DNA from: a virus | Reading direction: 5' to 3' (one strand) | Virus record (IMG/VR): IMGVR_UViG_3300027736_000020 | Location: 96,001 to 160,000 of that record | DNA length: 64,000 nt | Part shown: positions 1-64,000 of the stretch, in pieces | How positions within the stretch are numbered: the stretch's first letter is position 1 | How the letters are laid out: each line of letters begins with the position of its first letter | Notes under the pieces: model-generated | What the model was told of the DNA's origin: nothing | The model's input: only the letters and a program-made list of their open reading frames with translations | Databases searched by the model: none | Position numbers and translations under genes: made by a program

Positions 1-108
1 ATTCCTAGCGACGAAGATGGTCCTTTTGCAATCTGCAATAACCCTATTTCGTACTACTCATATAATACCTTTTTCATAACCGACAAAAGGCCTTGATGTT
101 TTTGAAAA

Positions 109-714
109 TTAGAAAGGGTTATCTTCCGTGTTCTTTGGCTGGGTCATGCTCTTGATCTTCGTGACAGCAGCTGCAGCCTCTTCACGGGACATGTTCTTTG
201 CCTCGTCAAACGGAATGTCAAGTGCTGTGCTGATCTTTGTTGCGGCATCATCAGACATCCGCCACGTTACAGGAAGGGCAGGAACAACGTTTGCGCGGCT
301 GATGGTTGCATTACGCTCCGCAAACACCTCCTCCCGGATATTTTCCTCAAGACCATCATTGCGGCCGAGTGCATCCATCCATGCACGCTTCTTTGCCCTT
401 GACTCGGCAATGTGCATGTAGAAAGAAGGATTGGATACGCCATGAATGACATTGGCCCCGTTCTTGCGAGGGTACGCTGCTCCCATGGATGTGTAACGAC
501 GATTAGGATCGCCTTCGCGCAATGGAGGCATGACCACCTCGGCCTTGATCACGCAAAGATACTCATTCGCGGGAGTTGGGGGCACTTCCATGGAAGTGTC
601 GGTAGAAATCATTCCTGCGTTGCGGATTTCCTGAAGTACCTGATTGTACGATGGCCCGGAATCCCTTCCTCCGCCTGAGGAACGAAACCCACTGGATTGT
701 GCGTATGCTGACAT
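109..714 (-). CDS. Putative single-strand annealing protein (Rad52/Sak-like family)
   Basis: 201 aa. 'VIKAEVV...YTSMGAA...HIAESRAKKRAWMDALG' resembles the Rad52-like phage SSAP motif (AETRAxxRALxxAxG). Acidic tail ends EDNPF. Confidence 0.5.
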   Translation of the reverse strand: MSAYAQSSGFRSSGGGRDSGPSYNQVLQEIRNAGMISTDTSMEVPPTPANEYLCVIKAEVVMPPLREGDPNRRYTSMGAAYPRKNGANVIHGVSNPSFYMHIAESRAKKRAWMDALGRNDGLEENIREEVFAERNATISRANVVPALPVTWRMSDDAATKISTALDIPFDEAKNMSREEAAAAVTKIKSMTQPKNTEDNPF

Positions 715-737
715 CGCCTATCTCCTAAGTAGTGCGC

Positions 738-1418
738 TTACCCCCAGTTGCTGGACGGCCATGGGAGGTGCGCCTTCCTCAATAATACACGAAGTCCGAG
801 ATCCCTGCCTTTTTCCCACCGGGGAGCTGGGGGAGTCCATGACACGAACTCGAATCTTGGCTCATAGACAACGGCGTAGACTGTCTCGAATGCAGGAGAT
901 GTTTCGTTGGAATTCCATAGCAAGGTTTTTCCCTCAGCTCCTCCAAGCACGTAATCTACATCCTGTTCCCATGTTGTTTCCGTTCCTGTCTCTGAGTTTA
1001 TTTGAGAAACACGAAGTATTTTTTTTACCGGAGTGTAAATCAGTTTGTCTTTTTTGCCGCGAATAAGCAATTCCCCCGGATACGGAAATCCTCTGCTCCA
1101 TGTAGGGATAATCTTGTCATAATCCTTGAATCTTCTTTGGCTATTAGGCAAGGGAGAACAGGACATGTCTTCAGGAAGCGCCATTCCAGTCTGCAACCAC
1201 ATCCTTCCTGTCCTGTCAGAATCAAGTCCAGTGATGATGGCAACAATCTTCTTGGGATTTATCCAGTACATTCCTAGACCATTGCAACGAACACAAGTGA
1301 TATTGGCATCTTCTGGTTTGCCCGTTGGGGAACAGGTACACAGTTGCCCTTGATAATGAGTAATGACTTCGCCATGCGACAATATCATCCGAGTGTGAAA
1401 GGGAATATGGATTGGCAT
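738..1418 (-). CDS. Head completion/neck protein, SPO1/A511/K-like
   Basis: 226 aa with 'GEVITHYQGQLCTC...CVRCNGLG' (CxC...CxxCxGxG) and terminal 'VLLRK'. Same pattern as the Herelleviridae neck protein that follows the adaptor, and it sits directly after the adaptor gene here. Confidence 0.65.
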   Translation of the reverse strand: MPIHIPFHTRMILSHGEVITHYQGQLCTCSPTGKPEDANITCVRCNGLGMYWINPKKIVAIITGLDSDRTGRMWLQTGMALPEDMSCSPLPNSQRRFKDYDKIIPTWSRGFPYPGELLIRGKKDKLIYTPVKKILRVSQINSETGTETTWEQDVDYVLGGAEGKTLLWNSNETSPAFETVYAVVYEPRFEFVSWTPPAPRWEKGRDLGLRVLLRKAHLPWPSSNWG

Positions 1419-2873
1419 TTACGCTCCTATGACACCCATGAGGAAACCACCCAGTTTGGATTTGATTCTCGGAATCTCCATCTGTATCCATTGCTCATGT
1501 GCCTGAATGGTTGTCGCATAGGGGCCACCCGGATTATAGGAAAGGCTGCTTGACAGGCCATCCCTTGACGCGGATTCTCCACCCACACCACCCTGATAGG
1601 CTCTTCCTGCCTCAGTAAGTATCGCACTCGTGGCAACCCGTGCAACAAGCTCCAGAACAACCGCACGGTCATTTTGCTCAAGATCAGGCAAGCCGAATGT
1701 TGCGGTGTAATTCCAGAATGAAGGCAGATCATTCCTCATGTAAAAAGGAGATAGCATTGGATTTGCAAATACTGTCCAGCTTACAAAACTACGTATTGAA
1801 GGGACAAGCGTGACAAAACTGCTCATCCTGTCAACCGTGTTGTTGTACCAGTCTCCATCAACCTCCACAAGTTTGTTTACCCCGAAATAGCCAACAAGAC
1901 GATGAATCTTGAGGCACCATTGCTGCGGGAATCGGAATCCCGGCCAATTGTTTGCGTTCCCACTGACGCGATAATCAACGGGCCTTCCGATCCTATCCCA
2001 ATGAAGTTCCTGTCGCATCTGACCCATGTGGTCATCTGCGTAACTGGGTGTTGCAGGAAGCGTCGTGTATATGTATGGCTCAATAGGAAACCCTAATTTT
2101 GATTCAACCGATCTTATTGAGTTTCTTATTCTTTCTTGTATCATTTCATCGTTCATCATTGACTCAGTGATGAGAATGTTTTCTGTCTTGTTAACGGTTG
2201 GCAGCAGAGATGAATCCACTGTAACAAGCATGTAATTTATTGTTGACTGATCAGTCATTATATATTGAGTATTGGTATTTGGTTCAATGATTATTGGATC
2301 ATCGTCTGACCATTCAAGTTTCCAATTGGGATTCAGATATGTCAATGTGAATAATTTTACGCCGGGAATGATTCCATAGGAAACTTCATCGATGGTCAAT
2401 CCAGTTATGACCTTTGGTTGAAATTTCGGCGCAAGAATTTCCTTTGCCTTGAGTGAAACACCAAACAACCATGATTCCTTTAATTTTTTTGTTGTCAACA
2501 AGGTAATGGTAACCTTGGATGTCATTTCCCAGTATTGAGATGCATCGACGGAATTTTCTACTGATACCCTGTATTTTCCAGAAATTGCCCGATTTATTGC
2601 ATCCTTGTCCAAGTCATCAGAACCGAGAAGAAAAGATACGGAGAATTTTCTGTCTGTCACAATTCCTGAAGTAACTATGACAGGCTTGCTCATTACGGTG
2701 CAAAATTGCTCGGGATAATTCAACGACGCAATTTTCTTTATTTTTACGGTAAATGATTCACCTGCCGTCACTGTTCCAGTAAATGATACAGAAACAACAA
2801 TGGTGTTCCTGTTTTCTTCGTACCTGCTATATTCAGTTGCATTGGCGCTTATTGACATAGCAGATATTTGCAT
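1419..2873 (-). CDS. Head-tail adaptor (neck) protein, Herelleviridae-like, with N-terminal beta-rich extension
   Basis: 484 aa. 'KESWLFGVSL', 'MNDEMIQERIRNSIRSVESKLGFPIEP' and 'LELVARVA...GRAYQGGVGGESASRDGLSSS' parallel the ~300 aa adaptor of phage K/A511 (recalled, not searched). Confidence 0.7.
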   Translation of the reverse strand: MQISAMSISANATEYSRYEENRNTIVVSVSFTGTVTAGESFTVKIKKIASLNYPEQFCTVMSKPVIVTSGIVTDRKFSVSFLLGSDDLDKDAINRAISGKYRVSVENSVDASQYWEMTSKVTITLLTTKKLKESWLFGVSLKAKEILAPKFQPKVITGLTIDEVSYGIIPGVKLFTLTYLNPNWKLEWSDDDPIIIEPNTNTQYIMTDQSTINYMLVTVDSSLLPTVNKTENILITESMMNDEMIQERIRNSIRSVESKLGFPIEPYIYTTLPATPSYADDHMGQMRQELHWDRIGRPVDYRVSGNANNWPGFRFPQQWCLKIHRLVGYFGVNKLVEVDGDWYNNTVDRMSSFVTLVPSIRSFVSWTVFANPMLSPFYMRNDLPSFWNYTATFGLPDLEQNDRAVVLELVARVATSAILTEAGRAYQGGVGGESASRDGLSSSLSYNPGGPYATTIQAHEQWIQMEIPRIKSKLGGFLMGVIGA

Positions 2874-2874
2874 T

Positions 2875-3180
2875 TTATTTTTCCTGTTCTTTTTGATTAT
2901 CTATGCTATATCGTGTTCCACAAACACATTCTAGAACAAGTGATTTTCCAAGAATAAATACTTTTGTTTTTGAATTAATCATTACCGCTTTGTGAACAAC
3001 AGAATTTACCTCAAGAGTTGCGTTTGATTTTACCATTCTTGTCTTGCATTGCGGATTGGTGCAAACAAAATTTCCAGAGACAGACACATGTGGTTTTTGC
3101 AGGCTTTTTTGAAGTTTTTCAATGAGGGCAGATTGTTTTTCATCTTCTTGTGATCCATCGTTCATATTCTTCATCTTCAT
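2875..3180 (-). CDS. Small putative zinc-ribbon protein
   Basis: CTNPQC...CVCG cysteine pairs; packed tightly in the operon; exact start uncertain. Confidence 0.5.
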   Translation of the reverse strand: MKMKNMNDGSQEDEKQSALIEKLQKSLQKPHVSVSGNFVCTNPQCKTRMVKSNATLEVNSVVHKAVMINSKTKVFILGKSLVLECVCGTRYSIDNQKEQEK

Positions 3181-3688
3181 TGTTATCTTCTAAGGTCTTA
3201 ATTTCTTCATTATCTTGTTGATCCTGCTCTTCCACCACAATTGCTTGAAAGGACTTTATCACTTTTTCAACACAGGCGTTGGCATCATCAGTAATTTGCT
3301 TTCCCTCAAAATGAAAAACCTTATATCCTTTTGCCATTAACCATGAATCTTTGCGTCTGTCTTTCATCCTCGTTTTCATGTTGTTGTGCCAAAATTCTCC
3401 ATCGGCCTCAATGACGACATTGTGTTCTGGCAGAAAAAAATCAATTGACCATGGTCCTATGTCTGCTTGTTCAATAAAATTTATTCCTTTTCTTAGCAAT
3501 GCATATCGAAGTTGATTTTCTATGTTTGTTGCTTTTGCCGAAGAAGGAGAAGATGATATTTTTTTCTGGATATTCTTGGGAGGATCACCATAGTACCTTG
3601 ACCCTCTTTGACCGGGCAAAGAACTTATTGTTGTTTTCATGCCTGAATTTTTAATTGGCAATGATGAACTTGGTCCAACCCTTTTCAT
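3140..3688 (-). CDS. DUF559/Vsr-like PD-(D/E)XK endonuclease
   Basis: 'IGPWSIDFFLPEHNVVIEADGEFWH...KDRRKDSWLMAKGYKVFHF' is the typical DUF559 signature. Confidence 0.8.
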   Translation of the reverse strand: MKRVGPSSSLPIKNSGMKTTISSLPGQRGSRYYGDPPKNIQKKISSSPSSAKATNIENQLRYALLRKGINFIEQADIGPWSIDFFLPEHNVVIEADGEFWHNNMKTRMKDRRKDSWLMAKGYKVFHFEGKQITDDANACVEKVIKSFQAIVVEEQDQQDNEEIKTLEDNNEDEEYERWITRR

Positions 3689-3691
3689 GAA

Positions 3692-4318
3692 TTATTTCCA
3701 TTTATCTAAGGCTTTTTCCAAACGGTTACGTCTTTCATGAGCAGTCTGTTCAGATTGAGACATTTTGAGTCTTTTCATCTTCCGTACCGACGAAGGTGCC
3801 AATCCTCTGGCATGTCCTCCTCCGGGAGAATTAGTCATGTATGTTCTAGAATATGCCGCAGCTCTGTTGGCTTTCTCAATGCGTTCTTTATCAAGATCTG
3901 TGTTGGCAATTTTACGCTTTTTTTCCTCCATTTTTTTCTCCTCTTCTTCTGACATTTCTTTACGGTGTTCTTTTTTGGCAATTCTGTACAGTCCATTGCC
4001 CATTTTTTCAAGAACGACAAATCTTCCATGAAGAGACGATTTCTTGTTATTTATTGGAACAATGACAAAAGTATTTTCTTTTGGCGCATCCCAATCAAAA
4101 CCTCCACCACCCATGATCATGGGCATGGGAATTGCTGTCTCAAATGAATTTCCGCTTTTTTCCAAACGGGCAAGACTATTTTCAATTTTATTTGTCAGAC
4201 TTCTTTCCATTGGATTCCTTGTCATCTTGTTTTTTTCATTATGGAGATTCAACAAAGCTCTTCTTTGTGCTTTGGCTTTTAATTTGGCTTCATATCTTTT
4301 TTGCGCTGATGTTTCCAT
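3692..4318 (-). CDS. Hypothetical charged protein with several LEK(S/A) sites
   Basis: 208 aa ORF in operon, upstream AGGAG-like site; contains RLEKSG, IEKAN, RLEKAL. Confidence 0.7.
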   Translation of the reverse strand: METSAQKRYEAKLKAKAQRRALLNLHNEKNKMTRNPMERSLTNKIENSLARLEKSGNSFETAIPMPMIMGGGGFDWDAPKENTFVIVPINNKKSSLHGRFVVLEKMGNGLYRIAKKEHRKEMSEEEEKKMEEKKRKIANTDLDKERIEKANRAAAYSRTYMTNSPGGGHARGLAPSSVRKMKRLKMSQSEQTAHERRNRLEKALDKWK

Positions 4319-4344
4319 GATTGTCTCCTAAGTAAAAATTAATA

Positions 4345-5919
4345 TCAAGGAATTGGCTTTGGATTTGGAATAAAATTAACTCCATAAGTATTTTCATATG
4401 CATAATGCCAATGTGGATCTTTTGTTATTACTGACGGAGATTTCAATGATTCTGAAAACTTATTATTTACTCCTGTTGCAAATTGTCCTCTTGGATTTGC
4501 AGATTGAACTCGGCGTCCATTTCTGTCTAAAAACAGATTAGCAGGAACCATTTTTTCACCTGATGCGCTTGTTATGCCACGTCTAGCAGGATCATAATTG
4601 GACATCCAAAGTTTTTTTGCTTTGTCTATTTGTGCATCTATCAACTTTTGTTTATATAATTCTTCATTAGCGTCTTGGTGATGCCAATTATCAAGTGCAT
4701 TCATATTCCAAGTCATTCCCGAATTTGATGCTTCCCATATTTTTCTTTTTTCTTGCAAATTATTTGTCATGTCGTTCCATACAGGAGTATAACTTTGATC
4801 ATGATTTTGCATCTCATTTCCATATGTAGATCTTGCCCTGTCAATGAGAGAACCTAAATGTTGAGCGTAAGATGCCTGATATTTGTCAAATTCATTTTCG
4901 TGATTTTTCATTGCTCTCATTTGAGACTTTATTCTTGAGCCGGGAGTGTAAACTTGAGTTAGTGGATCAATATCGTCATAATAATTTTGCACTTGTGCAG
5001 TGGGAGCATTTCCATACGCAGATCTTTCCCATCCTGTTTGCTCGTATCCTCCGGTACTTGGATCGTACTTGCTTGTAGGCCTTGCCGCTCCCATGACATT
5101 GCTTGCTATGGCCCCTTTGCCTTGTGCAAAATTCTTAAAAGAATTAATAGGCAAAACGCCTCTTCCATAATGATTTGTTCCAAGCATTCCGGAAAGACCA
5201 TGATTGATAATATCGGCTCCATAAATACCAGCAAACGTCGTTGCATTTCCGATGGCCTGCAAGATGTTCCATCCAGCAGCGCTTCCTTTTCCTGAATAGT
5301 TGATTTTTTCAGGATTATCTGGATCAACCGTTCCTCCCCAAGAAGGGACAATACGCGGAAGTATTCCAAGTTGTTTTCTGTTAAGAAGATCCAGTGAATT
5401 TTGAGGCAAAACATTCCAAGAAGATCTTCCTCTTCCTGCATATCCTGCTTTTCTTTTGGCTTTGCTTAATGACTCATCAATGTTTTTTTTTGATTGAAAA
5501 GATTTTTTCAATGAATTGTCTTCAAGCAAAAATTCATCAGGGAGTCCTGCTCTTGCTATGGCTTTTTGTAGTGCCAACATTCTTCCTGATAATGCAATTT
5601 GCATTGCAGCATTGTATTTTTTGTTGTCGCCATTTTTTGCGCCAAATGCTGATTCGATTGTGTGATCTTCTACGGATGGAGAAAGAAGTTTCTCAAAATC
5701 CTCAGTTGTTACAAGTTTCCCAATGACGGTTTTGCCGCTCAATTTCTTTTTGGCATCATTGATCAGTTTTTCAGTATTTTCTGCAATTTTTTTGTCATTA
5801 TCTAGAGTAGTAGTATTTTCAACGATCTTATCGCTGAGCAACGAAAAATCCTTGTCATCTTTAGGCCAATACCAATTAATTGGCAGTATATCTTTTTGGG
5901 ATTTTTTTAACTTTTTCAT
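4345..5919 (-). CDS. Hypothetical 524 aa protein, putative internal virion protein
   Basis: Starts MKKLKKSQ. LQKA, LKKS and LSKA lie in the first ~155 aa, followed by a G/N/S-rich body. Confidence 0.7.
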   Translation of the reverse strand: MKKLKKSQKDILPINWYWPKDDKDFSLLSDKIVENTTTLDNDKKIAENTEKLINDAKKKLSGKTVIGKLVTTEDFEKLLSPSVEDHTIESAFGAKNGDNKKYNAAMQIALSGRMLALQKAIARAGLPDEFLLEDNSLKKSFQSKKNIDESLSKAKRKAGYAGRGRSSWNVLPQNSLDLLNRKQLGILPRIVPSWGGTVDPDNPEKINYSGKGSAAGWNILQAIGNATTFAGIYGADIINHGLSGMLGTNHYGRGVLPINSFKNFAQGKGAIASNVMGAARPTSKYDPSTGGYEQTGWERSAYGNAPTAQVQNYYDDIDPLTQVYTPGSRIKSQMRAMKNHENEFDKYQASYAQHLGSLIDRARSTYGNEMQNHDQSYTPVWNDMTNNLQEKRKIWEASNSGMTWNMNALDNWHHQDANEELYKQKLIDAQIDKAKKLWMSNYDPARRGITSASGEKMVPANLFLDRNGRRVQSANPRGQFATGVNNKFSESLKSPSVITKDPHWHYAYENTYGVNFIPNPKPIP

Positions 5920-5921
5920 AG

Positions 5922-6695
5922 TTACATCACCACTCCGGATTGTACGACATTTGTATCAAAATTTTCGGCTTTTATGACTGGAAGATTTTCCAAAGGCATA
6001 GAACTCATATCTTCATCATCTATTTTGTGTCCCGCTTGATTCAAATAATACAATTGTAAATAATTATAAATAATTTTATTATGAAGATCTGTTGCATGAA
6101 TGACTTCCGGAGTTGCTCGTAAAATCTGTGGTATTCCTACCATGGGCAACAACAAATGAGAAGGTTTGTCGCAAATACCCAATGCGACTAATGACGCCCA
6201 TATGTATGCTGACTCATTCATTCCCATGGATTTCTGTTCTTCAATGAGATTTTCATCATATCCTGCTCGCCAATGAGGACACGTATCCATGCTTGAGGCA
6301 TACACAAGAAACTGAAAGTTTTTTATTTTTGGATTTAGGCATTTGCGTTTCAATGGATCCTTGCTGTTTTTTTCAGAAAGATATATGCATCCAATGCATG
6401 ATTTAAATTGTAAAAAATACCACCAAACGACGTGTTTGCCATTTGGCATTTTTGGAAGATCTACTCTTTCAACACCCAAGCATGCCATCATGTCAACAAC
6501 TTGTTCTGGACGAGACAGTATGTTCTGAGGAAGAGGTGAACGGTATGGTTCCAATTTTTTGGATAAGTCATCCATGAAAAATTTTGCCCAATCCCTATTT
6601 GCCGTATCAGACAATCTTGATCCAAATTGATTTTCGACGATGGATGGCACAGGTATTTTTACGGAAAAATTACTTGAGACTGTAGGATTATTCAT
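5922..6695 (-). CDS. Hypothetical protein with Cys cluster (CxxC...C...C)
   Basis: Start placed at ATG 6695 (MNNPTV), overlapping the upstream stop (ATGA); 'SCIGCIYL...KCLNP...TCPHW'. Confidence 0.65.
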   Translation of the reverse strand: MNNPTVSSNFSVKIPVPSIVENQFGSRLSDTANRDWAKFFMDDLSKKLEPYRSPLPQNILSRPEQVVDMMACLGVERVDLPKMPNGKHVVWWYFLQFKSCIGCIYLSEKNSKDPLKRKCLNPKIKNFQFLVYASSMDTCPHWRAGYDENLIEEQKSMGMNESAYIWASLVALGICDKPSHLLLPMVGIPQILRATPEVIHATDLHNKIIYNYLQLYYLNQAGHKIDDEDMSSMPLENLPVIKAENFDTNVVQSGVVM

Positions 6696-9600
6696 CTGGA
6701 CATATTCTTTTCTGGTTGTTCTTCCATTGGTTTGGCATTCCACACATTGTTTGACAAAAAGTGTGTGTGATTATTTGAAATGAATATTTCCGAATGATCA
6801 AGTTTTGGCAATAATACTTTTTCCTTGTTGCCCATAGGCAACAAGACAGAAATAGTTGCCGGATTATCTCCGTAATATTTTTCAGATGCCATGTCACTTG
6901 GAGCAACTTCTGAAGTATTTGCTCGAACCTCATACGCACCAATGATCGCTATTCTGCTTGAATCTGCACAAACTATTGTTCCATCATTATTGATAATAGT
7001 GGAATACCCCATGTGCAATGCTACTTTTTCCATGTCAAACATATCGTTGTTTGTCAATGTCAAAGAAAAAAGTGAACTTCCATTTTTTGATTGTTTCCAT
7101 TTTTTCCACGCCAAATATGTTTCTTCCAAATCTTTTTGCATTATTACTTTTCCCATATGATAATCAAATACAATCATGTATTTATCATCAACGATTTTTT
7201 CGTAATTATTTATTGAAGACATGATAGAAGCAATTGATTCTTTGTTTTTTATTGGAGAGTTCACCAGAGCATGCAATCCCGAATAAGACAATCCAAGATA
7301 ATTTTTCATACCAAGAAAAAACATGTTATTTACAGAATTTTTGTTTGTCCAGACAAAACATCGAGCAATTGAGCCTGTTGCTCCATCATAACTCATTCCC
7401 AAATCGCGAGCATAGGAAATTGCCGGATTTGTTTTTATCTGATTGATAACTGTTTTCATTTTTTTGAAGTATTGAGGATTATAAGAATGTAAAACAGACT
7501 CTCCATAAAACAATGGGATTCCATCATTAAAATCATTGACTTTTTGAACAAATTCACCCGAAAGTATTGTTTTCCTGTTTTGTGTAGGTATTTTTTTCCC
7601 AGCCATCATTGATTTTTCTGATTCCCAAATTTGTTCAATATTTACAGGAAAGAACTTATTTATTTGCATGTATTCACAAATCATTTGAAGAAGAATTTCA
7701 GGAGAAACAAAAGTATGTTCAGAAATTTCTTCAGAAACATTTTTCCCTTCTATTCCAAATTCCGGAATACTATCAACATCACAACGATAAACGTGATAAA
7801 GCATTTGCGCAGTGTGTTGATCGCCAGCAATTTTTGCAAGATGTGAAATCGCATCATCTACCGATCCTAATTTTCCTGTCTGAGCCTTGCCAAAAGCATC
7901 ATGATAACGAATTATTTTCATGAACATTTTTTTTTCTTCGGGATTGAAGAAAAATTCCGACGCAAATGATTCAGCAAGGATTGAAGAATATTTTGCATGC
8001 TCCTCTGAAACGCCGCCAACTCCTCCATCTTCACGAGAAGCTTTGCCAATGTCATGAAGTAGCGCTGCAACACGCAGGACGCGTATTGAGCGATCATTTT
8101 GAATCTCCTTGGCAGGACAATAGCCATTTGGTCTTGTGACATCAACAAGAGTGGCGCAATTTAACGAATGAGTCAATACGTCAATATTCTTGTGTCCCGG
8201 TCCTTGTTGCATTCCTTTCAATGAAGGAAACTGACGTGTCAGCCAAGATTTTACTGTCTCATATTGAGCAGACATCATGGTGTTATCTGGCAAGAATGGC
8301 ATTTCCCACTCAATGGTGTCTGTTTTGCTGGCAGAAAATAATTTTTCTGATGTTTTTGCGTAGCTTCCAGAAGAAATTCTCATATTTTTTTGAGCATTTA
8401 TTCCTTCAGTGTTAACCCAAAAAATAAAATCTGGAAGATATCCACAAACAATCATTTGCAGGCTTGAAAAAATGCTTACATTTCCAAATGCAAATTGCCT
8501 TTCTGGTTTGTATAAGAATATTGGATTTCCGTTATTGTCTGTGCAGGAAATTGAAAATGAATATATTTTTGAAAAGTCACTAGGAACGACTTTCTTTGTT
8601 TTGCTTGGAGAAGGAGTTTCTTTTGAGATTCTTTCAGCATGTAACCGCACGGAATACGAAAAATTAAATTTTTGATTATCAACTTTGATGAAGTCAAAAT
8701 ATGTTTTTTTGTCTGAAGCATTTGCCGGAATATCAAATTCGGTAACTTTGATCAAGCTTGGAACAAGCATCTTGTCCTTGGCGTTCATGGCAGTTGTATG
8801 CACTGCATGAATAATTGGAACAAAATTGATAAGTTTTACTGCAGATTCCTGATCTTTTATTTTTGATGATATTATTTGAGATTCATAAAAATTGGAAACT
8901 ATGGAAAAAAATTCTTTATAGTCTTGTATTGTATTGTTTTCAGGAGAAAGACTCAATAGTTCATTTTTCTCAAAAATACTTACATAATCAGTAAGATTTC
9001 CGTTTACTCTTTCCATGTTTCCATATTTAACAATGATAGAACTTGCATCATTTATCGAATACGATATGGGAACTGATGGAATGGTAATGGTTGCCGGAGC
9101 AACTCTTTTCCCAAGTATTGATTCTGATTTCATGTTTTCCAAAGAGGCTTCAAAAAGAATTTCATTGTTAACGGTATATTCAAAATCAGTAAAATCTGGA
9201 GCATTTTTAATTTTCATTGCTTTTGCCAATGCGACAAGACCAATGATATTTTCTCGATCTTCTTCTTCGGCAGCAATGAATATCTCTTGCACTTGCTCAA
9301 AAAAATTGTTAAAGAGCGTAACAATATGTCCTTTAGAAATATGTTGCCAATGAACATCTACATGAAAATTACTTCCCGGATATTCCACCCTGTAGGAATT
9401 TTCTGAAATCGCCTTGACAATTGCGCCTGTTAAAAATGTATGCCACCATATATTAGGGTTGAGCAACTCGTTTTTCATCTCGTGTGATTGCTTGTCCAAA
9501 ATATTTGCAATAGGATTCATGGATCTTGTGGGAAAATATGATGGAGCAATAATTGATACCTTGGAAGCAACTTGTCCTATTGAAGAAGAAGGAACATACG

Positions 9601-10783
9601 AAATATACCCCGAAAACCTCATCGCGCTCCAAGGATTTGCATTTGGAGCACAAACTGCTTTATGTGGCAAGGCCATGTTTCTTGCTGCAGAATACACATA
9701 CATTGCCAGTTCTGACATCATGTATGTAGAAATAAATGACGCACAAGGTCGTGCGACATGTTTAATAAAATGCATTTCTTGAAAATTTGTGGATATTTGA
9801 CCTATTTTTTTCCCATTCTTGTCGTATATTTCAATGATCCAGCTTTCATCAAGCCCTGTAATGCCCCTGAATGTTCTGCAAGCTATTGAAAAAATTTTTC
9901 TTTTTTGATTATTCTTTATCTCACATCGAAGCGTATGCATGTCTTTATTGACATATTTTTGCCAATTTGAAGATTCTTTTACTTGCTCAAACACATACAA
10001 AAATGAATTTTTCCTGTTTTTCTTTCTTTCGTCCTCAGAAATGAATCCATTTGAATCAAAAATTATGGCTTTTTCCAGAAATTCTGCTTCAGCAATAATG
10101 GTGCTTGTTGACATGTCATTTGCAAGAGACATTTCAAAGTCATGATGGGGATGACGCATTTTTTGCGAAAATGTTGCCCTCATGTTTGGCAAAAAATCCA
10201 TATCCTGCTTTTCATACGACCATACGCCTGTTGAAAGATATGAGCCATCACCCCAATGTTCAGAAGTCTCATTCTCATCTCTGGATGTCATATCGGGATT
10301 TTTTACATAAAAATTGAATTTTCCTTTCTTTTGATAGGAAGAAAGAATATTCATCAGAAGTTTGTATTTTTCTGATATTGCTTTTCCAAATTTCAATATT
10401 TGATCTTTTGTGTAAATGTTTGATATAAGAGAAAGAAGCAATTGAACATCTCCGCTTGGAATATTTTTTTTGTTGCAATATGCGTACAGTTTCATGTAGG
10501 AAAATAATTTTCTTGATATTTCCAACAAATCATTTTCGGAAAAAACCTGAGGAGGAAAAATATTTTTTAGTTCATGCGCAAAAATTAATTCTTGATTCAC
10601 AATTTGCGGATCCTTGTTCAGGAAAGAAGGCAAAACGGAATCAATCGGCAAATTAAAAAATACAGGATCAAGTTTCTTGAACACAGAAATACTGGGAGAT
10701 TGAGCCTTATGCAAAATCTCAGAAAAACTTTTTAATTTGTCTGGAATGGAAAAAAATGGAATTAATGATTGCTTGTTTTCCAT
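6692..10783 (-). CDS. Giant 1363 aa protein with HD phosphohydrolase domain and C-terminal degenerate PARP/ART-like region
   Basis: HD motifs at ~7765-8190: 'VLTHSL', 'AALLHDIGK', 'EEHA', 'IRYHD', 'RCDVDS'. The ART-like call at ~6915-7372 is weaker. Confidence 0.75.
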   Translation of the reverse strand: MENKQSLIPFFSIPDKLKSFSEILHKAQSPSISVFKKLDPVFFNLPIDSVLPSFLNKDPQIVNQELIFAHELKNIFPPQVFSENDLLEISRKLFSYMKLYAYCNKKNIPSGDVQLLLSLISNIYTKDQILKFGKAISEKYKLLMNILSSYQKKGKFNFYVKNPDMTSRDENETSEHWGDGSYLSTGVWSYEKQDMDFLPNMRATFSQKMRHPHHDFEMSLANDMSTSTIIAEAEFLEKAIIFDSNGFISEDERKKNRKNSFLYVFEQVKESSNWQKYVNKDMHTLRCEIKNNQKRKIFSIACRTFRGITGLDESWIIEIYDKNGKKIGQISTNFQEMHFIKHVARPCASFISTYMMSELAMYVYSAARNMALPHKAVCAPNANPWSAMRFSGYISYVPSSSIGQVASKVSIIAPSYFPTRSMNPIANILDKQSHEMKNELLNPNIWWHTFLTGAIVKAISENSYRVEYPGSNFHVDVHWQHISKGHIVTLFNNFFEQVQEIFIAAEEEDRENIIGLVALAKAMKIKNAPDFTDFEYTVNNEILFEASLENMKSESILGKRVAPATITIPSVPISYSINDASSIIVKYGNMERVNGNLTDYVSIFEKNELLSLSPENNTIQDYKEFFSIVSNFYESQIISSKIKDQESAVKLINFVPIIHAVHTTAMNAKDKMLVPSLIKVTEFDIPANASDKKTYFDFIKVDNQKFNFSYSVRLHAERISKETPSPSKTKKVVPSDFSKIYSFSISCTDNNGNPIFLYKPERQFAFGNVSIFSSLQMIVCGYLPDFIFWVNTEGINAQKNMRISSGSYAKTSEKLFSASKTDTIEWEMPFLPDNTMMSAQYETVKSWLTRQFPSLKGMQQGPGHKNIDVLTHSLNCATLVDVTRPNGYCPAKEIQNDRSIRVLRVAALLHDIGKASREDGGVGGVSEEHAKYSSILAESFASEFFFNPEEKKMFMKIIRYHDAFGKAQTGKLGSVDDAISHLAKIAGDQHTAQMLYHVYRCDVDSIPEFGIEGKNVSEEISEHTFVSPEILLQMICEYMQINKFFPVNIEQIWESEKSMMAGKKIPTQNRKTILSGEFVQKVNDFNDGIPLFYGESVLHSYNPQYFKKMKTVINQIKTNPAISYARDLGMSYDGATGSIARCFVWTNKNSVNNMFFLGMKNYLGLSYSGLHALVNSPIKNKESIASIMSSINNYEKIVDDKYMIVFDYHMGKVIMQKDLEETYLAWKKWKQSKNGSSLFSLTLTNNDMFDMEKVALHMGYSTIINNDGTIVCADSSRIAIIGAYEVRANTSEVAPSDMASEKYYGDNPATISVLLPMGNKEKVLLPKLDHSEIFISNNHTHFLSNNVWNAKPMEEQPEKNMSR

Positions 10784-10791
10784 TTGTAGTT

Positions 10792-11457
10792 TTACTCTTT
10801 CGTGTGTTCAAGAAATGCTAGGTTAGGAGAATTAAAAAATATATTGCTTTCATATACTGGCCAATACTCCAATGGACTTGCGTTAAACATGATATGATCA
10901 GGAGCATGCGTTATTATACCATTACCATGAATTGCCAACGAAGCTCTGTGATGTTCATGCGCCAGATATTCACCGGCAATTCGTAATGCTTCTTCTTTTG
11001 TGTCTTTTCCATATTTGGCAATTTCACACACTACAGGATGATGATTTGCTTCCCTCAGAATAATTAACGTTGTTCCATCATCATTGATAATTTGTACTTT
11101 TAAATTTGATGATCCAAATGTAAAAGTTTTGCAAGGAAGGTTGCCCATTGCAGAAGTTGATGATTCGTGATCTTGGTGTAATTTTTCTGTCATCTGTTTT
11201 GCAAGATCGTGTAATTTTCCGTGCTTTATTTTTTCATTGGATATTCTGTAGGATCCGTCATCATAATGTTCGGATTCCAATCCGTGAACAAGTACTTTTT
11301 TCAAATCTTTTATGTTTGATGTTGTTTCATGCAATTTTTTATGAGGATGAGAATCATGAAATGATCCAATCATGTAGCTAATTTTTCCGGAGGGCAGAAG
11401 ATTCCAATGTCCAAGAGCAGGACTCAATATGTTGGAAAAATTCATTATGGATTTCAT
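10792..11457 (-). CDS. Hypothetical His-rich protein
   Basis: 221 aa ORF packed between neighbours, upstream AAGGA site. Confidence 0.7.
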   Translation of the reverse strand: MKSIMNFSNILSPALGHWNLLPSGKISYMIGSFHDSHPHKKLHETTSNIKDLKKVLVHGLESEHYDDGSYRISNEKIKHGKLHDLAKQMTEKLHQDHESSTSAMGNLPCKTFTFGSSNLKVQIINDDGTTLIILREANHHPVVCEIAKYGKDTKEEALRIAGEYLAHEHHRASLAIHGNGIITHAPDHIMFNASPLEYWPVYESNIFFNSPNLAFLEHTKE

Positions 11458-11470
11458 TTTTTTTCCTTGA

Positions 11471-14400
11471 TCACGAATTTGCGGAACTTATTTGAGTGCA
11501 AGCGTTAAAAAATGGTTCACTTTGGTCGCCATTGATATGTCCAAGTATTTTTTTTGTCCATTCCGTAAAAGACAAAGTTACTCTTGCTGGATCTTTAAAT
11601 ACATCGTCGGGTATTTGGTCAGTATTTTTGCCATAATTTGAAAACCCTCCCCTAAATATGTATTTTACTTTTCCTGTTTGAGTATCCATGTGTTCTTGAA
11701 GCTCTTGACTTATTTGTTGAGGCATTGAAATGCCCATGTTTTCTAAATATTTTTTGTAAACATCTCCTCCTGTTGATCCATCATATTCTGAAGTAAGAAA
11801 AGTTCTCCAAAACATTGCTTTCATCATGCGATTTTGTTCGTTTTCGTCATCTGTTTCTTCCCGAATTCTTGCAACCACATCTGCTCTTGTGATGGGTGAA
11901 TCCGGACTATCAGTTTCCAGTTTTTTTTCTTTTATTCCATCAAAAAGTTTTCTTCTTATTCCTTCAAAGTCAGAATTATTTGCCCAATTCTCATACATTT
12001 CTTTTTCTTTGCTGTACACGCCATAGAGAGCAAGTACTTTGGATGATTCATCGTCAAAAGTTCCTATTCCCGCAGGACGAGTGCCAGTATTGGGAGTAAT
12101 TCCAAAATTATCAAAAAGTGAATTTACCTTGGCATTTCTTTCATCTTGCATATCAAGAATAAAATTCCATGTGTTTCTGCCATTGAAATTCAGTGGATTG
12201 AATTGAATTTGACTTTGTCCTGCTGCTTCAGATAGTTTATCAATCCATTGATATTTTTGTTTTTTATTCAAGTCACTAAATTTTTTTCCTTCAACAGTAA
12301 TTATCTTGAAATCGGTTAATTGCAGTCTTTGTGACGATCCATTTGTGTAACTGGAAATTACTTTTTCTATTACACTACGCCTTGGCGTATAACCAATAGC
12401 GTCTCGCGTCAATGTCGAGTCTCTTTCGATTTTTTCTTTCGAAACATCCTCTTTCAATGATTTTCCCTGTATTGATGTTTGATTATTTGGACTATACGAA
12501 GCTTCACAATGTTTGTCAACAATAGCTTTGATTGATTTTATTACAGTATTATACGAACCTCGTTCAGTAACCGGAATATTAGTCGCGAAGTCATCAACTT
12601 CAGGAAAAGGAGCACTACCATTTGGATTTGTTTTTAGATAAACATATCTCATGTATGCTTTTGCAAAGAAAATTGCTTTTTTCTGTTTCAACAATAGTGA
12701 TGGATCTGAAGATGCTAGATCTGAATCCTGTATCCCTGCAACGGCGTCTACATATTTTTTCCCGTAAAGTTGGTCAGTAGCCAATGTCATCAAACCGTCT
12801 ATTTGTTCACTAAGTGGAACGACAGGTGAGGTTCTGTTATTTCCTATATTGTTTGCAAACCCAACATTTGCTGCCATTCCCATTGCCAGATACATATGTT
12901 CCATATCTTTACTGCGATTGCCTGTGGTGGTTGTTCCAATTACAACAAATGTAGAAGGCCTACGTTGTGTTGCCGTCTCAAAATCTTTTCCTTGAAAATT
13001 TACACTGGAAGAAAAACCCAATTCTTTGCTTTTGTCTATTGTTCCACTTTTCCCATTCAAAAGTTTTGTTTTCCATCCATCATCGGTATCAGTATCTTTT
13101 GTTTTAACTGTTGTGTCTTGAGAAGCTCGGGCTTGCGGCAAGAATAAAATGTCATTGGCATCCTTGCTACTTGAAAAAGTTACTGCTGGGACAACCATTG
13201 AAAGATCCTTGCCTGTTGTTGTAAGTGATCTGGTCGGTATGGGAGCAAACATCAATGGACTTTGAGGAACAAAGTAAAGCATTACATTGGATTTGGCAAG
13301 ATTTTTAAACCATTGTTCTGCAAGTCGTGATATTTGTTGCGGTTGGCCAAGAAGACCTGTTATTTCTCTTGCTCTTTGCACTCTTCCGGAATTTATTCCC
13401 GAAAAATCTTCAGAACCATATCCATTATTTCTTCCAAATAAAGTTTGCATGGGAGTAATAAAATTATTTGCTTTTAGTCCCCAAACATGGTTTTTGTTTT
13501 CGTCGAATATTTTCGACAAAAAATTTGATCCGGGAAATACAACCTTTGGTTTTCCCTTGTCGTCACTTATTAATGATTTTACTTGTCTTACGCTGGAATC
13601 TACGGCGTCATCTGTCCAAGGACAATTTATATGTACTTCATCTCCTTTTGAAACAACATTGCTTGTAGATGCAGAATAATCTTCAAATGCATCTTGCGGA
13701 ATATTTTTCTGTGAATCATCATAAGTAAATTCAGGATATTGATCATGAGCATATCCGTCAATGTGACGAGGGTCTAGAGGGCTTCCATTTGGTTCGATAA
13801 CAGGCCCTGTTGATTCCATCAATCCCCTTGCAGACCCATTTATTTTTACTTTGCTAGCAAGGATTTTTTTTCCTCCGGCAATATTTGCACTTGCCTGTTC
13901 TTTGGCAATTGATTGAAATCTTTGTCTTCTTGCCGTATATTCGGCAAGAATAATCATTGATTGCACTTTTCCTGTACTGTCAACATAATTATTGAATTTT
14001 TTTATACCATTTCCGCTTGACACATTTGAAGGATAATAATACGTGTGTTTTGAAATTACAAATTTTTTGCCACCTAATCCTTCTCGAAACATCATTATTT
14101 GCTGGAGCATTACTGGCACTGTTGTTTGACCACCTGTTCTGTTCGTAGTTGTGTATGCTCTTGTTTGTCTTTTTACTTCAATACGAATAGGACTTGATGG
14201 TGCGCCAAGAACATACGTTGAAGATTTTATTCTTGGATCAAATCTCATTCTTTTTAACGATGCAATTCCTATCTGTTTTCTGTCAGATACATTTTCTTCT
14301 TCAGACAAACTTATTCCGTTGTTAAAATCATGAATTTGCTTGTTGCCGCCATATTCCGTAGAATAATTTAAATCATCAACATTCCATTTCCAGTAATTTT

Positions 14401-17400
14401 TTGGTCCGTTTTGCAGCCAAATCCCATTATTGCTTCTTTTTGGAATCACGCCTTTTGCTAGTGCCAAAACTCCTGAATTTCCCGGAGAAGTATCATTTGT
14501 ATCGGCATATATTTTTTTGCCAATTGCCATGGCTCGAACAATTGCTGACATTTTTCTTGAAGAAAAATGCGTTTGAAAAAGAACCAACACATTTGAAAGA
14601 CTTTGCTGAAGCTGCATTGATGGACTGAAACCATTTCTTTTTGTTTCGTTTGAACTTGATGCGTATTGCCAGTCAATTTTAGGTTTCTGAAAGTTTCCGG
14701 GAATTGTTTGCGTTTGTGTTACGTAATCAAACGCTCTTCGAAGAACTTCTGGAGGATATGGTGAAATAACCAAGCTTGATCCATCTCGTTCTATGCCTCG
14801 TTGATAATAATTGTGTTCCCATGATTGACGGACATCTTCTTTCCTGTACGGCGCAATAAATTTTTCTAGAATTGTTCCTCCTTGTCTTGCCTCCTCAAGT
14901 TTTGGTTTTAAATCCATCATCCTTGAGACAAGATCATTGAAAGAAGCGGAAAAATCTCTTTTTCCATCTTCACCTACAGAATATTTTATGCCATATGCTC
15001 CGTTTTCCAGAATAATTCTTTTATTACCGGAAATCAAGATATCTGCAAGCTCTCTTTGTTCATCAGAATAACTGCTTGAGTTTTTATGCCAGCTTTCAGG
15101 ATCGATTGTTGCAAGAATTCTTCCTTGATGAGTGGTGCTTCCTGCTGTTCTCATTGTGCCGGTATCGTAAGTTTTTCCAATTCTTGTTTCCGGTGTCTCA
15201 AACGCAATTGTTCCCAACGACATTCCTGACTGAAGCCTGTTTCTTTTAAGAAGATAATCAGCTGACGGAGATTCTCCGGGAAGCCTTTCTGATATGATCA
15301 ATCCTCCATTTGCAAGTATTTCATTCATGAGAGTAGTTCTCGCAACATCTTTTGTTTGCGAAGCATTAAACAAAACAGGAACATTTTCTGCGTCAGAATT
15401 TAACCCTTCTCCAAGAATTGCAACGGTTTTTCCGTATCCTGAAGGAGTTTTTCCGTCTGGAGACATTGCAAATTTGTGACATATTGAATCTGTTCCGTGA
15501 GCTAATCCACTTATCATCACCCAATTGTTTTGAGCAAATTTTGCTGCAAGTGATGCGGCAAAAACAAATCCATTCCCAATTAATTGCGTACCTTTTTTGA
15601 GATTTGCACCACTCCAACTGCCCGGTTTGTCAGTCCCCATATTTCGCGTACCAACTCCTCCAACAGTTAATGCCTGCCCACTTGCAAGCGAATAAAGAAG
15701 ATTTTGGCCACTTGCTTCCTGTTCCGCATTCAAACCGTTATGACGGATAAATAATAGTTGCGGGGCATCTTCGCCAATGTTTCTCAAAAGCGCGGGATAT
15801 TTTTCCATTGATAATGGAGTGACTATTTCAGTGTTGGTTCTTGCAGCCCAAGCTTTGCAACTTTCTGCAAGATTTTTCAAAATTCCATCTCTTGCCATCG
15901 GTTGCAATGAATAATCTCGAATCATGGACTCAATACCATCATCTGTGATAGAAGAATTTACCTGTTTGATAAATTTTCTTACATCATTTCCCCCATCTTT
16001 AAAAAGTTTTGTTATTTTAGTGTTTAATGCGGTGTCAATCAATCTTTTTTCAAAATCATCCAATGATTCACCGTTAACAAAATTCATTTCTTTTGTTCCG
16101 TTGGTGTAATCCTCCGGGTCTCTATTGAAATCAAATGATTTTTGAGAATCTGGAATAAACAAAACAGGATTGTCAAATTCATTTCTGTTTTCATATATCA
16201 TTTCACTGGGATCAAATCCTGAATATCCTCCATCATACACTTTTGAGGTATTTTCAGGAATTATTGAACACAATAAGAACTGTTGTCCAAATTCTTTTGC
16301 TTTCTGAATTGCATCTAATTCTTTTTTTTCTATTGCCGGAACAATGTGTTCTTCAAATAACTGTTCTATTGTGTCTGCGTTGACATCTTTTACAGTTTGA
16401 TCTGCAGAAATTTCTCTTCTATTGTCTGTAGAGTTTCTAGATATTCTTTCTTTTTCAGCCGTATTATCATCAAGTATCTTGGAGCCTTCACTCCATATTT
16501 GTGTCCATCGAGGATTCGTCCAATGAAGTCCCAGTTTATCCAATGTCATTGCAAGGTTTGTCGCTGCAATTCTTCTTTCCATCTGGCTTTGCGTCAAGGG
16601 TTTTTCCTTGGAGAGAAATGTTCGGGTTCCTTGTTGAGAAGTATTGTCTCTTGAATTTCCGGACGTTACGGTGACCCTTTGCCCTGCGGGTCGAGGAAAA
16701 TCTTCTCCAAGGAATCCTCTTTCGTCGGCAAGCATGCTTTTTAGAACTTCGACTTGATTTTTTCGAAAAGAAGGAATGGGATCTCCAAGAACTGAAGCTA
16801 CACTTTTGGTCGAGGTTATTGCTCCTTTGTTTCCTTTCATGAAATAAACAAGCGGAGAACCTCCCTGTATTCCCTCGTTGTCTTTAACAGGACCAAGTCC
16901 GGGAATCAATCCAGTTATTGCATCAGGCAAATCGATTGAATTTGCAGGCACTATTTGAAAACCGAGCATGTCTGCTGTAATAGCCATTTGATGGGCTTTT
17001 TCAACATGGTTTGATAGTGCTTCTTCGGGATTTTTTTCGCCAAAATATGAAACTCCATTATTTGAAACATGAAGTTTGTGCTCTAATACAATTTTTAAAA
17101 AATCATCAAGTGTGATTGACTTTTCTTCTATTTTTGCACTTTCTCTCGAATCAGCATTTTCATTATATGTTAAGCCATTCAATTCCTGATGTTTTTTGGC
17201 CAATGTATCCATTAAAGCAAACAGTTTTGTTCCTTCTTTGTTTTCATTCAACCAATGGTTATCTTTTATAATATCAGGTCGTTCTATTGTATCTGTTGTT
17301 TGCAGCGGATCTTGTTCTGAATTATATGTATTTCTATTTATGTTATCTTGATCATTAATAAATGATTCTGGAGTCAGGCTTCTTATGTCATCATCTGGAT

Positions 17401-18139
17401 TTTCTTCATCTGCTTGTTTTTGTTCCAGCTCAAGAGTTTCAGGAACATACGGATCTTGTTCGTCTCGTTCATATGATGATGCAGGATCATCTCTTATAAA
17501 TACGGTTTTTGGAACAAGAGACATTATCTCCATTCTCATTTGCTGTATAACAAGCGCCTGTAAAGCCATAGGAATGTATGCTATTCCATCCTTGATTTGC
17601 AATCTTGCTGTTGTTGAGGGTGCATCTTCATTCTTTGGCGAATATTGGAGTTTTTCAGACAATGATCTTACAAAGTCTTCAATATTTCCATGAGTTTCTC
17701 CATTGAGGCCTACTGATTTCAAGTAGTCAAAATTACCTGAAGCGGCTGTTTCAACAGCGGACTTTGCGTTTATTTTTCCTGAACTGGTGACATGAGAATC
17801 TAATCCTCCAACGGTTATCTGTCCATCGTCGTGATAATACGTTGGAACTCCATAATGAAATGCTTCCTCTTCATCTCCGTCAAACTCTTGATCTTGTCTG
17901 TCTTCATGAATGTCAGGCGTGGTTGCATCTCCATGCATATCCGCAACAATTGCAGAGGATTTTCCTCTCTCCGTTGTGACGGATTCATTTTTGGTAATTG
18001 ATCCCGAACTTCTTCCATATACCCATTCCCATGCTTCTGATCCATCCTCATGACGTACGCGTTTCCAAAACCCTACTCCTCCCCTGCTTCCGGGATTTTG
18101 AATTCTTCTGTATGGCTGAGGAAACTGAGGGTTAATCAT
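11471..18139 (-). CDS. Giant 2222 aa polyvalent protein with internal DprA/Smf (SLOG) domain
   Basis: DprA-type motifs at ~15100-15810: 'PQLLFIR', 'VGGVGTRN', 'MISGLAHGTDSICH', 'TVAILGEG', 'GGLIISE', 'RNRLQSGMS', 'TGTMRTA', 'QGR'. Confidence 0.85.
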   Translation of the reverse strand: MINPQFPQPYRRIQNPGSRGGVGFWKRVRHEDGSEAWEWVYGRSSGSITKNESVTTERGKSSAIVADMHGDATTPDIHEDRQDQEFDGDEEEAFHYGVPTYYHDDGQITVGGLDSHVTSSGKINAKSAVETAASGNFDYLKSVGLNGETHGNIEDFVRSLSEKLQYSPKNEDAPSTTARLQIKDGIAYIPMALQALVIQQMRMEIMSLVPKTVFIRDDPASSYERDEQDPYVPETLELEQKQADEENPDDDIRSLTPESFINDQDNINRNTYNSEQDPLQTTDTIERPDIIKDNHWLNENKEGTKLFALMDTLAKKHQELNGLTYNENADSRESAKIEEKSITLDDFLKIVLEHKLHVSNNGVSYFGEKNPEEALSNHVEKAHQMAITADMLGFQIVPANSIDLPDAITGLIPGLGPVKDNEGIQGGSPLVYFMKGNKGAITSTKSVASVLGDPIPSFRKNQVEVLKSMLADERGFLGEDFPRPAGQRVTVTSGNSRDNTSQQGTRTFLSKEKPLTQSQMERRIAATNLAMTLDKLGLHWTNPRWTQIWSEGSKILDDNTAEKERISRNSTDNRREISADQTVKDVNADTIEQLFEEHIVPAIEKKELDAIQKAKEFGQQFLLCSIIPENTSKVYDGGYSGFDPSEMIYENRNEFDNPVLFIPDSQKSFDFNRDPEDYTNGTKEMNFVNGESLDDFEKRLIDTALNTKITKLFKDGGNDVRKFIKQVNSSITDDGIESMIRDYSLQPMARDGILKNLAESCKAWAARTNTEIVTPLSMEKYPALLRNIGEDAPQLLFIRHNGLNAEQEASGQNLLYSLASGQALTVGGVGTRNMGTDKPGSWSGANLKKGTQLIGNGFVFAASLAAKFAQNNWVMISGLAHGTDSICHKFAMSPDGKTPSGYGKTVAILGEGLNSDAENVPVLFNASQTKDVARTTLMNEILANGGLIISERLPGESPSADYLLKRNRLQSGMSLGTIAFETPETRIGKTYDTGTMRTAGSTTHQGRILATIDPESWHKNSSSYSDEQRELADILISGNKRIILENGAYGIKYSVGEDGKRDFSASFNDLVSRMMDLKPKLEEARQGGTILEKFIAPYRKEDVRQSWEHNYYQRGIERDGSSLVISPYPPEVLRRAFDYVTQTQTIPGNFQKPKIDWQYASSSNETKRNGFSPSMQLQQSLSNVLVLFQTHFSSRKMSAIVRAMAIGKKIYADTNDTSPGNSGVLALAKGVIPKRSNNGIWLQNGPKNYWKWNVDDLNYSTEYGGNKQIHDFNNGISLSEEENVSDRKQIGIASLKRMRFDPRIKSSTYVLGAPSSPIRIEVKRQTRAYTTTNRTGGQTTVPVMLQQIMMFREGLGGKKFVISKHTYYYPSNVSSGNGIKKFNNYVDSTGKVQSMIILAEYTARRQRFQSIAKEQASANIAGGKKILASKVKINGSARGLMESTGPVIEPNGSPLDPRHIDGYAHDQYPEFTYDDSQKNIPQDAFEDYSASTSNVVSKGDEVHINCPWTDDAVDSSVRQVKSLISDDKGKPKVVFPGSNFLSKIFDENKNHVWGLKANNFITPMQTLFGRNNGYGSEDFSGINSGRVQRAREITGLLGQPQQISRLAEQWFKNLAKSNVMLYFVPQSPLMFAPIPTRSLTTTGKDLSMVVPAVTFSSSKDANDILFLPQARASQDTTVKTKDTDTDDGWKTKLLNGKSGTIDKSKELGFSSSVNFQGKDFETATQRRPSTFVVIGTTTTGNRSKDMEHMYLAMGMAANVGFANNIGNNRTSPVVPLSEQIDGLMTLATDQLYGKKYVDAVAGIQDSDLASSDPSLLLKQKKAIFFAKAYMRYVYLKTNPNGSAPFPEVDDFATNIPVTERGSYNTVIKSIKAIVDKHCEASYSPNNQTSIQGKSLKEDVSKEKIERDSTLTRDAIGYTPRRSVIEKVISSYTNGSSQRLQLTDFKIITVEGKKFSDLNKKQKYQWIDKLSEAAGQSQIQFNPLNFNGRNTWNFILDMQDERNAKVNSLFDNFGITPNTGTRPAGIGTFDDESSKVLALYGVYSKEKEMYENWANNSDFEGIRRKLFDGIKEKKLETDSPDSPITRADVVARIREETDDENEQNRMMKAMFWRTFLTSEYDGSTGGDVYKKYLENMGISMPQQISQELQEHMDTQTGKVKYIFRGGFSNYGKNTDQIPDDVFKDPARVTLSFTEWTKKILGHINGDQSEPFFNACTQISSANS
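16657..16686. repeat. 30-bp element, copy 1 (ttccggacgttacggtgaccctttgccctg)
   Basis: 29/30 identical to 24975-25004, which lies in a different gene. Confidence 0.9.
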
Positions 18140-18143
18140 TTTT

Positions 18144-18407
18144 TCATTCCTGATCTTCTAACATTTTCTCTTTTTTTATGGAATTTTTTGCATGATCAAT
18201 CTCTTCTTGTGAAGCATTTATTTTAAACAGATATTTTAAATAATTTTCAGCTTCTTCTAGATAAATATTTTTGTTATTTTGATAAAATAATTTTTTATGA
18301 AGTTTTTTCTTCTTGTTGTCCCTGTTTTTTCCTTCAAAATCTTCTTCAGTTTTCTTGGTGTTTTTCTTGCTAGAAATATTTTTTTGAAAAGACATTTTAT
18401 TCTCCAT
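18144..18407 (-). CDS. Small Lys-rich hypothetical protein
   Basis: 87 aa ORF filling the gap between neighbours; low complexity. Confidence 0.5.
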   Translation of the reverse strand: MENKMSFQKNISSKKNTKKTEEDFEGKNRDNKKKKLHKKLFYQNNKNIYLEEAENYLKYLFKINASQEEIDHAKNSIKKEKMLEDQE

Positions 18408-18429
18408 TTAATTTATGAGCAAACATGCA

Positions 18430-19110
18430 TTAGTCATCGTCTTCAGGATAATTTTGGTCGTCTATTCCGTCTTCATCTTGAATTGACCCAACTGCTGGCG
18501 GTCTGTAATGATCCGCAGAAAGAGTATACCCTTCTGGAATTTTTGGTGTTACATCAAAACCAGTGTATGGGTTCAGTTCATTTGGATGAAAATGCTCCAG
18601 AGGATGTATTCCAAGAGGGTTCGATCTCTTTATCTTACCCCGTCTATCTGAGTGCCTACCTGCTGGAGTTCCTTCTATTCCGGGATATTCAGTGTGAACT
18701 CCAAAAAATCCCAATATTGAGTGAGGTTTTGTCTTTTCAGCTTCTGGTGTTATTCTAAGTCCTCTTGTTTGTATCTCTTGCAATTTCTTGTATTCCTCTG
18801 GACTTGGAACGACATTTTGCGAATTGCCAGATAACCGTGCACTTAATCTGGAAAATATTGAAAATTCTCCGGGTGACAATCCCAACAATTCTGGATTCAT
18901 TTCTCCTTTTTTCGCTTCCGTCGATGATGGATAATAAGGATTTATTGGACGGATTGTTCCAGTATCTATTGTACCAGTATCAATTACATTTTCTTCTACT
19001 GAATCGTTAAGAGCGTCGGAAGGTAGTGTTCGGCCTTGGCCTAAATCTTCATCATCATCGTAGTCGTCGTCTATATCTTCAGTAACTGATGATTTTTTAA
19101 AAAAGAGCAT
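18430..19110 (-). CDS. Acidic hypothetical protein with MLFFKKSS N-terminus
   Basis: 226 aa with Asp-rich ends; carries the shared N-terminal tag. Confidence 0.75.
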   Translation of the reverse strand: MLFFKKSSVTEDIDDDYDDDEDLGQGRTLPSDALNDSVEENVIDTGTIDTGTIRPINPYYPSSTEAKKGEMNPELLGLSPGEFSIFSRLSARLSGNSQNVVPSPEEYKKLQEIQTRGLRITPEAEKTKPHSILGFFGVHTEYPGIEGTPAGRHSDRRGKIKRSNPLGIHPLEHFHPNELNPYTGFDVTPKIPEGYTLSADHYRPPAVGSIQDEDGIDDQNYPEDDD

Positions 19111-19128
19111 TTTTTAATCCTAGTCTTT

Positions 19129-22100
19129 TCATGAATTTTCTGTATACATAGATCTTTTTAGATTTATTTTTTCCAATAATTCCTCAAGAAAAGGAGACCT
19201 TCCGTTTGAAGCAGTGCATATATGCAATTCATTTTCCGCTCTTGTCATTGCAACGTAAAAAAGATTTTTTTCTTGTTCTCGTGCAATTTCGTAATCTTTT
19301 TCATCTTTGCTTTCTGAAATGCGACTGTGCGGCCACCTATCATCCGTTACATTGTACAAAAATACTGTTTCAAATTCAGATCCTTTTGATTGATGTGCGT
19401 TTATTACTACTACTCCGCTTTTCTGTTCTTCATCGTGAGGTTCACCCCCAAAGTCTTCTTGCATTTCTTGATACAAGGTCATATCTTTGGAAGATGGAGC
19501 AACTTCTATTTTTAAATTGTAAAGTCTTTTCCTGAGGTCTGCAGCTTCTTTATTGGTTCTGCAAATAATTGCCATTGGAGGAACAAACACCCCTGCTCCC
19601 TTGTCTGTCCAAGGTATACGAACTCGATCATCTGGCCGGGCTTCGGATCCAAATTTTTTTCTAATGATGCTTGCCATGTAATTATCTTGCTCATTCATGG
19701 ATGCTTTTCCACTTTTGCTTTTGGCATTGAAAATATTTACTGTCCCTGACGCAGATCCAATTGTATCCCCCATTTTTCCAGAAATCCAATTTCTGCCGTC
19801 AAAAATAGTTGCCAATTGTGCCAATATGTATCTTGCTCGATAATTTACGCCAAGCATGACATTTTTTACTTTTCCTCTTGTGGAACCATTAAATAATCCA
19901 TGCCATTTTTCAAAATTTGTCGCATCAGAGAATTCTGTATTTGCGCCTCTGAATCCATATATAGCTTGATGTTCGTCGCCAACAACGGTGAGATTTGCTC
20001 CGTTTGATGCTGTTACTGCCTTAATAAGTCTTCTTTGCATTAAATTTATATCTTGAAATTCATCAACCATTACATGACGATATCTCGCTCGTACGTTATT
20101 CCTATCGTGATTGTTGTTTTCAAGATGTTTTGCTACTTTTGATATTAAGTCAGAATAATCCAGTTGATTATTGCTAGAAAGCATTTCATTGTATTTATGC
20201 CATATTCTTTCCAAAACAGGATTTTCCTTAATTTCTGACATGTTTTCAGTATCTTTTGCAGCCTGTATCTTTGTTGCAATTGTGGAGGAAAGACTTCCTT
20301 CTCCGGTATTTAATGCTCTCAACGCTACTTGTTGAGGCAAAGTAAATTGATTTATTATTGCAGTAATCATCTCTTCTTGTTTGTTTGTTCCTACCAATTG
20401 CAAATCTGGATCAAATGCTTTCTTTGTTCCTGTTTTTGCATTGTAATTTATTCCATCTATATTTAAAGCATCTACACCAGTAATTAATGAAAGGGCAAAA
20501 GAATGTGTTGTTGCTATTGTTGGATTTGCTCTGTCATCATTTATGTTGCCTGTTTTGAACGATAAAATACCGTCTTGCTTGCTTTTGTCTCTTAATTCGT
20601 TGTCAGTAAGACCTTCTTGTGTCAAAAATGTTGCAAATTTTCCCTTTTCTGCCGTGAATGAATCTTTGACTCTTCTTCTTGCGTCCCGAGAAAAAGTCAA
20701 CATGAGTATTTGTTCTTGGGAAACTCCGTATAATGACGACAACATGAGCATCAAAGCAACCAATGATTTTGTTTTTCCTGATCCCGGAATTCCCTTAACA
20801 ATTGTAGGTCCTGTGTTGTCTTGTTTTATTGCTGCCAATTGCGTGTCATTAAGCATGTCTTCAAAATATTTCGTTATTGCAACTTCTCTTGTGGCCCCAT
20901 TTCTTCCCCTTATGGTTTGAGCAGCTGTAGTCAATGTCGGACTTTGTCTGTCTCCTGAATCTCTAACAGTATTAACGGGAATTCTTTCGTGATCTTCAAT
21001 TTTGGATCCATTAGTATTTTCTTGCATGAGATCCTCATATCCATCAGGATATCTTCCATTCTCAAAAGCATTTGTCCAATTTATTCTGTTTTTTGCTTCT
21101 CCTTGTTTTGCTATCCAAAACAGCCTTAAAACTTCTCTTGTCCTTTCTTCATCGTCTGCACTATCATCATTTATTGCTTTTAGTTTTTGTATCAATGGAA
21201 TAGATGTGTCAGTTTCCTTCAGTGCAATTTTAAGAATGTCTAAAGCGTCTTTTTTTGTATCATCATCTTGCATTGATTTTTCAACATAACTGTCGCACAA
21301 CTGCCAATACAAATCTGACAAAGGATTCTTTGATCGTGATCCCCAGAATATTGTTCCATCTGATGCTTTCCATGTTGTTTCTGCTCCATCTACAGCAGAA
21401 GAGCTTAATCCTTGACCGCCCGGAAGAGATTCTATTGAATTTTTGTTTCCTGAATGAATAACAATGTTTATTTTCAAAGATTTTAATATGTCAAGCAATT
21501 CCTTGCTAAAAGATCCAATGGTTTTTCTCATGTCTTGAGGAGAAATAGTCCAATAATCAGGTATGTCTGTTGTTGTTGCGCGAGAATAATGTTCTGGAAT
21601 AGTAAAAACATGATTTTTTAGAAACTCACCATGTTCAGGAAATTTGTCAAATATTCCATCTTCATTAATTCCTGCCCTCAATGGTGATGGACTTGATGTG
21701 ACATCATCAGCAATATTTTTTAGAATCCGCATTGAAGGAATTGTTGCTGCTTCAGAATTTATGATTGCTTGATGATTTCGAAGTAATTGATCCTGTGATC
21801 CGTTATTCAAAGAAGAAATAATTTTGAAAATATCCGTAATAGCATCTGTATATGAAGATTGTTCAGATTGCGGTGGAATTCTATATATAACATCACTTGG
21901 TGAAATCTTGTGAATTGCAAATTGTTTTTCAGTTTTTTCTATGCGGTCTTTTTCTTTTTGAGATTTATCAAACGCTTCATTTATTGCCGCTGTTCTTGTT
22001 TCCGGATCTTTATCATAGCTTCCATTGAACAATTGTTCGTTTTTACTAAATTCTTCAAATTCTGTTTTCAATGATAAAAGTGTAGTGGCTGCATCACTTA

Positions 22101-25100
22101 TTTCTTTTTTATCACTTCTTGCTAATTGTTCTAAATTTCCTTTTGAAAATGAGAATCCAAGACTATAGCCTTTTCTTTCGTCAAGAGCATACAATGTTCC
22201 TTCTGCCCTGTCTATGTCTTTTACTAGTGTCCATTTTTCGACATCTCTGGCATTTGTAAACGAATTTGTTGACTGATAAGGAAATCTCATGTTATCATCA
22301 TCAGGTTTTGCGTCTGTTTTAATTGCTATTTTAGATCCCGGCAATAACGATGCTCCATTCAAGATGGTGTTTGCGTTATGAGTATCTATAATTACAAAAT
22401 GAACAGCAGTTCGTCTTAATTTTTTTTCTTCGTCTTTTTTTAATTTTCTTCTCTGATCATAACTATTCGGATCTGCATCGTCCAATGCTTTTGGAGCGCT
22501 GAATCTACCAAACAACTCTTGTGCTCCACTCCATAATTTAGAAATTCTTCCTTGTTCTACTTCTTTGTCAAGATTTAATTTTTCGTTATTTTTTTTGCTG
22601 AAAAGTCCACTCATATCAAGATAAAGGCTTTTGGGGTCTGCAAGTCTTCCAAACATTTTTGAAAAAAATAGTGACGCATAATTTTTGTCTTTTTTGTCAA
22701 GAAGGGTTTGTTGATGCTGACTGTTTGGTTTGATTGCATCATCAGTATGATTGTCTTCGGATTCATAATCTGTATCTGAAACAACAGGTAACATTACAAC
22801 AGCAAAATTTCCTCTTGTCGCTACTATTCTCCCTATAGCACTAGGATTAACTCCTTCAGCTGCTAAGCTAGCCAAACCTTTTGTAAAAAATTCTTTTATT
22901 TCAGGATCAATGTTCCATCCAGTAAAGCTTTGCAACCTTTCAAGTTGTTGATTATTTGATAAATTAGCATTAATATTTCCATGATCTGCAATTTCTGAAA
23001 TTTGAGTTATTTCTGATGGCCGGAAAACGCCTAAATCTAACTGGGGAACATTTGTATTGCCCAATACTGCATCCAGCGTATTGTTTGCAGCACTTTTTAC
23101 ACTTGAAAAATTACTACTAAAAAGATTATTATCTGCTTTCATTTTATGCGACAGCAATTGCGCTTGATGTCTTATGGGTGTCATGTCAACCCAATATTTA
23201 GTATTGCCGTTGGCATCTTTTCCAGATATTACTTTCAATGAAATGCTTATTGAATTACCAGTGTTTGTGGTTGCCTGATTGCCATTTGCTGGATTTTCTT
23301 GATCTATCCTTTTTGTTCCAGAAAACGTCAATCCATTTATTGTAATAAATTTACCATTTGCCGAAAGACTAAACCCAAGATTTTGTCCTTCAGTCATTAT
23401 GACTCTGTCACCTACCTGTGCATCTGCATTGTCTGCAATAATTAATCCTTTCTTATTATTTATTTTATTTTTCAATCCATTTGTTACTATTTTCAAGAGC
23501 TCTGCTTTGCTGGTTATTGGTGTTTTTTCAGGTTGCTCGACCCCAAAAAAAGCAAGTGACCCATATTCGTCATTTACCAATGAATGTGGAAACACCCATT
23601 CATGTGCCAAGCTTGGCTTTTCTCCATAAATTTTTCTCTCATCATCGGTTACGGGAGAAACATTTAGAGCAGTTATTACGGATGCTACTTCAGCTGGCGG
23701 AACATCCTTGGGAAGAGCGGCAGGATGTGTAAATCCTGTTTGCAAAATTGTATTATCTTTTTCGGCTTCATTGATTTTGACCAAAATATCATCATTGTCA
23801 ATAAGCCTTCTTATGGTGACAGATGGATGTTCTCCGGCAGGAGAAACAATAGGACTAGCACTAATTTTTGCTTGTTTTGCGATAATCATTGAGGGACTAT
23901 CTGCTGGACCTACCGCGCCATTGAGCATCATTCCGTCTGCAGGTTCTTGTTGTATTAGATTTCCATTTACGTCAAGCATTTTAGGGGTTTCTGAATTTTT
24001 CAATGCAATTGCTGCAACAAAATGTTGATTAGCTGCATGTTGAGCCATCGTGTCTTCAACAATTGATAATGCATAATTATAAAGTGCTCTTTTTTGAGCA
24101 CTATCGCCGCCACGTGAAGCGATTTTTATTTTTTGTTCTGCGTTATACTCCTGTTTTGTTTTAGAAAGTGAATCAAGAATATTTTGTGAACTAATTGATG
24201 TTGAATCGAGCAATTCAATAAAATCTTTTTCTGATGGATTTTTTGGCTTTCCTCTTTTAAAAACTGTATATTTTGAATTTTCTCTTGTTTCTTTTATCCA
24301 TTTCTCAATTTTTTCTTGTAATTCTCCTGCAAGATTTCCTTCTTCGATTTTTCTTTTTAAAAGAACATACTTGTCACCATCACTATTGTGCTTTTCCCAA
24401 GCACTTATTTTTTTTCTATCTTCTATTTGATCTTTAAGTGCTCCATGATTTGTCCCTGAATTTGAGCGCAAAAATGACGCAATATATTCGTCATCGGTTG
24501 GTTCGTCATTCTTGAGTTCAAAATCAGGATTTTTTATTTCATCCGCTACTTCATATGTGACTTGCGATATGGGAGTTGGCGGAGCTTTTTTCCAAAATGG
24601 ACTAGTGGCAAAAAAACTTTTTTTCTGATCAGGATTCAGGCCATTAAGAGTATCGTCGAAATTTTTCGTTGATTTGTACAGTGATCCATCTGGATTTTCT
24701 TTGTATATGAGAACGTGCATTTTAGTAAAATCATTTTCAAATTTTACATGAGCAAACATTGTTTCAACACCTGTTGTTGGTGGCCTAAGTCTAAAGAATA
24801 AGCTGCCATTTTCCATTCGAATAGGGTCAGTTCCTAATTCCGGCGGTTCTGCAACGGAGAATTTTGACACATCAGAGGGAATGTCTCTATGAATATCTTG
24901 AAAAGCTCCTGCTGTTCCAATTGGTTCAGAACCATCTGGAAAATATTCGCGATCATTGCCTGCTATAGTGGTTATTCCGGACGTTACGGTGACCCTTCGC
25001 CCTGTTGCATCAACAGGAGCAACTATTCCGGGCTGCTCCCTCATGTATTGAAGTGCTTTCTTTTTGATTGTTTCAATATCTGCTTGTCCATTTCCATTAA

Positions 25101-26829
25101 AAGTCAAAAAATCTACAAGTTTTCTAGCATTTAATGTCCAAGTTCCACCTTTATGTCCAGACAAATTTCTGTTTTGAAAATCGCTCAAAGACTCCTGTTC
25201 TGTTCCCGGAGCAAAGATTCCATTATCTTCTGCATTTCCAAAAGCTTTTAATATGTCATTCCTTGTCTTGTCAGGAAGACTTGAAAATGCATCTTTCCAC
25301 TTTTGTTTTTCTTCGTCAGTTTCAAATAGTTTTCCAGGGGTAGTTTTCCATTTCGTATATAGTTCTCCAAAAGAAAGACTGCTGTTTCTTCGAGCAGCAC
25401 CTAGTTTTTTTATTACTTCTTGATGCCATCTTTCAATGTTTTTCTTAGCATTAGGCCATCCAAAAACCCCTCCAAATGGCAGTGCAACGCCAATGTTTCC
25501 ATTTAATCTTGTATCGGCTTCCGTTGCCATCATTGATTTGCTTACTGCTTGATTCCTTAATATTGATGCATTGCTCCAAGCTTCAGTAACTTTTCTTGCA
25601 AGATTAGATATGTCTTCTGAATCGCTATCCTTTGCCGGAATTAAATTGTCAAGTATTTCATTGAGATGTTCCTTTCTTAGAGACCCTTGTACCCATATAC
25701 CATCTTCGTTTTTTTCAAATCTATCAGCGTGAGAAAGTATTTTGTCCTTATTGTCATCAGTTAATGCTGCTGAGTCCAGCAATCTCTTAAAGTCTTCGTG
25801 CTTATACAGATCAGCAAGGTGCTCGCGAACGGTATTCGGGTCAATATTCGACCCTTCGGTTGCTTCTGGAAGAGGAGCCAACAAACTGTCATCATGCCCT
25901 ATAAAATGATGCAAAGGAATTCCCAACAGGCTTGTTGGTTTATACAAATGATCAGTTAACTTTTGATGGTTTAAACTTAATAAACCACCTTTACGTCCAT
26001 TTCCTTTTTCCCAACCAAAAAAAGTCTTGAGAAGTTTTTTGGTTCCATCAGTCATCGAATGCCAATAAATATGTTTTTCAACCTTGTCTTGATCGGTTCG
26101 TACTTGGGTTTTTTCTGGATCAAAGCCGTTAATTGGACTAAACCCAATAAGACCAGATGCAGAAACAAAAACACGTTCTAAAATGCCTTGACTTATTGTT
26201 TTCTTTCCAAGATCAATTATTTTTGTTGGGAAACCTTCCGAATGAATGAACTTCATTGGTTGTACTTCCATTAGTACGCTTCCACCAGCATGAGCAATGG
26301 ACTTGTCTGATTCTGGTCCGTGTGTGTCAATTGTTCCATCTTCAATCGGAGGATATGTTGTCTTGGGAAATTTTACAAATCTTTCAACTAGTCTTTTTCC
26401 TGTGTTAGTTATCCTGTTCCATATGCCACGTTGTTCCGCTTGTTCTGGATGAGCAAGTCCTATTTGATCTCTGGTTAGCTGTACTCCATCTGCGGAAATT
26501 TTAGTAACTTTTGGATGTAGTATTCTAGTCATAACATCGGTTTGTTGTGGCTCAGAAGCCAAATGAGTAACATGAATTCCAACTGTTTCTCCAGCAATGT
26601 TTACATGATTACCAATATGCGTTAGTAGTCCTTTGTTGGTATCAAGAGGATGAACAGGACCTGATAATTCAACGTTATGAATTGGAGCATCACTTTTACT
26701 AAGGTCATCTGCGTTCAGTTCCAAATCACTTGCTCTGTTAGGTATACTTTGTGATTTGAAAAATAATCCAAATTTTATTTTTTTTGAAGAGAAAAAATCT
26801 TCGTAGATGCTTTTCTTAAAAATCAGCAT
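19129..26829 (-). CDS. Giant 2566 aa polyvalent protein with C-terminal UvrD/PcrA SF1 helicase
   Basis: Helicase at ~19129-20856 with Q-motif 'LNDTQ', Walker A 'GIPGSGKT', 'LTFS', 'TTHSF', Walker B 'VDEFQD', 'VGDEHQAIYGFRGA', 'NYR', 'AHQSKGSEF' and 'YVAMTRA'. Starts MLIFKKS. Confidence 0.9.
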   Translation of the reverse strand: MLIFKKSIYEDFFSSKKIKFGLFFKSQSIPNRASDLELNADDLSKSDAPIHNVELSGPVHPLDTNKGLLTHIGNHVNIAGETVGIHVTHLASEPQQTDVMTRILHPKVTKISADGVQLTRDQIGLAHPEQAEQRGIWNRITNTGKRLVERFVKFPKTTYPPIEDGTIDTHGPESDKSIAHAGGSVLMEVQPMKFIHSEGFPTKIIDLGKKTISQGILERVFVSASGLIGFSPINGFDPEKTQVRTDQDKVEKHIYWHSMTDGTKKLLKTFFGWEKGNGRKGGLLSLNHQKLTDHLYKPTSLLGIPLHHFIGHDDSLLAPLPEATEGSNIDPNTVREHLADLYKHEDFKRLLDSAALTDDNKDKILSHADRFEKNEDGIWVQGSLRKEHLNEILDNLIPAKDSDSEDISNLARKVTEAWSNASILRNQAVSKSMMATEADTRLNGNIGVALPFGGVFGWPNAKKNIERWHQEVIKKLGAARRNSSLSFGELYTKWKTTPGKLFETDEEKQKWKDAFSSLPDKTRNDILKAFGNAEDNGIFAPGTEQESLSDFQNRNLSGHKGGTWTLNARKLVDFLTFNGNGQADIETIKKKALQYMREQPGIVAPVDATGRRVTVTSGITTIAGNDREYFPDGSEPIGTAGAFQDIHRDIPSDVSKFSVAEPPELGTDPIRMENGSLFFRLRPPTTGVETMFAHVKFENDFTKMHVLIYKENPDGSLYKSTKNFDDTLNGLNPDQKKSFFATSPFWKKAPPTPISQVTYEVADEIKNPDFELKNDEPTDDEYIASFLRSNSGTNHGALKDQIEDRKKISAWEKHNSDGDKYVLLKRKIEEGNLAGELQEKIEKWIKETRENSKYTVFKRGKPKNPSEKDFIELLDSTSISSQNILDSLSKTKQEYNAEQKIKIASRGGDSAQKRALYNYALSIVEDTMAQHAANQHFVAAIALKNSETPKMLDVNGNLIQQEPADGMMLNGAVGPADSPSMIIAKQAKISASPIVSPAGEHPSVTIRRLIDNDDILVKINEAEKDNTILQTGFTHPAALPKDVPPAEVASVITALNVSPVTDDERKIYGEKPSLAHEWVFPHSLVNDEYGSLAFFGVEQPEKTPITSKAELLKIVTNGLKNKINNKKGLIIADNADAQVGDRVIMTEGQNLGFSLSANGKFITINGLTFSGTKRIDQENPANGNQATTNTGNSISISLKVISGKDANGNTKYWVDMTPIRHQAQLLSHKMKADNNLFSSNFSSVKSAANNTLDAVLGNTNVPQLDLGVFRPSEITQISEIADHGNINANLSNNQQLERLQSFTGWNIDPEIKEFFTKGLASLAAEGVNPSAIGRIVATRGNFAVVMLPVVSDTDYESEDNHTDDAIKPNSQHQQTLLDKKDKNYASLFFSKMFGRLADPKSLYLDMSGLFSKKNNEKLNLDKEVEQGRISKLWSGAQELFGRFSAPKALDDADPNSYDQRRKLKKDEEKKLRRTAVHFVIIDTHNANTILNGASLLPGSKIAIKTDAKPDDDNMRFPYQSTNSFTNARDVEKWTLVKDIDRAEGTLYALDERKGYSLGFSFSKGNLEQLARSDKKEISDAATTLLSLKTEFEEFSKNEQLFNGSYDKDPETRTAAINEAFDKSQKEKDRIEKTEKQFAIHKISPSDVIYRIPPQSEQSSYTDAITDIFKIISSLNNGSQDQLLRNHQAIINSEAATIPSMRILKNIADDVTSSPSPLRAGINEDGIFDKFPEHGEFLKNHVFTIPEHYSRATTTDIPDYWTISPQDMRKTIGSFSKELLDILKSLKINIVIHSGNKNSIESLPGGQGLSSSAVDGAETTWKASDGTIFWGSRSKNPLSDLYWQLCDSYVEKSMQDDDTKKDALDILKIALKETDTSIPLIQKLKAINDDSADDEERTREVLRLFWIAKQGEAKNRINWTNAFENGRYPDGYEDLMQENTNGSKIEDHERIPVNTVRDSGDRQSPTLTTAAQTIRGRNGATREVAITKYFEDMLNDTQLAAIKQDNTGPTIVKGIPGSGKTKSLVALMLMLSSLYGVSQEQILMLTFSRDARRRVKDSFTAEKGKFATFLTQEGLTDNELRDKSKQDGILSFKTGNINDDRANPTIATTHSFALSLITGVDALNIDGINYNAKTGTKKAFDPDLQLVGTNKQEEMITAIINQFTLPQQVALRALNTGEGSLSSTIATKIQAAKDTENMSEIKENPVLERIWHKYNEMLSSNNQLDYSDLISKVAKHLENNNHDRNNVRARYRHVMVDEFQDINLMQRRLIKAVTASNGANLTVVGDEHQAIYGFRGANTEFSDATNFEKWHGLFNGSTRGKVKNVMLGVNYRARYILAQLATIFDGRNWISGKMGDTIGSASGTVNIFNAKSKSGKASMNEQDNYMASIIRKKFGSEARPDDRVRIPWTDKGAGVFVPPMAIICRTNKEAADLRKRLYNLKIEVAPSSKDMTLYQEMQEDFGGEPHDEEQKSGVVVINAHQSKGSEFETVFLYNVTDDRWPHSRISESKDEKDYEIAREQEKNLFYVAMTRAENELHICTASNGRSPFLEELLEKINLKRSMYTENS
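24975..25004. repeat. 30-bp element, copy 2 (ttccggacgttacggtgacccttcgccctg)
   Basis: 29/30 identical to 16657-16686. Confidence 0.9.
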
Positions 26830-27317
26830 TTTCCACCTTCTTCAGGGACTTTCCCTTTGACTACTGCCCAATCAGGAATTTGAATGTTTTCTTCTTTTAA
26901 TATTCTATGAAGCATGCTATTTTCTTTTCTATATTCAACAAGCATTGTTCCCATTTCTTCTATTTGTTTCTTGAGTTCTTTTATTTCTTTTTCATAATCG
27001 TTTTTCATTAAATCCATTTTTACTTCGTAATGCAATGTCAATAATTGCATTTCTTTCTTTAAGTTCTCTAAATCCTTGCGTATTTCGTCTCTATAAGAAG
27101 TGTTTGCGTCAACAATGAAATTGATTTGATCATTAAAATTTTTATTTGATTCTTGTTCCTTTTTTTGAGAAATAATTAAATCAAGAGCATCTTTTTGTTT
27201 TGATTTTTTGAAGTATTCTCGAATCACATTCACCATAATTGTGATTAAGATTCCAGAAACCGCTGAAACAATTGAAACAATTTGTTGAGAATTAAAAGAA
27301 AAATCTTCATCAATCAT
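26823..27317 (-). CDS. Single-TM coiled-coil protein (holin-associated type)
   Basis: N-terminal hydrophobic helix 'IVSIVSAVSGILITIMVNVI' followed by a long heptad-rich region. Confidence 0.6.
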   Translation of the reverse strand: MIDEDFSFNSQQIVSIVSAVSGILITIMVNVIREYFKKSKQKDALDLIISQKKEQESNKNFNDQINFIVDANTSYRDEIRKDLENLKKEMQLLTLHYEVKMDLMKNDYEKEIKELKKQIEEMGTMLVEYRKENSMLHRILKEENIQIPDWAVVKGKVPEEGGKC

Positions 27318-27706
27318 GTGGGATTTTCATCTTTCAGCCTCATATTTTCATAACTAACTGGTTCTGATACATTTGACAGTCCTAATCGTTGCACCAATGG
27401 ATTTTTTTCAATTTCATTTGATCTTGTCGGAGCCCAAATATCTCCTCGACAAGGCATAGGCAAAGGGAACATTGCTTGTTCTTGTTGCGGTACAATTTGT
27501 CCAGCACTATTTCTTATAATAGAAGAAGGTTTCACTGGCATAGGCATCAATATGGATAATGATCGTATTGCGGACATAAGTATTGTACAATTATTTTTCT
27601 TGGCGCAATTTCCGCAAGACTTTTCTGGCATTTTTGGCTTTGATCCATGAATTATTATGTCAGGATCATCTTCTGGTTGGGAATAATTTGTCAGTTGAAT
27701 TCTCAT
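27314..27706 (-). CDS. Hypothetical protein with CxxC...C motif; first gene of the leftward operon
   Basis: Start moved to ATG 27706 (MRIQL), with GGTGA upstream and an extended -10 before it; 'CGNCAKKNNC'. Confidence 0.6.
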   Translation of the reverse strand: MRIQLTNYSQPEDDPDIIIHGSKPKMPEKSCGNCAKKNNCTILMSAIRSLSILMPMPVKPSSIIRNSAGQIVPQQEQAMFPLPMPCRGDIWAPTRSNEIEKNPLVQRLGLSNVSEPVSYENMRLKDENPT

Positions 27707-27733
27707 TTGTTTCACCACTCGGCATGATGTATC

Positions 27734-27742
27734 ATCATAACA
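27734..27742 (-). promoter_or_regulatory. Extended -10 element TGTTATGAT for the leftward operon
   Basis: TGnTATGAT in the divergent gap, ~28 nt upstream of the start; no -35 at canonical spacing. Confidence 0.5.
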
Positions 27743-27798
27743 CAGGAACATGTCAAACTCATGGCTTTCAAAAGATTCAGTGATATTCGGAGACAAAA

Positions 27799-28737
27799 AT
27801 GCCACAATCTTTACGATTAAAAAAAGCATTAAAAAATTTAAATCACAGTAATTTGTTGCTTGAAAACATTAATGAGCATTTAACAATTTCTGTTTCTGGT
27901 GAAGAAGATCTTGAAAAAAGCCTTGGCAAGAACAGGGCTCCACAAAAACGTCCGACAAAAATCACTTCTTCTGCAGCATTTGAGGGGCACATAGGAACTG
28001 GAGTTCGCCCTTCGGCAAAATCAACCATGGCGAACAAAATCATTTCCTCCCTTATGGGAGGATCATCCTCACCTGCCAACGGTTCCTCGCCATTTCCTGC
28101 GATCACTTTTTCTGGACCATCAAAATCCCTTGGAGAATCCAAGGAAGACTGGCAATCTCATCCTAACTGTTCCGTTGGATCATTTGCTTTTATTCAACAT
28201 CCATACAAGCATCAACAACCCGTTTGGACACGAATCATTTCAATAGGAAAGCATGGAATACAAGCAAATGAAACCAGTGGACATACGCACAATGTGCGAT
28301 GGCCACACATTCTGGATATTCAGCCTGTTATTGGTCATGGCATTCATCCTGCTGAAGACAAAGAAGTAGTCATTGATTTACACAAGATGGGGGCACCACT
28401 TGAGCACGATAGCAAATTGTCTCATGCAGATTTGATGCATGCTGAAGAATATCTTCGTCAATTGAATCTTCCAATAATATCAGATCTCATTCATGGAGAA
28501 TTGGAAGATTCAGGTTCGGCATACGATGAGTTAAGAAATATTCATGCTCCACTTGATCCAGTTTCCATGACTGAAGATACTAGTGGCAAGAACAGCGTAT
28601 TGCCTGCGCATTTGCAGGAACTCATTGATGAGCTTTCTTCCATGGGCAAACCCATTGACGTTGAAAAACTTTCCAAGCTTCCCAAAAAAGATATTTTAAA
28701 AGTTCTTGAATATTATTTTAAGGATTCAAATATATGA
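27799..28737 (+). CDS. Hypothetical 312 aa protein (LKKA/LEKS N-terminus, possible SH3/Tudor-like beta domain)
   Basis: GGAG 6 nt upstream; 'SVGSFAFIQHP...WTRIISIGKHG...HNVRWPHI'. Confidence 0.7.
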   Translation: MPQSLRLKKALKNLNHSNLLLENINEHLTISVSGEEDLEKSLGKNRAPQKRPTKITSSAAFEGHIGTGVRPSAKSTMANKIISSLMGGSSSPANGSSPFPAITFSGPSKSLGESKEDWQSHPNCSVGSFAFIQHPYKHQQPVWTRIISIGKHGIQANETSGHTHNVRWPHILDIQPVIGHGIHPAEDKEVVIDLHKMGAPLEHDSKLSHADLMHAEEYLRQLNLPIISDLIHGELEDSGSAYDELRNIHAPLDPVSMTEDTSGKNSVLPAHLQELIDELSSMGKPIDVEKLSKLPKKDILKVLEYYFKDSNI

Positions 28738-29156
28738 CATTTCAATCATTTATTGAAGAATGGGAAATAATGCTCCCTGATGGAACAATTATACGCGACG
28801 AAATACAATATTCCTATGCGATGAGTCCAATAGGAGTTGAGATTGTTCCTCAAAAAAATCGCAGAATAATAACTAGTCCTGAAGGAGAAGAGGAATATGT
28901 TCCTGTTCCTGAGGATTATGAACAAAATCGCGTTGATCTTTGTGAGATTAATGATAAATGGAAAAAGCAAAATGAAAAATATTTTGAAAAACATGAACAC
29001 AGAGAAAAGGATTATCTTGAATACAGCAAATGGATAAGTAATAATCTTAAAGATTCGTCTTTGACAAGTCTTTTGATGACATTTGCTCCAAAATCTTCAA
29101 GCGTTTCAGGAATTAGTGGATTATTGCTGCGTCACACACAGAAGGAACAAAAATGA
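28734..29156 (+). CDS. Hypothetical protein
   Basis: 140 aa; ATGA overlaps with both neighbours. Confidence 0.7.
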   Translation: MTFQSFIEEWEIMLPDGTIIRDEIQYSYAMSPIGVEIVPQKNRRIITSPEGEEEYVPVPEDYEQNRVDLCEINDKWKKQNEKYFEKHEHREKDYLEYSKWISNNLKDSSLTSLLMTFAPKSSSVSGISGLLLRHTQKEQK

Positions 29157-29323
29157 ACTGCTCACACTGCGGCGCAAAAGCACACACCCATGTTTTGTGG
29201 ATTATTCCCAAGGAAAATATTCTCCTGAAAGACAAAAGACTTATTTGTGAGGATTGCATTCCAGCCTTGAGAAGCATCTACGGAAAAAGAAGCGACAGGC
29301 AAATAGAAATTGAAAAATCTTGA
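29153..29323 (+). CDS. 56 aa zinc-finger microprotein (not in ORF track)
   Basis: MNCSHCGAKAH...LICEDCIP...IEKS; ATGA overlap with the upstream stop. Confidence 0.65.
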   Translation: MNCSHCGAKAHTHVLWIIPKENILLKDKRLICEDCIPALRSIYGKRSDRQIEIEKS

Positions 29324-29356
29324 TCATGGCAAAGACATAGTTTATCTATAAAAAAT

Positions 29357-29365
29357 TGCTATGAT
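29357..29365 (+). promoter_or_regulatory. Extended -10 element TGCTATGAT
   Basis: Intergenic, 16 nt before ATG 29382 and its AAGG site. Confidence 0.5.
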
Positions 29366-29381
29366 AAACAAAAGGTAGAAT

Positions 29382-29747
29382 ATGAACAGAGAAATAAGAA
29401 ATCTTGTTGAAAAATTGGCAAAATCCAATTTGAAAAAAGAACACGAAAAATCATTCGTACCAAAAGGAAGTATTCCTCGTGTCATGCACGTGGATTCATT
29501 TTCTGATAACACTCCTGATGTTTCTCATGTTCGCCATGGTTCCATGTTCATGATTACTGTTCATTTAAAAAATTCTCCTCTTTATGGAAAAACCTTGTTG
29601 CTTCAAAAATTAAAAAATGGATTTTACAAGTTAGTCACCGAAGACGGAGAAAAAGATTCACATGGTCCACAAAAAATTATTGTAGACATGGAAAAATCTC
29701 TTGTCAAGTATATGAATAAAAAAGGTGCAAAAAAATGGCAAGAATAA
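29382..29747 (+). CDS. Hypothetical protein with LAKS/MEKS sites
   Basis: 121 aa ORF. Confidence 0.7.
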   Translation: MNREIRNLVEKLAKSNLKKEHEKSFVPKGSIPRVMHVDSFSDNTPDVSHVRHGSMFMITVHLKNSPLYGKTLLLQKLKNGFYKLVTEDGEKDSHGPQKIIVDMEKSLVKYMNKKGAKKWQE

Positions 29748-30199
29748 AACACGTAAAAATTCATGGAAAAACTCAACTAGTTAAATCTGAACCCAGTCTT
29801 CTTGATGTATATTTTTTCGATGGACAAGAAATCTTGACGAAAGCACAGGACCGTCCTCATGTATCTCCATCTGCAATGCAGATAGCGCAAACTCCCGCCT
29901 TTTTTCGAGGCAAAAAATCTTCACAGTCAAGAAAAACAAAATCTGTAAAAAAATCCATTGATGAAATCAGCCTTCTTGAAGTATTTTCCGGAGATGTCAT
30001 GAACAAATCAGAAATTACTGTTTCTCCATATATTTTGAATACTGCAGTAAATTCAACAACACTTATTCCAAAAAGCATGAGCGACAGAAATCTGTATGGC
30101 ACAAGATTAAGAAGAAGGAAAAAAAGGCCGGAAACTCAAGGACCTCAAATTCAGGATGCAACAGAGGACTCTATTGTTCCACCTGCGCCAATTTTCTAA
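29735..30199 (+). CDS. Hypothetical protein with many K(S/A) sites
   Basis: 154 aa; LVKS, LTKA, VKKS, MNKS, IPKS. Confidence 0.7.
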   Translation: MARIKHVKIHGKTQLVKSEPSLLDVYFFDGQEILTKAQDRPHVSPSAMQIAQTPAFFRGKKSSQSRKTKSVKKSIDEISLLEVFSGDVMNKSEITVSPYILNTAVNSTTLIPKSMSDRNLYGTRLRRRKKRPETQGPQIQDATEDSIVPPAPIF

Positions 30200-30217
30200 A
30201 AAAGACTGGAAATCCAA

Positions 30218-33200
30218 ATGGACACAAGATTATCAAAGGCAAGAACAACAAGAAAACCTGCTCCTGCTAATGGCAAAAAAGACAGCACTAACAAAGCGGA
30301 TAAATCCAATGACAAGGTAACTACTCAGCCTTCTTTTATTCCTCCAATAACTTCTTCGGGAGAAAATACTGGGACAACAAGAGGACCGAATAACGACCCA
30401 GTGAATAACGCCATTCGCGCAGGACAGTCAAGTTTTTCCAATGGATCTTCTGTGTTCGCTGGTGGAATCCCTTTGGGAGATATTTTATCATTGCCGGGAA
30501 TTTTTTTAGCAGATACAGTCAGAAGAATGGTTGTTGGGAACAGATCAAAAAATCCCAAAGAAGTTGAAGTTCCTAAAACTGAAGTTGTTGGACCTGAAGC
30601 TCCTAAAACTGAAGTTCCTAAAGTTCGTGAAGCAGAAGCAGTAGCAAGACCACGAGGACCAACAGGAATTTCAGAACAACCTGTTGGAAAACCTCCTGCA
30701 AATTTGAGCCGTTACGAAGGAACATATGCCAGAGAATTGAATGAATTGGATTCAACAGTTAATCGAGGATATGTAGTGAATCCCGAAACAGGCGCATTGA
30801 CACCTCGCGGATTAGCACCAGTGAGAGAACCAGTGAGAGAACCTGTAAAACCCTCTAGTAAGCCTGCAGCTGCAAGTAAACCCTCTGGTAAGCCTGCTAA
30901 CTCCGCTAGTGCAAAAATGGAAGGTTTTTCCGGCGCTGGAGGAAAGGCCATAAGCGCTTTAATGGCATACGACATGGTTAATGCAATTACTGATATTAGT
31001 TGGAATACCATTCAAGATGCTTTAAACAATAAAACACCGGGAGACAGGTTAAATTGGGAGAGAAATAATATTGCCGCAAATGCTATTGATCTTGCAACAG
31101 GATTTGCTCGCGACACAATGGAAAACGGAGATCTGACACCGGGTCGTGAATCACGATATAGACAAGCGAGAATAGATCTGGCACAAAAGCAGAAACCTGT
31201 TATGGATGAAATTTCCAATCTTGCGGATATATACGAAAAGAGAGAAAGAGATCTTAGCTCTCCTACGTACAGGCAAGCTTTGGCTCTTGGCGGATACTTG
31301 AAAATTGACAAAGACGGAAAACCCATTCCTTTGGAATCCTATGTCAATTCGGAAAATAATAAAAATCCCATGGATCAACATTCACGGCAACAGGATTTGG
31401 CTGAAACTCCCGGAAATCATTTCATTGGCCCTGTTCCTTCGCCTTCAGAAATAAATCAAATGATTAGAGACGGAAAAATAACTGGAAATACTAAAGCTCC
31501 CGTTCGTCTTGTTCCCACAGAAGATGATCCCAATTTTCCCGGTTTTTGGGACAATATTCTGGCTGGAGATGTTCCCAAAGCGTTAAATGCAGCAATGGCT
31601 CCATGGTCTAGGGTTGGAAATGAGCTTGGAAAACCAGAAGTAACGAACGAAGGAAAAATAGTTCCAACAAACAGATCCGGTAGTACTCTTGCAATTGTTC
31701 CTAGGGATGTAGAAGATAAAAATAGTTTTCGTGGACTAATACCATTCATGAATAATATTACCGCAAAAAGAGATAAGAGAATCAAGCAAAATACATATTA
31801 TGATGGAATGAATTTAGGAGGAGATGCAGTAAAGGAAATGCTTCCCGGTGGACCTCAGGCTATTTCTCCTGTAGAGGCAAATACATTAAATTATATAGAA
31901 AGATTAAAAAGAAAAAATAAAATTGTTCCTAATTTGCCTGCAAGAGAAGGAATAGATGATTCATACGACTATCCTGATGATTTAAATCCAAATGAAGGGC
32001 TTTCTTCGGATTTAACGCGATCTATTTCTTCCAATGCAATGGCAAATTCATTGCTAAAATCGTATTCCAAAAAAAAAATATTAAAAAAAGCTTTGGTAAG
32101 CAGCCAATACAAAAAACCTTCAACGAATGAAGAACCAATTACCACAATAAAAGATCCTCCTAAATACAAAGCACAACCAGTGACTGAGCAGAGTCCTGCA
32201 GGCACGCCAATGCCTGACTACATCATTCCCAAGGGAAAAGGAAAAGCTTATAAAGACATTGTCAGCGGTGGTATCGAACCATATCCAAGAGAAACAATTG
32301 CAAGCGCGACGACACCGCGCACTCTAGAAGAAATACAAAGTGATCCAGTCCGAATTACTGTCACAAGAGGACCGGATGTAGGCGCACAAAAATTACCTCC
32401 TTCATCTCTTCCAAGCGTGCAACAACTTGCCGATTCACTATTTATTGGGTCTGGTGCTGCGCCAAAGGCAACAATTGGAAAATTTCCCAAAAGCCACTTT
32501 GATTATACTCCCGGAGGCAAAAAAACTATATGGAATCCTCAACAGTTAACAACACATCCTGATGCGTTTAATGGTAAAGAAAACATGGCTACGGACATGG
32601 AGGCACTTACAGGTACGGCGTATCCAATAGCAATTGATTCCCAAGGATCTCCATTGCTTGGGGATCATTTAGGTCATTCAGCAGATGCTCCTGCAGTTAT
32701 TCCTCATGGATTTTTTTCTAAAACAGCTGACGGTCAACTGGAAAGACTGCCTGATCAAGCATCATGGTATGAACTTCCAAAATCCACATTGCTTTATAAA
32801 AAAGGCGCAGGGAAACAAGAAGTTCTTGATCCTCAATCTGGAGATCCGGTAACACATTTAAGGTATTTGGGAGCTGTTACAAGAAAAGAAACAAGAGCAA
32901 GGACAGGTGCAGATTTTGCTGAATTTCCTGGAGCAGTGATAGATGATGCTAATTTTCGTGTTCCAGTTACTGGAATTCAGACAAAACACGTTGAAGGTTC
33001 TTTGTCTTGGCTGTTTACCAATATTTTTCCAATTCCATTATCCGGTGCTAGGCCAATATGGGTAGAGCAATCCATTGATGACATCATTGCTACGCACATA
33101 AGAAAATTTGGAATTGATAAAGCTCCTGATTTGAGCATAGAAGATATAGAAAAGCAAACTCTCAAAACCCCTGTTGATTCATTTCGGGCAGGAACAGGGC

Positions 33201-36025
33201 GTGCAAGAGGATTGGGCGAAGGAAGACGCTTGAGTTCTCCAGAAATTGCTCAATTTGAAGCAGAAAACAATTGGCCAAGAAACATTCGTGCTCCTATTTA
33301 TGGAGCAACCCAACAAGGAAGCTTGTTAAGCCAATTTGATTTTACTCCCAGACGTTGGGGAGAAATACCAAAAAGCAAAAGAAAAGATCAGGACTATTTG
33401 CGTGCAGTTTATGAAAGTATGGATGACAAAGAAAAAGCAGCAGTACGCCCGGCGACAATACTTTCCACTGGTGGATCTTGGACAGCATGGAAACCCGGAA
33501 ACGCACGAACTGTAGGCGGAAAAGTTCGCATGGAAACTACTGCAGATGCGTCCAGAAGAGGTCAATTGATTGCCAAAAATGATTTTCTTGACATAGAACG
33601 TCCATTGATAACGACAATTAATGGCGTTGCTGTAACGTTGACTGGTCGAGATGCGCGTATTCAAAGACAATATGATTTTGTTCAAGATCCAAAACTGAAT
33701 TCTCCACAAGAAAATAAATCTGCCATTGAAGCATTTGTCCGAGAAAAACTTGGCCTTAAAGAAACAGAGGCTATTCCTGATTTGAGTCCAGATCAAGAAT
33801 TGAAACTCATGGTTTATGAAGCATCTCTGAAAAAAGACAAGCTTCCTGAAGCCGTATGGGAGGAAATAAAAACGCATATTGATGCAAATGCATCACGTTT
33901 CAGCGAATGGAAAACAGCTGCGCGAATTCCTTATGAAGGCGATTACTCGATAGATCCACGTGACAGCAGAGGGGTTCGTCAACAATATGACGATCAAGGC
34001 AATATTGTCACCGATTTTTCGTTAAGTCGCATTAATGAAGATCCATCAGCATTTCCAAACACTTCTGTACCACAATCATCAGCTCAACGTTCTTGGGATT
34101 CACTAGAGGATTATGAAAAACAAGCATTTAATGGTTATTCCATAATTACGGTGAATGGACAAACTTTTAAAAGAGACAGGCGCGGCAAAGCTCAAGGACA
34201 ACCACTTTCAGAAGCAGAAATAACACAATTAAAAGAAGAGTATGCAAAAGACATAGAACAAAACATGGAAGATGCTTCAGCAGAAGCTGTTGGACAATTT
34301 GGATCTTCCACCAAAACCAATATTGGCGCAAATCAAGGAGAAATTAAAGCAATAAGTAAGCAGGATAGAGAACAATATGGAGGTAACGGAGAAAGAATTT
34401 ATCAAATGATAAATAATCTTGTCCGCAATAATCCAGTCGCATCAGTAGCAAAAATATATTCATCGGTAAGAACTGACAAAAAACGTGAAATTCTTGATGC
34501 TCAAAATACTGCTGCACAAGCACTTAATATTGATATCGGCATAACACCTCAGTCAATAAAGACAGGGTACATGACATTTTCTCCTAGCGGATATCCAAAT
34601 GGCAGGGATTCATTTTCATCCGGCGATGTTGATTTTTTGAAAAAATACAGTGATTTGCCTCATGATCAATATCTCAAGGACAAAATAGGAAAACTCATTG
34701 ATTTTTGGGAAAGTAAAATTTCAGACAAAGCAAATTATCCCAGTACAGGTAGGAAAAGTCCGCTTGATGAGAGTCATCTGAACACTAGCGATATTGGCAC
34801 TATTGGAAAACTAAAACAAGACATTATTGATGAATTAAAATCATTAACGTCAAAAAATAATGCTGGCAGTGATATTGCCGAATTGCGAGAAAGCATAAAA
34901 ACAGTATTTGGAAATAATGATGATGATTTTCTCGAAAAATCTACGTTTGAATACGCAAGAAAAATGGCATTTCAGCGTCTTCATGCAAAATCAATTATAA
35001 ATATTCAAAATCAGGTTTCAAATATTTTTGCAAAGGATCAAATAGATTCTCCAATTTCAGATTCAAAAATTATTGCTTCCAAAATAGGAACAGGAATATT
35101 GGCACTTACAGACAATCCTGCTGACAGAGCAGGAGTCAATGAATATCTTACTCTTGTTGCAATGAAAAAACTTCAAAATCCAAATACAGATTTTAATTCA
35201 TTGCCAACACCTTTGCCTGCTGCTGATCCTGCACAACTTGATGCAAAAACCATACAAACAGATTCTTTGGATAGGAACAACACAGACATTGCAAAGATGT
35301 TTTCAACATATTTGCAGCCAAAAGCGCTTCCATATTTGAAAACAATCATGACACTTGTAAATTCAAAAATAAATCAGGACAATTACGGATCAACAACACT
35401 CATGCCTGAGAATTTTACTGCAACAAATGAGCCGCAAAAATTACTTGAGATGCTTTATCAATCCAATGAAACAAATGTTTTGCAGCTTGAAACTGTACTT
35501 CGTGACATTGCAAATGAGTTAAGAACGTCTGGAGGAAAAGGAACGATCAAGAGAGCAAATATTGCCGGTAATCCTGCGTCAAGGACGCAATCCGAAAAAC
35601 CATATTTAATTCCATTGATGCCCGGTTTGAGTCATTTAAAGACTGCAGATTTTATTGATCCAGATACAAATGCTCTGATAATTCCACTTATTCATGAGCA
35701 TTTTAAAAATGAAATAAGCATTTCTGATCCCGAACAACGAATCAAGGGAACACCGCCCTTATGGAGCGATGGTGCGGGACAGGTAACAGGAAACGGGTGG
35801 ACAGCAAGAGAAAAACCTGCATCAACGACCATGCGAGATTGGGCGAGTGATTACAACAAAGTATTGCAAACTTTTGTTGATTCTCTTGTAAGAACAGATA
35901 AACCAGTTCAAATTCCAGAGTGGCTTGCCCAAACTCCGCAACATGTGGCAGATATCATTTCCAGAATAAATGTTGCTCCTGCTGTTCAGCAAACTCAATC
36001 GCTTTTGGGAGAAGAGGATGATTAA
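30218..36025 (+). CDS. Giant 1935 aa orphan protein, putative internal virion protein
   Basis: Uninterrupted ORF; starts MDTRLSKA; internal LLKS...ILKKAL at aa ~612; no enzyme motif recognised. Confidence 0.85.
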   Translation: MDTRLSKARTTRKPAPANGKKDSTNKADKSNDKVTTQPSFIPPITSSGENTGTTRGPNNDPVNNAIRAGQSSFSNGSSVFAGGIPLGDILSLPGIFLADTVRRMVVGNRSKNPKEVEVPKTEVVGPEAPKTEVPKVREAEAVARPRGPTGISEQPVGKPPANLSRYEGTYARELNELDSTVNRGYVVNPETGALTPRGLAPVREPVREPVKPSSKPAAASKPSGKPANSASAKMEGFSGAGGKAISALMAYDMVNAITDISWNTIQDALNNKTPGDRLNWERNNIAANAIDLATGFARDTMENGDLTPGRESRYRQARIDLAQKQKPVMDEISNLADIYEKRERDLSSPTYRQALALGGYLKIDKDGKPIPLESYVNSENNKNPMDQHSRQQDLAETPGNHFIGPVPSPSEINQMIRDGKITGNTKAPVRLVPTEDDPNFPGFWDNILAGDVPKALNAAMAPWSRVGNELGKPEVTNEGKIVPTNRSGSTLAIVPRDVEDKNSFRGLIPFMNNITAKRDKRIKQNTYYDGMNLGGDAVKEMLPGGPQAISPVEANTLNYIERLKRKNKIVPNLPAREGIDDSYDYPDDLNPNEGLSSDLTRSISSNAMANSLLKSYSKKKILKKALVSSQYKKPSTNEEPITTIKDPPKYKAQPVTEQSPAGTPMPDYIIPKGKGKAYKDIVSGGIEPYPRETIASATTPRTLEEIQSDPVRITVTRGPDVGAQKLPPSSLPSVQQLADSLFIGSGAAPKATIGKFPKSHFDYTPGGKKTIWNPQQLTTHPDAFNGKENMATDMEALTGTAYPIAIDSQGSPLLGDHLGHSADAPAVIPHGFFSKTADGQLERLPDQASWYELPKSTLLYKKGAGKQEVLDPQSGDPVTHLRYLGAVTRKETRARTGADFAEFPGAVIDDANFRVPVTGIQTKHVEGSLSWLFTNIFPIPLSGARPIWVEQSIDDIIATHIRKFGIDKAPDLSIEDIEKQTLKTPVDSFRAGTGRARGLGEGRRLSSPEIAQFEAENNWPRNIRAPIYGATQQGSLLSQFDFTPRRWGEIPKSKRKDQDYLRAVYESMDDKEKAAVRPATILSTGGSWTAWKPGNARTVGGKVRMETTADASRRGQLIAKNDFLDIERPLITTINGVAVTLTGRDARIQRQYDFVQDPKLNSPQENKSAIEAFVREKLGLKETEAIPDLSPDQELKLMVYEASLKKDKLPEAVWEEIKTHIDANASRFSEWKTAARIPYEGDYSIDPRDSRGVRQQYDDQGNIVTDFSLSRINEDPSAFPNTSVPQSSAQRSWDSLEDYEKQAFNGYSIITVNGQTFKRDRRGKAQGQPLSEAEITQLKEEYAKDIEQNMEDASAEAVGQFGSSTKTNIGANQGEIKAISKQDREQYGGNGERIYQMINNLVRNNPVASVAKIYSSVRTDKKREILDAQNTAAQALNIDIGITPQSIKTGYMTFSPSGYPNGRDSFSSGDVDFLKKYSDLPHDQYLKDKIGKLIDFWESKISDKANYPSTGRKSPLDESHLNTSDIGTIGKLKQDIIDELKSLTSKNNAGSDIAELRESIKTVFGNNDDDFLEKSTFEYARKMAFQRLHAKSIINIQNQVSNIFAKDQIDSPISDSKIIASKIGTGILALTDNPADRAGVNEYLTLVAMKKLQNPNTDFNSLPTPLPAADPAQLDAKTIQTDSLDRNNTDIAKMFSTYLQPKALPYLKTIMTLVNSKINQDNYGSTTLMPENFTATNEPQKLLEMLYQSNETNVLQLETVLRDIANELRTSGGKGTIKRANIAGNPASRTQSEKPYLIPLMPGLSHLKTADFIDPDTNALIIPLIHEHFKNEISISDPEQRIKGTPPLWSDGAGQVTGNGWTAREKPASTTMRDWASDYNKVLQTFVDSLVRTDKPVQIPEWLAQTPQHVADIISRINVAPAVQQTQSLLGEEDD

Positions 36026-36927
36026 TTTTCGTAAACAAAAAAAGAACGCTGCTGAAAATTCAATTTTTCAGTAGCCCTCCATTTTTTCCCGTCAATACTT
36101 TCTGCTTCTTTTCTTCGAGATAAAGAAGAAAGCATTCCCATTATTCTGTGTGAAGTTATTGCACACGATTCGTCTTTTGAATCTTCGTGAAATGTTTTTC
36201 CTATTGTCTCAATAATGTCTTCACTTGTTAAACCATCTTCGCCTGCAGCAACGAGAAGGTTGGTCAACATAAATCGAGTTGCTGATCGAACATTGTTTAG
36301 ATTTTTTCTTTTTTCCTTGTTTGCTTTCTTGCTAACAGTATTCTTATTTATGTCGAGTAATACTTCTATCGACATTGGAATATCCGGAATGTTGTCTTTG
36401 CTAATTCCATTATCGATGCATTTTTGATAAAGAATTTTTATGTCTGCATACATTGAAAGCAATGAAAATTTCAATACTTGAAATTCTTCAACATATTCTT
36501 TAAATAACGAATATTCCCGCAGAAGATTTTCTGCATATTTTTGTTGCTCATTGTCAACAATCACCTTTGATGGAATAGCCATGGAATGATACTTAATAAT
36601 TTTTTTCATGTGATCTTGTAATTCTTCCATTTTTTCGGCTTTTGCTTTTTCTCGCAACAGTTTTTCTTTTTCTATCTTTTCTGTGTCTTCTTCTGGGACA
36701 AGATACAAATGTGTCCAGTTTACTGTCCAACGAACACGTTTCATCCATTTTTTTTCAAGAGATATTAACACATGCTTGTTATACACTCTTAATACTCTTC
36801 CAAATAGATTGTTATTACCAGAAACCCATACAATTCTTTTTCCAATAAGATTTTCTGAATCTGGATTCATGTCTTCTTTTAACGGACTATATAACTTGGC
36901 AGGTATTTTTTTTAATTCAGTCAACAT
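36022..36927 (-). CDS. Putative DNA-binding protein (N-terminal SH3-like, coiled coil, C-terminal winged helix)
   Basis: 301 aa; 'LLVAAGEDGLTSEDIIETI...IMGMLSSLSRRKEAESIDGKKWRA' fits a wHTH pattern. Confidence 0.55.
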   Translation of the reverse strand: MLTELKKIPAKLYSPLKEDMNPDSENLIGKRIVWVSGNNNLFGRVLRVYNKHVLISLEKKWMKRVRWTVNWTHLYLVPEEDTEKIEKEKLLREKAKAEKMEELQDHMKKIIKYHSMAIPSKVIVDNEQQKYAENLLREYSLFKEYVEEFQVLKFSLLSMYADIKILYQKCIDNGISKDNIPDIPMSIEVLLDINKNTVSKKANKEKRKNLNNVRSATRFMLTNLLVAAGEDGLTSEDIIETIGKTFHEDSKDESCAITSHRIMGMLSSLSRRKEAESIDGKKWRATEKLNFQQRSFFVYEN

Positions 36928-36933
36928 TTTTTG

Positions 36934-37134
36934 TTATTTTTCCAGTTTTTCCAAACCAAATCGATCAAGATTCATGGTTTTGTTAATCGGTAATTCTTTT
37001 TGTTCCGGAACATTAATGTTTTTTGTATCACAGACTGGACACAGTTCTATTTCCATCATTTCGAGATCTTTTGTATTTCTCACTTTTGCTTTAACAAGAA
37101 GTGATCCGCAGGTACATCTTCCAAGTTGAGACAT
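36934..37134 (-). CDS. Zinc-ribbon microprotein
   Basis: 66 aa, CTCG...CPVC; AAGGAG upstream. Confidence 0.7.
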   Translation of the reverse strand: MSQLGRCTCGSLLVKAKVRNTKDLEMMEIELCPVCDTKNINVPEQKELPINKTMNLDRFGLEKLEK

Positions 37135-37162
37135 AATTTTCTCCTTTTTTTGTTTCGAGACA

Positions 37163-37191
37163 ATAATACATTTTATTTTAAAAAATCACAA
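37163..37191 (-). promoter_or_regulatory. Sigma70-like promoter TTGTGA-N17-TATTAT
   Basis: Canonical spacing, upstream of the AAGGAG/ATG at 37134. Confidence 0.55.
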
Positions 37192-37261
37192 CATGAACGA
37201 AAAAATTGCAACGTTTCTTCGAAAACTGTGAAAAATCAAGGCCGCTTTTTGATTAATCCTG

Positions 37262-37270
37262 TGGTATGAT
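37262..37270 (+). promoter_or_regulatory. Extended -10 element TGGTATGAT for the nrdJ operon
   Basis: Contains the ATG used by the ORF track; the better start, preceded by AGGAGG, lies 77 nt downstream. Confidence 0.5.
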
Positions 37271-37286
37271 CTTATCCATCACACAA

Positions 37287-37331
37287 AAAAGAGGCGCTCC
37301 CCATTGGCTCAAAGTGGGGAGCGTATCTTTT
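37287..37331. terminator. Stable hairpin in the nrdJ leader (attenuator or bidirectional terminator)
   Basis: GCGCTCCCCA-11 nt-TGGGGAGCGT stem, flanked by AAAAAAGA and ATCTTTT. Confidence 0.55.
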
Positions 37332-37346
37332 ATCAGGAGGAAACCA

Positions 37347-39821
37347 TTGGCTGCATATAGTATACTCGAAAAAAAATTTGACTTGGAAGAAATATTTTCG
37401 TTTTTTGAATGGGAAACCTGTACAGTAACAACGGGTTCAGGAAAGATTATATCTGGTTTAGAATTTCCCGTATTTTGGAGTGATAACGCAAGGATTCAGG
37501 TAGCAGAGAAGTATTTTCGGAGAGCGGATGTTCCCCTTTTTCCCAAAGGGATTTATGATATCCATATGGCTGAGAAAATTGGTTTAAACTGGAAAAATCT
37601 ACCAACCGGTGGAGAAAAATCCTTAAAACATGTTGTAAACCGTATGTGTGGTGCAATAACTCATTGGGGAAATGAATACGGATATTTCAATGATATTCAT
37701 CAATCGGATGAATTCCGAAAGAAATTCATGATCATGATGATTAATCAGGAAGCAGCATTGAATTCTCCACAATGGTTCAATACGGGAATTCATTGGGCAT
37801 ATGGAATTGATAGTAATCCAAAAGGACAATATTACTATGATTTCAAACTCAACAGGGCTGTTGAGTCAGTAAACGGATTTGAACACCCTCAAGCCCATGC
37901 GTGTTTTATCCTTGGGGTCAAGGATGATCTTTTCGGTCCCAATGGAATTTTTGATACGGCACGGAGAGAAGCACAGATTTTCTATTTTGGATCTGGAGCT
38001 GGCAGTAATTATGCTGCGCTACGTGGCAAGGGAGAGCCAGTCTCCGGTGGTGGTGTCTCAAGCGGCATGATGTCCTTCCTCGACATTTACGATGCTGGTG
38101 GCGGAGCAATCAAGTCGGGTGGCAAGACCAGACGCGCGGCAAAGATGGACATTTGCAGTGACAGTCATCCTGAAATCCGAGAATTTATTGAGTGGAAAAT
38201 GCGACAGGAAAAGATGGTTCGATTGTTGATTGAATCCGGAATGAGTGGCGGGTTTGAAGATGAAGCTTATCGTACTGTTCGCGGAATGAACTCAAACAAC
38301 ACTGTTGCGTTTACTCATAAGTTTTTTGATGCCTTGAAGAATGACAAGGATTGGGAACTACGATGGGTTACAGACCCATCTCATGTTTCTGATCGTTTCC
38401 CTGCTCGTGAACTGTGGGAAAAAGCCGTGTATTGCACTTGGTTCAGTGCAGATCCCGGCATACATGCTACTGATACTATTAATGAATGGAATACTTGCAT
38501 TGGTGATGAGAGAATTGTATCAAGTAATCCATGCAGTGAGTATCTTTGGTTTAATGAAACTGCATGTAATCTTGCTTCAATAAATCTTGTAAAGTTTTAT
38601 GATTCAAATACAAATGTATTTGATGTTGAGAGTTTTTGTAAAGCAATTGATGTCTGGCAAACTGCCCTTGACATTACCGTTTCCATGGCTCAGTATCCGG
38701 CAAGTGATATCTGTGAGAAAAGCATGCAGTACCGAACCACTGGATTGGGGTACACAAATCTTGGTGGTTTGCTGATGTTGATGGGATATGGTTATGCGTC
38801 TGCAGAAGGACAACAGGTTGCCGGAGCAATCACCGCCATCCTTGGTGGCAGGTCTTATGTGCAGTCTTCAGTTCTTGCGTCAAATCTATCTGCATATCCG
38901 GCGTATGAGCGCAACGCTGAGCATCATTTACGTGTTATCCGCAATCATCGTCGTGCGGCATATGGCTTGAACACTGAATACGAGGGAGTAACGAAGGCTC
39001 CTCGTGGAATCGACTCTGAGACATTTCCTGCGGTGCATTCCTATCTTCTGGAGTCAGCGCGGAAGCAATGGGACAATGCTCTCACACTTGGCAAGATGCA
39101 TGGATTCCGCAACGCGCAGACAACGGTGTTGGCACCCACAGGAACGATCAGTTTCGCAATGGATGCCGACACTTTTGGAATCGAGCCTGATTACGCGTTG
39201 ATCAAGTACAAGGCACTTGCTGGTGGTGGTTACGCAGTCATTACCAATCGATTGGTTGATCCTGCCCTCAAGAACATCGGTTATGCCGATAAGGAGCGTG
39301 AAGCAATTCTCAAGCACATTGAGAAGACAGGATCAGTCGAAGGTGCTCCGTACTTGCGCATGGATCACTATAATGTGTTTGACACTGCTGTTGCTGCGGC
39401 AGGAAGCACCCGTTCGCTTTCTGCGTCGTCGCACATCGAGATGATGGCTGCGTGTCAGCCATTCCTTTCGGGAGCCATTTCCAAGACGGTCAATCTTCCT
39501 GAATCGGCTACTGAGAAAGATATTTCTGACGCATACCTTTACGGATATGAGTTGGGATTGAAGGCCATTGCAGTGTTCCGGGCAAACAGCAAAGCTGCTT
39601 CCGTGATGTTCACGAGAGCAGAAGACATGGCAAAGCGTGAAACTATTGACTTGGGATCAAAGCATTTTGATGTTGAGAAGATTTTTCATCGCCAGTTTGT
39701 TTATGAAATGCCACAGGAAGTTGAAATTCATGTTGCAAAATCATACGATGAAGAAATAAATACTGAACTTGCTGTGGAAATGCCAGCATACGGTTGCAAA
39801 GACGGCGTCTGCAGCATCTAG
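37347..39821 (+). CDS. nrdJ: Class II (adenosylcobalamin-dependent) ribonucleotide reductase
   Basis: 'NSPQWFN', 'AHACFI', 'GSGAG', 'NPCSEY', 'ACNLASINL', 'LAPTGTIS', 'GAISKTVN', C-terminal CxxxxC. Start reassigned to TTG 37347, 6 nt after AGGAGG. Confidence 0.93.
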   Translation: MAAYSILEKKFDLEEIFSFFEWETCTVTTGSGKIISGLEFPVFWSDNARIQVAEKYFRRADVPLFPKGIYDIHMAEKIGLNWKNLPTGGEKSLKHVVNRMCGAITHWGNEYGYFNDIHQSDEFRKKFMIMMINQEAALNSPQWFNTGIHWAYGIDSNPKGQYYYDFKLNRAVESVNGFEHPQAHACFILGVKDDLFGPNGIFDTARREAQIFYFGSGAGSNYAALRGKGEPVSGGGVSSGMMSFLDIYDAGGGAIKSGGKTRRAAKMDICSDSHPEIREFIEWKMRQEKMVRLLIESGMSGGFEDEAYRTVRGMNSNNTVAFTHKFFDALKNDKDWELRWVTDPSHVSDRFPARELWEKAVYCTWFSADPGIHATDTINEWNTCIGDERIVSSNPCSEYLWFNETACNLASINLVKFYDSNTNVFDVESFCKAIDVWQTALDITVSMAQYPASDICEKSMQYRTTGLGYTNLGGLLMLMGYGYASAEGQQVAGAITAILGGRSYVQSSVLASNLSAYPAYERNAEHHLRVIRNHRRAAYGLNTEYEGVTKAPRGIDSETFPAVHSYLLESARKQWDNALTLGKMHGFRNAQTTVLAPTGTISFAMDADTFGIEPDYALIKYKALAGGGYAVITNRLVDPALKNIGYADKEREAILKHIEKTGSVEGAPYLRMDHYNVFDTAVAAAGSTRSLSASSHIEMMAACQPFLSGAISKTVNLPESATEKDISDAYLYGYELGLKAIAVFRANSKAASVMFTRAEDMAKRETIDLGSKHFDVEKIFHRQFVYEMPQEVEIHVAKSYDEEINTELAVEMPAYGCKDGVCSI

Positions 39822-39830
39822 GAGAAAAAA

Positions 39831-40457
39831 ATGACAGAGATGATGGTATATGCACAAGTAGGTCCAGTCATTGAATCCACCGCGTGGGTATCTCAACCTG
39901 TCATTGGTGCGACAACAAAATTTTCAATCAAGGTTTCCAGAGATCAAACGCCAATAAACAATGCTGTTGTCACGTTGCAAGTTCGTGACATTGACGAGAG
40001 GATTGTCTATCCATTGAGCAGCACCACGGTAATTCCTACCGCCGTGGTGCACTCTGCCACTTCATTTGCGGTGACTCATTCGACCGCTACACCGTTGTCT
40101 GTCGGATCGTTGGTGACATTCAGCGGATTCAATCCTTCGGGATGGGATGGAACGTACACGGTCGCAGCATCTCCTGCACCTACATCCACAAGCTTTACCG
40201 TTTCAATTACCCGCACTAATCCCGGTGCAATGGTGTTGCTTGGCGTATTGACGATTGGAGCGGGAACAGTAACAGTAGCGAGGGATACACGGTATCCCGG
40301 TCTGTACATGGTCACTCCTTCAGTTACCACTATATTTACTACAGCGGATGGTCTTTACAGGATTTACTGGAATATCTCGGTTCCTTCGGATAGCATCTAT
40401 CCCGCGTCTGTGCTACCATTGACGCAGTTAGCTATTGCGAAGGAACCCGGACCATGA
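39831..40457 (+). CDS. Beta-rich protein, probable virion decoration/tail-associated
   Basis: 208 aa, T/V/S-rich; 'LSVGSLVTFSGFNPSGWDGTYTV...TSFTV' resembles a module common in phage tail/baseplate proteins. Confidence 0.55.
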   Translation: MTEMMVYAQVGPVIESTAWVSQPVIGATTKFSIKVSRDQTPINNAVVTLQVRDIDERIVYPLSSTTVIPTAVVHSATSFAVTHSTATPLSVGSLVTFSGFNPSGWDGTYTVAASPAPTSTSFTVSITRTNPGAMVLLGVLTIGAGTVTVARDTRYPGLYMVTPSVTTIFTTADGLYRIYWNISVPSDSIYPASVLPLTQLAIAKEPGP

Positions 40458-40825
40458 TCGTAACGTTCACCAATCCCGTAAACATGGAAGCTTCATACGT
40501 GGTTGTCAAGAAGGTCAAGCAGGTAAGCTGGGACATGCTCAAGAGCAGCACCTCCCAGTCTTTTCCATGGAAAATCGAGGAAGAGTACGAGTCCTCTTTC
40601 CTTGCCAAGAAGTTCTATGTTTTCCGTGCAAAAGACATCAAGACCAACAAGCCTCTTTGGCTCTCGCTTGGCTACAATCTTCTCGATGCGCCATACTGGA
40701 TTGCCACAGGGCAAAATCAGCACGAGGTATTCCAGAATATGACTTCCATCATCTACGATACGATTACTCATTTCCGTCAATCCTCTTCGTCACTCGAAGA
40801 GTATGATGAGATTCTCCAGAATTGA
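40454..40825 (+). CDS. Hypothetical protein
   Basis: 123 aa, ATGA overlap. Confidence 0.7.
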   Translation: MIVTFTNPVNMEASYVVVKKVKQVSWDMLKSSTSQSFPWKIEEEYESSFLAKKFYVFRAKDIKTNKPLWLSLGYNLLDAPYWIATGQNQHEVFQNMTSIIYDTITHFRQSSSSLEEYDEILQN

Positions 40826-40833
40826 TCATTCTG

Positions 40834-40909
40834 GCAAGGGTAGCTCAGTTGGTAGAGCTTCTGCCTTCCAAGCAGATTGTCGCGGGTTCGAGCCCCGTCC
40901 CTTGCTCCA
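40834..40909 (+). tRNA. tRNA-Gly(TCC)
   Basis: Acceptor GCAAGGG/CCCTTGC, anticodon loop CT-TCC-AA, TTCG T-loop, encoded CCA. Confidence 0.95.
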
Positions 40910-40910
40910 T

Positions 40911-40987
40911 GGCCTCGTAGCTCAGTGGACTAGAGCTCTCGCCTTCTAAGCGAGTGGTCGCAAGTTCGAATCTTGCCGGGGTCACCA
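40911..40987 (+). tRNA. tRNA-Arg(TCT)
   Basis: Cloverleaf; CTCGC-CTTCTAA-GCGAG anticodon arm; CCA. Confidence 0.95.
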
Positions 40988-41015
40988 TTTTGGAAACGTC
41001 AAAGGAGGACAAAGA

Positions 41016-41093
41016 ATGCTGACTGGCGGATTTATGGTATTGTTATGTTTGTCGGTTTTTTTCCTTTGGTGGCTCGCCGCCGGGAAAAAATAA
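41016..41093 (+). CDS. 25 aa hydrophobic micropeptide
   Basis: AAAGGAGG upstream; MLTGGFMVLLCLSVFFLWWLAAGKK. Confidence 0.6.
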   Translation: MLTGGFMVLLCLSVFFLWWLAAGKK

Positions 41094-41097
41094 GTAG

Positions 41098-41169
41098 TCC
41101 CTGATAGCTCAACGGTGGAGCGCTCGGCTGTTAACCGATAGGTTCGAGGTTCGAATCCTCGTCAGGGAG
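41098..41169 (+). tRNA. tRNA-Asn(GTT), no encoded CCA
   Basis: TCCCTGA/TCAGGGA acceptor, CT-GTT-AA loop, TTCGAAT T-loop. Confidence 0.92.
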
Positions 41170-41181
41170 CTAGGAGGAATC

Positions 41182-41268
41182 ATGTTGTTTTTCTTGTTGT
41201 TTTATGTTCTTCTGATGTACATATTGTTGACAGCTTGGCTTTTCAGGTCTGCAAGAGGAAAATATTGA
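41182..41268 (+). CDS. 28 aa hydrophobic micropeptide
   Basis: AGGAGG upstream; MLFFLLFYVLLMYILLTAWLFRSARGKY. Confidence 0.6.
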   Translation: MLFFLLFYVLLMYILLTAWLFRSARGKY

Positions 41269-41570
41269 AAATCTACGTTGCAAAATTCTGGGCGCAAAAA
41301 CACAATGATCGTCGTTGGACTGACTGCGGATATCATTACTCGTTGACGCCTTGGTCGTATGACACAAACATTGATGAGATGCAAGAAGGGTGGATGATTG
41401 AACCCTTCCATTCGATTGATGTAGAGGAGAATGAAGTTGGAAACTATCACATCGAAGAAAGTAATGTTTCCGGAGAAGAAACCATCATCAAGTCCGGTCG
41501 AGATCTCATTCTCCGGCTTGAGCAGCGACGTATTCAATCACATTATTCAGAACAGGTACGAAATTTTTGA
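41265..41570 (+). CDS. Hypothetical protein
   Basis: Probable TTG start overlapping the upstream stop; frame of ORF-track 41235..41570. Confidence 0.5.
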   Translation: MKIYVAKFWAQKHNDRRWTDCGYHYSLTPWSYDTNIDEMQEGWMIEPFHSIDVEENEVGNYHIEESNVSGEETIIKSGRDLILRLEQRRIQSHYSEQVRNF

Positions 41571-41714
41571 GAAATTCTTTTATGAGCATAGACTTGCGCG
41601 ATTCGAACGAATTGACTGGACGTATGCAGTAAAGGAAAAAATACTTGTGTTGAGGTTGTTTGAAGAAGTGCCCGGTGGCCTTACAACTGAAGCCCAAGAC
41701 GTATAATTGAATAT

Positions 41715-41790
41715 GCCGCTGTAGCTCAGGGGTTAGAGTAGCTGTTTTGTAAACAGCGGGTCGTGGGTTCGAATCCCACTGGCGGCTCCA
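41715..41790 (+). tRNA. tRNA-Thr(TGT)
   Basis: GCCGCTG/TGGCGGC acceptor, GCTGT-TTTGTAA-ACAGC, CCA. Confidence 0.95.
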
Positions 41791-41955
41791 TGAAAATAAA
41801 AGGATGCTAAAAGGTGTTTGTAACAATGGTGTATGAATCATGGACAGGATCGTGGTACATGTGGAGCAATGATGTCCCGCGGATGCGCATGGATATCAAT
41901 GAGGATCCGGATTTATTTCACATGGATATTACTGGAATCAAGAAGGTTTCCTGTC

Positions 41956-42084
41956 ATGAGTGAAGAGCTACAGTATTTGCAATTTGGAATTACTTTACTG
42001 AACACATTCATGTTAATGTCAGTATTTTACATGCTATACACCATAGGTATGAACAACAGGAGGGGACCAAGAAATGGACACTGA
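41956..42084 (+). CDS. 42 aa single-TM micropeptide
   Basis: MSEELQYLQFGITLLNTFMLMSVFYMLYTIGMNNRRGPRNGH; AGAAGG upstream. Confidence 0.5.
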   Translation: MSEELQYLQFGITLLNTFMLMSVFYMLYTIGMNNRRGPRNGH

Positions 42085-42703
42085 TCGGGAAATTGGTTTG
42101 CGATTCATGCTGTTGGGCAGCGCAGGATCGGGCAAAGACACCATGGCTAACCTGTTGATCAGGAAAATTGGCAATTGTCACATTCTTTCGTTTGCAGCTC
42201 CTGTCAAGCGCATGACAGGCAAGATGATTCGTTATATTTCCGATGATGAAAATCTTGGGCTTGTGCAAAAAATGGAGCAAATGACAGATGTGCAATACAG
42301 GGAATTCATGCGTCATTTCTGGCAGTGGTTTGGAACGGAAGTTGGCCGCAAAACCATTGGAGAGGATTTCTGGATCAACAAACTCAGGGATTCCATCGAA
42401 GATATTGAGACGGCGTATCCACCAACTGATGGCATGATTCCTGCATTTGTTGTTACCGATTGCAGATTTGCCAATGAGCATCAATGGGGAATTGACAACG
42501 GATTTGTTATCGTGAGAATTTCCGGAGACTGGAGACAGTCAGGAGGCATTCCCAATCATTCAAGTGAAATTTCTCACATTACGCTTAAAGAGCATCTTTA
42601 TTTCTCAAACAACGGTACAATAAAGGAAATGGAAAACTGGATTGATGAAGTTCTTGTTCCGTTTGCTCGTGAGTACAAAATAGTAAGGAAAAAAGATGCA
42701 TGA
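42074..42703 (+). CDS. Deoxynucleoside monophosphate kinase (T4 gp1-like)
   Basis: P-loop 'GSAGSGKDT', 'SFAAPVK', 'QWFGTEVGR', 'DFWI', 'VTDCRFANE'. Confidence 0.85.
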   Translation: MDTDREIGLRFMLLGSAGSGKDTMANLLIRKIGNCHILSFAAPVKRMTGKMIRYISDDENLGLVQKMEQMTDVQYREFMRHFWQWFGTEVGRKTIGEDFWINKLRDSIEDIETAYPPTDGMIPAFVVTDCRFANEHQWGIDNGFVIVRISGDWRQSGGIPNHSSEISHITLKEHLYFSNNGTIKEMENWIDEVLVPFAREYKIVRKKDA

Positions 42704-42782
42704 TGATCAAGTTTCCGCCATATTCGGTGCAACAAGACTGCTTGTCTTCGCCCTGTCGCTCATCCTGCTAAGATTCTGGTGA
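42696..42782 (+). CDS. 28 aa hydrophobic micropeptide
   Basis: MHDDQVSAIFGATRLLVFALSLILLRFW; AAGGA upstream; overlaps the kinase stop. Confidence 0.45.
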   Translation: MHDDQVSAIFGATRLLVFALSLILLRFW

Positions 42783-42795
42783 AAGGATTACGAAA

Positions 42796-43014
42796 ATGAA
42801 TCAGGTTGTTGCTCCTCCTCCAGTCAAGCTTCCGGACATTGCCATCCCAGATTTGTACGACGACGATCCGTTGATTCCAACAGAAGAGGACGAGGAGTTG
42901 TTTGACTGGGATGAGGTTCTCAAGGGAATCCAATCAGATTTGGATGATGAGGAACCACAGGAAGTAGGTGCCGGGAGCGGGACTCGAACCCGCACGGGGA
43001 ATATCCCCTCCTGA
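42796..43014 (+). CDS. Acidic hypothetical protein whose 3' end is antisense to tRNA-Leu
   Basis: 72 aa, D/E-rich; the last ~15 codons overlap the minus-strand tRNA. Confidence 0.55.
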   Translation: MNQVVAPPPVKLPDIAIPDLYDDDPLIPTEEDEELFDWDEVLKGIQSDLDDEEPQEVGAGSGTRTRTGNIPS

Positions 43015-43052
43015 TTTTAAGTCAGGTATGTCTGCCATTTCATCATCCCGGC
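42969..43052 (-). tRNA. tRNA-Leu(TAA)
   Basis: GCCGGGA/TCCCGGC acceptor, CCTGA-CTTAAAA-TCAGG, long variable arm GGGGATATTCCCC. Confidence 0.93.
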
Positions 43053-43056
43053 TGGG

Positions 43057-43128
43057 CTGGGGCACTAGGATTCGAACCTAGGAATGCCGGATTCAAAGTC
43101 CGGAGCCTTACCACTTGGCGACACCCCA
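43057..43128 (-). tRNA. tRNA-Gln(TTG)
   Basis: TGGGGTG/TGCCCCA acceptor, CCGGA-CTTTGAA-TCCGG, TTCGAAT T-loop. Confidence 0.93.
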
Positions 43129-43139
43129 TCGCTCACCAT

Positions 43140-43167
43140 ATGATACAGTATTCCTAGGAAAGGTCAA
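43140..43167 (-). promoter_or_regulatory. Sigma70-like promoter TTGACC-N16-TATCAT for the inverted tRNA pair
   Basis: -10 ends 11 nt before the 5' end of tRNA-Gln. Confidence 0.6.
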
Positions 43168-43169
43168 TC

Positions 43170-43274
43170 ATGAGCGAAGAACAGAAGAAATTGAGTCCCG
43201 GAGTTCCGTACCCCAAGCCCGAGAAAAAGGTCAAGAAGAACAAGGGCTTCAAGGGCAGCAAGGAAGGCAAGTAG
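43170..43274 (+). CDS. 34 aa basic micropeptide
   Basis: MSEEQKKLSPGVPYPKPEKKVKKNKGFKGSKEGK; AGGAAAGG upstream; stop abuts the next ATG. Confidence 0.55.
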   Translation: MSEEQKKLSPGVPYPKPEKKVKKNKGFKGSKEGK

Positions 43275-43574
43275 ATGTATCTCAATGAGAATCTTCGAAA
43301 ATTTTTTCATGGAGAAAAGGGAGCCATTGCGAACAAGATTCGCAATGAGCATCAGACAAAGGCAATCATCGTCCTTCCCATCAAGCCGCAGAAACGCATT
43401 CATTTCTTCCTGAAGACCAAGCGTGTCCTCGCTCAGCCCAAGTATGCGTTGCGTTTTCACAAGAACATGTCTTCCGAAGCTCGCGAGGTCGTTCTGAAGT
43501 ACCTCAAGAAGTGGCGTTCAAAAGGAAGCGTTGAAACTTTCTCGACAATCGGGAATATCCTGAGAACATTTTAA
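43275..43574 (+). CDS. Hypothetical basic protein
   Basis: 99 aa ORF in operon. Confidence 0.65.
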   Translation: MYLNENLRKFFHGEKGAIANKIRNEHQTKAIIVLPIKPQKRIHFFLKTKRVLAQPKYALRFHKNMSSEAREVVLKYLKKWRSKGSVETFSTIGNILRTF

Positions 43575-43575
43575 C

Positions 43576-43998
43576 ATGAAAAGCTACATTGACTTGTATG
43601 AATCTATTCATGAAGATGGTCATCTTGTCGGTGTAGCAAGAAACGAAGAGTTTTCAACGGGAACATTTTACCCTCAGTTGTACAAGCATATCGAAAAGCT
43701 TGGAGAGGAACGTTCTTTCACGTTTGAGTCATTCGGATACCTTGTCTACGATTTTCCCGGATACAGCATCTTGGATCATCGTAAGGCAGGGCTTCCGGGT
43801 GAGTACGTTTCTCGCCCTGATAGGGATCCAAGTATGCTTCCGTTGGAATGGAGGCATTTGGCTGTTGCCAATCCCATGTTTTCCCACCGTGATCACTATT
43901 CTGGATTCATTCATCCCTCAGATAAATTGTTCATAAAAATATTGGAAAATCCACAATCTGCTGAAGGACATTATTTCATTTTTGGAGAAACCAGATAA
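43576..43998 (+). CDS. Hypothetical protein
   Basis: 140 aa ORF in operon. Confidence 0.65.
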   Translation: MKSYIDLYESIHEDGHLVGVARNEEFSTGTFYPQLYKHIEKLGEERSFTFESFGYLVYDFPGYSILDHRKAGLPGEYVSRPDRDPSMLPLEWRHLAVANPMFSHRDHYSGFIHPSDKLFIKILENPQSAEGHYFIFGETR

Positions 43999-44025
43999 TT
44001 CTGGTACAGTAGATTCGTTCAGCAA

Positions 44026-44097
44026 GGTCCTGTGGCGCAATGGTAGCGCAAGAGACTTTTAATCTTTTGGTTGTGGGTTCGACTCCCACTGGGACCA
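44026..44097 (+). tRNA. tRNA-Lys(TTT)
   Basis: GGTCCTG/TGGGACC acceptor, AGAGA-CTTTTAA-TCTTT; followed by CCG, not CCA. Confidence 0.92.
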
Positions 44098-44112
44098 CCG
44101 TAAGGATATGTC

Positions 44113-44364
44113 ATGATCGAGTTTTCCATCAAAAAGGTTGCATATAAACATAAGAAAAATACCAAAGCGGAAACAACGGTGTTGGCTTTGGACTTGACGG
44201 AAAAAGAGGTCGAGAAAATATTGGAAACGGTGGTTCCCGGAAATTCCAAAGAACTTAGGGAATCATTATTTGCTGCCATTTCCGAATCAATCTTTTCGCG
44301 TGCAGAAAAAGCCATTGGCGAAGAGATTGCCAATGGAGAAATCTGGATGCGTATTCGTGCCTGA
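44113..44364 (+). CDS. Hypothetical protein
   Basis: 83 aa, AAGGA upstream. Confidence 0.6.
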   Translation: MIEFSIKKVAYKHKKNTKAETTVLALDLTEKEVEKILETVVPGNSKELRESLFAAISESIFSRAEKAIGEEIANGEIWMRIRA

Positions 44365-44770
44365 CAAGGTTACGTGGAGAATTGGCGGATTAAGATCCGC
44401 ATCTGTTGGTTCTGCTTGGATTTCTTCAGAAGGACGAACAGGATTTTATCGTGGCAACCGCAAAATTGAAGAACCCAATCCTTTGAGCAAGGCATTCAGG
44501 CAATATTTTGCAGAAGGATTGAACGCTAAAGTTGATGCCGTTCCGGGTTCTTTTGACAATCATGATGATTTGATTGATCAGATAATTCAGCAATCTGACG
44601 CCATGACAGAAAATTGTCTGGTAACTTTTTTTGTTCCCGCAGAATTTTGGTGTCCCGTTCACTGGTTCTTGCTCGACTGCAGACATCGACTGACTCCTCG
44701 CGAATCATGGCTCGTGGAGTCCAATGTCGATGCGCTTCGTCCGTCTGGTATGATCTTGACGGATGACTGA
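44333..44770 (+). CDS. Hypothetical protein
   Basis: Frame of ORF-track 44270..44770; start uncertain (ATG 44333 or a GTG downstream). Confidence 0.55.
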   Translation: MEKSGCVFVPDKVTWRIGGLRSASVGSAWISSEGRTGFYRGNRKIEEPNPLSKAFRQYFAEGLNAKVDAVPGSFDNHDDLIDQIIQQSDAMTENCLVTFFVPAEFWCPVHWFLLDCRHRLTPRESWLVESNVDALRPSGMILTDD

Positions 44771-44778
44771 ATTCACGG

Positions 44779-44853
44779 CGGCCCGTAGCTCAGTGGTTAG
44801 AGCACGATCTTATAAATACGAGGTCATGGGTCCAATTCCCATCGGGCCTACCA
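44779..44853 (+). tRNA. Atypical tRNA-Ile(TAT), possibly degenerate
   Basis: D-arm GCTC/GAGC, loop CT-TAT-AA, CCA. C1:U72 mismatch, bulged anticodon stem (CGAT/ATACG) and T-loop TCCAATT. Confidence 0.65.
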
Positions 44854-44872
44854 TTCAGCAAAAAGGAATATT

Positions 44873-45151
44873 TTGATGCCAGCGATCAAAATTGAGAATA
44901 TCATTTGGAGTGTCAACACAGAAGTCAGCGAAGAAGAGTATGCTACTTTCCCATTGGAGGCAATTGTTGACATACACGAGAGTTATTATCTTCAAGAACC
45001 TATTGAGTCAATTATTCACAATGTCCTTGAAAGTTACACTAATATTCCAGCAAAAAGTTTTGATTTCAGTGTGGTCATGAGAAATGGTCCGGTACTAAAG
45101 TATTTCAAGAATCGTGAAAATACGCTGGCATTTTCCGGGCCGCTTTGGTAA
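44873..45151 (+). CDS. Hypothetical protein
   Basis: 92 aa, AAGGA upstream, TTG start. Confidence 0.6.
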   Translation: MMPAIKIENIIWSVNTEVSEEEYATFPLEAIVDIHESYYLQEPIESIIHNVLESYTNIPAKSFDFSVVMRNGPVLKYFKNRENTLAFSGPLW

Positions 45152-45159
45152 TAGTTTGC

Positions 45160-45232
45160 GGACCCATAGCTCAGCGGTTAGAGCATCTCTCTCATAAAGA
45201 GCAGGCCGCAGGTTCAAATCCTGCTGGGTCTA
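45160..45232 (+). tRNA. tRNA with CAT anticodon (Ile2-like or elongator Met)
   Basis: GGACCCA/TGGGTCT acceptor, CT-CAT-AA loop; lacks the initiator GGG/CCC anticodon stem. Confidence 0.88.
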
Positions 45233-45243
45233 CCCAATCACCC

Positions 45244-45603
45244 ATGCGAAGGAAATGTCATTCAGTGCAGAAAGAACAAAGCGAACATGACAAAATTTGC
45301 GACTTCATTGATGAGCATTACCCTGCTCACAATGAGGAAGAAGGCAATGGAATTCTTCTTGCCGACGGATTTGAGAAGGCATTCATCGGCGTTGGCGCTG
45401 CATATTATAATCCACCTTGCGCCGTGTATGACTACGATAAATGCATTGAGATCCTTATCGATGGTGGTGTGAGTACGTACGAGGAGGCAGTGGAATATTT
45501 CGAGTTCAATGTCGTAGGCGCATATGTTGGCCCTCAGACTCCCATATTCATGCGGAAATTTGAGGAAGTAGAAAAGTTTTCCTTGTTTGAGAAAGAAAAT
45601 TAA
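45244..45603 (+). CDS. Conserved phage hypothetical protein
   Basis: 'LADGFEKAFIGV...AVYDYDKCIEIL...EEAVEYFEFNVVGAYVGPQTPIF' resembles a widespread uncharacterised phage family; start placed after the tRNA. Confidence 0.7.
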   Translation: MRRKCHSVQKEQSEHDKICDFIDEHYPAHNEEEGNGILLADGFEKAFIGVGAAYYNPPCAVYDYDKCIEILIDGGVSTYEEAVEYFEFNVVGAYVGPQTPIFMRKFEEVEKFSLFEKEN

Positions 45604-46160
45604 TGAACAGGTTTATTCTTGATGCCGATCCAACCGTTTCTGCTCAATATCACAACGACAAACATGTCGTCAAGATGATTCTTGAAGAGGCACAGATGCT
45701 AAGTACTGCGCATCGTGTGCTTGATGGCATTGCAACCACTGTTGTTTCTTTGACAGGAAGGAAAAGTACGCAGTACGTGCTTGAGTCCAAGATGGACGAA
45801 GTGTTCTACAAGGCAACACATATCAATCATCCTTGCAATGCTTGGGTTAGGGAAACCTCTGAAAATTATCAATGGGGGTATTCTCTTCTTGTTTCACTTT
45901 TTGCGGAATACACGCATCGGTATGGAAAAATTCATGCAACTGAAAATATTGCGTGGGCGCTGAAGCATCAGCCTCGAAATATTCTTTCAGGACCAATGAC
46001 TTCATTTCCTCAAGCAATGCCTGATGAATGCAAGCATATTTCTGATCCCGTTGCGGCTTATCAGAAATACTACGTACTTCACAAGCATTCGATTGGACAC
46101 TGGACTAAGAGGGAAACTCCCTCGTTTTTCCTCAACGCAACGGAAAACTATGTGATATGA
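45603..46160 (+). CDS. Pyrimidine-dimer DNA glycosylase (DenV-like) family protein
   Basis: 'MNRFILD...AQYHNDKHVVKMILEEAQMLST...YKATHINHPC..W...NYQW...EYTHRYGKIH...PQAMPDE'. Confidence 0.75.
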   Translation: MNRFILDADPTVSAQYHNDKHVVKMILEEAQMLSTAHRVLDGIATTVVSLTGRKSTQYVLESKMDEVFYKATHINHPCNAWVRETSENYQWGYSLLVSLFAEYTHRYGKIHATENIAWALKHQPRNILSGPMTSFPQAMPDECKHISDPVAAYQKYYVLHKHSIGHWTKRETPSFFLNATENYVI

Positions 46161-46375
46161 TTAGCTTGAAATCAGAAGAATACATTGGGTCAGTTTGGAA
46201 GACAAAGACAAAAGCCCATTATGGAAGACTTCGACAAATTGTGGGATTCAACAAAAACAGTACGTCAGTGCGGGTAAAGGAACAAGGCAAGATCACTCGT
46301 CAACATGCGAGTGTCATTTACTCTATCAACGTTGAAGTATTTGTTCGGGAACATGATTTGATAAGGAAAAAATAA
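46157..46375 (+). CDS. Small basic hypothetical protein
   Basis: 72 aa, ATGA overlap. Confidence 0.6.
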   Translation: MISLKSEEYIGSVWKTKTKAHYGRLRQIVGFNKNSTSVRVKEQGKITRQHASVIYSINVEVFVREHDLIRKK

Positions 46376-46376
46376 T

Positions 46377-46919
46377 ATGGCTAACACCGAAGGTCCATCA
46401 TTGTTTTTGAGCGAAACAATGCAAAACGAATTGCAGGAAATCGATCAGATGATTTCCTACATCGTTCTTGAGCACGATCAGCTTGCCAAGGCTGTTCGTG
46501 CAGTCATTCCCAATGAAGAGCCTCATGTCATTGTATTGAACGAGATACTTGAGTGGCTTCGCATTGCGCGTGCAGCAAGAATTGGTGACCTTCGGTACAG
46601 GCGTGATATGGTGCTTCCGTATACCAATCAGCAGATCGAGGAAATTTCTCTTGACGAATACATGTTCGAGACTCCTGTTGACATGGAAAGTCTTCTTCGT
46701 CGAAGGCTTGACTCAATCGCACAAGAGAAAGAAAATTTAATTGAATTACCCGTTCAGGTATCGGCAATCCAGATACCCGAGCCAGTCGTTGAATCTGTGG
46801 AGGAATATCATGTACAGGCCCCCGTAACGAAAATGAGTGTCCCTGATTGGGTTCCCATTTCAGCAATTGCAGCCGTAGTGAGTTTGGTTGTTTCCATTCT
46901 TGCGTCATTTGTTCGTTAG
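46377..46919 (+). CDS. Helical protein with C-terminal membrane anchor
   Basis: 180 aa; ends 'ISAIAAVVSLVVSILASFVR'. Confidence 0.7.
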   Translation: MANTEGPSLFLSETMQNELQEIDQMISYIVLEHDQLAKAVRAVIPNEEPHVIVLNEILEWLRIARAARIGDLRYRRDMVLPYTNQQIEEISLDEYMFETPVDMESLLRRRLDSIAQEKENLIELPVQVSAIQIPEPVVESVEEYHVQAPVTKMSVPDWVPISAIAAVVSLVVSILASFVR

Positions 46920-46929
46920 GAGAAAAAAA

Positions 46930-47670
46930 ATGCAGAGCAGTCTCACACTTTCGTTGAAGCTTCGAAAGAAGCTTGGCGAAACCGCAGATCCGTCACATTT
47001 TGCGCCAATCAATATTGATGCGCTTGCAAGGGAATTCAATACGTCGAGCACAAGGGTGTTGCGTGCAGCACGTGATCTTGAGCGGAAGACAAAGGAAATT
47101 CGTCGTCATTATGATACGAGTGGAAAGCTTTTTGCTGCTCGATTGCTCCCTCAATTTTTTGTGAGATATGACTGGACCGTCAATCCCAATGAAACGTCTA
47201 CCAGAAAGGAAAAAACAGCCGTGAACAACAATGATCATGTCGACCCCGTACTGAATTCAGTGAGGAATCCCTTTGACAGTCAGAATCGTGTGAATGCTTA
47301 CGTTCGTCCGTCACTGGATAATAATTCCGAGAACAACATTCCTAATCATAACCACAAGAAACCATTTTCTTCTGTGGATCTGTCGTTGCGAGCAGACACC
47401 AATGGTGGTGGGACAACGTACACAGGCATGAACAGCACTATCAAGGCTCCCATGGAAGTTACCATCAGCGATATGTTGCCGATCATCAGTCAGTACTCAT
47501 CGGTGCTCTCCACAACCCTTTCCTTGCTCAAGGAGCCGCCGCAGATTGATCCTGCTGCGCAGACGTTGGTGCGGGAGGCACTCCGTGCACACGAAGCATT
47601 GAAACTTGCGTATTCATTGCTTCCTCCAGAGCATCGCTCACGAGTTCTTGCCACACTGCGTGGTATTTGA
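46930..47670 (+). CDS. Putative HTH DNA-binding protein
   Basis: AGGAG upstream of ATG 46930; 'INIDALAREFNTSSTRVLRAARDLE' HTH-like; N-rich linker. Confidence 0.6.
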   Translation: MQSSLTLSLKLRKKLGETADPSHFAPINIDALAREFNTSSTRVLRAARDLERKTKEIRRHYDTSGKLFAARLLPQFFVRYDWTVNPNETSTRKEKTAVNNNDHVDPVLNSVRNPFDSQNRVNAYVRPSLDNNSENNIPNHNHKKPFSSVDLSLRADTNGGGTTYTGMNSTIKAPMEVTISDMLPIISQYSSVLSTTLSLLKEPPQIDPAAQTLVREALRAHEALKLAYSLLPPEHRSRVLATLRGI

Positions 47671-48725
47671 TTGTGCCTCCTCTGGTTCCCGGAGAGCCAA
47701 GATATCTTTCCAATTCGCAGATTGAAATTCTTCTTGAATGTACATGGAAGCACAAACTCAAGTACATTGATGATGTGCAAGAGCCAACCAGTGACCATCT
47801 TATCATTGGTTCTGCTGTGCACAAAGGAGTTGAGGTCTATCGAATCGCTCAAATGGAAAACAGGCTTGGCGAATGGACCGAGAACCAGAGGAATCGCGCA
47901 GTCATTGATGCGATGAACAATGAGTTTGATACCCTTCTGTATAATGCCGAGAACGGCATTCCAAAGGAGGGATCAACTATACAGCCGATGTTTGGAGTCA
48001 AATGGTCTGCTGGAATGTCCGCTGAAATGGCGAGGAATCTTTGCAAAATGCTCTTGCAAGCATATTTTTATCGTACTGCAGAGAGCGACATTCCGGGTAC
48101 ACCCAAGGCTCCATTAGCCATGATCGACACTCCGTTATCCATTGAGGAAGAGTTCATGGTTCCCATTCCGGGAATGCCGAACTGGTCCGCAAAGGGTCGT
48201 TTCGACATGCGAACCAGTTCGGCTATTGTGGATCTGAAGACTGCCAAACAGAAATATTCCCAGCCAGAAATGGCCAAGAAAACACAACCAAGTCTCTATT
48301 CGTTTGCTTGGTTGGCCAAGGCTGGAGAATTCCTTCCGGAATTCAGATATCACCTGCTGGTGAAACCAAACAGGAATGTCTGGTCTTCCTCATCGAGACA
48401 ATCTCCTCCTCAGGATATCAATGCGTATCGTGCGGTAGTTCAGCAAACCAGACGGGATCCGTCCGAGATTCTCTGGTTTCTGGATTATCTTCGTCGTCAG
48501 ATCCACCAGATTGAGGCAGGAACGCAGACACAGCGTCAGAACGCAACATGGTGCGAGTATTGCGGCGTGGCCAGCGTGTGCAAGCCGTGGCTTGACGAGG
48601 GCACTAGACGTGCTCCGGAAGATGTGCTACACTCTCTGCGGGAGCTGGTCAACTCCCGTGACGTAAACGCGGAGGCGACCCCTTCGCAGGGAATGAAAGG
48701 TAACGACAATGGGTTCTCTAAATAA
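47667..48725 (+). CDS. PD-(D/E)XK exonuclease, Cas4/RecB/AddB-like with Fe-S cysteines
   Basis: 'LSNSQI..LLEC', 'GSAVHKGVE', 'GRFD...IVDLKT', 'QPSLY', 'CEYCGVASVC'. Confidence 0.85.
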   Translation: MIVPPLVPGEPRYLSNSQIEILLECTWKHKLKYIDDVQEPTSDHLIIGSAVHKGVEVYRIAQMENRLGEWTENQRNRAVIDAMNNEFDTLLYNAENGIPKEGSTIQPMFGVKWSAGMSAEMARNLCKMLLQAYFYRTAESDIPGTPKAPLAMIDTPLSIEEEFMVPIPGMPNWSAKGRFDMRTSSAIVDLKTAKQKYSQPEMAKKTQPSLYSFAWLAKAGEFLPEFRYHLLVKPNRNVWSSSSRQSPPQDINAYRAVVQQTRRDPSEILWFLDYLRRQIHQIEAGTQTQRQNATWCEYCGVASVCKPWLDEGTRRAPEDVLHSLRELVNSRDVNAEATPSQGMKGNDNGFSK

Positions 48726-49194
48726 GATTCTTCTCATCGGGAACGTGGGACGCGATCCAGAAGTGCGTCTCTCCAAGAACGGTGACTCGATGGCGACGTT
48801 TTCCTTGGCGACTTCCTACGGATACAAGAGTGGCGAGGGCGAGCGTGATCAGCAGACTGAGTGGCACCGCATTGTGATGTGGCGCAAGCTGGCAGAACAA
48901 GCAGAGAAGTACGTCAAGAAGGGTCGCAAGCTTTACGTCGAGGGACGTGTGCAGACCCGTACCTACGACACCCCAGCTGGAGAGAAGAAGTCGATCACTG
49001 AGGTGATTGCAGATCGCATGGAGTTTCTTGATCGCCCCGGTGATGGCGAAGACTCCACGGGTTCTTCTGCTCCTTCATATTCTGCTCGTCCTGCTGCTAC
49101 CGCAACCGCTTCGCGTGGACGGGCTTCTGGTGGAACGGCTGCGCCCATCCAAGACATGGACGATCCGTTCGCATTCGAAGATCTTCGCAGCTAA
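48709..49194 (+). CDS. ssb: Single-stranded DNA-binding protein
   Basis: 'LNKILLIGNVGRDPEVR...FSLAT...TEWHRIVMW..LAE...VKKGRKLYVEGRVQTRTY'. Confidence 0.95.
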   Translation: MGSLNKILLIGNVGRDPEVRLSKNGDSMATFSLATSYGYKSGEGERDQQTEWHRIVMWRKLAEQAEKYVKKGRKLYVEGRVQTRTYDTPAGEKKSITEVIADRMEFLDRPGDGEDSTGSSAPSYSARPAATATASRGRASGGTAAPIQDMDDPFAFEDLRS

Positions 49195-49216
49195 TCACAT
49201 CGTATAGTTGGATAAT

Positions 49217-49252
49217 GGGGGCGAGGCTGACCACCTCGTCCCCCTTTTTTTT
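49217..49252 (+). terminator. Rho-independent terminator after ssb
   Basis: GGGGGCGAGG-ctgacca-CCTCGTCCCC followed by T9. Confidence 0.85.
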
Positions 49253-49264
49253 GAAAGGATTTTT

Positions 49265-49900
49265 ATGACCGTGTTACTGAATGTATTGACCGCACTGACT
49301 ACATTTTTGGCTTTGATTACGGCGAGAATAATTGTTTCTTGGAAAAATTCATATTCTGAACACAAAACTCAATCAAATCCCACAAATCAATTTTTTGCCA
49401 CGCATTTTCGTCAATCTCCCTTGCTTCCACATGAAAATGCGGCTCTGGTGGCGATCAATTACATGGGACAGCAAAATCAGATGATGCTGGCTGCATTTTT
49501 GGCTACATATCAAAAAATGATGGATGATATGCTTTCTGATCTGACGGAAAAAAAAGATGACAAGATGGACAATTATGAAATCCTTTGCAAGGACGAGTTC
49601 ATCGAAGAAGTGAAGAGACTCATGGATTCGGACTCCGAAAAAGTTGTCAAGGAAATGGCAATGTGGGGCACCGAAAACGTAGAGAAATTCAGCTTGACTC
49701 TCGGACAAGTGTCAATTGAGACAGACGACTCGGGCGACTCCAATCATGCTATCGATGTATTGGTTGTGTTCCATGTCAAGGGGACGGGAGAGAATGCCTT
49801 GCGTTTTCAGTCCGAAGCATCAAGGTTTCTTCGAGAAATCATTTCCAAAAACGATCATCCTAGCCTTCAATTTCTCCGCGCTGATGTTCGCTGGCGATAA
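49265..49900 (+). CDS. Hypothetical protein with N-terminal TM helix
   Basis: AAGGA upstream of ATG 49265; 'VLLNVLTALTTFLALITARIIV'. Confidence 0.65.
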   Translation: MTVLLNVLTALTTFLALITARIIVSWKNSYSEHKTQSNPTNQFFATHFRQSPLLPHENAALVAINYMGQQNQMMLAAFLATYQKMMDDMLSDLTEKKDDKMDNYEILCKDEFIEEVKRLMDSDSEKVVKEMAMWGTENVEKFSLTLGQVSIETDDSGDSNHAIDVLVVFHVKGTGENALRFQSEASRFLREIISKNDHPSLQFLRADVRWR

Positions 49901-50195
49901 TCTTTGGCTTTATGTCCTGCTTCCTCCATGGCACAGGTCTTTTGGCCTTTGACTTGCTTTGAGGGAGCAAGATATATTTTATGATGTCAGCTCTTCGCAT
50001 GTACAATATTTTTTTTGATTGTCCGCCAATATGCTTGGCGTAAATCTTCCCATACATTGCAGCATCACGCAAGGCAGTTCTGCTTACTCCATACCGTTTT
50101 TGCGCATCATACAGAGTCAGGATATCCTGATAAGTTTCTCCATCCTGTAATGCAACGTTTTTTGCCATGTCTTCATATGTAAAAAATTTTTCCAT
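49860..50195 (-). CDS. Excisionase-like (HTH_17/MerR-type) DNA-binding protein
   Basis: 'LTLYDAQKRYGVSRTALRDAAMYGKIYA...LYMRRADIIKY'; GGAG upstream of ATG 50195. Confidence 0.65.
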   Translation of the reverse strand: MEKFFTYEDMAKNVALQDGETYQDILTLYDAQKRYGVSRTALRDAAMYGKIYAKHIGGQSKKILYMRRADIIKYILLPQSKSKAKRPVPWRKQDIKPKIIASEHQRGEIEG

Positions 50196-50217
50196 TTTAT
50201 TCTCCAAGGAGCGGCAA

Positions 50218-50613
50218 ATGTCTCAGAATAATCATCAGTTGAGTGTCAGGGAATTCATGAGTGCGATGGGTCAGGCAACCCCCGATTCCTTTTCTCCTGA
50301 AAATTTTCCATATGAACTCCGTTCAAAACTTATTATTGAGGAAGCAAATGAGTTCAAGGATGCTTGTGAAAAAAAAGACCATGTTGAAATCATAGACGCA
50401 ATTTGCGATTTATTGTATGTAACATATGGTGCAGCGATTGCATTGGGAATAGATATTGATGTATTTTTTAATGAAGTGCATCGATCAAATATGTCGAAGC
50501 TTGATCCTGAAACAGGCATGCCTATTGTCAGGTCAGACGGCAAGATAATGAAATCATGGGCGTATTCACCTCCTGATCTTTCCACATTGCTTGATCATCT
50601 TTCCGCAAAATAA
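50218..50613 (+). CDS. MazG-like/PRA-PH all-alpha NTP pyrophosphatase
   Basis: 'LIIEEANEF', 'IIDAICDLLYVTYG', 'FNEVHRSNMSK', 'RSDGKIMK...YSPPDL'; AAGGAG upstream. Confidence 0.85.
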   Translation: MSQNNHQLSVREFMSAMGQATPDSFSPENFPYELRSKLIIEEANEFKDACEKKDHVEIIDAICDLLYVTYGAAIALGIDIDVFFNEVHRSNMSKLDPETGMPIVRSDGKIMKSWAYSPPDLSTLLDHLSAK

Positions 50614-53129
50614 TCTCCAGCTGGTGCGTACCAGAATCCACTTCTGAATCCATCTCTTGATTGCGAGTTCTGGTAAAAAACAACTGTTGATCGCGTGCCA
50701 TGCGGCGCACTTCTTGTGTAGAAGTTGCGTCCATCGGCTTGATTGTTTAATGTTTCTCTTTCTCTTTCCGAAACTTCTTTTATTTTTCCGCTTATTCCCT
50801 TGAGCTCCACGAAGACTCCTTCGGGTGTGGATACAAGTCTGGAAAAATTTTGACCTTCGCGGTTTGTAAATTGCTGCAATGCTTGTTTTGGCAACAAAAC
50901 CGTTGTTCCGTCTCCTGCCAATTGTGCCGTGCTATACAATTTGCTATGAATTGAATTTTTGTTTCGAAGATGCGTCTTGAGATCAACAAGATGATCTTCT
51001 GGAGTTTGCAAAGATATCTGCGGTGTAGTTTCTTGTGGTTGACTTTGCGTATCCTGTTGCATTTGCAAAATCAATTGATTGCGTAATTCCATCAGAAGTT
51101 TTCCCAGTACATTCTGCCCTGATTGCAATCCATCACGTCGACCTACGTTGCTTGCACCCCAGAAAATATCATTTCTCAACCCGGTTGATTCGACAATATC
51201 TGCGGTCCCTGTTGCAACAAGTTGTTCCCTGAATTCCTTGCTATATCTTGCTTTCATGGTAAGCACCCGACGCATGATATCTATCTTTTTTCCATGAAAT
51301 TCAGGATCAAATAATTCTGGATTTTTTCCTTGCAAATTTTTTACAAAATCTTTTACATCTTTTGATGTGGGATTTTCGCCCATTGTTTCTGTTCCGGGAA
51401 GTCCTTTTATTTTCCCTTCAATAATACGCACTCCGAGAGGAGTAATATTTCCGTTTTGGTCTTTTAGTAATTTTGCCGCCTGATAAATGGTTTCAACACT
51501 TTTTCCATACACAGTTGTTTCTTGTCGAGTTCCATCATTTTTTAAAGATGAAATTTTGAAGGGGATAGAAATATTACTGAAATTAGAAAATATTGGTTTC
51601 CATGTTTGACTGGTTGTTTGATATGTGCCATAGGTATGCACACCATTAACATCCATTCGATCAGTTGTATCAGGAAGACCAACGGGAATTTGTCCTCGAT
51701 CAAAGTCGATGATATGTGCCTCGTGAGGAGATCCACCAAAAGTATTAATGATATGTTTTCTTGTCTCTTCCCAGCCTCCTGTGTTGCCAACGCTTCCTGT
51801 ATTTCCAACGCTTCCTGTAACAGCTCCTCCTATTTCTCCGTTGAGTGCAGCAATGCGAGGCATGGCTACTTTCCATGGATTTCCATCAGGGCTTGGATTG
51901 TTATCAAGATATTCTTTCAGAGCCGTTATTGCTCCGTTTGTATCATCTCTTCTTGCTTGATCCCTCCAATCTCTTTTCACAAATAATGATGCAACAAGAG
52001 GGCCAACTGGAGTTCCGTCCTTTCCTATCGGTTGATGAACAAAGACACTTCCATGTGCCATGGATGCAGAGTTTCTCAAGTACTTTCCTACTGCAGACAA
52101 ATAATCCGTGTCCTTGTATTTATCGCGAAAATCCATGGCAATGCCTCTACCCATTACAGGAACGCCTGCGCCATTAAGAACAGTATTGCATGTATTCACG
52201 ATCATGTTATAGCCACCTGACTTTTGAAAATCAGGATTCGTGATGTCTCCCTTGATTCCTTCTTTGACTTCGGGAGAAGCAGCCGGAGCGCCCGGAACGG
52301 TTGCTGATATGAGTGGTTCCTCTTTTTGTGAATCCCAATGCGCAATTATTTGATTGAGTCTATCAAAAGATGGAATTTCTTTTTGAAACATTCCGCGAAG
52401 AGTATCCTTGTCTTTTGAAAGATCCAATCTTTGTCGTGCTGCAATTGCTCTCATTGGATGAAGAATGATATCTTCAAAATATTTTAATGGTTGATCAGCA
52501 TTGCCTGTTTCTTTTTGCAATTCACGTATGTGAAAAATATCCGGAATTGGAACTCCAAGTTTGTCAGAAAGCCCTTTTGCAATAATTCTTCTATGACAAA
52601 AATTATTTGGATTAGAAAAGTCTTCAAAGCATGCCATTCCCACTCTTTGTATTACTGAGTTTTCGTCTTTGACTGCATCAACAGCCGCTGATAATTTGTC
52701 GTGAACATTTTCCGGAGTGACATATGGACTAATATTTATCGCCATTTGCTTTCTTGCTGCACGAGATCCAAGAAGGTCCGATTCTTGTCCTTGTCTCGCT
52801 TCTCTCAAATGTTCAGCTCTAGGTGTTGAAGCGGCCCAAAAATCTCTTATTGGTCCTTCAGGAATCGTTGCGGGAGATGCAACAATATCAAACGCTTTAC
52901 GTTGTGACCATTTGCGAGCTGCAGTGCCAGTTCCAGCAGGATGCCCTAACGAAACAGGAAGCACAATCCGAGTTGGATCTGCGATTGCGGTTACATTTTC
53001 AGCATGATTTGTCGTGAAAAGCGTGACGCGATGACCTAAAGATGGAGAAGACTCTGAAGTATCAGGATTGAGAGACTCCACGGGTTCTTCTGATGCACCT
53101 TCTGATTTTTTGAACAAGAGATAAACCAT
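50595..53129 (-). CDS. Polyvalent DUF488-like + DarG-like macrodomain + NADAR fusion protein
   Basis: DUF488-like 'MACFE...FCHRRIIAKGL' (~52540-53035). Macro 'KGDIT...IVNTCNTV...VMGRGIAMDFRDKY' (~51700-52260). NADAR 'FSNF...VETIYQAAK...LVATGTADIVE...DIFWG...GQNVLGKLLMELR' (~51065-51600). Start MVYLLFKKS at 53129 (GGAG 9 nt upstream) or 53144. Confidence 0.88.
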   Translation of the reverse strand: MVYLLFKKSEGASEEPVESLNPDTSESSPSLGHRVTLFTTNHAENVTAIADPTRIVLPVSLGHPAGTGTAARKWSQRKAFDIVASPATIPEGPIRDFWAASTPRAEHLREARQGQESDLLGSRAARKQMAINISPYVTPENVHDKLSAAVDAVKDENSVIQRVGMACFEDFSNPNNFCHRRIIAKGLSDKLGVPIPDIFHIRELQKETGNADQPLKYFEDIILHPMRAIAARQRLDLSKDKDTLRGMFQKEIPSFDRLNQIIAHWDSQKEEPLISATVPGAPAASPEVKEGIKGDITNPDFQKSGGYNMIVNTCNTVLNGAGVPVMGRGIAMDFRDKYKDTDYLSAVGKYLRNSASMAHGSVFVHQPIGKDGTPVGPLVASLFVKRDWRDQARRDDTNGAITALKEYLDNNPSPDGNPWKVAMPRIAALNGEIGGAVTGSVGNTGSVGNTGGWEETRKHIINTFGGSPHEAHIIDFDRGQIPVGLPDTTDRMDVNGVHTYGTYQTTSQTWKPIFSNFSNISIPFKISSLKNDGTRQETTVYGKSVETIYQAAKLLKDQNGNITPLGVRIIEGKIKGLPGTETMGENPTSKDVKDFVKNLQGKNPELFDPEFHGKKIDIMRRVLTMKARYSKEFREQLVATGTADIVESTGLRNDIFWGASNVGRRDGLQSGQNVLGKLLMELRNQLILQMQQDTQSQPQETTPQISLQTPEDHLVDLKTHLRNKNSIHSKLYSTAQLAGDGTTVLLPKQALQQFTNREGQNFSRLVSTPEGVFVELKGISGKIKEVSERERETLNNQADGRNFYTRSAPHGTRSTVVFYQNSQSRDGFRSGFWYAPAGDYFAER

Positions 53130-53152
53130 TGTTTTTGTCTCCATTTTTGTTT

Positions 53153-53161
53153 ATTATATCA
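53153..53161 (-). promoter_or_regulatory. Extended -10 element TGATATAAT
   Basis: Consensus TGnTATAAT directly upstream of the Macro-NADAR gene. Confidence 0.6.
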
Positions 53162-53194
53162 AAATAAATGAGCGAACATGATGCATCTGACAGG

Positions 53195-53203
53195 TGTTAT
53201 ACT
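53195..53203 (+). promoter_or_regulatory. Extended -10 element TGTTATACT
   Basis: Back-to-back with the previous element; 20 nt before ATG 53224 and its GGAG site. Confidence 0.5.
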
Positions 53204-53223
53204 TATAAAAGGCGGAGAGACAT

Positions 53224-55314
53224 ATGAAATTTTTTGAAAAAACCCCTTTTCCGTTCAAGATAAATAGTTTTCGCAAGGCAGAAGAAACACCATCTGAAGG
53301 TAATTTTGTCAATAGTGACGGCAATCCTGTTGAAAGAGCGGTTCGTCCATCTTTCGCAAATGGTGCAACAAAACCTTTTATCGGCAATGCGCAAGGTGAG
53401 CGTGTAAATAGGGTAAAAAATCCATCTTTTTCTGGACAATCTAGTCCTTTTTTTGTCAATCGAGAAGGAAGTGTTGTTCAAGCTGCAACACTTCCTTCTT
53501 ATACAAACACTGAAGGACAAACTGTTGACGCGCTAGCCAATCCTTTGTTTGTAAACAAAGAAGATGCCCCTGTTCCAAGAGCAAGGAATCCTGCTTTTCT
53601 ATCTGATGAAGAGATAGTGCATGCTTCGCCAAGAAATGTTTCAAATTTCTATTCTCCTTCTGTAACGGGAAAACAAGCAAAAACGAGCAGAGCAGTAGAC
53701 GAAATCCGAGCAGAAAGAGAACAAAACCCTCGTTCAGCGAATGAGGATGGCATAGCCGTTGATCCAATGATTGTCCCACTTTACGTAATAGACGAAAATG
53801 GAGACGTAACCACTGCGCTGAGGCGAGATTCTTTTGGTCCTTATTCATACATGCAACATAATGACAGTGATTACGTGGGAGCAGAGAGAAGATTAACTGG
53901 TGCACAAGGAAATTGGGGTGAGGAAGGTCTTGGTCCTGTAGCAGATGATTCTGAATTTGCATCACCTACGGCAACGCGGGCAGAAATGCTTGCAAGAATT
54001 CTTCGTGAAGAATACCTGAAGAGAGAATATCTAGCACAGCAGGGAGAGAAAATTGGAGGATTGCCTTTCAGTCCGCTTGCTACAAGTGCAAGATACTATG
54101 CTGGTAATTTTGATGCAAAAAATATGAATGCAAACAATTCTCAAGGACAATCTCCAAAAATGTGGGCATTCAGGGAAACGATGCAGCTTCCCGATAATCG
54201 TGAAGAACAAAAAGATTGGCGGCATATGACAACAGACTCGCCAACACCAAATTCTGGAAAACCTTATGATCTTGGAGAATCTTTTCGTAATTCTGCAGCT
54301 CAAGATATTGCAGACATGATTGAAGCTCATTTACGTGCCACTGGACAATGGCCAGAAAATAAACCAAGTATAGAAGTTAAAGCATTCAGGCAAGGTCCTT
54401 CTTCGAAAAATTTTCAAGCACAGAAAACAAAAAAAGCGGAAGAAGAAAAAGTAGATAAACTAAAAAATAGTTTTTCAAATATTGCAAATGAGGAAATAAT
54501 AAACCACATTCAATCATTCAGAGATTATGCAGTAAGATCAATGTGGGAAAATCCTGATCATTTACGAGATTATGAAGCAGCAGGGAAAATACTTCTTGAT
54601 CGATTGAACGAATCATTGAAAGATGATGATCGTTCTGAAATCTTTTTGGAAGATTTGGACACAGAAGGAATGGATGAAGAAGAGATTGCTACATGGCATG
54701 CAATGACAAATGCCACTAACGAGAGACTTGTGCATTATTTTTCTGGTCATTATCCAGATTTTGTTCACGATGCAGCTCTTTCTGAAATATCTTTTAGATT
54801 GCAACCAGAAGAAGATGAGCCACAAGCTCCGCAACCGCCAGCTCCGCAACCGCCAGCTCCGCAACCGCCAGCTCCGCAACCGCTAGCTCCGCAACCGCTA
54901 GCTCCGCAACCGCCAGCTCCGCAACCGCCAGCTCCGCAACCGCCAGCTCCGCAACCGCCAGCTCCGCAACCGCCAGCTCCGCAACCGCCAGCTCCGCAAC
55001 CGCTAGCTCCGCAACCGCCAGTCTCAACAAATTCATTTGAATCAATCATGCATAATTTTGGTCATGTCAAGGGAACGGGAACGAATCTTAGCGATCAAGA
55101 AATAAATTCATTGACTCCTGAACAGTTTGATATTTACTCTGAGGCTTTGATGAATGGATCATTGGATGCATGGCTGGAGACAAATACTCCGAAACCGTCG
55201 AATAATCAAACTGTATCGACACCAGAGATTAATAGATCCGCAGCTGTTGATCCAGATGTTGATCCAGATCCAGATGATGAATATTTACCTGTCGGTATTG
55301 ATGATTTTTTTTGA
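53224..55314 (+). CDS. 696 aa hypothetical protein with N-terminal degenerate repeats and APQPP tract
   Basis: Long ORF with GGAG; FRKA near the N-terminus; ends GIDDFF. Confidence 0.8.
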   Translation: MKFFEKTPFPFKINSFRKAEETPSEGNFVNSDGNPVERAVRPSFANGATKPFIGNAQGERVNRVKNPSFSGQSSPFFVNREGSVVQAATLPSYTNTEGQTVDALANPLFVNKEDAPVPRARNPAFLSDEEIVHASPRNVSNFYSPSVTGKQAKTSRAVDEIRAEREQNPRSANEDGIAVDPMIVPLYVIDENGDVTTALRRDSFGPYSYMQHNDSDYVGAERRLTGAQGNWGEEGLGPVADDSEFASPTATRAEMLARILREEYLKREYLAQQGEKIGGLPFSPLATSARYYAGNFDAKNMNANNSQGQSPKMWAFRETMQLPDNREEQKDWRHMTTDSPTPNSGKPYDLGESFRNSAAQDIADMIEAHLRATGQWPENKPSIEVKAFRQGPSSKNFQAQKTKKAEEEKVDKLKNSFSNIANEEIINHIQSFRDYAVRSMWENPDHLRDYEAAGKILLDRLNESLKDDDRSEIFLEDLDTEGMDEEEIATWHAMTNATNERLVHYFSGHYPDFVHDAALSEISFRLQPEEDEPQAPQPPAPQPPAPQPPAPQPLAPQPLAPQPPAPQPPAPQPPAPQPPAPQPPAPQPPAPQPLAPQPPVSTNSFESIMHNFGHVKGTGTNLSDQEINSLTPEQFDIYSEALMNGSLDAWLETNTPKPSNNQTVSTPEINRSAAVDPDVDPDPDDEYLPVGIDDFF
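54826..55020 (+). repeat. 13 x 15-bp tandem repeat (gctccgcaaccgc[c/t]a; APQP[P/L])
   Basis: Counted directly; GC-rich and nearly perfect. Confidence 0.95.
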
Positions 55315-55416
55315 AAGTTTTTATGATTATTGGAAAATACGCGTCAAAATTATTTAAAAATTTTCATGATTATCCTTTGGTGAAAAAAATAAAAAAGATT
55401 CATAAGAGTACAAATA

Positions 55417-57270
55417 ATGGTTCAGTTATTAATAAAGAAAACAAATCAACCGGAAAACCTTGAAAAATCAATTGGTGATTGGTTTAGAAGACTATTTGGT
55501 GGAACAAAAAGCGACAAAAAAACTGTCTTCAAAAAAACTTCGCCTGTATCACACATGTTTCCCGATTTATATTCCGAGCCAATTACTGAAAAACCTCTCT
55601 TATACAAAAAAAATGACCAAGGAATCATGGAGGCAACTCTTTCAAAACAAGAGCATGACGAATGGGAAAAACTTATTAAAAAAATAACTGACGGTTTTTT
55701 CCGCAGAAAAGTAAATGAACATTTCAAAGATAGTGAAAAATCAGACAAATGGATAAGACAATCTCTTGGCAACTTAACAGAGAGACAAGATGTAGCAAGA
55801 AGCAAAAAAATTATTCAAGATTTTCTTGAAAAGATAATTCCTGCGCATAAAGTGCAAATTCCTTCCAGCATTGAATCTTCCGAAGATTATCTGAAAAAAC
55901 TTTTTACTGAAGAACAGCAAAAAAGTATTTATGATATGATCCCTGATTTGCCGATGAAGGCAAAATTTCCTGAACTATTGCCAAATGACAAGGCAAACAC
56001 AACAGAACCATCAGTCGTAGCACAACCATCAGTTGTAGCAACAGCACCAGTCGTAGCACAACCATCAGTCGTAGCACAACCACCAGTTGTAGCAACAGCA
56101 CCAGTTGTAGCAACAGCACCAGTTGTAGCAACAGCACCAGTTGTAGCAACAGCACCAGTCGTAGCAACAGCACCAGTCGTAGCACAACCATCAGTCGTAG
56201 CACAACCACAACCAACTTCCGTCGGTGTTGGGCAATCACTGCCTTCTCCAATCCGTACTGCTCGCGTGCTTACCGTTTCAGAGCGCCGCGCTCTCAATCC
56301 TAATTATGATACCACTTTAGGTACTTCAATACATGATTTTATAAATAGATTTATAACAAGAGTCATTATTGATGCAGATGAATCAACTGGTGATTCTTTG
56401 CAAAAAAAATCATTTATACTAGAAAAACTCAGATCACTGGCTGCAACTGCAAAAGTTCAACCAAAAGGAATATTTAATTCAGGAATTCCAGCTGCTGATT
56501 TTGCTGTGGATTTCTGGAAATTGTGCAATTCAACGCAATTCAATGCCTTGAATATTGGAAAAACAAAAACAGACTTTCAAGCACACATTGAAGATTCTTT
56601 TTTGCGGAAAAAAAGACAAATAGAAATTGATTCTCCCTTGAATCAAAAATGGAGTGAAGGAGACATAACTGAAGTTTTGGCAGATGATAGGCAATCTGAA
56701 AAAATAACCAAACATCCACAAACAGGAAAAGATGAAGCCCTGATTGTGGATGTTTTTAGGCCCAGAATATTACAAAATGGAAAACAAATCATAGCACCAT
56801 TTGTTGCATTAGGAAAAATTCCTTCGCTTTCATCATCGATTGATCCTGTTCCTGATCAGGGAAACTCAGGAATTAGCAACGTAGAAGGAAAAAATAATCC
56901 TGCAAATTCTGCTAGTGTAACTGCTCCCACAGAGCCAACATCTGTGACTCCCACAAATCCTTTGCCATTTGAAATGACAATAAATGCCAATAAGTCTAAA
57001 GGAGAATTTAAAAAATTTGGTGAATCAATTGCGGATTATGCAACAATTTCAAGAATAAAAACAAATGGATCAAATCAAACGCATCAAATTTCCTATCAAC
57101 CAGAACATTACGATAAAATATTAGAAGAAATGCAAAAACACCCAACATTAAGCTCACAGGCAATACTATTCGAAAAACACGGAGTTGGTTCAGTTGAATC
57201 TCCTGAAGTCGTTCCTCCCCCTGAAATCAACCCTACGCCAGCAAAGGACGAAGCCGATGACGTTTTTTAA
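55417..57270 (+). CDS. 617 aa hypothetical protein with VVA(QPS/TAP) tract and possible GrpE-like beta domain
   Basis: Starts MVQLLIKK...LEKS; GrpE-like segment at ~56570-56820; ends EADDVF. Confidence 0.8.
   Translation: MVQLLIKKTNQPENLEKSIGDWFRRLFGGTKSDKKTVFKKTSPVSHMFPDLYSEPITEKPLLYKKNDQGIMEATLSKQEHDEWEKLIKKITDGFFRRKVNEHFKDSEKSDKWIRQSLGNLTERQDVARSKKIIQDFLEKIIPAHKVQIPSSIESSEDYLKKLFTEEQQKSIYDMIPDLPMKAKFPELLPNDKANTTEPSVVAQPSVVATAPVVAQPSVVAQPPVVATAPVVATAPVVATAPVVATAPVVATAPVVAQPSVVAQPQPTSVGVGQSLPSPIRTARVLTVSERRALNPNYDTTLGTSIHDFINRFITRVIIDADESTGDSLQKKSFILEKLRSLAATAKVQPKGIFNSGIPAADFAVDFWKLCNSTQFNALNIGKTKTDFQAHIEDSFLRKKRQIEIDSPLNQKWSEGDITEVLADDRQSEKITKHPQTGKDEALIVDVFRPRILQNGKQIIAPFVALGKIPSLSSSIDPVPDQGNSGISNVEGKNNPANSASVTAPTEPTSVTPTNPLPFEMTINANKSKGEFKKFGESIADYATISRIKTNGSNQTHQISYQPEHYDKILEEMQKHPTLSSQAILFEKHGVGSVESPEVVPPPEINPTPAKDEADDVF
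56014..56211 (+). repeat. 11 x 18-bp tandem repeat (VVAQPS/VVATAP)
   Basis: Two alternating unit variants counted directly. Confidence 0.9.
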
Positions 57271-57271
57271 A

Positions 57272-59374
57272 ATGCTCGTACTGAAAAAATCTTCAGAAGA
57301 GCCACCCATTGATCCATCATCTTCTCCTGAAGTGCATCCAATCGTCGATAAATTGAATCAGGCTCGTAGTGCTGCCGATGTGGTCAGAGTAATGGGGGAA
57401 TGGAGAAAAGATCCAGACGCAATGGAAAAAGTAGGTAATTTTGCAGAATTGGCACGGGCCCGCCAAAGGGCGCTAACTGGTGTTCAGCCATTTGTGCCCA
57501 CACCAAGACCTGCACCAAGACCTTCATCAAACCCTGCACCATCAAACCCTGCACCATCAAACCCTGCACCATCAAACCCTGCACCATCAAACCCTGCACC
57601 ATCAAACCCTGCAACACGCGCTGTTGACGACGATGGTCCACCAGATGATGATGATCTATGGGCTGGTTATGATAATTTGAGAAATGATCGTCCTGATACT
57701 CGCCTCGTTGCTCCATTTACACCAGAAGGTTTTACACCAGAAGGTGTCACAACTGAAAGACCGACTGAGCTGATAGCTGAATTCATTCCAGAATCAGATC
57801 AAAGAAGAAGACGCAGGGAACTTTCTCCTGCTGTACGCAGTCTTCTGATCAGGCCAGAGCACAGAGGCCCCAATGCTCTTTTCCCTATGATGTTGCTAGG
57901 GCCTCCTGTGCAACGAGTAGCCGCAACATTACCAGAAAATCAAGGTGTTGAAATTTCCGAAGAAAAACAAGCGCTTATTGACAAGATCATGGGTACACCA
58001 AAACCTCCACAGAACCAGAATGATTTGTCTCCCGAGCAACGTACAGCACAAAGAATAAATGCCATGATTAGGGCAGATTTTACACCAGCTGAACAAATGC
58101 AAGCACAGCAAAAACTTATTGATCTTGATGTTCCTAGAGATGATTTTGCAAAATTAAAGACAATGTCAATGGAAGATTTACAGCTTATGTCGGACATGAT
58201 TGATCATCATTCAGCAAAAATTGACACATTAAAAAAATTAAATATTGAAAACAGTGATTTGCTTGATAATGATCAATTGAAGCAATTGATCACTGAAAAA
58301 GGCAGGGCAGACCTTTTTGATCCAGATCCTTTGGATGAAATGTTCCAAGGAAAATCTGATTTGACAAGAGCCGCAATGATCAAGAATGAATTCATCAAAA
58401 AAGAGCTTAAAAGAATCAGTCATTACATAAGCAGCAGTAATAGAGAAAATATTTTTGGAACAGACGATCCCTCTGAATACACAAAATTTGTTAGGAAACT
58501 TCATGAAATTACACAACATTATCAACAAACTGATAATGTGAAAATTATCACTCAAGCGCTTAATTCAGGAATGCCTGTTGGATACTATGAATTAAATTTA
58601 TTCCGCGAACACAAAGGTCTTCCTCCGCTCACAAGAGAAGAAATTGATGCAGCGATGTCTGAAGAACGCAAAAAAGAATATGAATTGCCTTCTTTGCTTA
58701 CCACTGGTACAGCAGATCCTAAACAACGAGAAAAACTATTGCAACAATATGGATACTTTATTGATTTGATGAATAAAGATAAAACATATGATAAAGATGC
58801 TCGCGCAGCCAATTTGTACGGCATGCTTCTTATTCACAATATGATAAAAAGGCAAAATGCAAGAACTGCACCAGCAAGAACTGCACCAGCAAGAACTGCA
58901 CCAGCAAGAACTGCACCAGCAAGAACTGCACCAACAGGAATTGCACCAACAGGAATTGCACCAGAAGCAGACATTTGGATACCAGCGTTGGAAAAGACGA
59001 TCAAAGACCCTTCAATTTTAAGTTTTCCCAATCTTGCCGCAAAAATGCAAACAGCAATTGCTCACGCAAAAACAGGCGATATAAAATCAATGATGAGTGT
59101 ATATTTTGACGCAATCACATCTACTGAATTTCGTCTTGGAAATACGAATAAAATTCGTGAAAGAGTAGAAATAGAAATGAGAGGGGAAGACTCTACCCAG
59201 TTAAGAAATGAATTTCAGTCGTTTGAGACCCTTGTTCGTCTGTTTCTCAGGGATAAATTTAAAATGGAACTTTCTACACCAGAAGGAATTTGGTCACCAT
59301 CGCAAAAGGGAAAACCAATGAAATATGTATTGACCAGCACAGAAGACGGCAAAGAGCAACAGTTTGAAACCTAA
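57272..59374 (+). CDS. ~700 aa hypothetical protein with MLVLKKSS N-terminus and Pro-rich repeats
   Basis: Start moved to ATG 57272, 1 nt after the upstream stop; carries the shared tag. Confidence 0.8.
57526..57615 (+). repeat. 6 x 15-bp tandem repeat (atcaaaccctgcacc; SNPAP)
   Basis: Five perfect units plus one variant. Confidence 0.95.
58859..58963 (+). repeat. 5 x ARTAP plus 2 x TGIAP 15-bp tandem repeat
   Basis: gcaagaactgcacca x5, acaggaattgcacca x2. Confidence 0.95.
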
Positions 59375-59376
59375 AA

Positions 59377-59682
59377 TCAAGAAGATTCTTTTACAATATA
59401 CAAATATCCATCAAAATTATCTTCTATTGCCGGATCTAGTGAATGATCATATTCCCTCGACTCATAGTACTCTATGAATTGCAATGCCTTTTGTCTACGA
59501 AAATTCCATACATATTTTTTGTATTTTGGATTGTTTCCAACAAATAAACTTTTATCAGCTGGATTTATGATAAACAATATATCACCGGTAATATCAAGTA
59601 TCTGGTTGTGAATTGAGCGTTCTTCTTGCCTCATCAAATCCAGCAATTCTTCCCAATTTTCGGTGTCAATTATTGTGTTCAT
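59377..59682 (-). CDS. Hypothetical protein
   Basis: 101 aa, AAGGG upstream. Confidence 0.65.
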   Translation of the reverse strand: MNTIIDTENWEELLDLMRQEERSIHNQILDITGDILFIINPADKSLFVGNNPKYKKYVWNFRRQKALQFIEYYESREYDHSLDPAIEDNFDGYLYIVKESS

Positions 59683-59689
59683 AAAACCC

Positions 59690-60196
59690 TTACTTAAAAT
59701 TTCTTAATACGGCGGCCAAAAGAAAAGTCAACAAAAGCTCAGGTTGTGGTGTTTCCTGAGGCGTTGTCATGAATGGAACAGGCGTTGGGGTGACAATAAC
59801 TGTGACACACGCTGATGCTTCGTTGAGCGAGTTTATCAGTATTGGTTTTACATACGCATTCATTTCCCATTCAGGAATGGATTTCCAATTCATGACGGTG
59901 GTATTCCCAACATTATACGCTGACAATGCATATTCGTATGGATTTGTCCTGTCAGCGTAGATATTCAGATAATTCCGCAAAATCTTGGCAGCATAAAACA
60001 ATGATTCAACAGGATTCCAGACATCGACACCGGGATGTGAAAGAGGATTGATTTGTGCAATTCCGTAGGATCCTGATCCTGAAGCCTTTGCATCCCATCT
60101 GCTTTCCTTTTGAATCAACGCAAAGAAAACTGCTGCACTGATTTGTGCTTTTTCCGCAGCGGCACAAGCAACGTGCTCGTATAGCTCTCGAAACAT
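59690..60196 (-). CDS. Lytic transglycosylase (SLT domain)
   Basis: Catalytic 'IQKES', 'GIAQ', 'ALSAYNVG'; GGAG upstream; hydrophobic C-terminal tail. Confidence 0.85.
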   Translation of the reverse strand: MFRELYEHVACAAAEKAQISAAVFFALIQKESRWDAKASGSGSYGIAQINPLSHPGVDVWNPVESLFYAAKILRNYLNIYADRTNPYEYALSAYNVGNTTVMNWKSIPEWEMNAYVKPILINSLNEASACVTVIVTPTPVPFMTTPQETPQPELLLTFLLAAVLRNFK

Positions 60197-60235
60197 AATG
60201 GTGCTCCAATCAGATAAGAATAGAAAAAGGCGTAG

Positions 60236-60397
60236 CTAGTCTTTTTTCTTGGGAGTGAGATTTGTTAGCAGCAGCTTGATTTCTTCAACGGTGAGGTCGG
60301 CAAACTGTCGTCTCGGCTGAAGTTGTGGCTGCCTCCAAATCAGCGCATGGCGGCGTGGTAGCCGCTCACACTCTTCTTTTTTCCGGGGGTCTGTCAT
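60236..60397 (-). CDS. 53 aa basic hypothetical protein
   Basis: GGAGG upstream of ATG 60397; possible TGGACA-N18-TATACT promoter at 60443-60414. Confidence 0.6.
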   Translation of the reverse strand: MTDPRKKEECERLPRRHALIWRQPQLQPRRQFADLTVEEIKLLLTNLTPKKKD

Positions 60398-60458
60398 GCA
60401 ACCTCCATGTGGAAGTATACCCGGCATGAAGCCCCTGTGTCCAATTTTTTTTTATTTT

Positions 60459-63400
60459 TCACACACCACCAAATGGATGGAACTGTGCGGCAGCAATTTT
60501 TTGCTCCGCTTCAGTTGGTGAAATGCCAAAAAGCTTTGCCAATCCATCAATGACTTGATTATTTGAAAGCGACGCGGAAATTTGGCGTTCAGATAAATCT
60601 GCTTGTTCGCTGTTTGTCATCAGTTCAGGCTCATTTACCATAAATGATTTTGATAATTTTTCATCAATAGATTCAGGGGAAACACCAATGATATTTGATA
60701 ATGTTATTTTTTCATCACGAGAAAGATTGCTCTTTTCAACAGGTGTCATGTCACGCATTGGAGGAACCAATGTTTTTATTCCTGTTTGATATAGCACTGG
60801 ATGAGAAATTGCTGTTTCCAGTGAATCTTCTGTGTTAAGCCAATATTGTTCTGGATTCAATTTATAGTGTTGATATGCATTTTGAATTACAATCCTGTTC
60901 CATTCAGTATGCAAATCAAGATCTGGATTATTCATTCCTTTTTTCATTTGAGAATTTTGTATCCAATTTTTAATAATTGATTCATTTTCATCTTTTAGTA
61001 CTATATTCTGAAGCATTGCAAGATCATCCAAAACAAAAAATTCAATTTTTTCGTCTTCGGTCATTGATTTTGCAAGTTCTTGTCTATTTAAATGATATTT
61101 TTCTGATTCTGTCAATTCTTTTTTTGCATTATGAGAAAATAGGAAAAATGGTTCTTTTGTTGTCATTGAGGTGGCCTTTCTTTCAAATGATCTGGTAAGC
61201 GGAGTAGTAGTCGGTTTTGGAGTGCTGGTCGGTTTTGGAGTGCTGGTTCGTTTTGGAGTGCTAGTCGGTTTTGGAGTTTTTGTTGGTGAAGCAGCAGGGG
61301 TATTTGATTGCGAATTCCAAAATTTATCAATTTGTGCTTGAGACGTTGCGCGAATTCTATTCGAAGTGCTATCTGGATTATCTGCCAATTCCTTTACTGT
61401 CGGAGGAGTATTTGGATGCCATTGTGTTGGAGTTAAATCTGGATCATCCCAGTTACCACTATCATCTACTATTTCTCTTTTATTGTAATCTATTTGTGGT
61501 GGAACCAATTCACTCGGATCTCTCGGATCTGAAGTTATTCCGTTAGAACGCGCCCAGTCATCCCACTCTTTTGTACCATAGAGTGGAGCACCTCCTGGCT
61601 TATTCTGAAGCTCCTCCCATTCTTCCGAAGTCCAGTTATCCTGAATGCCTAAAACAGGATTAATTTTAGACATTCCTGTGGATCTTGTCGCTGTGGGTGT
61701 AGCTGTAGGAGTTTCCGATTGTTTAGCTTGTGCAGTAGCTGCTTCCATGGTTGCATATGCACGATGTCTTCCTGTCGGATTTGCATTTCTTGGATCGTCA
61801 GGAAAAGTAGCTGTTCTTTCAGGCCCTCTTGATTGTTGCGCCGATCTTGATCCTTGTGAGGCAAATTGATTTGCAAGAAGATTTGCGGCTACGTCTTCAG
61901 CAGAAGGTGTAGGTGTAGTCTGTCCTGCAATTCTGGTTGCTGCATTATTTACTGCTTCAGGAACATTTCCTCCTCTTGTATCAAGAGGCTCTTCACTGTG
62001 CAAACTTGGAAAATCTCTCAACATTGGTTTTGCTGGATCTGGAGTTTTTCTTTCTGAAGGCGCATTTGTTGGGCGCACAGACAAATCACTAAGCGTTTTG
62101 TCACTATCAAGATATCCGCCGTAATTTTCTTTAAACATATTTTGCGCAGCTCTGATTCCTCCTCTTGCAGAATCAATAAATCTATCTGTAAAAGATTGAG
62201 GCGTTTTTGTTGAATCTGCCACTCGTGTTGAAGTTACTGAGGCAGTAGGTGTGGGTGTTGATGTTTCAGTAGGTGTGGGTGTTGGCGTTTCTGATCCTTT
62301 GGCTCGGGCAATTGCTGTAGCTTTTGAGTTGTCAAGAAGCACTTTTATTTCATTTGGAGTCAGTGTAGATCTTGTTACTGGTGTTGGCGTGCCACCTGTG
62401 CGACGATATTCCCATCCGTCCATCATTTCTGGAGTTGAAGTTGGAGTTGACATATCTCGCTTGGGAATCATTGCTGATAATGCTGGAGTTATAAAGTTTT
62501 TATCAAGCCAATCAATTAAAGCATTTAGTTCTTTATCTTTACCATCATCAGGTCTCCGAAAAATCATTGGCTCTCTTGTGGCTGTTTGAGTCGGTGTTGG
62601 GTCGGTAGGAGTATCTTCCTCCTCAATCGTGTTTGCAGCACTTGGCGTCTCTGTAGCAGGCACTGATGTTGCTGTAGGGCTTGGCGTCGCTGTAGCACTT
62701 GGCGTCGCTGTAGAAGGCACAGCTGTCGCTGTAGCACTTGGCGTCGCTGTAGGAGGCACAGCTGTCGCTGTAGCACTTGGCGTCGCTGTAGGAGGCACTG
62801 CTGTCGCTGTAGGGCTTGGCGTCGCTGTAGGAGGCAGAACTGTCGCTGTGGGACTTGGTGTTTGTGTGTTTGCAGCAATTTCATTTATTGCAGATTCGTC
62901 GCCTTGATTGATACGTGAGATAAAATCATCATATGGAGTTCTATTGCCAAGCCAATTTGTAACTCCTTGTCCTTTTGTTTCCAGTTTTTCTCTTGGATTA
63001 AGTGCTCTTGGACCAATAAAATTTTTTACTCTATTATCTTCATCAATTTCTTCTTGTGTTTTACTTACATGAGGTGTGGACCATCCAAAACCGCCACCTA
63101 AATTTACAATTTGTCCTTCTACTGGATTATTTTTTTGCCATTCTTGATCTTTGTCTCCAATTATTGGATAAACAAGATCTCCTTTTTGACTGTATTTTCC
63201 GTTATACCGAAATGGATCATAATCCGGTATTCCAAGTAAATTTTCTACAAGGCTTTGTGGAGGTTTTACGACATTTTCCATGAGAGATTGATGTGCAAGT
63301 AAAGCGCGATTATTTTTATCGAGTATTTGTTTTTCAGTTAATGGTTGATGATAATCAGTATAATTTCTCAAAGGTTTTTCTGTTTGCGTTGCACTTGCAG

Positions 63401-64000
63401 GAATTTGTGTTGCTGTAGGGCTTGACGTAGCGGTAGCAGTGCCTATGGGGATTATCGTATTTGTAGCAGGCACTGTCGGTGATGTAGGAATTGGCGTCGC
63501 TGTAGGACTTGACGTAGCGGTAGCAGTGCCTATGGGGAATGTCGTATTTGTAGGAGGCACTGCCGTGGCTGTAGGAGGCACTGCCGTGGCTGTAGGTTTG
63601 GTTAGTGCATCGGTCAATATCTTTGAGGCTTCAGAGTTTGGATCGTATGAATAATTTCCCGGATCATTAGCATTTGCTGCATTTGCTGCATTTGTGGCAT
63701 TTTCATTAAGTACTTGATCTTTTGCTTGATTAAATATTCTTTTTTCTGATTCATCCAATGGAAACACAACTGCGGGATTTAAAAGAATAGGATTTTCTCT
63801 TATGAATTTTATGATATTTTCAAAAGGAACGTTTGAAAAAGATCGAACACCTTTATCATTAACATAAGAAGGATTATTAAGCAAAGGATTTTCATTTAAA
63901 AACCTATTTCTGGCATTTTTTCCCCGAATTTGAAGTTCAGCATCTCTATCTTGCGGAATGACTTGTCCAGCTTGCAATATGTTTCCCTGATTGTCAACAG
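60459..64000 (-). CDS. Giant Thr/Pro-rich protein, 5' end outside the window (>1172 aa)
   Basis: Frame stays open from 63977 to the window edge; several TATP/TPTP linkers; C-terminal ~230 aa acidic domain with LAKS and LSKS. Confidence 0.8.
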   Translation of the reverse strand, partial: VDNQGNILQAGQVIPQDRDAELQIRGKNARNRFLNENPLLNNPSYVNDKGVRSFSNVPFENIIKFIRENPILLNPAVVFPLDESEKRIFNQAKDQVLNENATNAANAANANDPGNYSYDPNSEASKILTDALTKPTATAVPPTATAVPPTNTTFPIGTATATSSPTATPIPTSPTVPATNTIIPIGTATATSSPTATQIPASATQTEKPLRNYTDYHQPLTEKQILDKNNRALLAHQSLMENVVKPPQSLVENLLGIPDYDPFRYNGKYSQKGDLVYPIIGDKDQEWQKNNPVEGQIVNLGGGFGWSTPHVSKTQEEIDEDNRVKNFIGPRALNPREKLETKGQGVTNWLGNRTPYDDFISRINQGDESAINEIAANTQTPSPTATVLPPTATPSPTATAVPPTATPSATATAVPPTATPSATATAVPSTATPSATATPSPTATSVPATETPSAANTIEEEDTPTDPTPTQTATREPMIFRRPDDGKDKELNALIDWLDKNFITPALSAMIPKRDMSTPTSTPEMMDGWEYRRTGGTPTPVTRSTLTPNEIKVLLDNSKATAIARAKGSETPTPTPTETSTPTPTASVTSTRVADSTKTPQSFTDRFIDSARGGIRAAQNMFKENYGGYLDSDKTLSDLSVRPTNAPSERKTPDPAKPMLRDFPSLHSEEPLDTRGGNVPEAVNNAATRIAGQTTPTPSAEDVAANLLANQFASQGSRSAQQSRGPERTATFPDDPRNANPTGRHRAYATMEAATAQAKQSETPTATPTATRSTGMSKINPVLGIQDNWTSEEWEELQNKPGGAPLYGTKEWDDWARSNGITSDPRDPSELVPPQIDYNKREIVDDSGNWDDPDLTPTQWHPNTPPTVKELADNPDSTSNRIRATSQAQIDKFWNSQSNTPAASPTKTPKPTSTPKRTSTPKPTSTPKPTTTPLTRSFERKATSMTTKEPFFLFSHNAKKELTESEKYHLNRQELAKSMTEDEKIEFFVLDDLAMLQNIVLKDENESIIKNWIQNSQMKKGMNNPDLDLHTEWNRIVIQNAYQHYKLNPEQYWLNTEDSLETAISHPVLYQTGIKTLVPPMRDMTPVEKSNLSRDEKITLSNIIGVSPESIDEKLSKSFMVNEPELMTNSEQADLSERQISASLSNNQVIDGLAKLFGISPTEAEQKIAAAQFHPFGGV
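61210..61281 (-). repeat. 4 x 18-bp repeat (TSTPK[P/R])
   Basis: gtcggttttggagtgctg units. Confidence 0.85.
62641..62865 (-). repeat. 39-bp-period repeat (PTATPSATATAVP)
   Basis: cttgg[c/t]g unit start recurs at 62698, 62737, 62776, 62815 and 62854. Confidence 0.85.
63412..63560 (-). repeat. Duplicated ~60-bp block with 87-bp period (TNTxxPIGTATATSSPTAT)
   Basis: cttgacgtagcggtagcagtgcctatgggga occurs twice. Confidence 0.85.

Follow-up and report, generated by a model that had tools for sequence, protein, structure and literature searches.

Unrelated cysteine-poor proteins of an uncultured freshwater phage share a short N-terminal leader ending in a predicted head-protease site

Introduction

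In phage T4, the capsid-targeting sequence (CTS), a 10-residue N-terminal peptide of IPI-III and Alt, is removed by the prohead protease gp21, according to the account in PMC9026906 (Mullaney and Black 1996 as cited there). Alt itself carries propeptides at both ends, the N-terminal one being 7 residues long (PMC9026906). In phage P1, DarB, a 250-kDa giant anti-restriction protein containing a helicase, is encoded beside the portal and protease genes; its N-terminal signal, which is longer than 9 residues and at most 30, can carry a reporter into the head (PMC9024508). Within what that paper says of DarB, removal of the signal by a protease is not described, and the helpers Hdf, DarA, DdrA, DdrB and Ulx are needed (PMC9024508). 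Polyvalent proteins are giant conflict proteins of several domains, encoded with late/packaging genes and, by prediction, carried inside the capsid; in the treatment of their processing in the paper that describes them, internal peptidase domains are involved and a common terminal tag fitting the head protease is not described (Iyer, Burroughs, Anand, de Souza, Aravind 2017; PMC5512222).

Proteins injected with the DNA decide the first minutes of infection, yet in uncultured phages they go unseen. A label readable from sequence, namely a leader ending in the motif of the phage's own head protease, would let metagenomes predict injected arsenals and would single out orphan giants as candidate anti-defence proteins. 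Very short tags would also serve for loading foreign proteins into capsids. In SPN3US, phiKZ and 201phi2-1, the prohead protease reportedly trims many head-internal and ejected proteins, recognising a single consensus motif; this protease is said to be T4-like, with another motif, cutting after Glu. Encapsulin cargo-loading peptides can stand at either terminus, bind the inner face of an HK97-fold shell and are not removed.

Here we analysed a 64,000-nucleotide stretch (the window) of an uncultured 184-kb freshwater phage, in which unrelated, often giant, cysteine-poor proteins are tagged by a leader of 6-12 residues. As in the T4 CTS, a 7-10 residue N-terminal peptide is found on unrelated proteins and ends in the motif predicted for the head protease. 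As in T4, too, the putative cargo includes an ADP-ribosylation-related enzyme, and Alt is cut at both termini, as we propose for the WF-tagged proteins described below. However, gp21 cuts after Glu (Phi-x-E↓; Phi, hydrophobic; the arrow marks the cut), whereas the SPO1/A511-type protease of this phage would cut after Lys (Phi-x-K↓S/A/T). The capsid lineage is another one, and the candidate cargo, known from sequence alone, reaches 2566 aa (4202 aa in a relative). Judged by its PHROG 1028/A511-type protease and a motif ending in Lys, the tag system is CTS-like in logic and no homologue of the T4 system. Compared by description, it resembles P1 Dar in a giant helicase-bearing cargo with a short N-terminal signal, but no helpers were identified here. 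Like polyvalent proteins, the large proteins are encoded with late head genes, here contiguous with the protease, scaffold and capsid genes, but most giants have one recognisable domain. In comparison with SPN3US, phiKZ and 201phi2-1, the tags are minimal. Herelleviridae (A511 Cps, K/phi812, SPO1 gp6.1) have a homologous capsid protein and protease, with the site at the aligned position, but in the A511 head module no protein other than the capsid protein carries the leader. Encapsulins offer an analogy only, in the occurrence at either terminus, with the difference that a cleavage-type site parts tag from cargo here. The use of the site as a portable cargo tag appears specific to this uncultured clade.

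Results

Head module and its predicted cleavage site

The earlier note on this DNA had proposed to look for the capsid propeptide and the protease elsewhere in the contig. Both could be located by homology: the protease, scaffold and capsid genes lie at genome positions 91521-95944, 56-4479 bases ahead of the window start. Homology links the capsid protein to SPO1 gp6.1 (E 9e-19) as well as to its phi812-type counterpart, and the protease (PHROG 1028) shows 32% identity to the A511 prohead protease (E 5e-20). In the A511 record, the mature capsid protein starts at Ser24, after ...D-A-L-K. K-like capsid chains in the PDB have 463 and 439 residues, a 24-residue gap that fits V-V-K24↓S25. The Phi-x-K↓S/A/T site aligns in K-like MSA6, SPO1, Goe7, Lbab1 and the present phage, where it reads D-E-I-R-K↓A-L-N-T-G and is kept in 11 relatives. 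The A511 record and this alignment thus bear out the premise that A511/K-like capsid proteins are matured at a hydrophobic-x-K↓S bond.

Sites of this type are most frequent in two other products of the head module. The two site-richest of 166 proteins are the scaffold (11 Phi-x-K-[SAT] versus 2.5 expected, p 6e-5), six of whose sites are kept in three relatives, and the protease (8 versus 1.6 expected, p 3e-4). On the basis of the protease and capsid homologies and of this enrichment, the head protease of the phage probably cuts at the tag-type K↓S/A/T site, and the earlier proposal that the leader ends in a predicted head-protease (maturation) site is, in silico, well supported. Because the loose word Phi-x-K-[SAT] occurs 278 times in the proteome, the agreement between tag end and protease site is only moderately specific. 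P4 is Glu in the capsid site and a hydrophobic residue in the tags. A tail protein (genome 79500-81449) also matches (MISFRK↓S), which is either chance or an observation that counts against head specificity.

Through the head-module genes that open the window (Table 1), the putative cargo block is joined to the genes for protease, scaffold and capsid protein. Among the called ORFs at genome positions 96109-123829, no gap of at least 50 bases was found. Together, the giants and the head genes form one contiguous, co-directional block on the minus strand, an order also seen in two related genomes (G001, G002).

Table 1. Head-module genes and tagged or candidate cargo genes in the window (window coordinates; arrows mark expected cuts).
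Feature	Coordinates	Strand	Characteristics
Three conserved head-module genes (201, 226, 484 aa)	109..2873	-	226-aa product: PHROG 1004, virion structural protein
524-aa basic protein	4345..5919	-	Cys-free; head-proximal block; moderate tag MKKLKK↓S
1363-aa giant, HD domain	6692..10783	-	possible leader ..IPFFSIPDKLK↓SFSE
2222-aa giant, DprA domain	11471..18139	-	operon-like block shared with tagged giants; Cys 0.27%
226-aa acidic protein	18430..19110	-	Cys-free, pI 4.6; strict tag MLFFKK↓S at 19090-19110, then Asp-rich linker
2566-aa giant	19129..26829	-	UvrD/REP helicase, C-terminal residues 1993-2541; strict tag MLIFKK↓S at 26809-26829
312-aa protein	27799..28737	+	MPQSLRLKK↓A; weak member
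1935-aa orphan giant	30218..36025	+	weak tag MDTRLSK↓A
844/849-aa protein	50595..53144	-	NADAR domain (Pfam E 9.6e-15); strict tag MVYLLFKK↓SEG at 53103-53129
696-aa orphan	53224..55314	+	Cys-free; 18-residue leader MKFFEK↓TPFPFKINSFRK↓AEE at 53224-53277
617-aa orphan	55417..57270	+	strict tag MVQLLIKK↓T at 55417-55443
705-aa orphan	57257..59374	+	Cys-free; leader 57257-57292, cut expected before SSEE
1280-aa Cys-free protein, 3' part	60459..64000	-	continues beyond window

The tag word

All nine N-termini that had been listed from the sequence (9/9) were found at their positions. Across members, the leader is 6-18 residues long and ends in a lysine-serine-type site. A K↓S bond is itself a tryptic site; semi-tryptic peptides starting after the Lys are therefore unusable as a read-out of processing. 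The core of the tag was written as M-x(0-3)-Phi-Phi-[KR]-K-[STA] (regular expression M.{0,3}[LIVFMY][LIVFMY][KR]K[STA]). This word has eight matches in the 368,172 codons of the six-frame genome translation, five of which open long ORFs (226, 2566, 844, 617 and 700 aa), the others lying in short non-gene frames (15, 22 and 107 codons). A stricter word, [LIVFM][LIVFM]KK[ST], occurs six times in the predicted proteome, each time within the first 40 residues, and has no match among 52,356 positions at protein interiors.

When residues 2-12 were shuffled within each protein (5000 shuffles), the core word appeared 0.13 times on average and at most twice, versus five times in the real sequences. AT-rich composition is therefore no explanation for the tag. 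Our own EM motif finder, run on residues 1-28, gave x-L-[LF]-[RK]-K-S-E as the best motif, with an LLR of 141 versus 119-137 in 12 shuffles, which is marginal only. The tag codons vary: Ser is encoded both as TCN and as AGY, and Leu and Lys codons also differ. This variation places the signal at the protein level and rules out a nucleotide-level motif. BLASTP among the tagged proteins detected no similarity, in line with the claim that the tagged genes otherwise share nothing. Overall, the tag is real and under protein-level selection.

The loose word Phi-x-K-[SAT] was seen 14 times in the first 13 residues of 103 proteins, versus about 5.7 expected by chance. By motif alone, MDTRLSKA, MPQSLRLKKA and MKKLKKS are not separable from chance; of the members proposed in the earlier note, these three are weak. 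In partial contigs of relatives, enrichment of the loose motif is not significant as a class.

Tagged proteins and their relatives

The tagged proteins are mostly without annotation. Pfam, PHROGs and the ESM Atlas returned none for the 226-, 312-, 617-, 696-, 700- and 1935-aa proteins, and the 226-aa acidic protein has no Pfam or PHROG family. Pfam recognised a single domain per giant (UvrD, DprA, HD or NADAR), and no macro or DUF488 domain reached E 0.01. The UvrD giant has a second site, LFFK↓S, about 20 residues in, and only three Cys in 2566 residues; one orthologue only (82%) was found for its residues 1-500. Internal KK↓SFF words occur at residue 737 of this giant and at residue 1169 of a 1529-aa protein. 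A reading of the giants as tag-punctuated polyproteins was rejected, such internal cassettes being few.

In the NADAR protein, the tag is followed by a variable acidic/Ser/Pro linker and, from residue 28, by the conserved domain. In four orthologues (P0010-P0013, 58-89% identity), MVY[LI][LV]F[KR]KSEG is kept, with tag residues 1-11 nearly unchanged and linker residues 12-27 varying. P0015, which has a homologous domain, bears the other leader type, KPFPFAIWPNTLQK↓S. The first ATG of the gene, at 53144, places METKT ahead of MVYLLFKKS, so that the tag begins a few residues in; in the orthologues, gene callers chose the MVY... start. Similarly, the tag of the 705-aa orphan lies a few residues downstream of the first ATG (57257). 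Its four orthologues (80-87% identity) have one common 14-residue start, for which gene callers chose MTFFK...; internal Pro/Ala-rich peptide repeats are present. The 617-aa orphan has further sites, NLEK↓S and VFKK↓T, within its first 40 residues. The leader of the 696-aa orphan is composed of a PFPF variant of the second (WF) tag and an F-R-K↓A site.

Among the weaker members, the 524-aa protein has an orthologue (L008) that begins MTMKNLKK↓SQKD, the 312-aa protein has a positional counterpart without tag in G002, and the 1935-aa orphan contains no Cys versus about 16 expected at 0.85%, the rate of the 'rest' class. Orthologues of the HD giant begin MNRIVK↓S (G001) and MMQQALMK↓S (G002); its Cys content is normal (0.95%), which leaves its status as cargo uncertain. 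No recognisable tag was found on the DprA giant. In G002, the relative of the UvrD giant has 4202 aa and starts MVVVFRK↓SEEGP, and relatives tag further proteins, for example with MSLYFKK↓S. The tag is retained in relatives at 45-48% GC, the tagged genes here having 36-42% GC. Searches of IMG/VR gave 11 loci with the capsid protein as query and no close relatives with the 226-aa protein, the DprA giant or the NADAR protein.

Cysteine makes up 0.14% of the proteins with strict tags, compared with 0.44% for the structural block and 0.89% for the replication enzymes (Fisher p 2e-8), so that replication enzymes are about six times richer in it than tagged proteins. The tape measure protein, whose exit route is the tail, has no cysteine either. 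The tagged genes at 50-59 kb are distant from the head module and stand behind ordinary extended -10 promoters (TGnTATA[AC]T), which are also found upstream of the fibre gene and of the DNA polymerase III gene. Shared by tagged, fibre and polymerase genes, this element does not mark the tagged genes as late. Consensus promoter and terminator scans were at background level, and the sequences downstream of stop codons gave no marker of temporal class.

A second terminal tag

A second word, WF-x-x-[SAT]-[IV], occurs eight times in the proteome, seven of them within 18 residues of a terminus. It is found at N or C ends and is often set off from the protein body by KK↓S. Indeed, Phi-R-K↓S follows both N-terminal copies and [KR][KR]↓S precedes three of the five C-terminal ones. 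At either terminus, the cleavage-type site is thus on the side facing the protein body.

Discussion

We regard it as reasonably probable that the tag works as a cleavable signal for the loading of polyvalent cargo, similar to the T4 CTS or the signal of P1 DarB. The leader M-Phi2-4-[KR]-K↓S/T/A, behind which an acidic/Ser/Pro linker usually lies, would be a removable propeptide, its last four residues forming the cleavage site of the phage's own SPO1/K/A511-type prohead protease, which would cut after Lys. The expected substrates of this protease lie within the prohead as it assembles. Since a conserved site lies 6-18 residues from the start of unrelated non-structural proteins, these proteins would be built into the prohead; being unrelated, Cys-poor and equipped with a protease-site leader, they probably enter the capsid in the way known from phage T4. 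Most simply, the leader itself would dock the cargo in the prohead, where the very acidic scaffold core is a speculative candidate partner, and would be clipped during maturation like the T4 CTS. After its release, the cargo would remain in the head, leave with the DNA and act early against host defences; it would consist of the UvrD-type giant, the NADAR-containing protein, the acidic protein of 226 aa and a number of Cys-free orphans. Cleavage, packaging, ejection and an anti-defence role are thus what we infer for the tagged proteins; the case for packaging and injection draws on the analogy with T4 CTS/Alt and P1 DarB, on a gene position beside the head module and on the scarcity of cysteine. 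In this way, 'target, then clip' as known from T4 would be extended to an unrelated protease of opposite charge specificity (Lys versus Glu), which suggests convergent evolution of the same logic.

Other readings were weighed against this one. The leaders may be head-protease sites on proteins that are internal head or scaffold-like assembly parts, or that are processed for activation, with no injected anti-defence payload and with targeting located elsewhere in each protein. The evidence for a cleavage site is silent on ejection, the 226-aa acidic protein and small site-rich proteins look like scaffold-type fillers, and most of the cargo is without a recognisable enzymatic domain. However, a UvrD helicase and a NADAR protein have no obvious role in assembly and match polyvalent or Dar-like injected content. 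Moreover, the leader is the only element common to these unrelated proteins, which makes it the most economical targeting determinant, and we consider this reading unlikely. Somewhat more doubtful still is that the leader is another sorting or turnover signal resembling a protease site, such as an N-terminal degron for a host AAA+ protease or the site of a host N-terminal processing protease. Prp is a host protease of the latter kind, which trims L27 and staphylococcal phage 80alpha capsid proteins. The leader is indeed a hydrophobic-basic N-terminus and may resemble ClpX N-motifs or the extension of L27 (..FFASKK). From such a signal one would not expect agreement with the predicted maturation site of the phage's capsid protein or the site enrichment in scaffold and protease, and it leaves unexplained a Cys depletion at least as strong as that of virion proteins. 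The C-terminal WF tags, with their site facing the protein body, are also unlike an N-degron.

Finally, the tag could be chance or could follow from selection acting at the start of the mRNA, where codons rich in A/U, such as AAA and UUU, would keep the ribosome site unstructured in low-GC genes. The tagged genes are of low GC and their tags use many TTT and AAA codons. Yet the ordered word is almost absent from composition-keeping shuffles (0.13 versus 5), Ser is drawn from both codon families, and the Leu and Val codons contain G and C. The tag is also kept in relatives of higher GC and, beside a drifting linker, in the NADAR orthologues; the word is absent from protein interiors, and its three of eight six-frame matches off gene starts are all in short non-gene frames. 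On the shuffles and the codon variation, the AT-rich start-region reading was rejected, and we give it and chance together very little credence.

A more far-reaching version of the loading-signal reading is offered tentatively, as a possibility we would not yet count on. This phage clade may use a portable two-word cargo code, an N-terminal M-Phi-Phi-Phi-[KR]-K↓S and a WF-x-x-S-[IV] at either end, set off by KK↓S. This code would dock any protein of up to about 4000 residues on the poly-acidic scaffold of an SPO1-like capsid, from which the Lys-specific head protease would release it. If so, tags would be interchangeable between cargoes and phages, providing a 6-9 residue handle for capsid loading. 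The WF tag is carried by a six-gene Cys-free run (genome 156459-166176), which the 1280-aa protein at the end of the window opens.

A short leader opens otherwise unrelated proteins

All N-termini quoted in the earlier note were found in the sequence and, as it had stated, the tagged proteins are otherwise unrelated, BLASTP detecting no similarity among them. The strict tag is a hydrophobic-dibasic leader before Ser, Thr or Ala. In a six-frame translation, M.{0,3}[LIVFMY][LIVFMY][KR]K[STA] matched eight times. Five of these matches open ORFs of 226, 2566, 844, 617 and 700 aa, and three fall in short junk frames. Shuffling residues 2-12 of each protein gave a mean of 0.13 matches and a maximum of 2 (5000 trials), as compared to 5 observed. 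The word [LIVFM][LIVFM]KK[ST] occurred six times within the first 40 residues versus none in 52,356 interior residues. With a reduced alphabet, hydrophobic runs were the 4-mers most enriched at N-termini, and 'hydrophobic-basic-basic-small' came second (p 3e-5). In two genes, five residues precede the tag when translation is counted from the first in-frame ATG; callers chose MVY... and MTFFK... for their orthologues. The Ser of the tag copies is spelt TCA, TCT, AGC or AGT, and this codon variation places the signal at the protein level. A paralogue-like pair (163.8-166.2 kb) has a 15-residue leader as its sole shared part.

A motif search on the first 28 residues, of the kind that had been proposed, was performed with a simple EM finder. 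It recovered x-L-[LF]-[RK]-K-S-E, though with a marginal score (LLR 141 versus 119-137 for shuffled sets), as well as EPLNKSF, from the capsid protein itself. The loose motif was seen in 14 proteins, when about 6 of 103 are expected by chance. Therefore, MDTRLSKA, MPQSLRLKKA and MKKLKKS are weak on motif grounds. The 5' ends of two divergent ORFs, of 171 and 312 aa, share 31 bases, and probably one of these ORFs has been given the wrong start.

The tag ends with the word of the predicted head protease site

The window covers bases 96001-160000 of a single contig of 184,088 bp (43.6% GC). As anticipated, a head maturation protease was found in the rest of the contig, with 32% identity to that of A511 (E 5e-20). 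The capsid protein shows distant homology to SPO1 gp6.1 (PDB 9vel, E 9e-19) as well as to the phi812-type protein (5lii); it is also 22-26% identical to capsid proteins of Bacillus SPO1-like, Bacteroides DAC and Thermus phages.

That A511-type capsids are matured at hydrophobic-x-K↓S (the arrow marks a predicted cut, Φ a hydrophobic residue) agrees with the A511 record, in which the mature protein starts at Ser24, after ...E-D-A-L-K; this start was reportedly established by N-terminal sequencing by Loessner and Scherer. Alignment of N-termini by eye placed Φ-x-K↓S/A/T at the equivalent position in five Herelleviridae capsid proteins (A511 A-L-K↓S, K-like MSA6 V-V-K↓S, SPO1 L-N-K↓A, Goe7 I-S-K↓T and Lbab1 A-V-K↓A), 15-25 residues upstream of a conserved G-A-L-R-x-E block. 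PDB chains of the K-like capsid protein have 463 and 439 residues, and the 24-residue gap fits K24↓S25. In the studied phage, the search for a capsid propeptide yielded a candidate site, D-E-I-R-K↓A-L-N-T-G (K44↓A45), and a second one, L-N-K↓S at 19↓20; both are kept in 11 related contigs. The protease itself carries F-S-K↓A about 18 residues before its aligned core, and the A511 protease L-E-K↓S about 10 before. At the end of the tags stands F-K-K↓S, L-K-K↓S, I-K-K↓T, F-R-K↓S or F-R-K↓A, which is also the word of the capsid site, I-R-K↓A.

As an unbiased check, Φ-x-K-[SAT] was counted in each of the 166 predicted proteins. The scaffold ranked first (11 sites versus 2.5 expected, p 6e-5) and the protease second (8 versus 1.6, p 3e-4). 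Scaffold and protease are the expected digestion targets of a prohead protease. Six of the scaffold sites are kept in three relatives. Next richest were proteins of 101 and 154 aa (p ~1e-3), possibly small internal or scaffold-like head proteins. Because the predicted cut follows Lys, the peptide after K↓S is already tryptic and trypsin-based proteomics would be unable to reveal the cleavage.

In the scaffold-like protein, a Pro/Gly-rich repeat (PPPGGPMGG) occurs along with a core of some 100 residues, nearly all Asp or Glu, whose length is highly variable across relatives. This core is a possible electrostatic partner of the dibasic tags.

Leaders in orthologues and relatives

An exhaustive HMMER search gave four orthologue clusters of the NADAR protein (58-89% identity). 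In their alignment, residues 1-11 (MVY[LI][LV]F[KR]KSEG) are nearly invariant, residues 12-27 contain just two invariant positions and the conserved domain begins at residue 28. The family is modular, with inserts gained or lost. In the 904-aa protein P0015, a homologue of the N-terminal domain is C-terminal, and this protein opens with the other type of leader, ...KPFPFAIWPNTLQK↓S. Among P0010-P0016 and P0021, a macro-like insert is present in this phage and P0011 only. P0021 (841 aa) begins with MPSLRKHFKK↓A, and P0016 (4058 aa) has one domain in common with the family.

Five relative contigs of 70-80 kb, with capsid proteins 57-62% identical, were compared. A 4202-aa UvrD giant among them starts with MVVVFRK↓SEEGP; other N-termini are MSLYFKK↓S, MVLLKKG, MLVLSK↓AEK, MNRIVK↓S and MMQQALMK↓S. 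Four orthologues of the 700-aa orphan (80-87% identity) have one common 14-residue N-terminus. The orphan's 705-aa form contains two short tandem repeats, a five-residue Pro/Ala/Ser/Asn unit and A-R-T-A-P, whose copy number varies across these orthologues.

A second terminal peptide

A second peptide, WF-x-x-[SAT]-[IV], occurs eight times in the proteome, seven times at most 18 residues from a terminus (two N-terminal, five C-terminal). The variants PFPF-A-I and FF-x-x-T-V have the same placement, in this phage and in the relative contig G003. Three proteins carry the WF tag at both ends. Φ-R-K↓S-E-D comes at most a few residues after the N-terminal copies; of the five C-terminal copies, three have M-K-K↓S, V-K-K↓S or F-R-R↓S immediately before them. 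Thus, in both orientations the cleavage-type word sits between the tag and the protein body, as predicted for a removable docking peptide. An N-degron or a translation signal, as which the tag might otherwise be read, does not predict a site so placed in both orientations.

Cysteine depletion

Cys makes up 0.14% of the five strictly tagged proteins (7 in 4987 residues), 0.24% of other tagged proteins, 0.44% of the structural block, 0.89% of replication and nucleotide enzymes and 0.85% of the rest; the strictly tagged set differs from the replication enzymes with a Fisher p of 2e-8. Cys is lacking in 17 of the 54 proteins that reach 300 aa: 12 are tagged or belong to a six-gene run at 156.5-166.2 kb, four are tail proteins (two fibre-type, one baseplate-region, the tape measure) and one lies in the replication block. 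Cys is absent from the approximately 3160 residues of the six-gene run (1280, 293, 312, 478, 420 and 377 aa), as well as from the 1935-aa orphan. The giants of relatives contain 0.17-0.31%. Low GC as the reason was ruled out, the HD giant having 34% GC yet 0.95% Cys. We infer that virion and ejected proteins avoid Cys, which is backed by this genome's own structural set.

Comparison with known systems

The best-supported explanation, which we regard as fairly probable, is a system like the T4 CTS in which the protease is unrelated and Lys-specific. A leader of 6-18 residues (or a peptide at either terminus for the WF-tagged proteins) would carry the protein into the prohead, and the head protease would then clip it off. 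Counted against this reading are the N-terminus of the tail hub protein (MISFRK↓S), the DprA giant without a tag, the HD giant with normal Cys, the looseness of Φ-x-K-[SAT] and the fact that no comparable tag set was found in the A511 head module. What doubt is left is mostly about whether the proteins are packaged and ejected, and less about whether the tag is real or matches the protease site.

According to PMC9026906, the first 10 residues of T4 IPIII are enough for loading, and in T4 Alt 7 residues are removed from the N-terminus and the C-terminus is trimmed as well. The likeness to the T4 CTS is in mode of action; there is no homology, the protease is another one and the P1 charge is opposite here. 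P1 DarB (250 kDa), whose first 30 residues take a reporter into capsids (PMC9024508), resembles the present case as a giant helicase cargo with an N-terminal signal. For phage polyvalent proteins packaging is predicted (PMC5512222); judging from sequence, this phage would add a protease-matched, very short, portable leader.

Genome setting and transcription

Locations of the features discussed
Feature	Location	Strand	Remarks
Portal, large terminase	genome 16-20 kb		
Sheath, tube, tape-measure genes	preceding window	-	
Major capsid protein	genome 91521-93266	-	PHROG 752; just before window
Scaffold-like protein	genome 93288-94886 (L005:17288-18886)	-	532 aa; long poly-Asp/Glu core; just before window
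Head maturation protease	genome 94898-95944	-	PHROG 1028, E 7e-26; just before window
101-aa protein	window 2875-3180	-	
HNH/homing-endonuclease-like gene	window 3140-3688	-	PHROG 559, E 2e-14
524-aa protein	window 4345-5919	-	
HD giant	window 6692-10783	-	1363 aa
DprA giant	window 11471-18139	-	2222 aa
Acidic protein	window 18430-19110	-	226 aa
UvrD giant	window 19129-26829	-	2566 aa
171-aa/312-aa ORF overlap	window 27799-27829		
154-aa protein	window 29735-30199	+	
1935-aa orphan	window 30218-36025	+	
Eight tRNA genes	window 40834-45234		Gly, Arg, Asn, Thr, Leu, Gln, Lys, Met
NADAR protein	window 50595-53144	-	844/849 aa
700/705-aa orphan	window 57257-59374	+	
Six-gene run	window 60459-64000 onward (genome 156459-166176)	-	
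WF tag or variants, seven proteins	L001:5245-6615, L001:7141-11730, L001:12618-12917, L001:13798-16410, L006:3777-6176; window 53224-53277		L001, L006: stretches outside window; last: PFPF variant
Extended -10, TGnTATA(A/C)T	window 53145-53223, 29300-29381; genome 7100-7140, 65270-65336, 1030-1066, 166123-166160		

On the minus strand, from genome 123829 to 96109, every gap between called ORFs is shorter than 50 bases, and a scan for terminator-like hairpins gave background level only. The UvrD giant, acidic protein, DprA giant, HD giant and 524-aa protein are therefore probably co-read with the head genes. The order of this head-gene and giant block is the same in two relative contigs (G001 and G002). 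The HNH-like gene is inserted amid conserved head-module genes. The head-proximal cargo block (window 4000-28000) has 34-40% GC versus 53-55% for the neighbouring capsid and scaffold genes, suggesting a fast-turnover accessory region. Several mechanically called ORFs in the tRNA cluster are probably not genes.

At 50-59 kb the genes belong to separate units behind extended -10 promoters; such promoters also precede polymerase and fibre genes. The element lies 10-35 bases 5' of tagged, fibre and DNA polymerase III genes. For the NADAR gene, just ~10 bases separate it from the first ATG, and the mRNA of this gene may therefore be near-leaderless.

Follow-up and report, generated by a model that had tools for sequence, protein, structure and literature searches.

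The open reading frame (ORF) at 50595-53144 on the minus strand raises the question of which ADP-ribose (ADPr) chemistry a phage would combine within a single polypeptide, and against what such a protein would be directed. It is a genuine ORF of 849 aa within the 64-kb window (the whole stretch of DNA analysed here) of the 184-kb genome of a large uncultured phage, and it is kept in syntenic phage contigs. The original prediction placed a DUF488 domain, a macrodomain and a NADAR domain in this order within one protein, and all three assignments proved right, with catalytic residues kept in each. A C-terminal module had been missed, so that the modules total four rather than three. The features of the locus are as follows, with residue numbers that refer to the 849-aa ORF (for the product of the second ATG, 5 is to be subtracted).

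53153..53161, minus strand: extended -10-like element TGATATAAT, 8 nt 5' of the first ATG and 23 nt 5' of the likely start
53139..53142, minus strand: Shine-Dalgarno sequence GGAG, 9 nt before the ATG at 53129
53103..53129, minus strand: N-terminal peptide tag MVYLLFKKS, the likely true N-terminus, where homologs begin
53043..53102, minus strand: linker after the tag, acidic and Ser-/Pro-rich by sequence
52314..53042, minus strand: divergent DUF488-N3a-like (rhodanese-phosphatase-type) domain, residues ~35-277, assigned by fold and hhalign
51669..52271, minus strand: macrodomain of the DarG/TARG1 class, residues 292-492
51072..51593, minus strand: NADAR domain of the Glu type, residues 518-691 (Pfam PF08719)
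50598..50942, minus strand: C-terminal module (residues ~735-849) with the pattern DG-T-TV...G-x-WY...DY, homologous to a module in relatives

Most homologs begin at MVY(L/I)(L/V)FKKS, which matches the second ATG (53129) and, together with the GGAG upstream of it, indicates that this ATG is probably the true start, yielding an 844-aa product that carries the tag at its extreme N-terminus. Shine-Dalgarno sites of the GGAG/AGGA type also precede other genes of the same phage. The extended -10 that had been proposed as the gene's own consensus element is present, but by itself it is no more than expected by chance, with TGNTATAAT occurring in 7 copies in the 184-kb genome versus ~12 expected (no enrichment), and the -35 accompanying it is poor.

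The NADAR domain scores well above the Pfam cut-off (E 9.6e-15, 55.6 bits versus 35.1), and a NADAR search of the phage's own genome returned it as the sole NADAR there (59.5 bits). The catalytic set E551, K558, E652, D659 and W662, placed by alignment to YbiA (2B3W), is complete and invariant in the family alignment, which together with the Pfam significance confirms the domain call; the roles of these residues have been described (PMC11543638, PMC11125620). Retained are the catalytic Glu and Lys (E88/K95 of the E. coli C7 NADAR) as well as the last-strand E652, a Glu that assigns the domain to the YbiA/NADAR type rather than to the Asp type of DarG1 or the His type of T4. Hydrolysis of G-ADPr is common to all four NADAR families, and the Glu types also act on C-ADPr (PMC12945103). 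DarTG1 is reversed by T4 AdfN and by phage NADARs of several clades (PMC11825919), but E. coli YbiA-type NADARs hydrolyse G-ADPr in vitro and do not rescue DarT1 toxicity (PMC11125620).

The macrodomain gave no match between the ORF and the Pfam Macro HMM at E<=1, and the NCBIfam model antitoxin_DarG matched at E 2.4e-5 (23.8 bits versus a cut-off of 250) over model positions 14-105 of 338, that is, over the macro part only. No match came from a word-index search of proteins of 119-382 aa with the macrodomain, and its sequence matches in the PDB are to DarG only. Model quality is moderate (pLDDT 69.5; just one of five models was good), and a low-confidence Gly/Ser-rich loop insertion lies at ~433-456. 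In the VIA structure comparison the domain resembles DarG (Z 15.7 and 15.5), TARG1 (15.2) and Poa1p (14.5), the best DarG match having an rmsd of 2.5 Å with 147 of 152 residues aligned; Foldseek likewise returned DarG macrodomains as the best solved folds (E 2e-8). By alignment, N320 and K390 correspond to N22/K80 in DarG2 (Taq) and of N23/K78 in AdfM, and both are invariant in the family. The description of this domain as DarG/Poa1p-like thus stands insofar as DarG is the best match and the Asn/Lys pair is kept, but structurally DarG, TARG1 and Poa1p are tied, with TARG1 and Poa1p within ~1 Z unit. TARG1 acts on protein-linked ADPr, and Poa1p is an ADPr-1''-phosphate phosphatase.

The DUF488-like domain matched neither the PF04343 nor the PF22751 HMM at E<=10 when the ORF was searched, so that of the domains proposed at the outset only NADAR passes its Pfam cut-off; one homolog scored 12.5 bits, where the cut-off is 27. 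The assignment is nonetheless borne out by hhalign, fold and an invariant motif. Aligned as a family with 16 PF22751 members, all of which match the PF22751 HMM, the domain gave a probability of 98.0% (E 1.5e-13, 69 columns), and a profile-profile match to Megabear gp65 reached 92%. The model (pLDDT 75) finds PF22751/PF04343 as its best two Atlas clusters (TM 0.74 by target, 130/131 residues), and in VIA it resembles RapZ-C and Cys-phosphatases (Z 4-5.8), including, at low Z, the folds of RNA 5'-phosphatase and DUSP. The putative active site comprises C172, E174, D175, C183, H184, R185 and R186; the C-x-E...CHRR motif of residues 172-186 is invariant down to distant relatives (C172, E174, C183, H184, R185, R186), and in the predicted structure its loop sits at a strand end and helix start, as in Cys-phosphatases. 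Foldseek with this model found nothing in the PDB at E<=0.001, phmmer searches of PDB sequences with this domain and with the macrodomain gave nothing useful, and a BFVD search returned weak rows only, one of them a DUF488 protein at E 0.09. Atlas feature searches with the DUF488-like domain and the C-terminal module yielded no usable match. A PF22751 match elsewhere in the genome is due to chance and lies in a region full of stops.

No match to the whole protein was found by tblastn among 50,697 phage records, and an exhaustive phmmer search of 1.84 billion representatives with the DUF488-like domain gave 8 matches only, of which the one to the repeat protein P0016 is probably spurious. In P0014 all four modules occur together in permuted order, and P0015, a 4058-aa giant, contains the DUF488-like and NADAR modules. 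The C-terminal module is present in one or two copies in relatives, with no Pfam, Atlas or outside-family homolog. A stand-alone DUF488-N3a gene lies directly upstream of the NADAR gene in four of the six phage records with NADAR; in one phage a PTH2 gene is placed between the two. Judged from these sequences, the shuffling of modules at one conserved locus appears to mark an arms-race hot spot.

The N-terminal tag, described by the pattern M-x(0-2)-[LIVFY][LIVF][LIVF]KK[ST], is found at the start of five ORFs of the window (beginning at 53129, 26829 and 19110 on the minus strand and at 55417 and 57272 on the plus strand), compared with 0 matches in 100 codon shuffles, and the LLFKKS tag noted originally is therefore upheld. 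The pattern has no internal occurrence in the long ORFs (20,650 aa). The codons of the tag vary between copies, which rules out a nucleotide-level (RNA signal) reading and indicates a peptide signal. In the other tagged ORFs the tag is likewise followed by similar stretches of low complexity.

The shared tag is the one feature that suggests delivery of the enzyme with the virion. A different account, which concerns delivery only and which we put tentatively at a little under even odds, is that expression is early, from a promoter of the gene itself, and that the protein acts in the cytoplasm, where the tag would serve localisation, turnover or assembly with the other tagged proteins. Indeed, the gene is monocistronic and forms a transcription unit by itself next to the replication block, flanked by an SSB/PD-(D/E)XK nuclease/MazG-like block and by a divergent block of tagged proteins; it lies outside the head operon, so that operon membership does not mark it as capsid cargo. 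The upstream extended -10 is sigma-70-like (by itself not beyond chance), and HK97- and T4-type HMMs for prohead protease and capsid genes found no match in the whole genome, and thus provide no link from the tag to processing. This account sits less easily with the company that the tag keeps, as the same peptide begins two ORFs in a long minus-strand run among polyvalent-type giants, one a UvrD-containing giant of 2566 aa and the other of 226 aa, and it stays N-terminal in P0014 despite the permuted domains. In addition, the Macro and NADAR proteins of myoviruses have often been inferred to be packaged (PMC9503650).

Because each domain keeps its catalytic residues, the assignment of the protein as an ADPr-processing enzyme is well supported at the level of sequence. 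Our best reading, to which we give a probability of about one half, is that of a counter-defence enzyme that would remove from nucleic acids the ADP-ribose placed there by host ADP-ribosyltransferases (ARTs). In this scheme the macrodomain would be the hydrolase for DarT2-type marks (ADPr on thymine) and the NADAR domain that for DarT1- or pierisin-type marks (ADPr on guanine and possibly on cytosine); the DUF488-like domain may act in the same pathway on an adduct or product with phosphate-linked ADPr. We infer the substrates, the counter-defence role and the delivery through the virion from these features. A DarTG toxin-antitoxin module is ruled out, there being no cognate DarT (PF14487, no match at E<=1 in the 184-kb genome) and no DarT-binding domain; since searches of the phage genome detected neither DarT nor an ART of the polyvalent type, the mark that is targeted is probably made by the host. 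Single-domain phage erasers of DNA-ADPr have been shown recently, namely AdfN in 2025 (PMC11825919) and AdfM in 2026 (PMC13309987), the latter a DarG2-like macrodomain of PhiKZ that removes DarT2 marks from DNA and is active against DarTG2. It is thus plausible, by analogy, that one virion-delivered enzyme would erase both DarT2 thymine and DarT1 guanine marks, as originally proposed. The most elaborate version, which we consider unlikely, is that the enzyme is loaded into the capsid through its tag and leaves it along with the DNA, so that the infecting genome would be cleared by three erasers ahead of any phage gene expression, with the macrodomain removing T-ADPr, the NADAR domain G-/C-ADPr and DUF488-N3a carrying out a previously undescribed cysteine-dependent step on a phosphate-linked ADPr adduct. 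If true, this last step would give the DUF488-N3 clade an assigned activity for the first time.

A serious rival to the erasure of marks from nucleic acids, if a doubtful one, is the degradation of small ADPr-derived immune signals or toxins, such as the cADPR isomers of TIR/Thoeris, ADPr-1''-phosphate or ADPr cyclic phosphate. Taken jointly, and with the same doubt, the NADAR domain would cut N-glycosidic bonds, the macrodomain distal-ribose groups and the DUF488-like domain terminal phosphates. Small ADPr derivatives are what Aravind's group has argued to be the targets of most phage Macro and NADAR domains, and Iyer et al. 2022 made this a general proposal for phage fusions of Macro, NADAR and DUF4326 (PMC9503650). 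Removal of base-linked ADPr needs no phosphatase, and the DUF488-like partner therefore fits small-molecule or end-processing chemistry at least equally; moreover, a partner that resembles phosphatases and is linked to NADAR in operons suits a multi-step breakdown of small molecules, and the ADPr-1''-P phosphatase Poa1p is nearly tied with DarG in structure. Against this, the macrodomain keeps the Asn/Lys pair of DarG and AdfM in a K-x-x-W context and finds its best sequence and fold matches in DarG, and base-linked ADPr has been a substrate of every NADAR assayed so far (PMC11125620, PMC12945103).

We regard it as improbable that the protein functions in RNA repair or RNA-end processing, clearing ADPr- or phosphate-linked RNA by-products (2'-phosphate/Tpt1 products, RNA-ADPr, NAD caps) after RNA-targeting host defences. 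NADARs do remove G- and C-ADPr from RNA as well (PMC12945103), and Macro, 2H and NADAR have been linked to KptA-type RNA repair (PMC9503650); the PTH2 gene between DUF488-N3a and NADAR in one phage, the 8 tRNA genes in the window and the low-Z resemblance to RNA 5'-phosphatase and DUSP folds point the same way. However, no RNA ligase, KptA/Tpt1 or 2H gene is seen adjoining the gene, whose neighbours are instead SSB, the PD-(D/E)XK nuclease and the MazG-like gene. A role as antidote to, or regulator of, an ADP-ribosyltransferase that the phage itself encodes is highly improbable: toxin-antitoxin-like ART/eraser pairs exist in phages (PMC9503650), but DarT and ART-PolyVal searches of the 184-kb genome found no match, and the only Pfam match of the phage's 1363-aa giant is an HD domain.

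Removal of host-placed ADPr from nucleic acids is the reading that we favour, and a naturally occurring union of the two hydrolase types would imply that some phages face several ADP-ribosylating defences simultaneously. Together with the recurrent operon of DUF488-N3a followed by NADAR, the fusion provides a concrete and testable context for the phage-enriched DUF488-N3a. If the tag does direct proteins to the capsid, this would be a case of a counter-defence enzyme that is made in advance and travels together with the genome.

In T4, Alt and internal proteins bear a capsid-targeting sequence, and phages are also known to encode polyvalent proteins (also summarised in PMC9503650). What these systems share with the present phage is a short common N-terminal peptide on unrelated, partly giant, enzyme-bearing proteins, whereas the T4 motif ends in Leu/Ile-x-Glu and the tag described here, as read from sequence alone, is hydrophobic-KK-S. 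The nearest family to the DUF488-like domain is DUF488-N3a (PF22751, 'Active DUF488-N3 subclade'), which reportedly is a member of the RapZ-C/DUF488/DUF4326 clade of Burroughs & Aravind 2023. The two are alike in fold and in viral distribution and share the segment C-[WF]-E-x(3-5)-FCHRR...LG-x-x-VP-E/D, but the domain of this phage is about twofold larger (~240 versus 110-147 aa), has a longer Cys loop (C-x10-CHRR), escapes both Pfam HMMs and is fused rather than stand-alone.

The DarG antitoxins provide the best structural match to the macrodomain, and the hydrolase types are alike (macrodomain in DarG2, NADAR in DarG1); in contrast to DarG, the phage protein has no DarT partner in its genome and no DarT-binding C-terminal domain. 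AdfN (T4 gp30.3) is likewise phage-encoded with the NADAR fold and the conserved Glu and Lys (PMC11825919, PMC11543638), but it stands alone and has His at the last-strand catalytic position where Glu is found here. AdfM (PhiKZ gp104) belongs to the same macrodomain class, and its N23 and K78 (K-x-x-W context) align with N320/K390 (MAFFT identity 27%, hhalign probability 88%). It is, however, a stand-alone protein of 162 aa that is imported into the phage nucleus (PMC13309987), whereas the macrodomain here, known from sequence and model, is one module of an 844-aa fusion and has loop insertions.

The original remark that no described protein with such an architecture was known is too strong, as viral NADAR+Macro tandems, and fusions of DUF4326 (a sister clade) to SLOG, Macro and NADAR, were described computationally in 2022 (Iyer et al., PMC9503650). 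Rather, the parts are known and this combination is rare. The comparison was made with PMC9503650, which makes no mention of DUF488. The published fusions also unite several ADPr-processing domains with a rhodanese-phosphatase-type domain in one viral protein, and for them, too, early deployment or packaging in myoviruses has been inferred (PMC9503650). They differ in that the phosphatase-like module is of the DUF488-N3a type here, not DUF4326, and in that the present protein additionally has the N-terminal tag common to five ORFs of the window and a further module at its C-terminus.

The minus-strand ORF at 50595-53144 encodes 849 amino acids (the numbering used here), arranged as a DUF488-like domain (residues ~35-277), a macrodomain (292-492), a NADAR domain (518-691) and a C-terminal module (~735-849). 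The NADAR assignment of the original prediction is borne out by Pfam (55.6 bits, cut-off 35.1) and by intact catalytic residues, and the sole match in a PDB sequence search is E. coli YbiA (2B3W). A Glu and a Lys are conserved throughout the NADAR superfamily, whose subfamilies are split by the last-strand residue: YbiA/NADAR proteins have Glu there, DarT1-linked DarG1 has Asp and T4 gp30.3/AdfN has His (PMC11543638, PMC11125620). Residues E551, K558, E652, D659 and W662 are all present and, in our alignment, invariant in family members and unrelated phage NADARs; the domain, the only NADAR in the phage genome, is therefore of the Glu type, in contrast to the Asp of DarG1 and the His of AdfN. 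All NADAR families hydrolyse ADP-ribose (ADPr) linked to G, and the Glu types also C-ADPr, in DNA and RNA (PMC12945103).

At the sequence level, the evidence for the macrodomain is weak but specific: NCBIfam antitoxin_DarG matches residues 313-416 (E 2.4e-5), a PHROG annotated as phosphatase also matches (E 2.7e-6), and the only macrodomains matched by the family profile among PDB sequences are two from DarG (E 0.035 and 0.23). One of five AlphaFold models of residues 292-492 was good (pLDDT 69.5, pTM 0.71), and with this model Foldseek ranks DarG of M. tuberculosis (E 2e-8) and T. aquaticus (2e-7) at the top, followed by TARG1, DarTG, Poa1p and ALC1. VIA-align likewise places DarG first (Z 15.7, rmsd 2.5 Å, 147/152 residues aligned), with TARG1 (15.2), Poa1p (14.5) and SCO6735 (14.0) nearly tied with it on the modelled fold. 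Taq DarG2 has N22/K80 as its active-site residues; in AdfM, the PhiKZ macrodomain directed against DarTG2, they are N23/K78, and N23A is inactive (PMC13309987). Alignment to a PhiKZ-type gp104 equates N320 with AdfM N23 and K390, in a K-x-x-W context, with K78, and both N320 and K390 are invariant across the family. Neither a DarT-binding domain in the protein nor a DarT gene in the phage genome was found. Residues 433-456 (51777-51848, minus strand) form a low-confidence insertion in the second Gly-rich loop, with GSVGNT in tandem duplicate; close homologs have a single GSVGNT.

The DUF488 call fails by HMM, as the ORF gives no match to PF04343 or PF22751 even when the single genome is searched at E<=10, but is supported by fold, profile comparison and invariant residues. 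Exhaustive phmmer with the N-domain against 1.84 billion representatives matched only 8 proteins. The two ESM-Atlas clusters nearest to its AlphaFold model (pLDDT 75, pTM 0.76) are mostly viral families annotated PF22751 DUF488-N3a/PF04343 (TM 0.74 by target, 130/131 residues). Matches among solved structures are weak (Z 5-5.8), led by C. difficile entry 3G5J (5.8) and the RapZ C-terminal domain (5.0) and followed by numerous cysteine phosphatases, among them CDC14A, PTEN, DUSPs and baculovirus RNA 5'-phosphatase. An IMG/VR pattern scan with conserved peptides of the family identified 17 phage proteins, stand-alone and 110-147 aa long, that contain C[WF]E-x(3-5)-FCHRR; all 16 that were aligned match PF22751 (best E 1.8e-10), and hhalign relates the N-domain profile to that of these stand-alone DUF488-N3a proteins with 98.0% probability (E 1.5e-13). 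No variation is seen at C172, E174, D175, C183, H184, R185 and R186, not even in the distant homologs P0014 and P0017; in the model these residues span a strand end, the next loop and a helix start, a layout resembling the Cys-phosphatase P-loop. Fold, profile homology to PF22751 members and invariant residues thus place the domain in the active DUF488-N3 clade, as a divergent and enlarged member. In 2023, Burroughs and Aravind reportedly assigned DUF488, RapZ-C and DUF4326 together to the rhodanese-phosphatase superfamily, and are said to have predicted activity on NAD-derived sugars and nucleic-acid ends. Lak megaphages also carry a small DUF488-N3a protein.

The reading with most support, at a probability of about 0.5, is a counter-defence enzyme stripping ADPr from nucleic acids, because the macrodomain has a DarG/AdfM-type active site, NADARs uniformly act on base-linked ADPr, single-domain phage precedents are validated and no ART was found in the phage genome. 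That the protein erases both DarT2 and DarT1 marks in vivo, the dual activity of the original prediction, is possible but less likely. The main alternative is breakdown of small ADPr-derived signals, which Iyer et al. 2022 (PMC9503650) put forward for phage fusions of this kind in a text that does not mention DUF488; the phosphatase-like partner suits this alternative well, and we consider it possible, albeit rather unlikely. Action on RNA-linked substrates seems improbable, and a role in self-immunity very improbable. Independently, uncultured T4-like phages carry DUF488-N3a and Glu-type NADAR as stand-alone genes, and in 4/6 phage records holding both, the DUF488-N3a gene immediately precedes the NADAR gene on the same strand:

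L020, 3911-4782: the DUF488-N3a stop overlaps the NADAR start
L013, 3114-4001: gap of ~10 nt or less
L009: DUF488-N3a/NADAR pair
L018, 3770-5253: PTH2 peptidyl-tRNA hydrolase gene between the two

The two genes are translationally coupled, and their neighbourhood is of replication type, with AAA ATPase and topoisomerase II subunit genes.

Close relatives on syntenic phage contigs are always flanked on one side by a MazG-like/SSB/PD-(D/E)XK block and on the other by a divergent block that encodes large uncharacterised proteins and an SLT lysozyme. Their DUF488-like domain is constant and the remaining modules vary: the macrodomain is absent from P0002-4, P0006 and P0008, a second NADAR occurs in P0005 and P0007, and the distal NADAR is absent from P0007 and P0009. 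The C-terminal module, for which no homolog was found outside the family, is present in one or two copies in relatives and detectable in P0014 (BLASTP E 2e-5), which contains all four modules in the order macrodomain, C-module, NADAR, DUF488-like; the 4058-aa giant P0015 embeds NADAR and DUF488-like domains. Co-occurrence despite permutation argues for modules acting in one pathway. New here are the DUF488-N3a-type partner overlooked by HMMs, the four-module arrangement, whose relatives at one locus are shuffled and permuted, the operon link of DUF488-N3a to NADAR, and an N-terminal tag common to this protein and other ORFs.

Since most relatives start with MVY(L/I)(L/V)FKKS and GGAG lies 9 nt 5' of the second ATG at 53129, the likeliest product has 844 aa and bears the tag at its extreme N-terminus. 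The extended -10 claimed previously is present 5' of the ORF (TGATATAAT, 53153-53161), and a transcript beginning right after it would include GGAG and the second ATG; however, TGNTATAAT occurs 7 times in the 184-kb genome versus ~12 expected, and the motif by itself is therefore no promoter evidence. A 359-aa ORF at genome C1:166122 (minus strand; ~70122, outside the window) also has TGATATAAT 5' of it, and its leader MRKIDKNPFPFAIWPMQKKS is nearly identical to that of P0014 from another phage, MKPFPFAIWPNTLQKS. The gene is monocistronic and adjoins replication genes; its 3' end (50595-50613) overlaps a convergent MazG-like (PRA-PH) ORF (50167-50613, plus strand) by 19 nt. The source record is 184,088 bp (CheckV completeness 97%), uses Shine-Dalgarno sites and includes in the window the following features, of which the three giants look like the polyvalent-protein type:

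3140-3688, minus: HNH/homing-endonuclease-like ORF, inserted into a run of structural genes (PHROG 559, E 2e-14)
6692-10783, minus: 1363-aa giant, sole recognisable Pfam domain HD
11471-18139, minus: 2222-aa giant, sole recognisable Pfam domain DprA
30218-36025, plus: 1935-aa giant, no recognisable Pfam domain
40834-45234: 8 clustered tRNA genes (Gly, Arg, Asn, Thr, Leu, Gln, Lys, Met), with the RNR gene on one side and the replication block on the other

The tag noted at first was confirmed, as M-x(0-2)-hydrophobic x3-KK-S/T starts five window ORFs, including a 2566-aa giant with a UvrD helicase at its end, and was found neither inside proteins (0 in 20,650 aa) nor in 100 codon shuffles; the whole genome holds a few further copies. 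A longer form, PFPF...[KQ]KS, is found at the start of the 696-aa ORF next door and of ORFs on related contigs. It also starts P0014, whose called start, overlapping the gene before it, fits less well than the internal Met at MKPFPF; the tag is therefore N-terminal despite the changed domain order. ORFs with the tag or the longer PFPF...[KR]K[SA] form are:

18430-19110, minus: tagged ORF
19129-26829, minus: the 2566-aa giant with the UvrD helicase
53224-55314, plus: 696-aa ORF, low-complexity repeats with ~18 copies of PAPQP/LAPQP
55417-57270, plus: 617-aa ORF, repeated (A/T)(Q/A)P(S/V)VV units
57272-59374, plus: tagged ORF

Similar repeat-rich proteins lie at the same place in related phages (phage locus L002, 2556-4859). 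The copies of the tag differ in codons, and the tagged ORFs are otherwise unrelated, with acidic or Pro/Ser-rich linkers after the tag. Capsid and protease HMMs gave no match in the phage genome, and we give virion delivery of the protein, as first proposed, roughly even odds. The shared tag resembles the capsid-targeting principle of T4.
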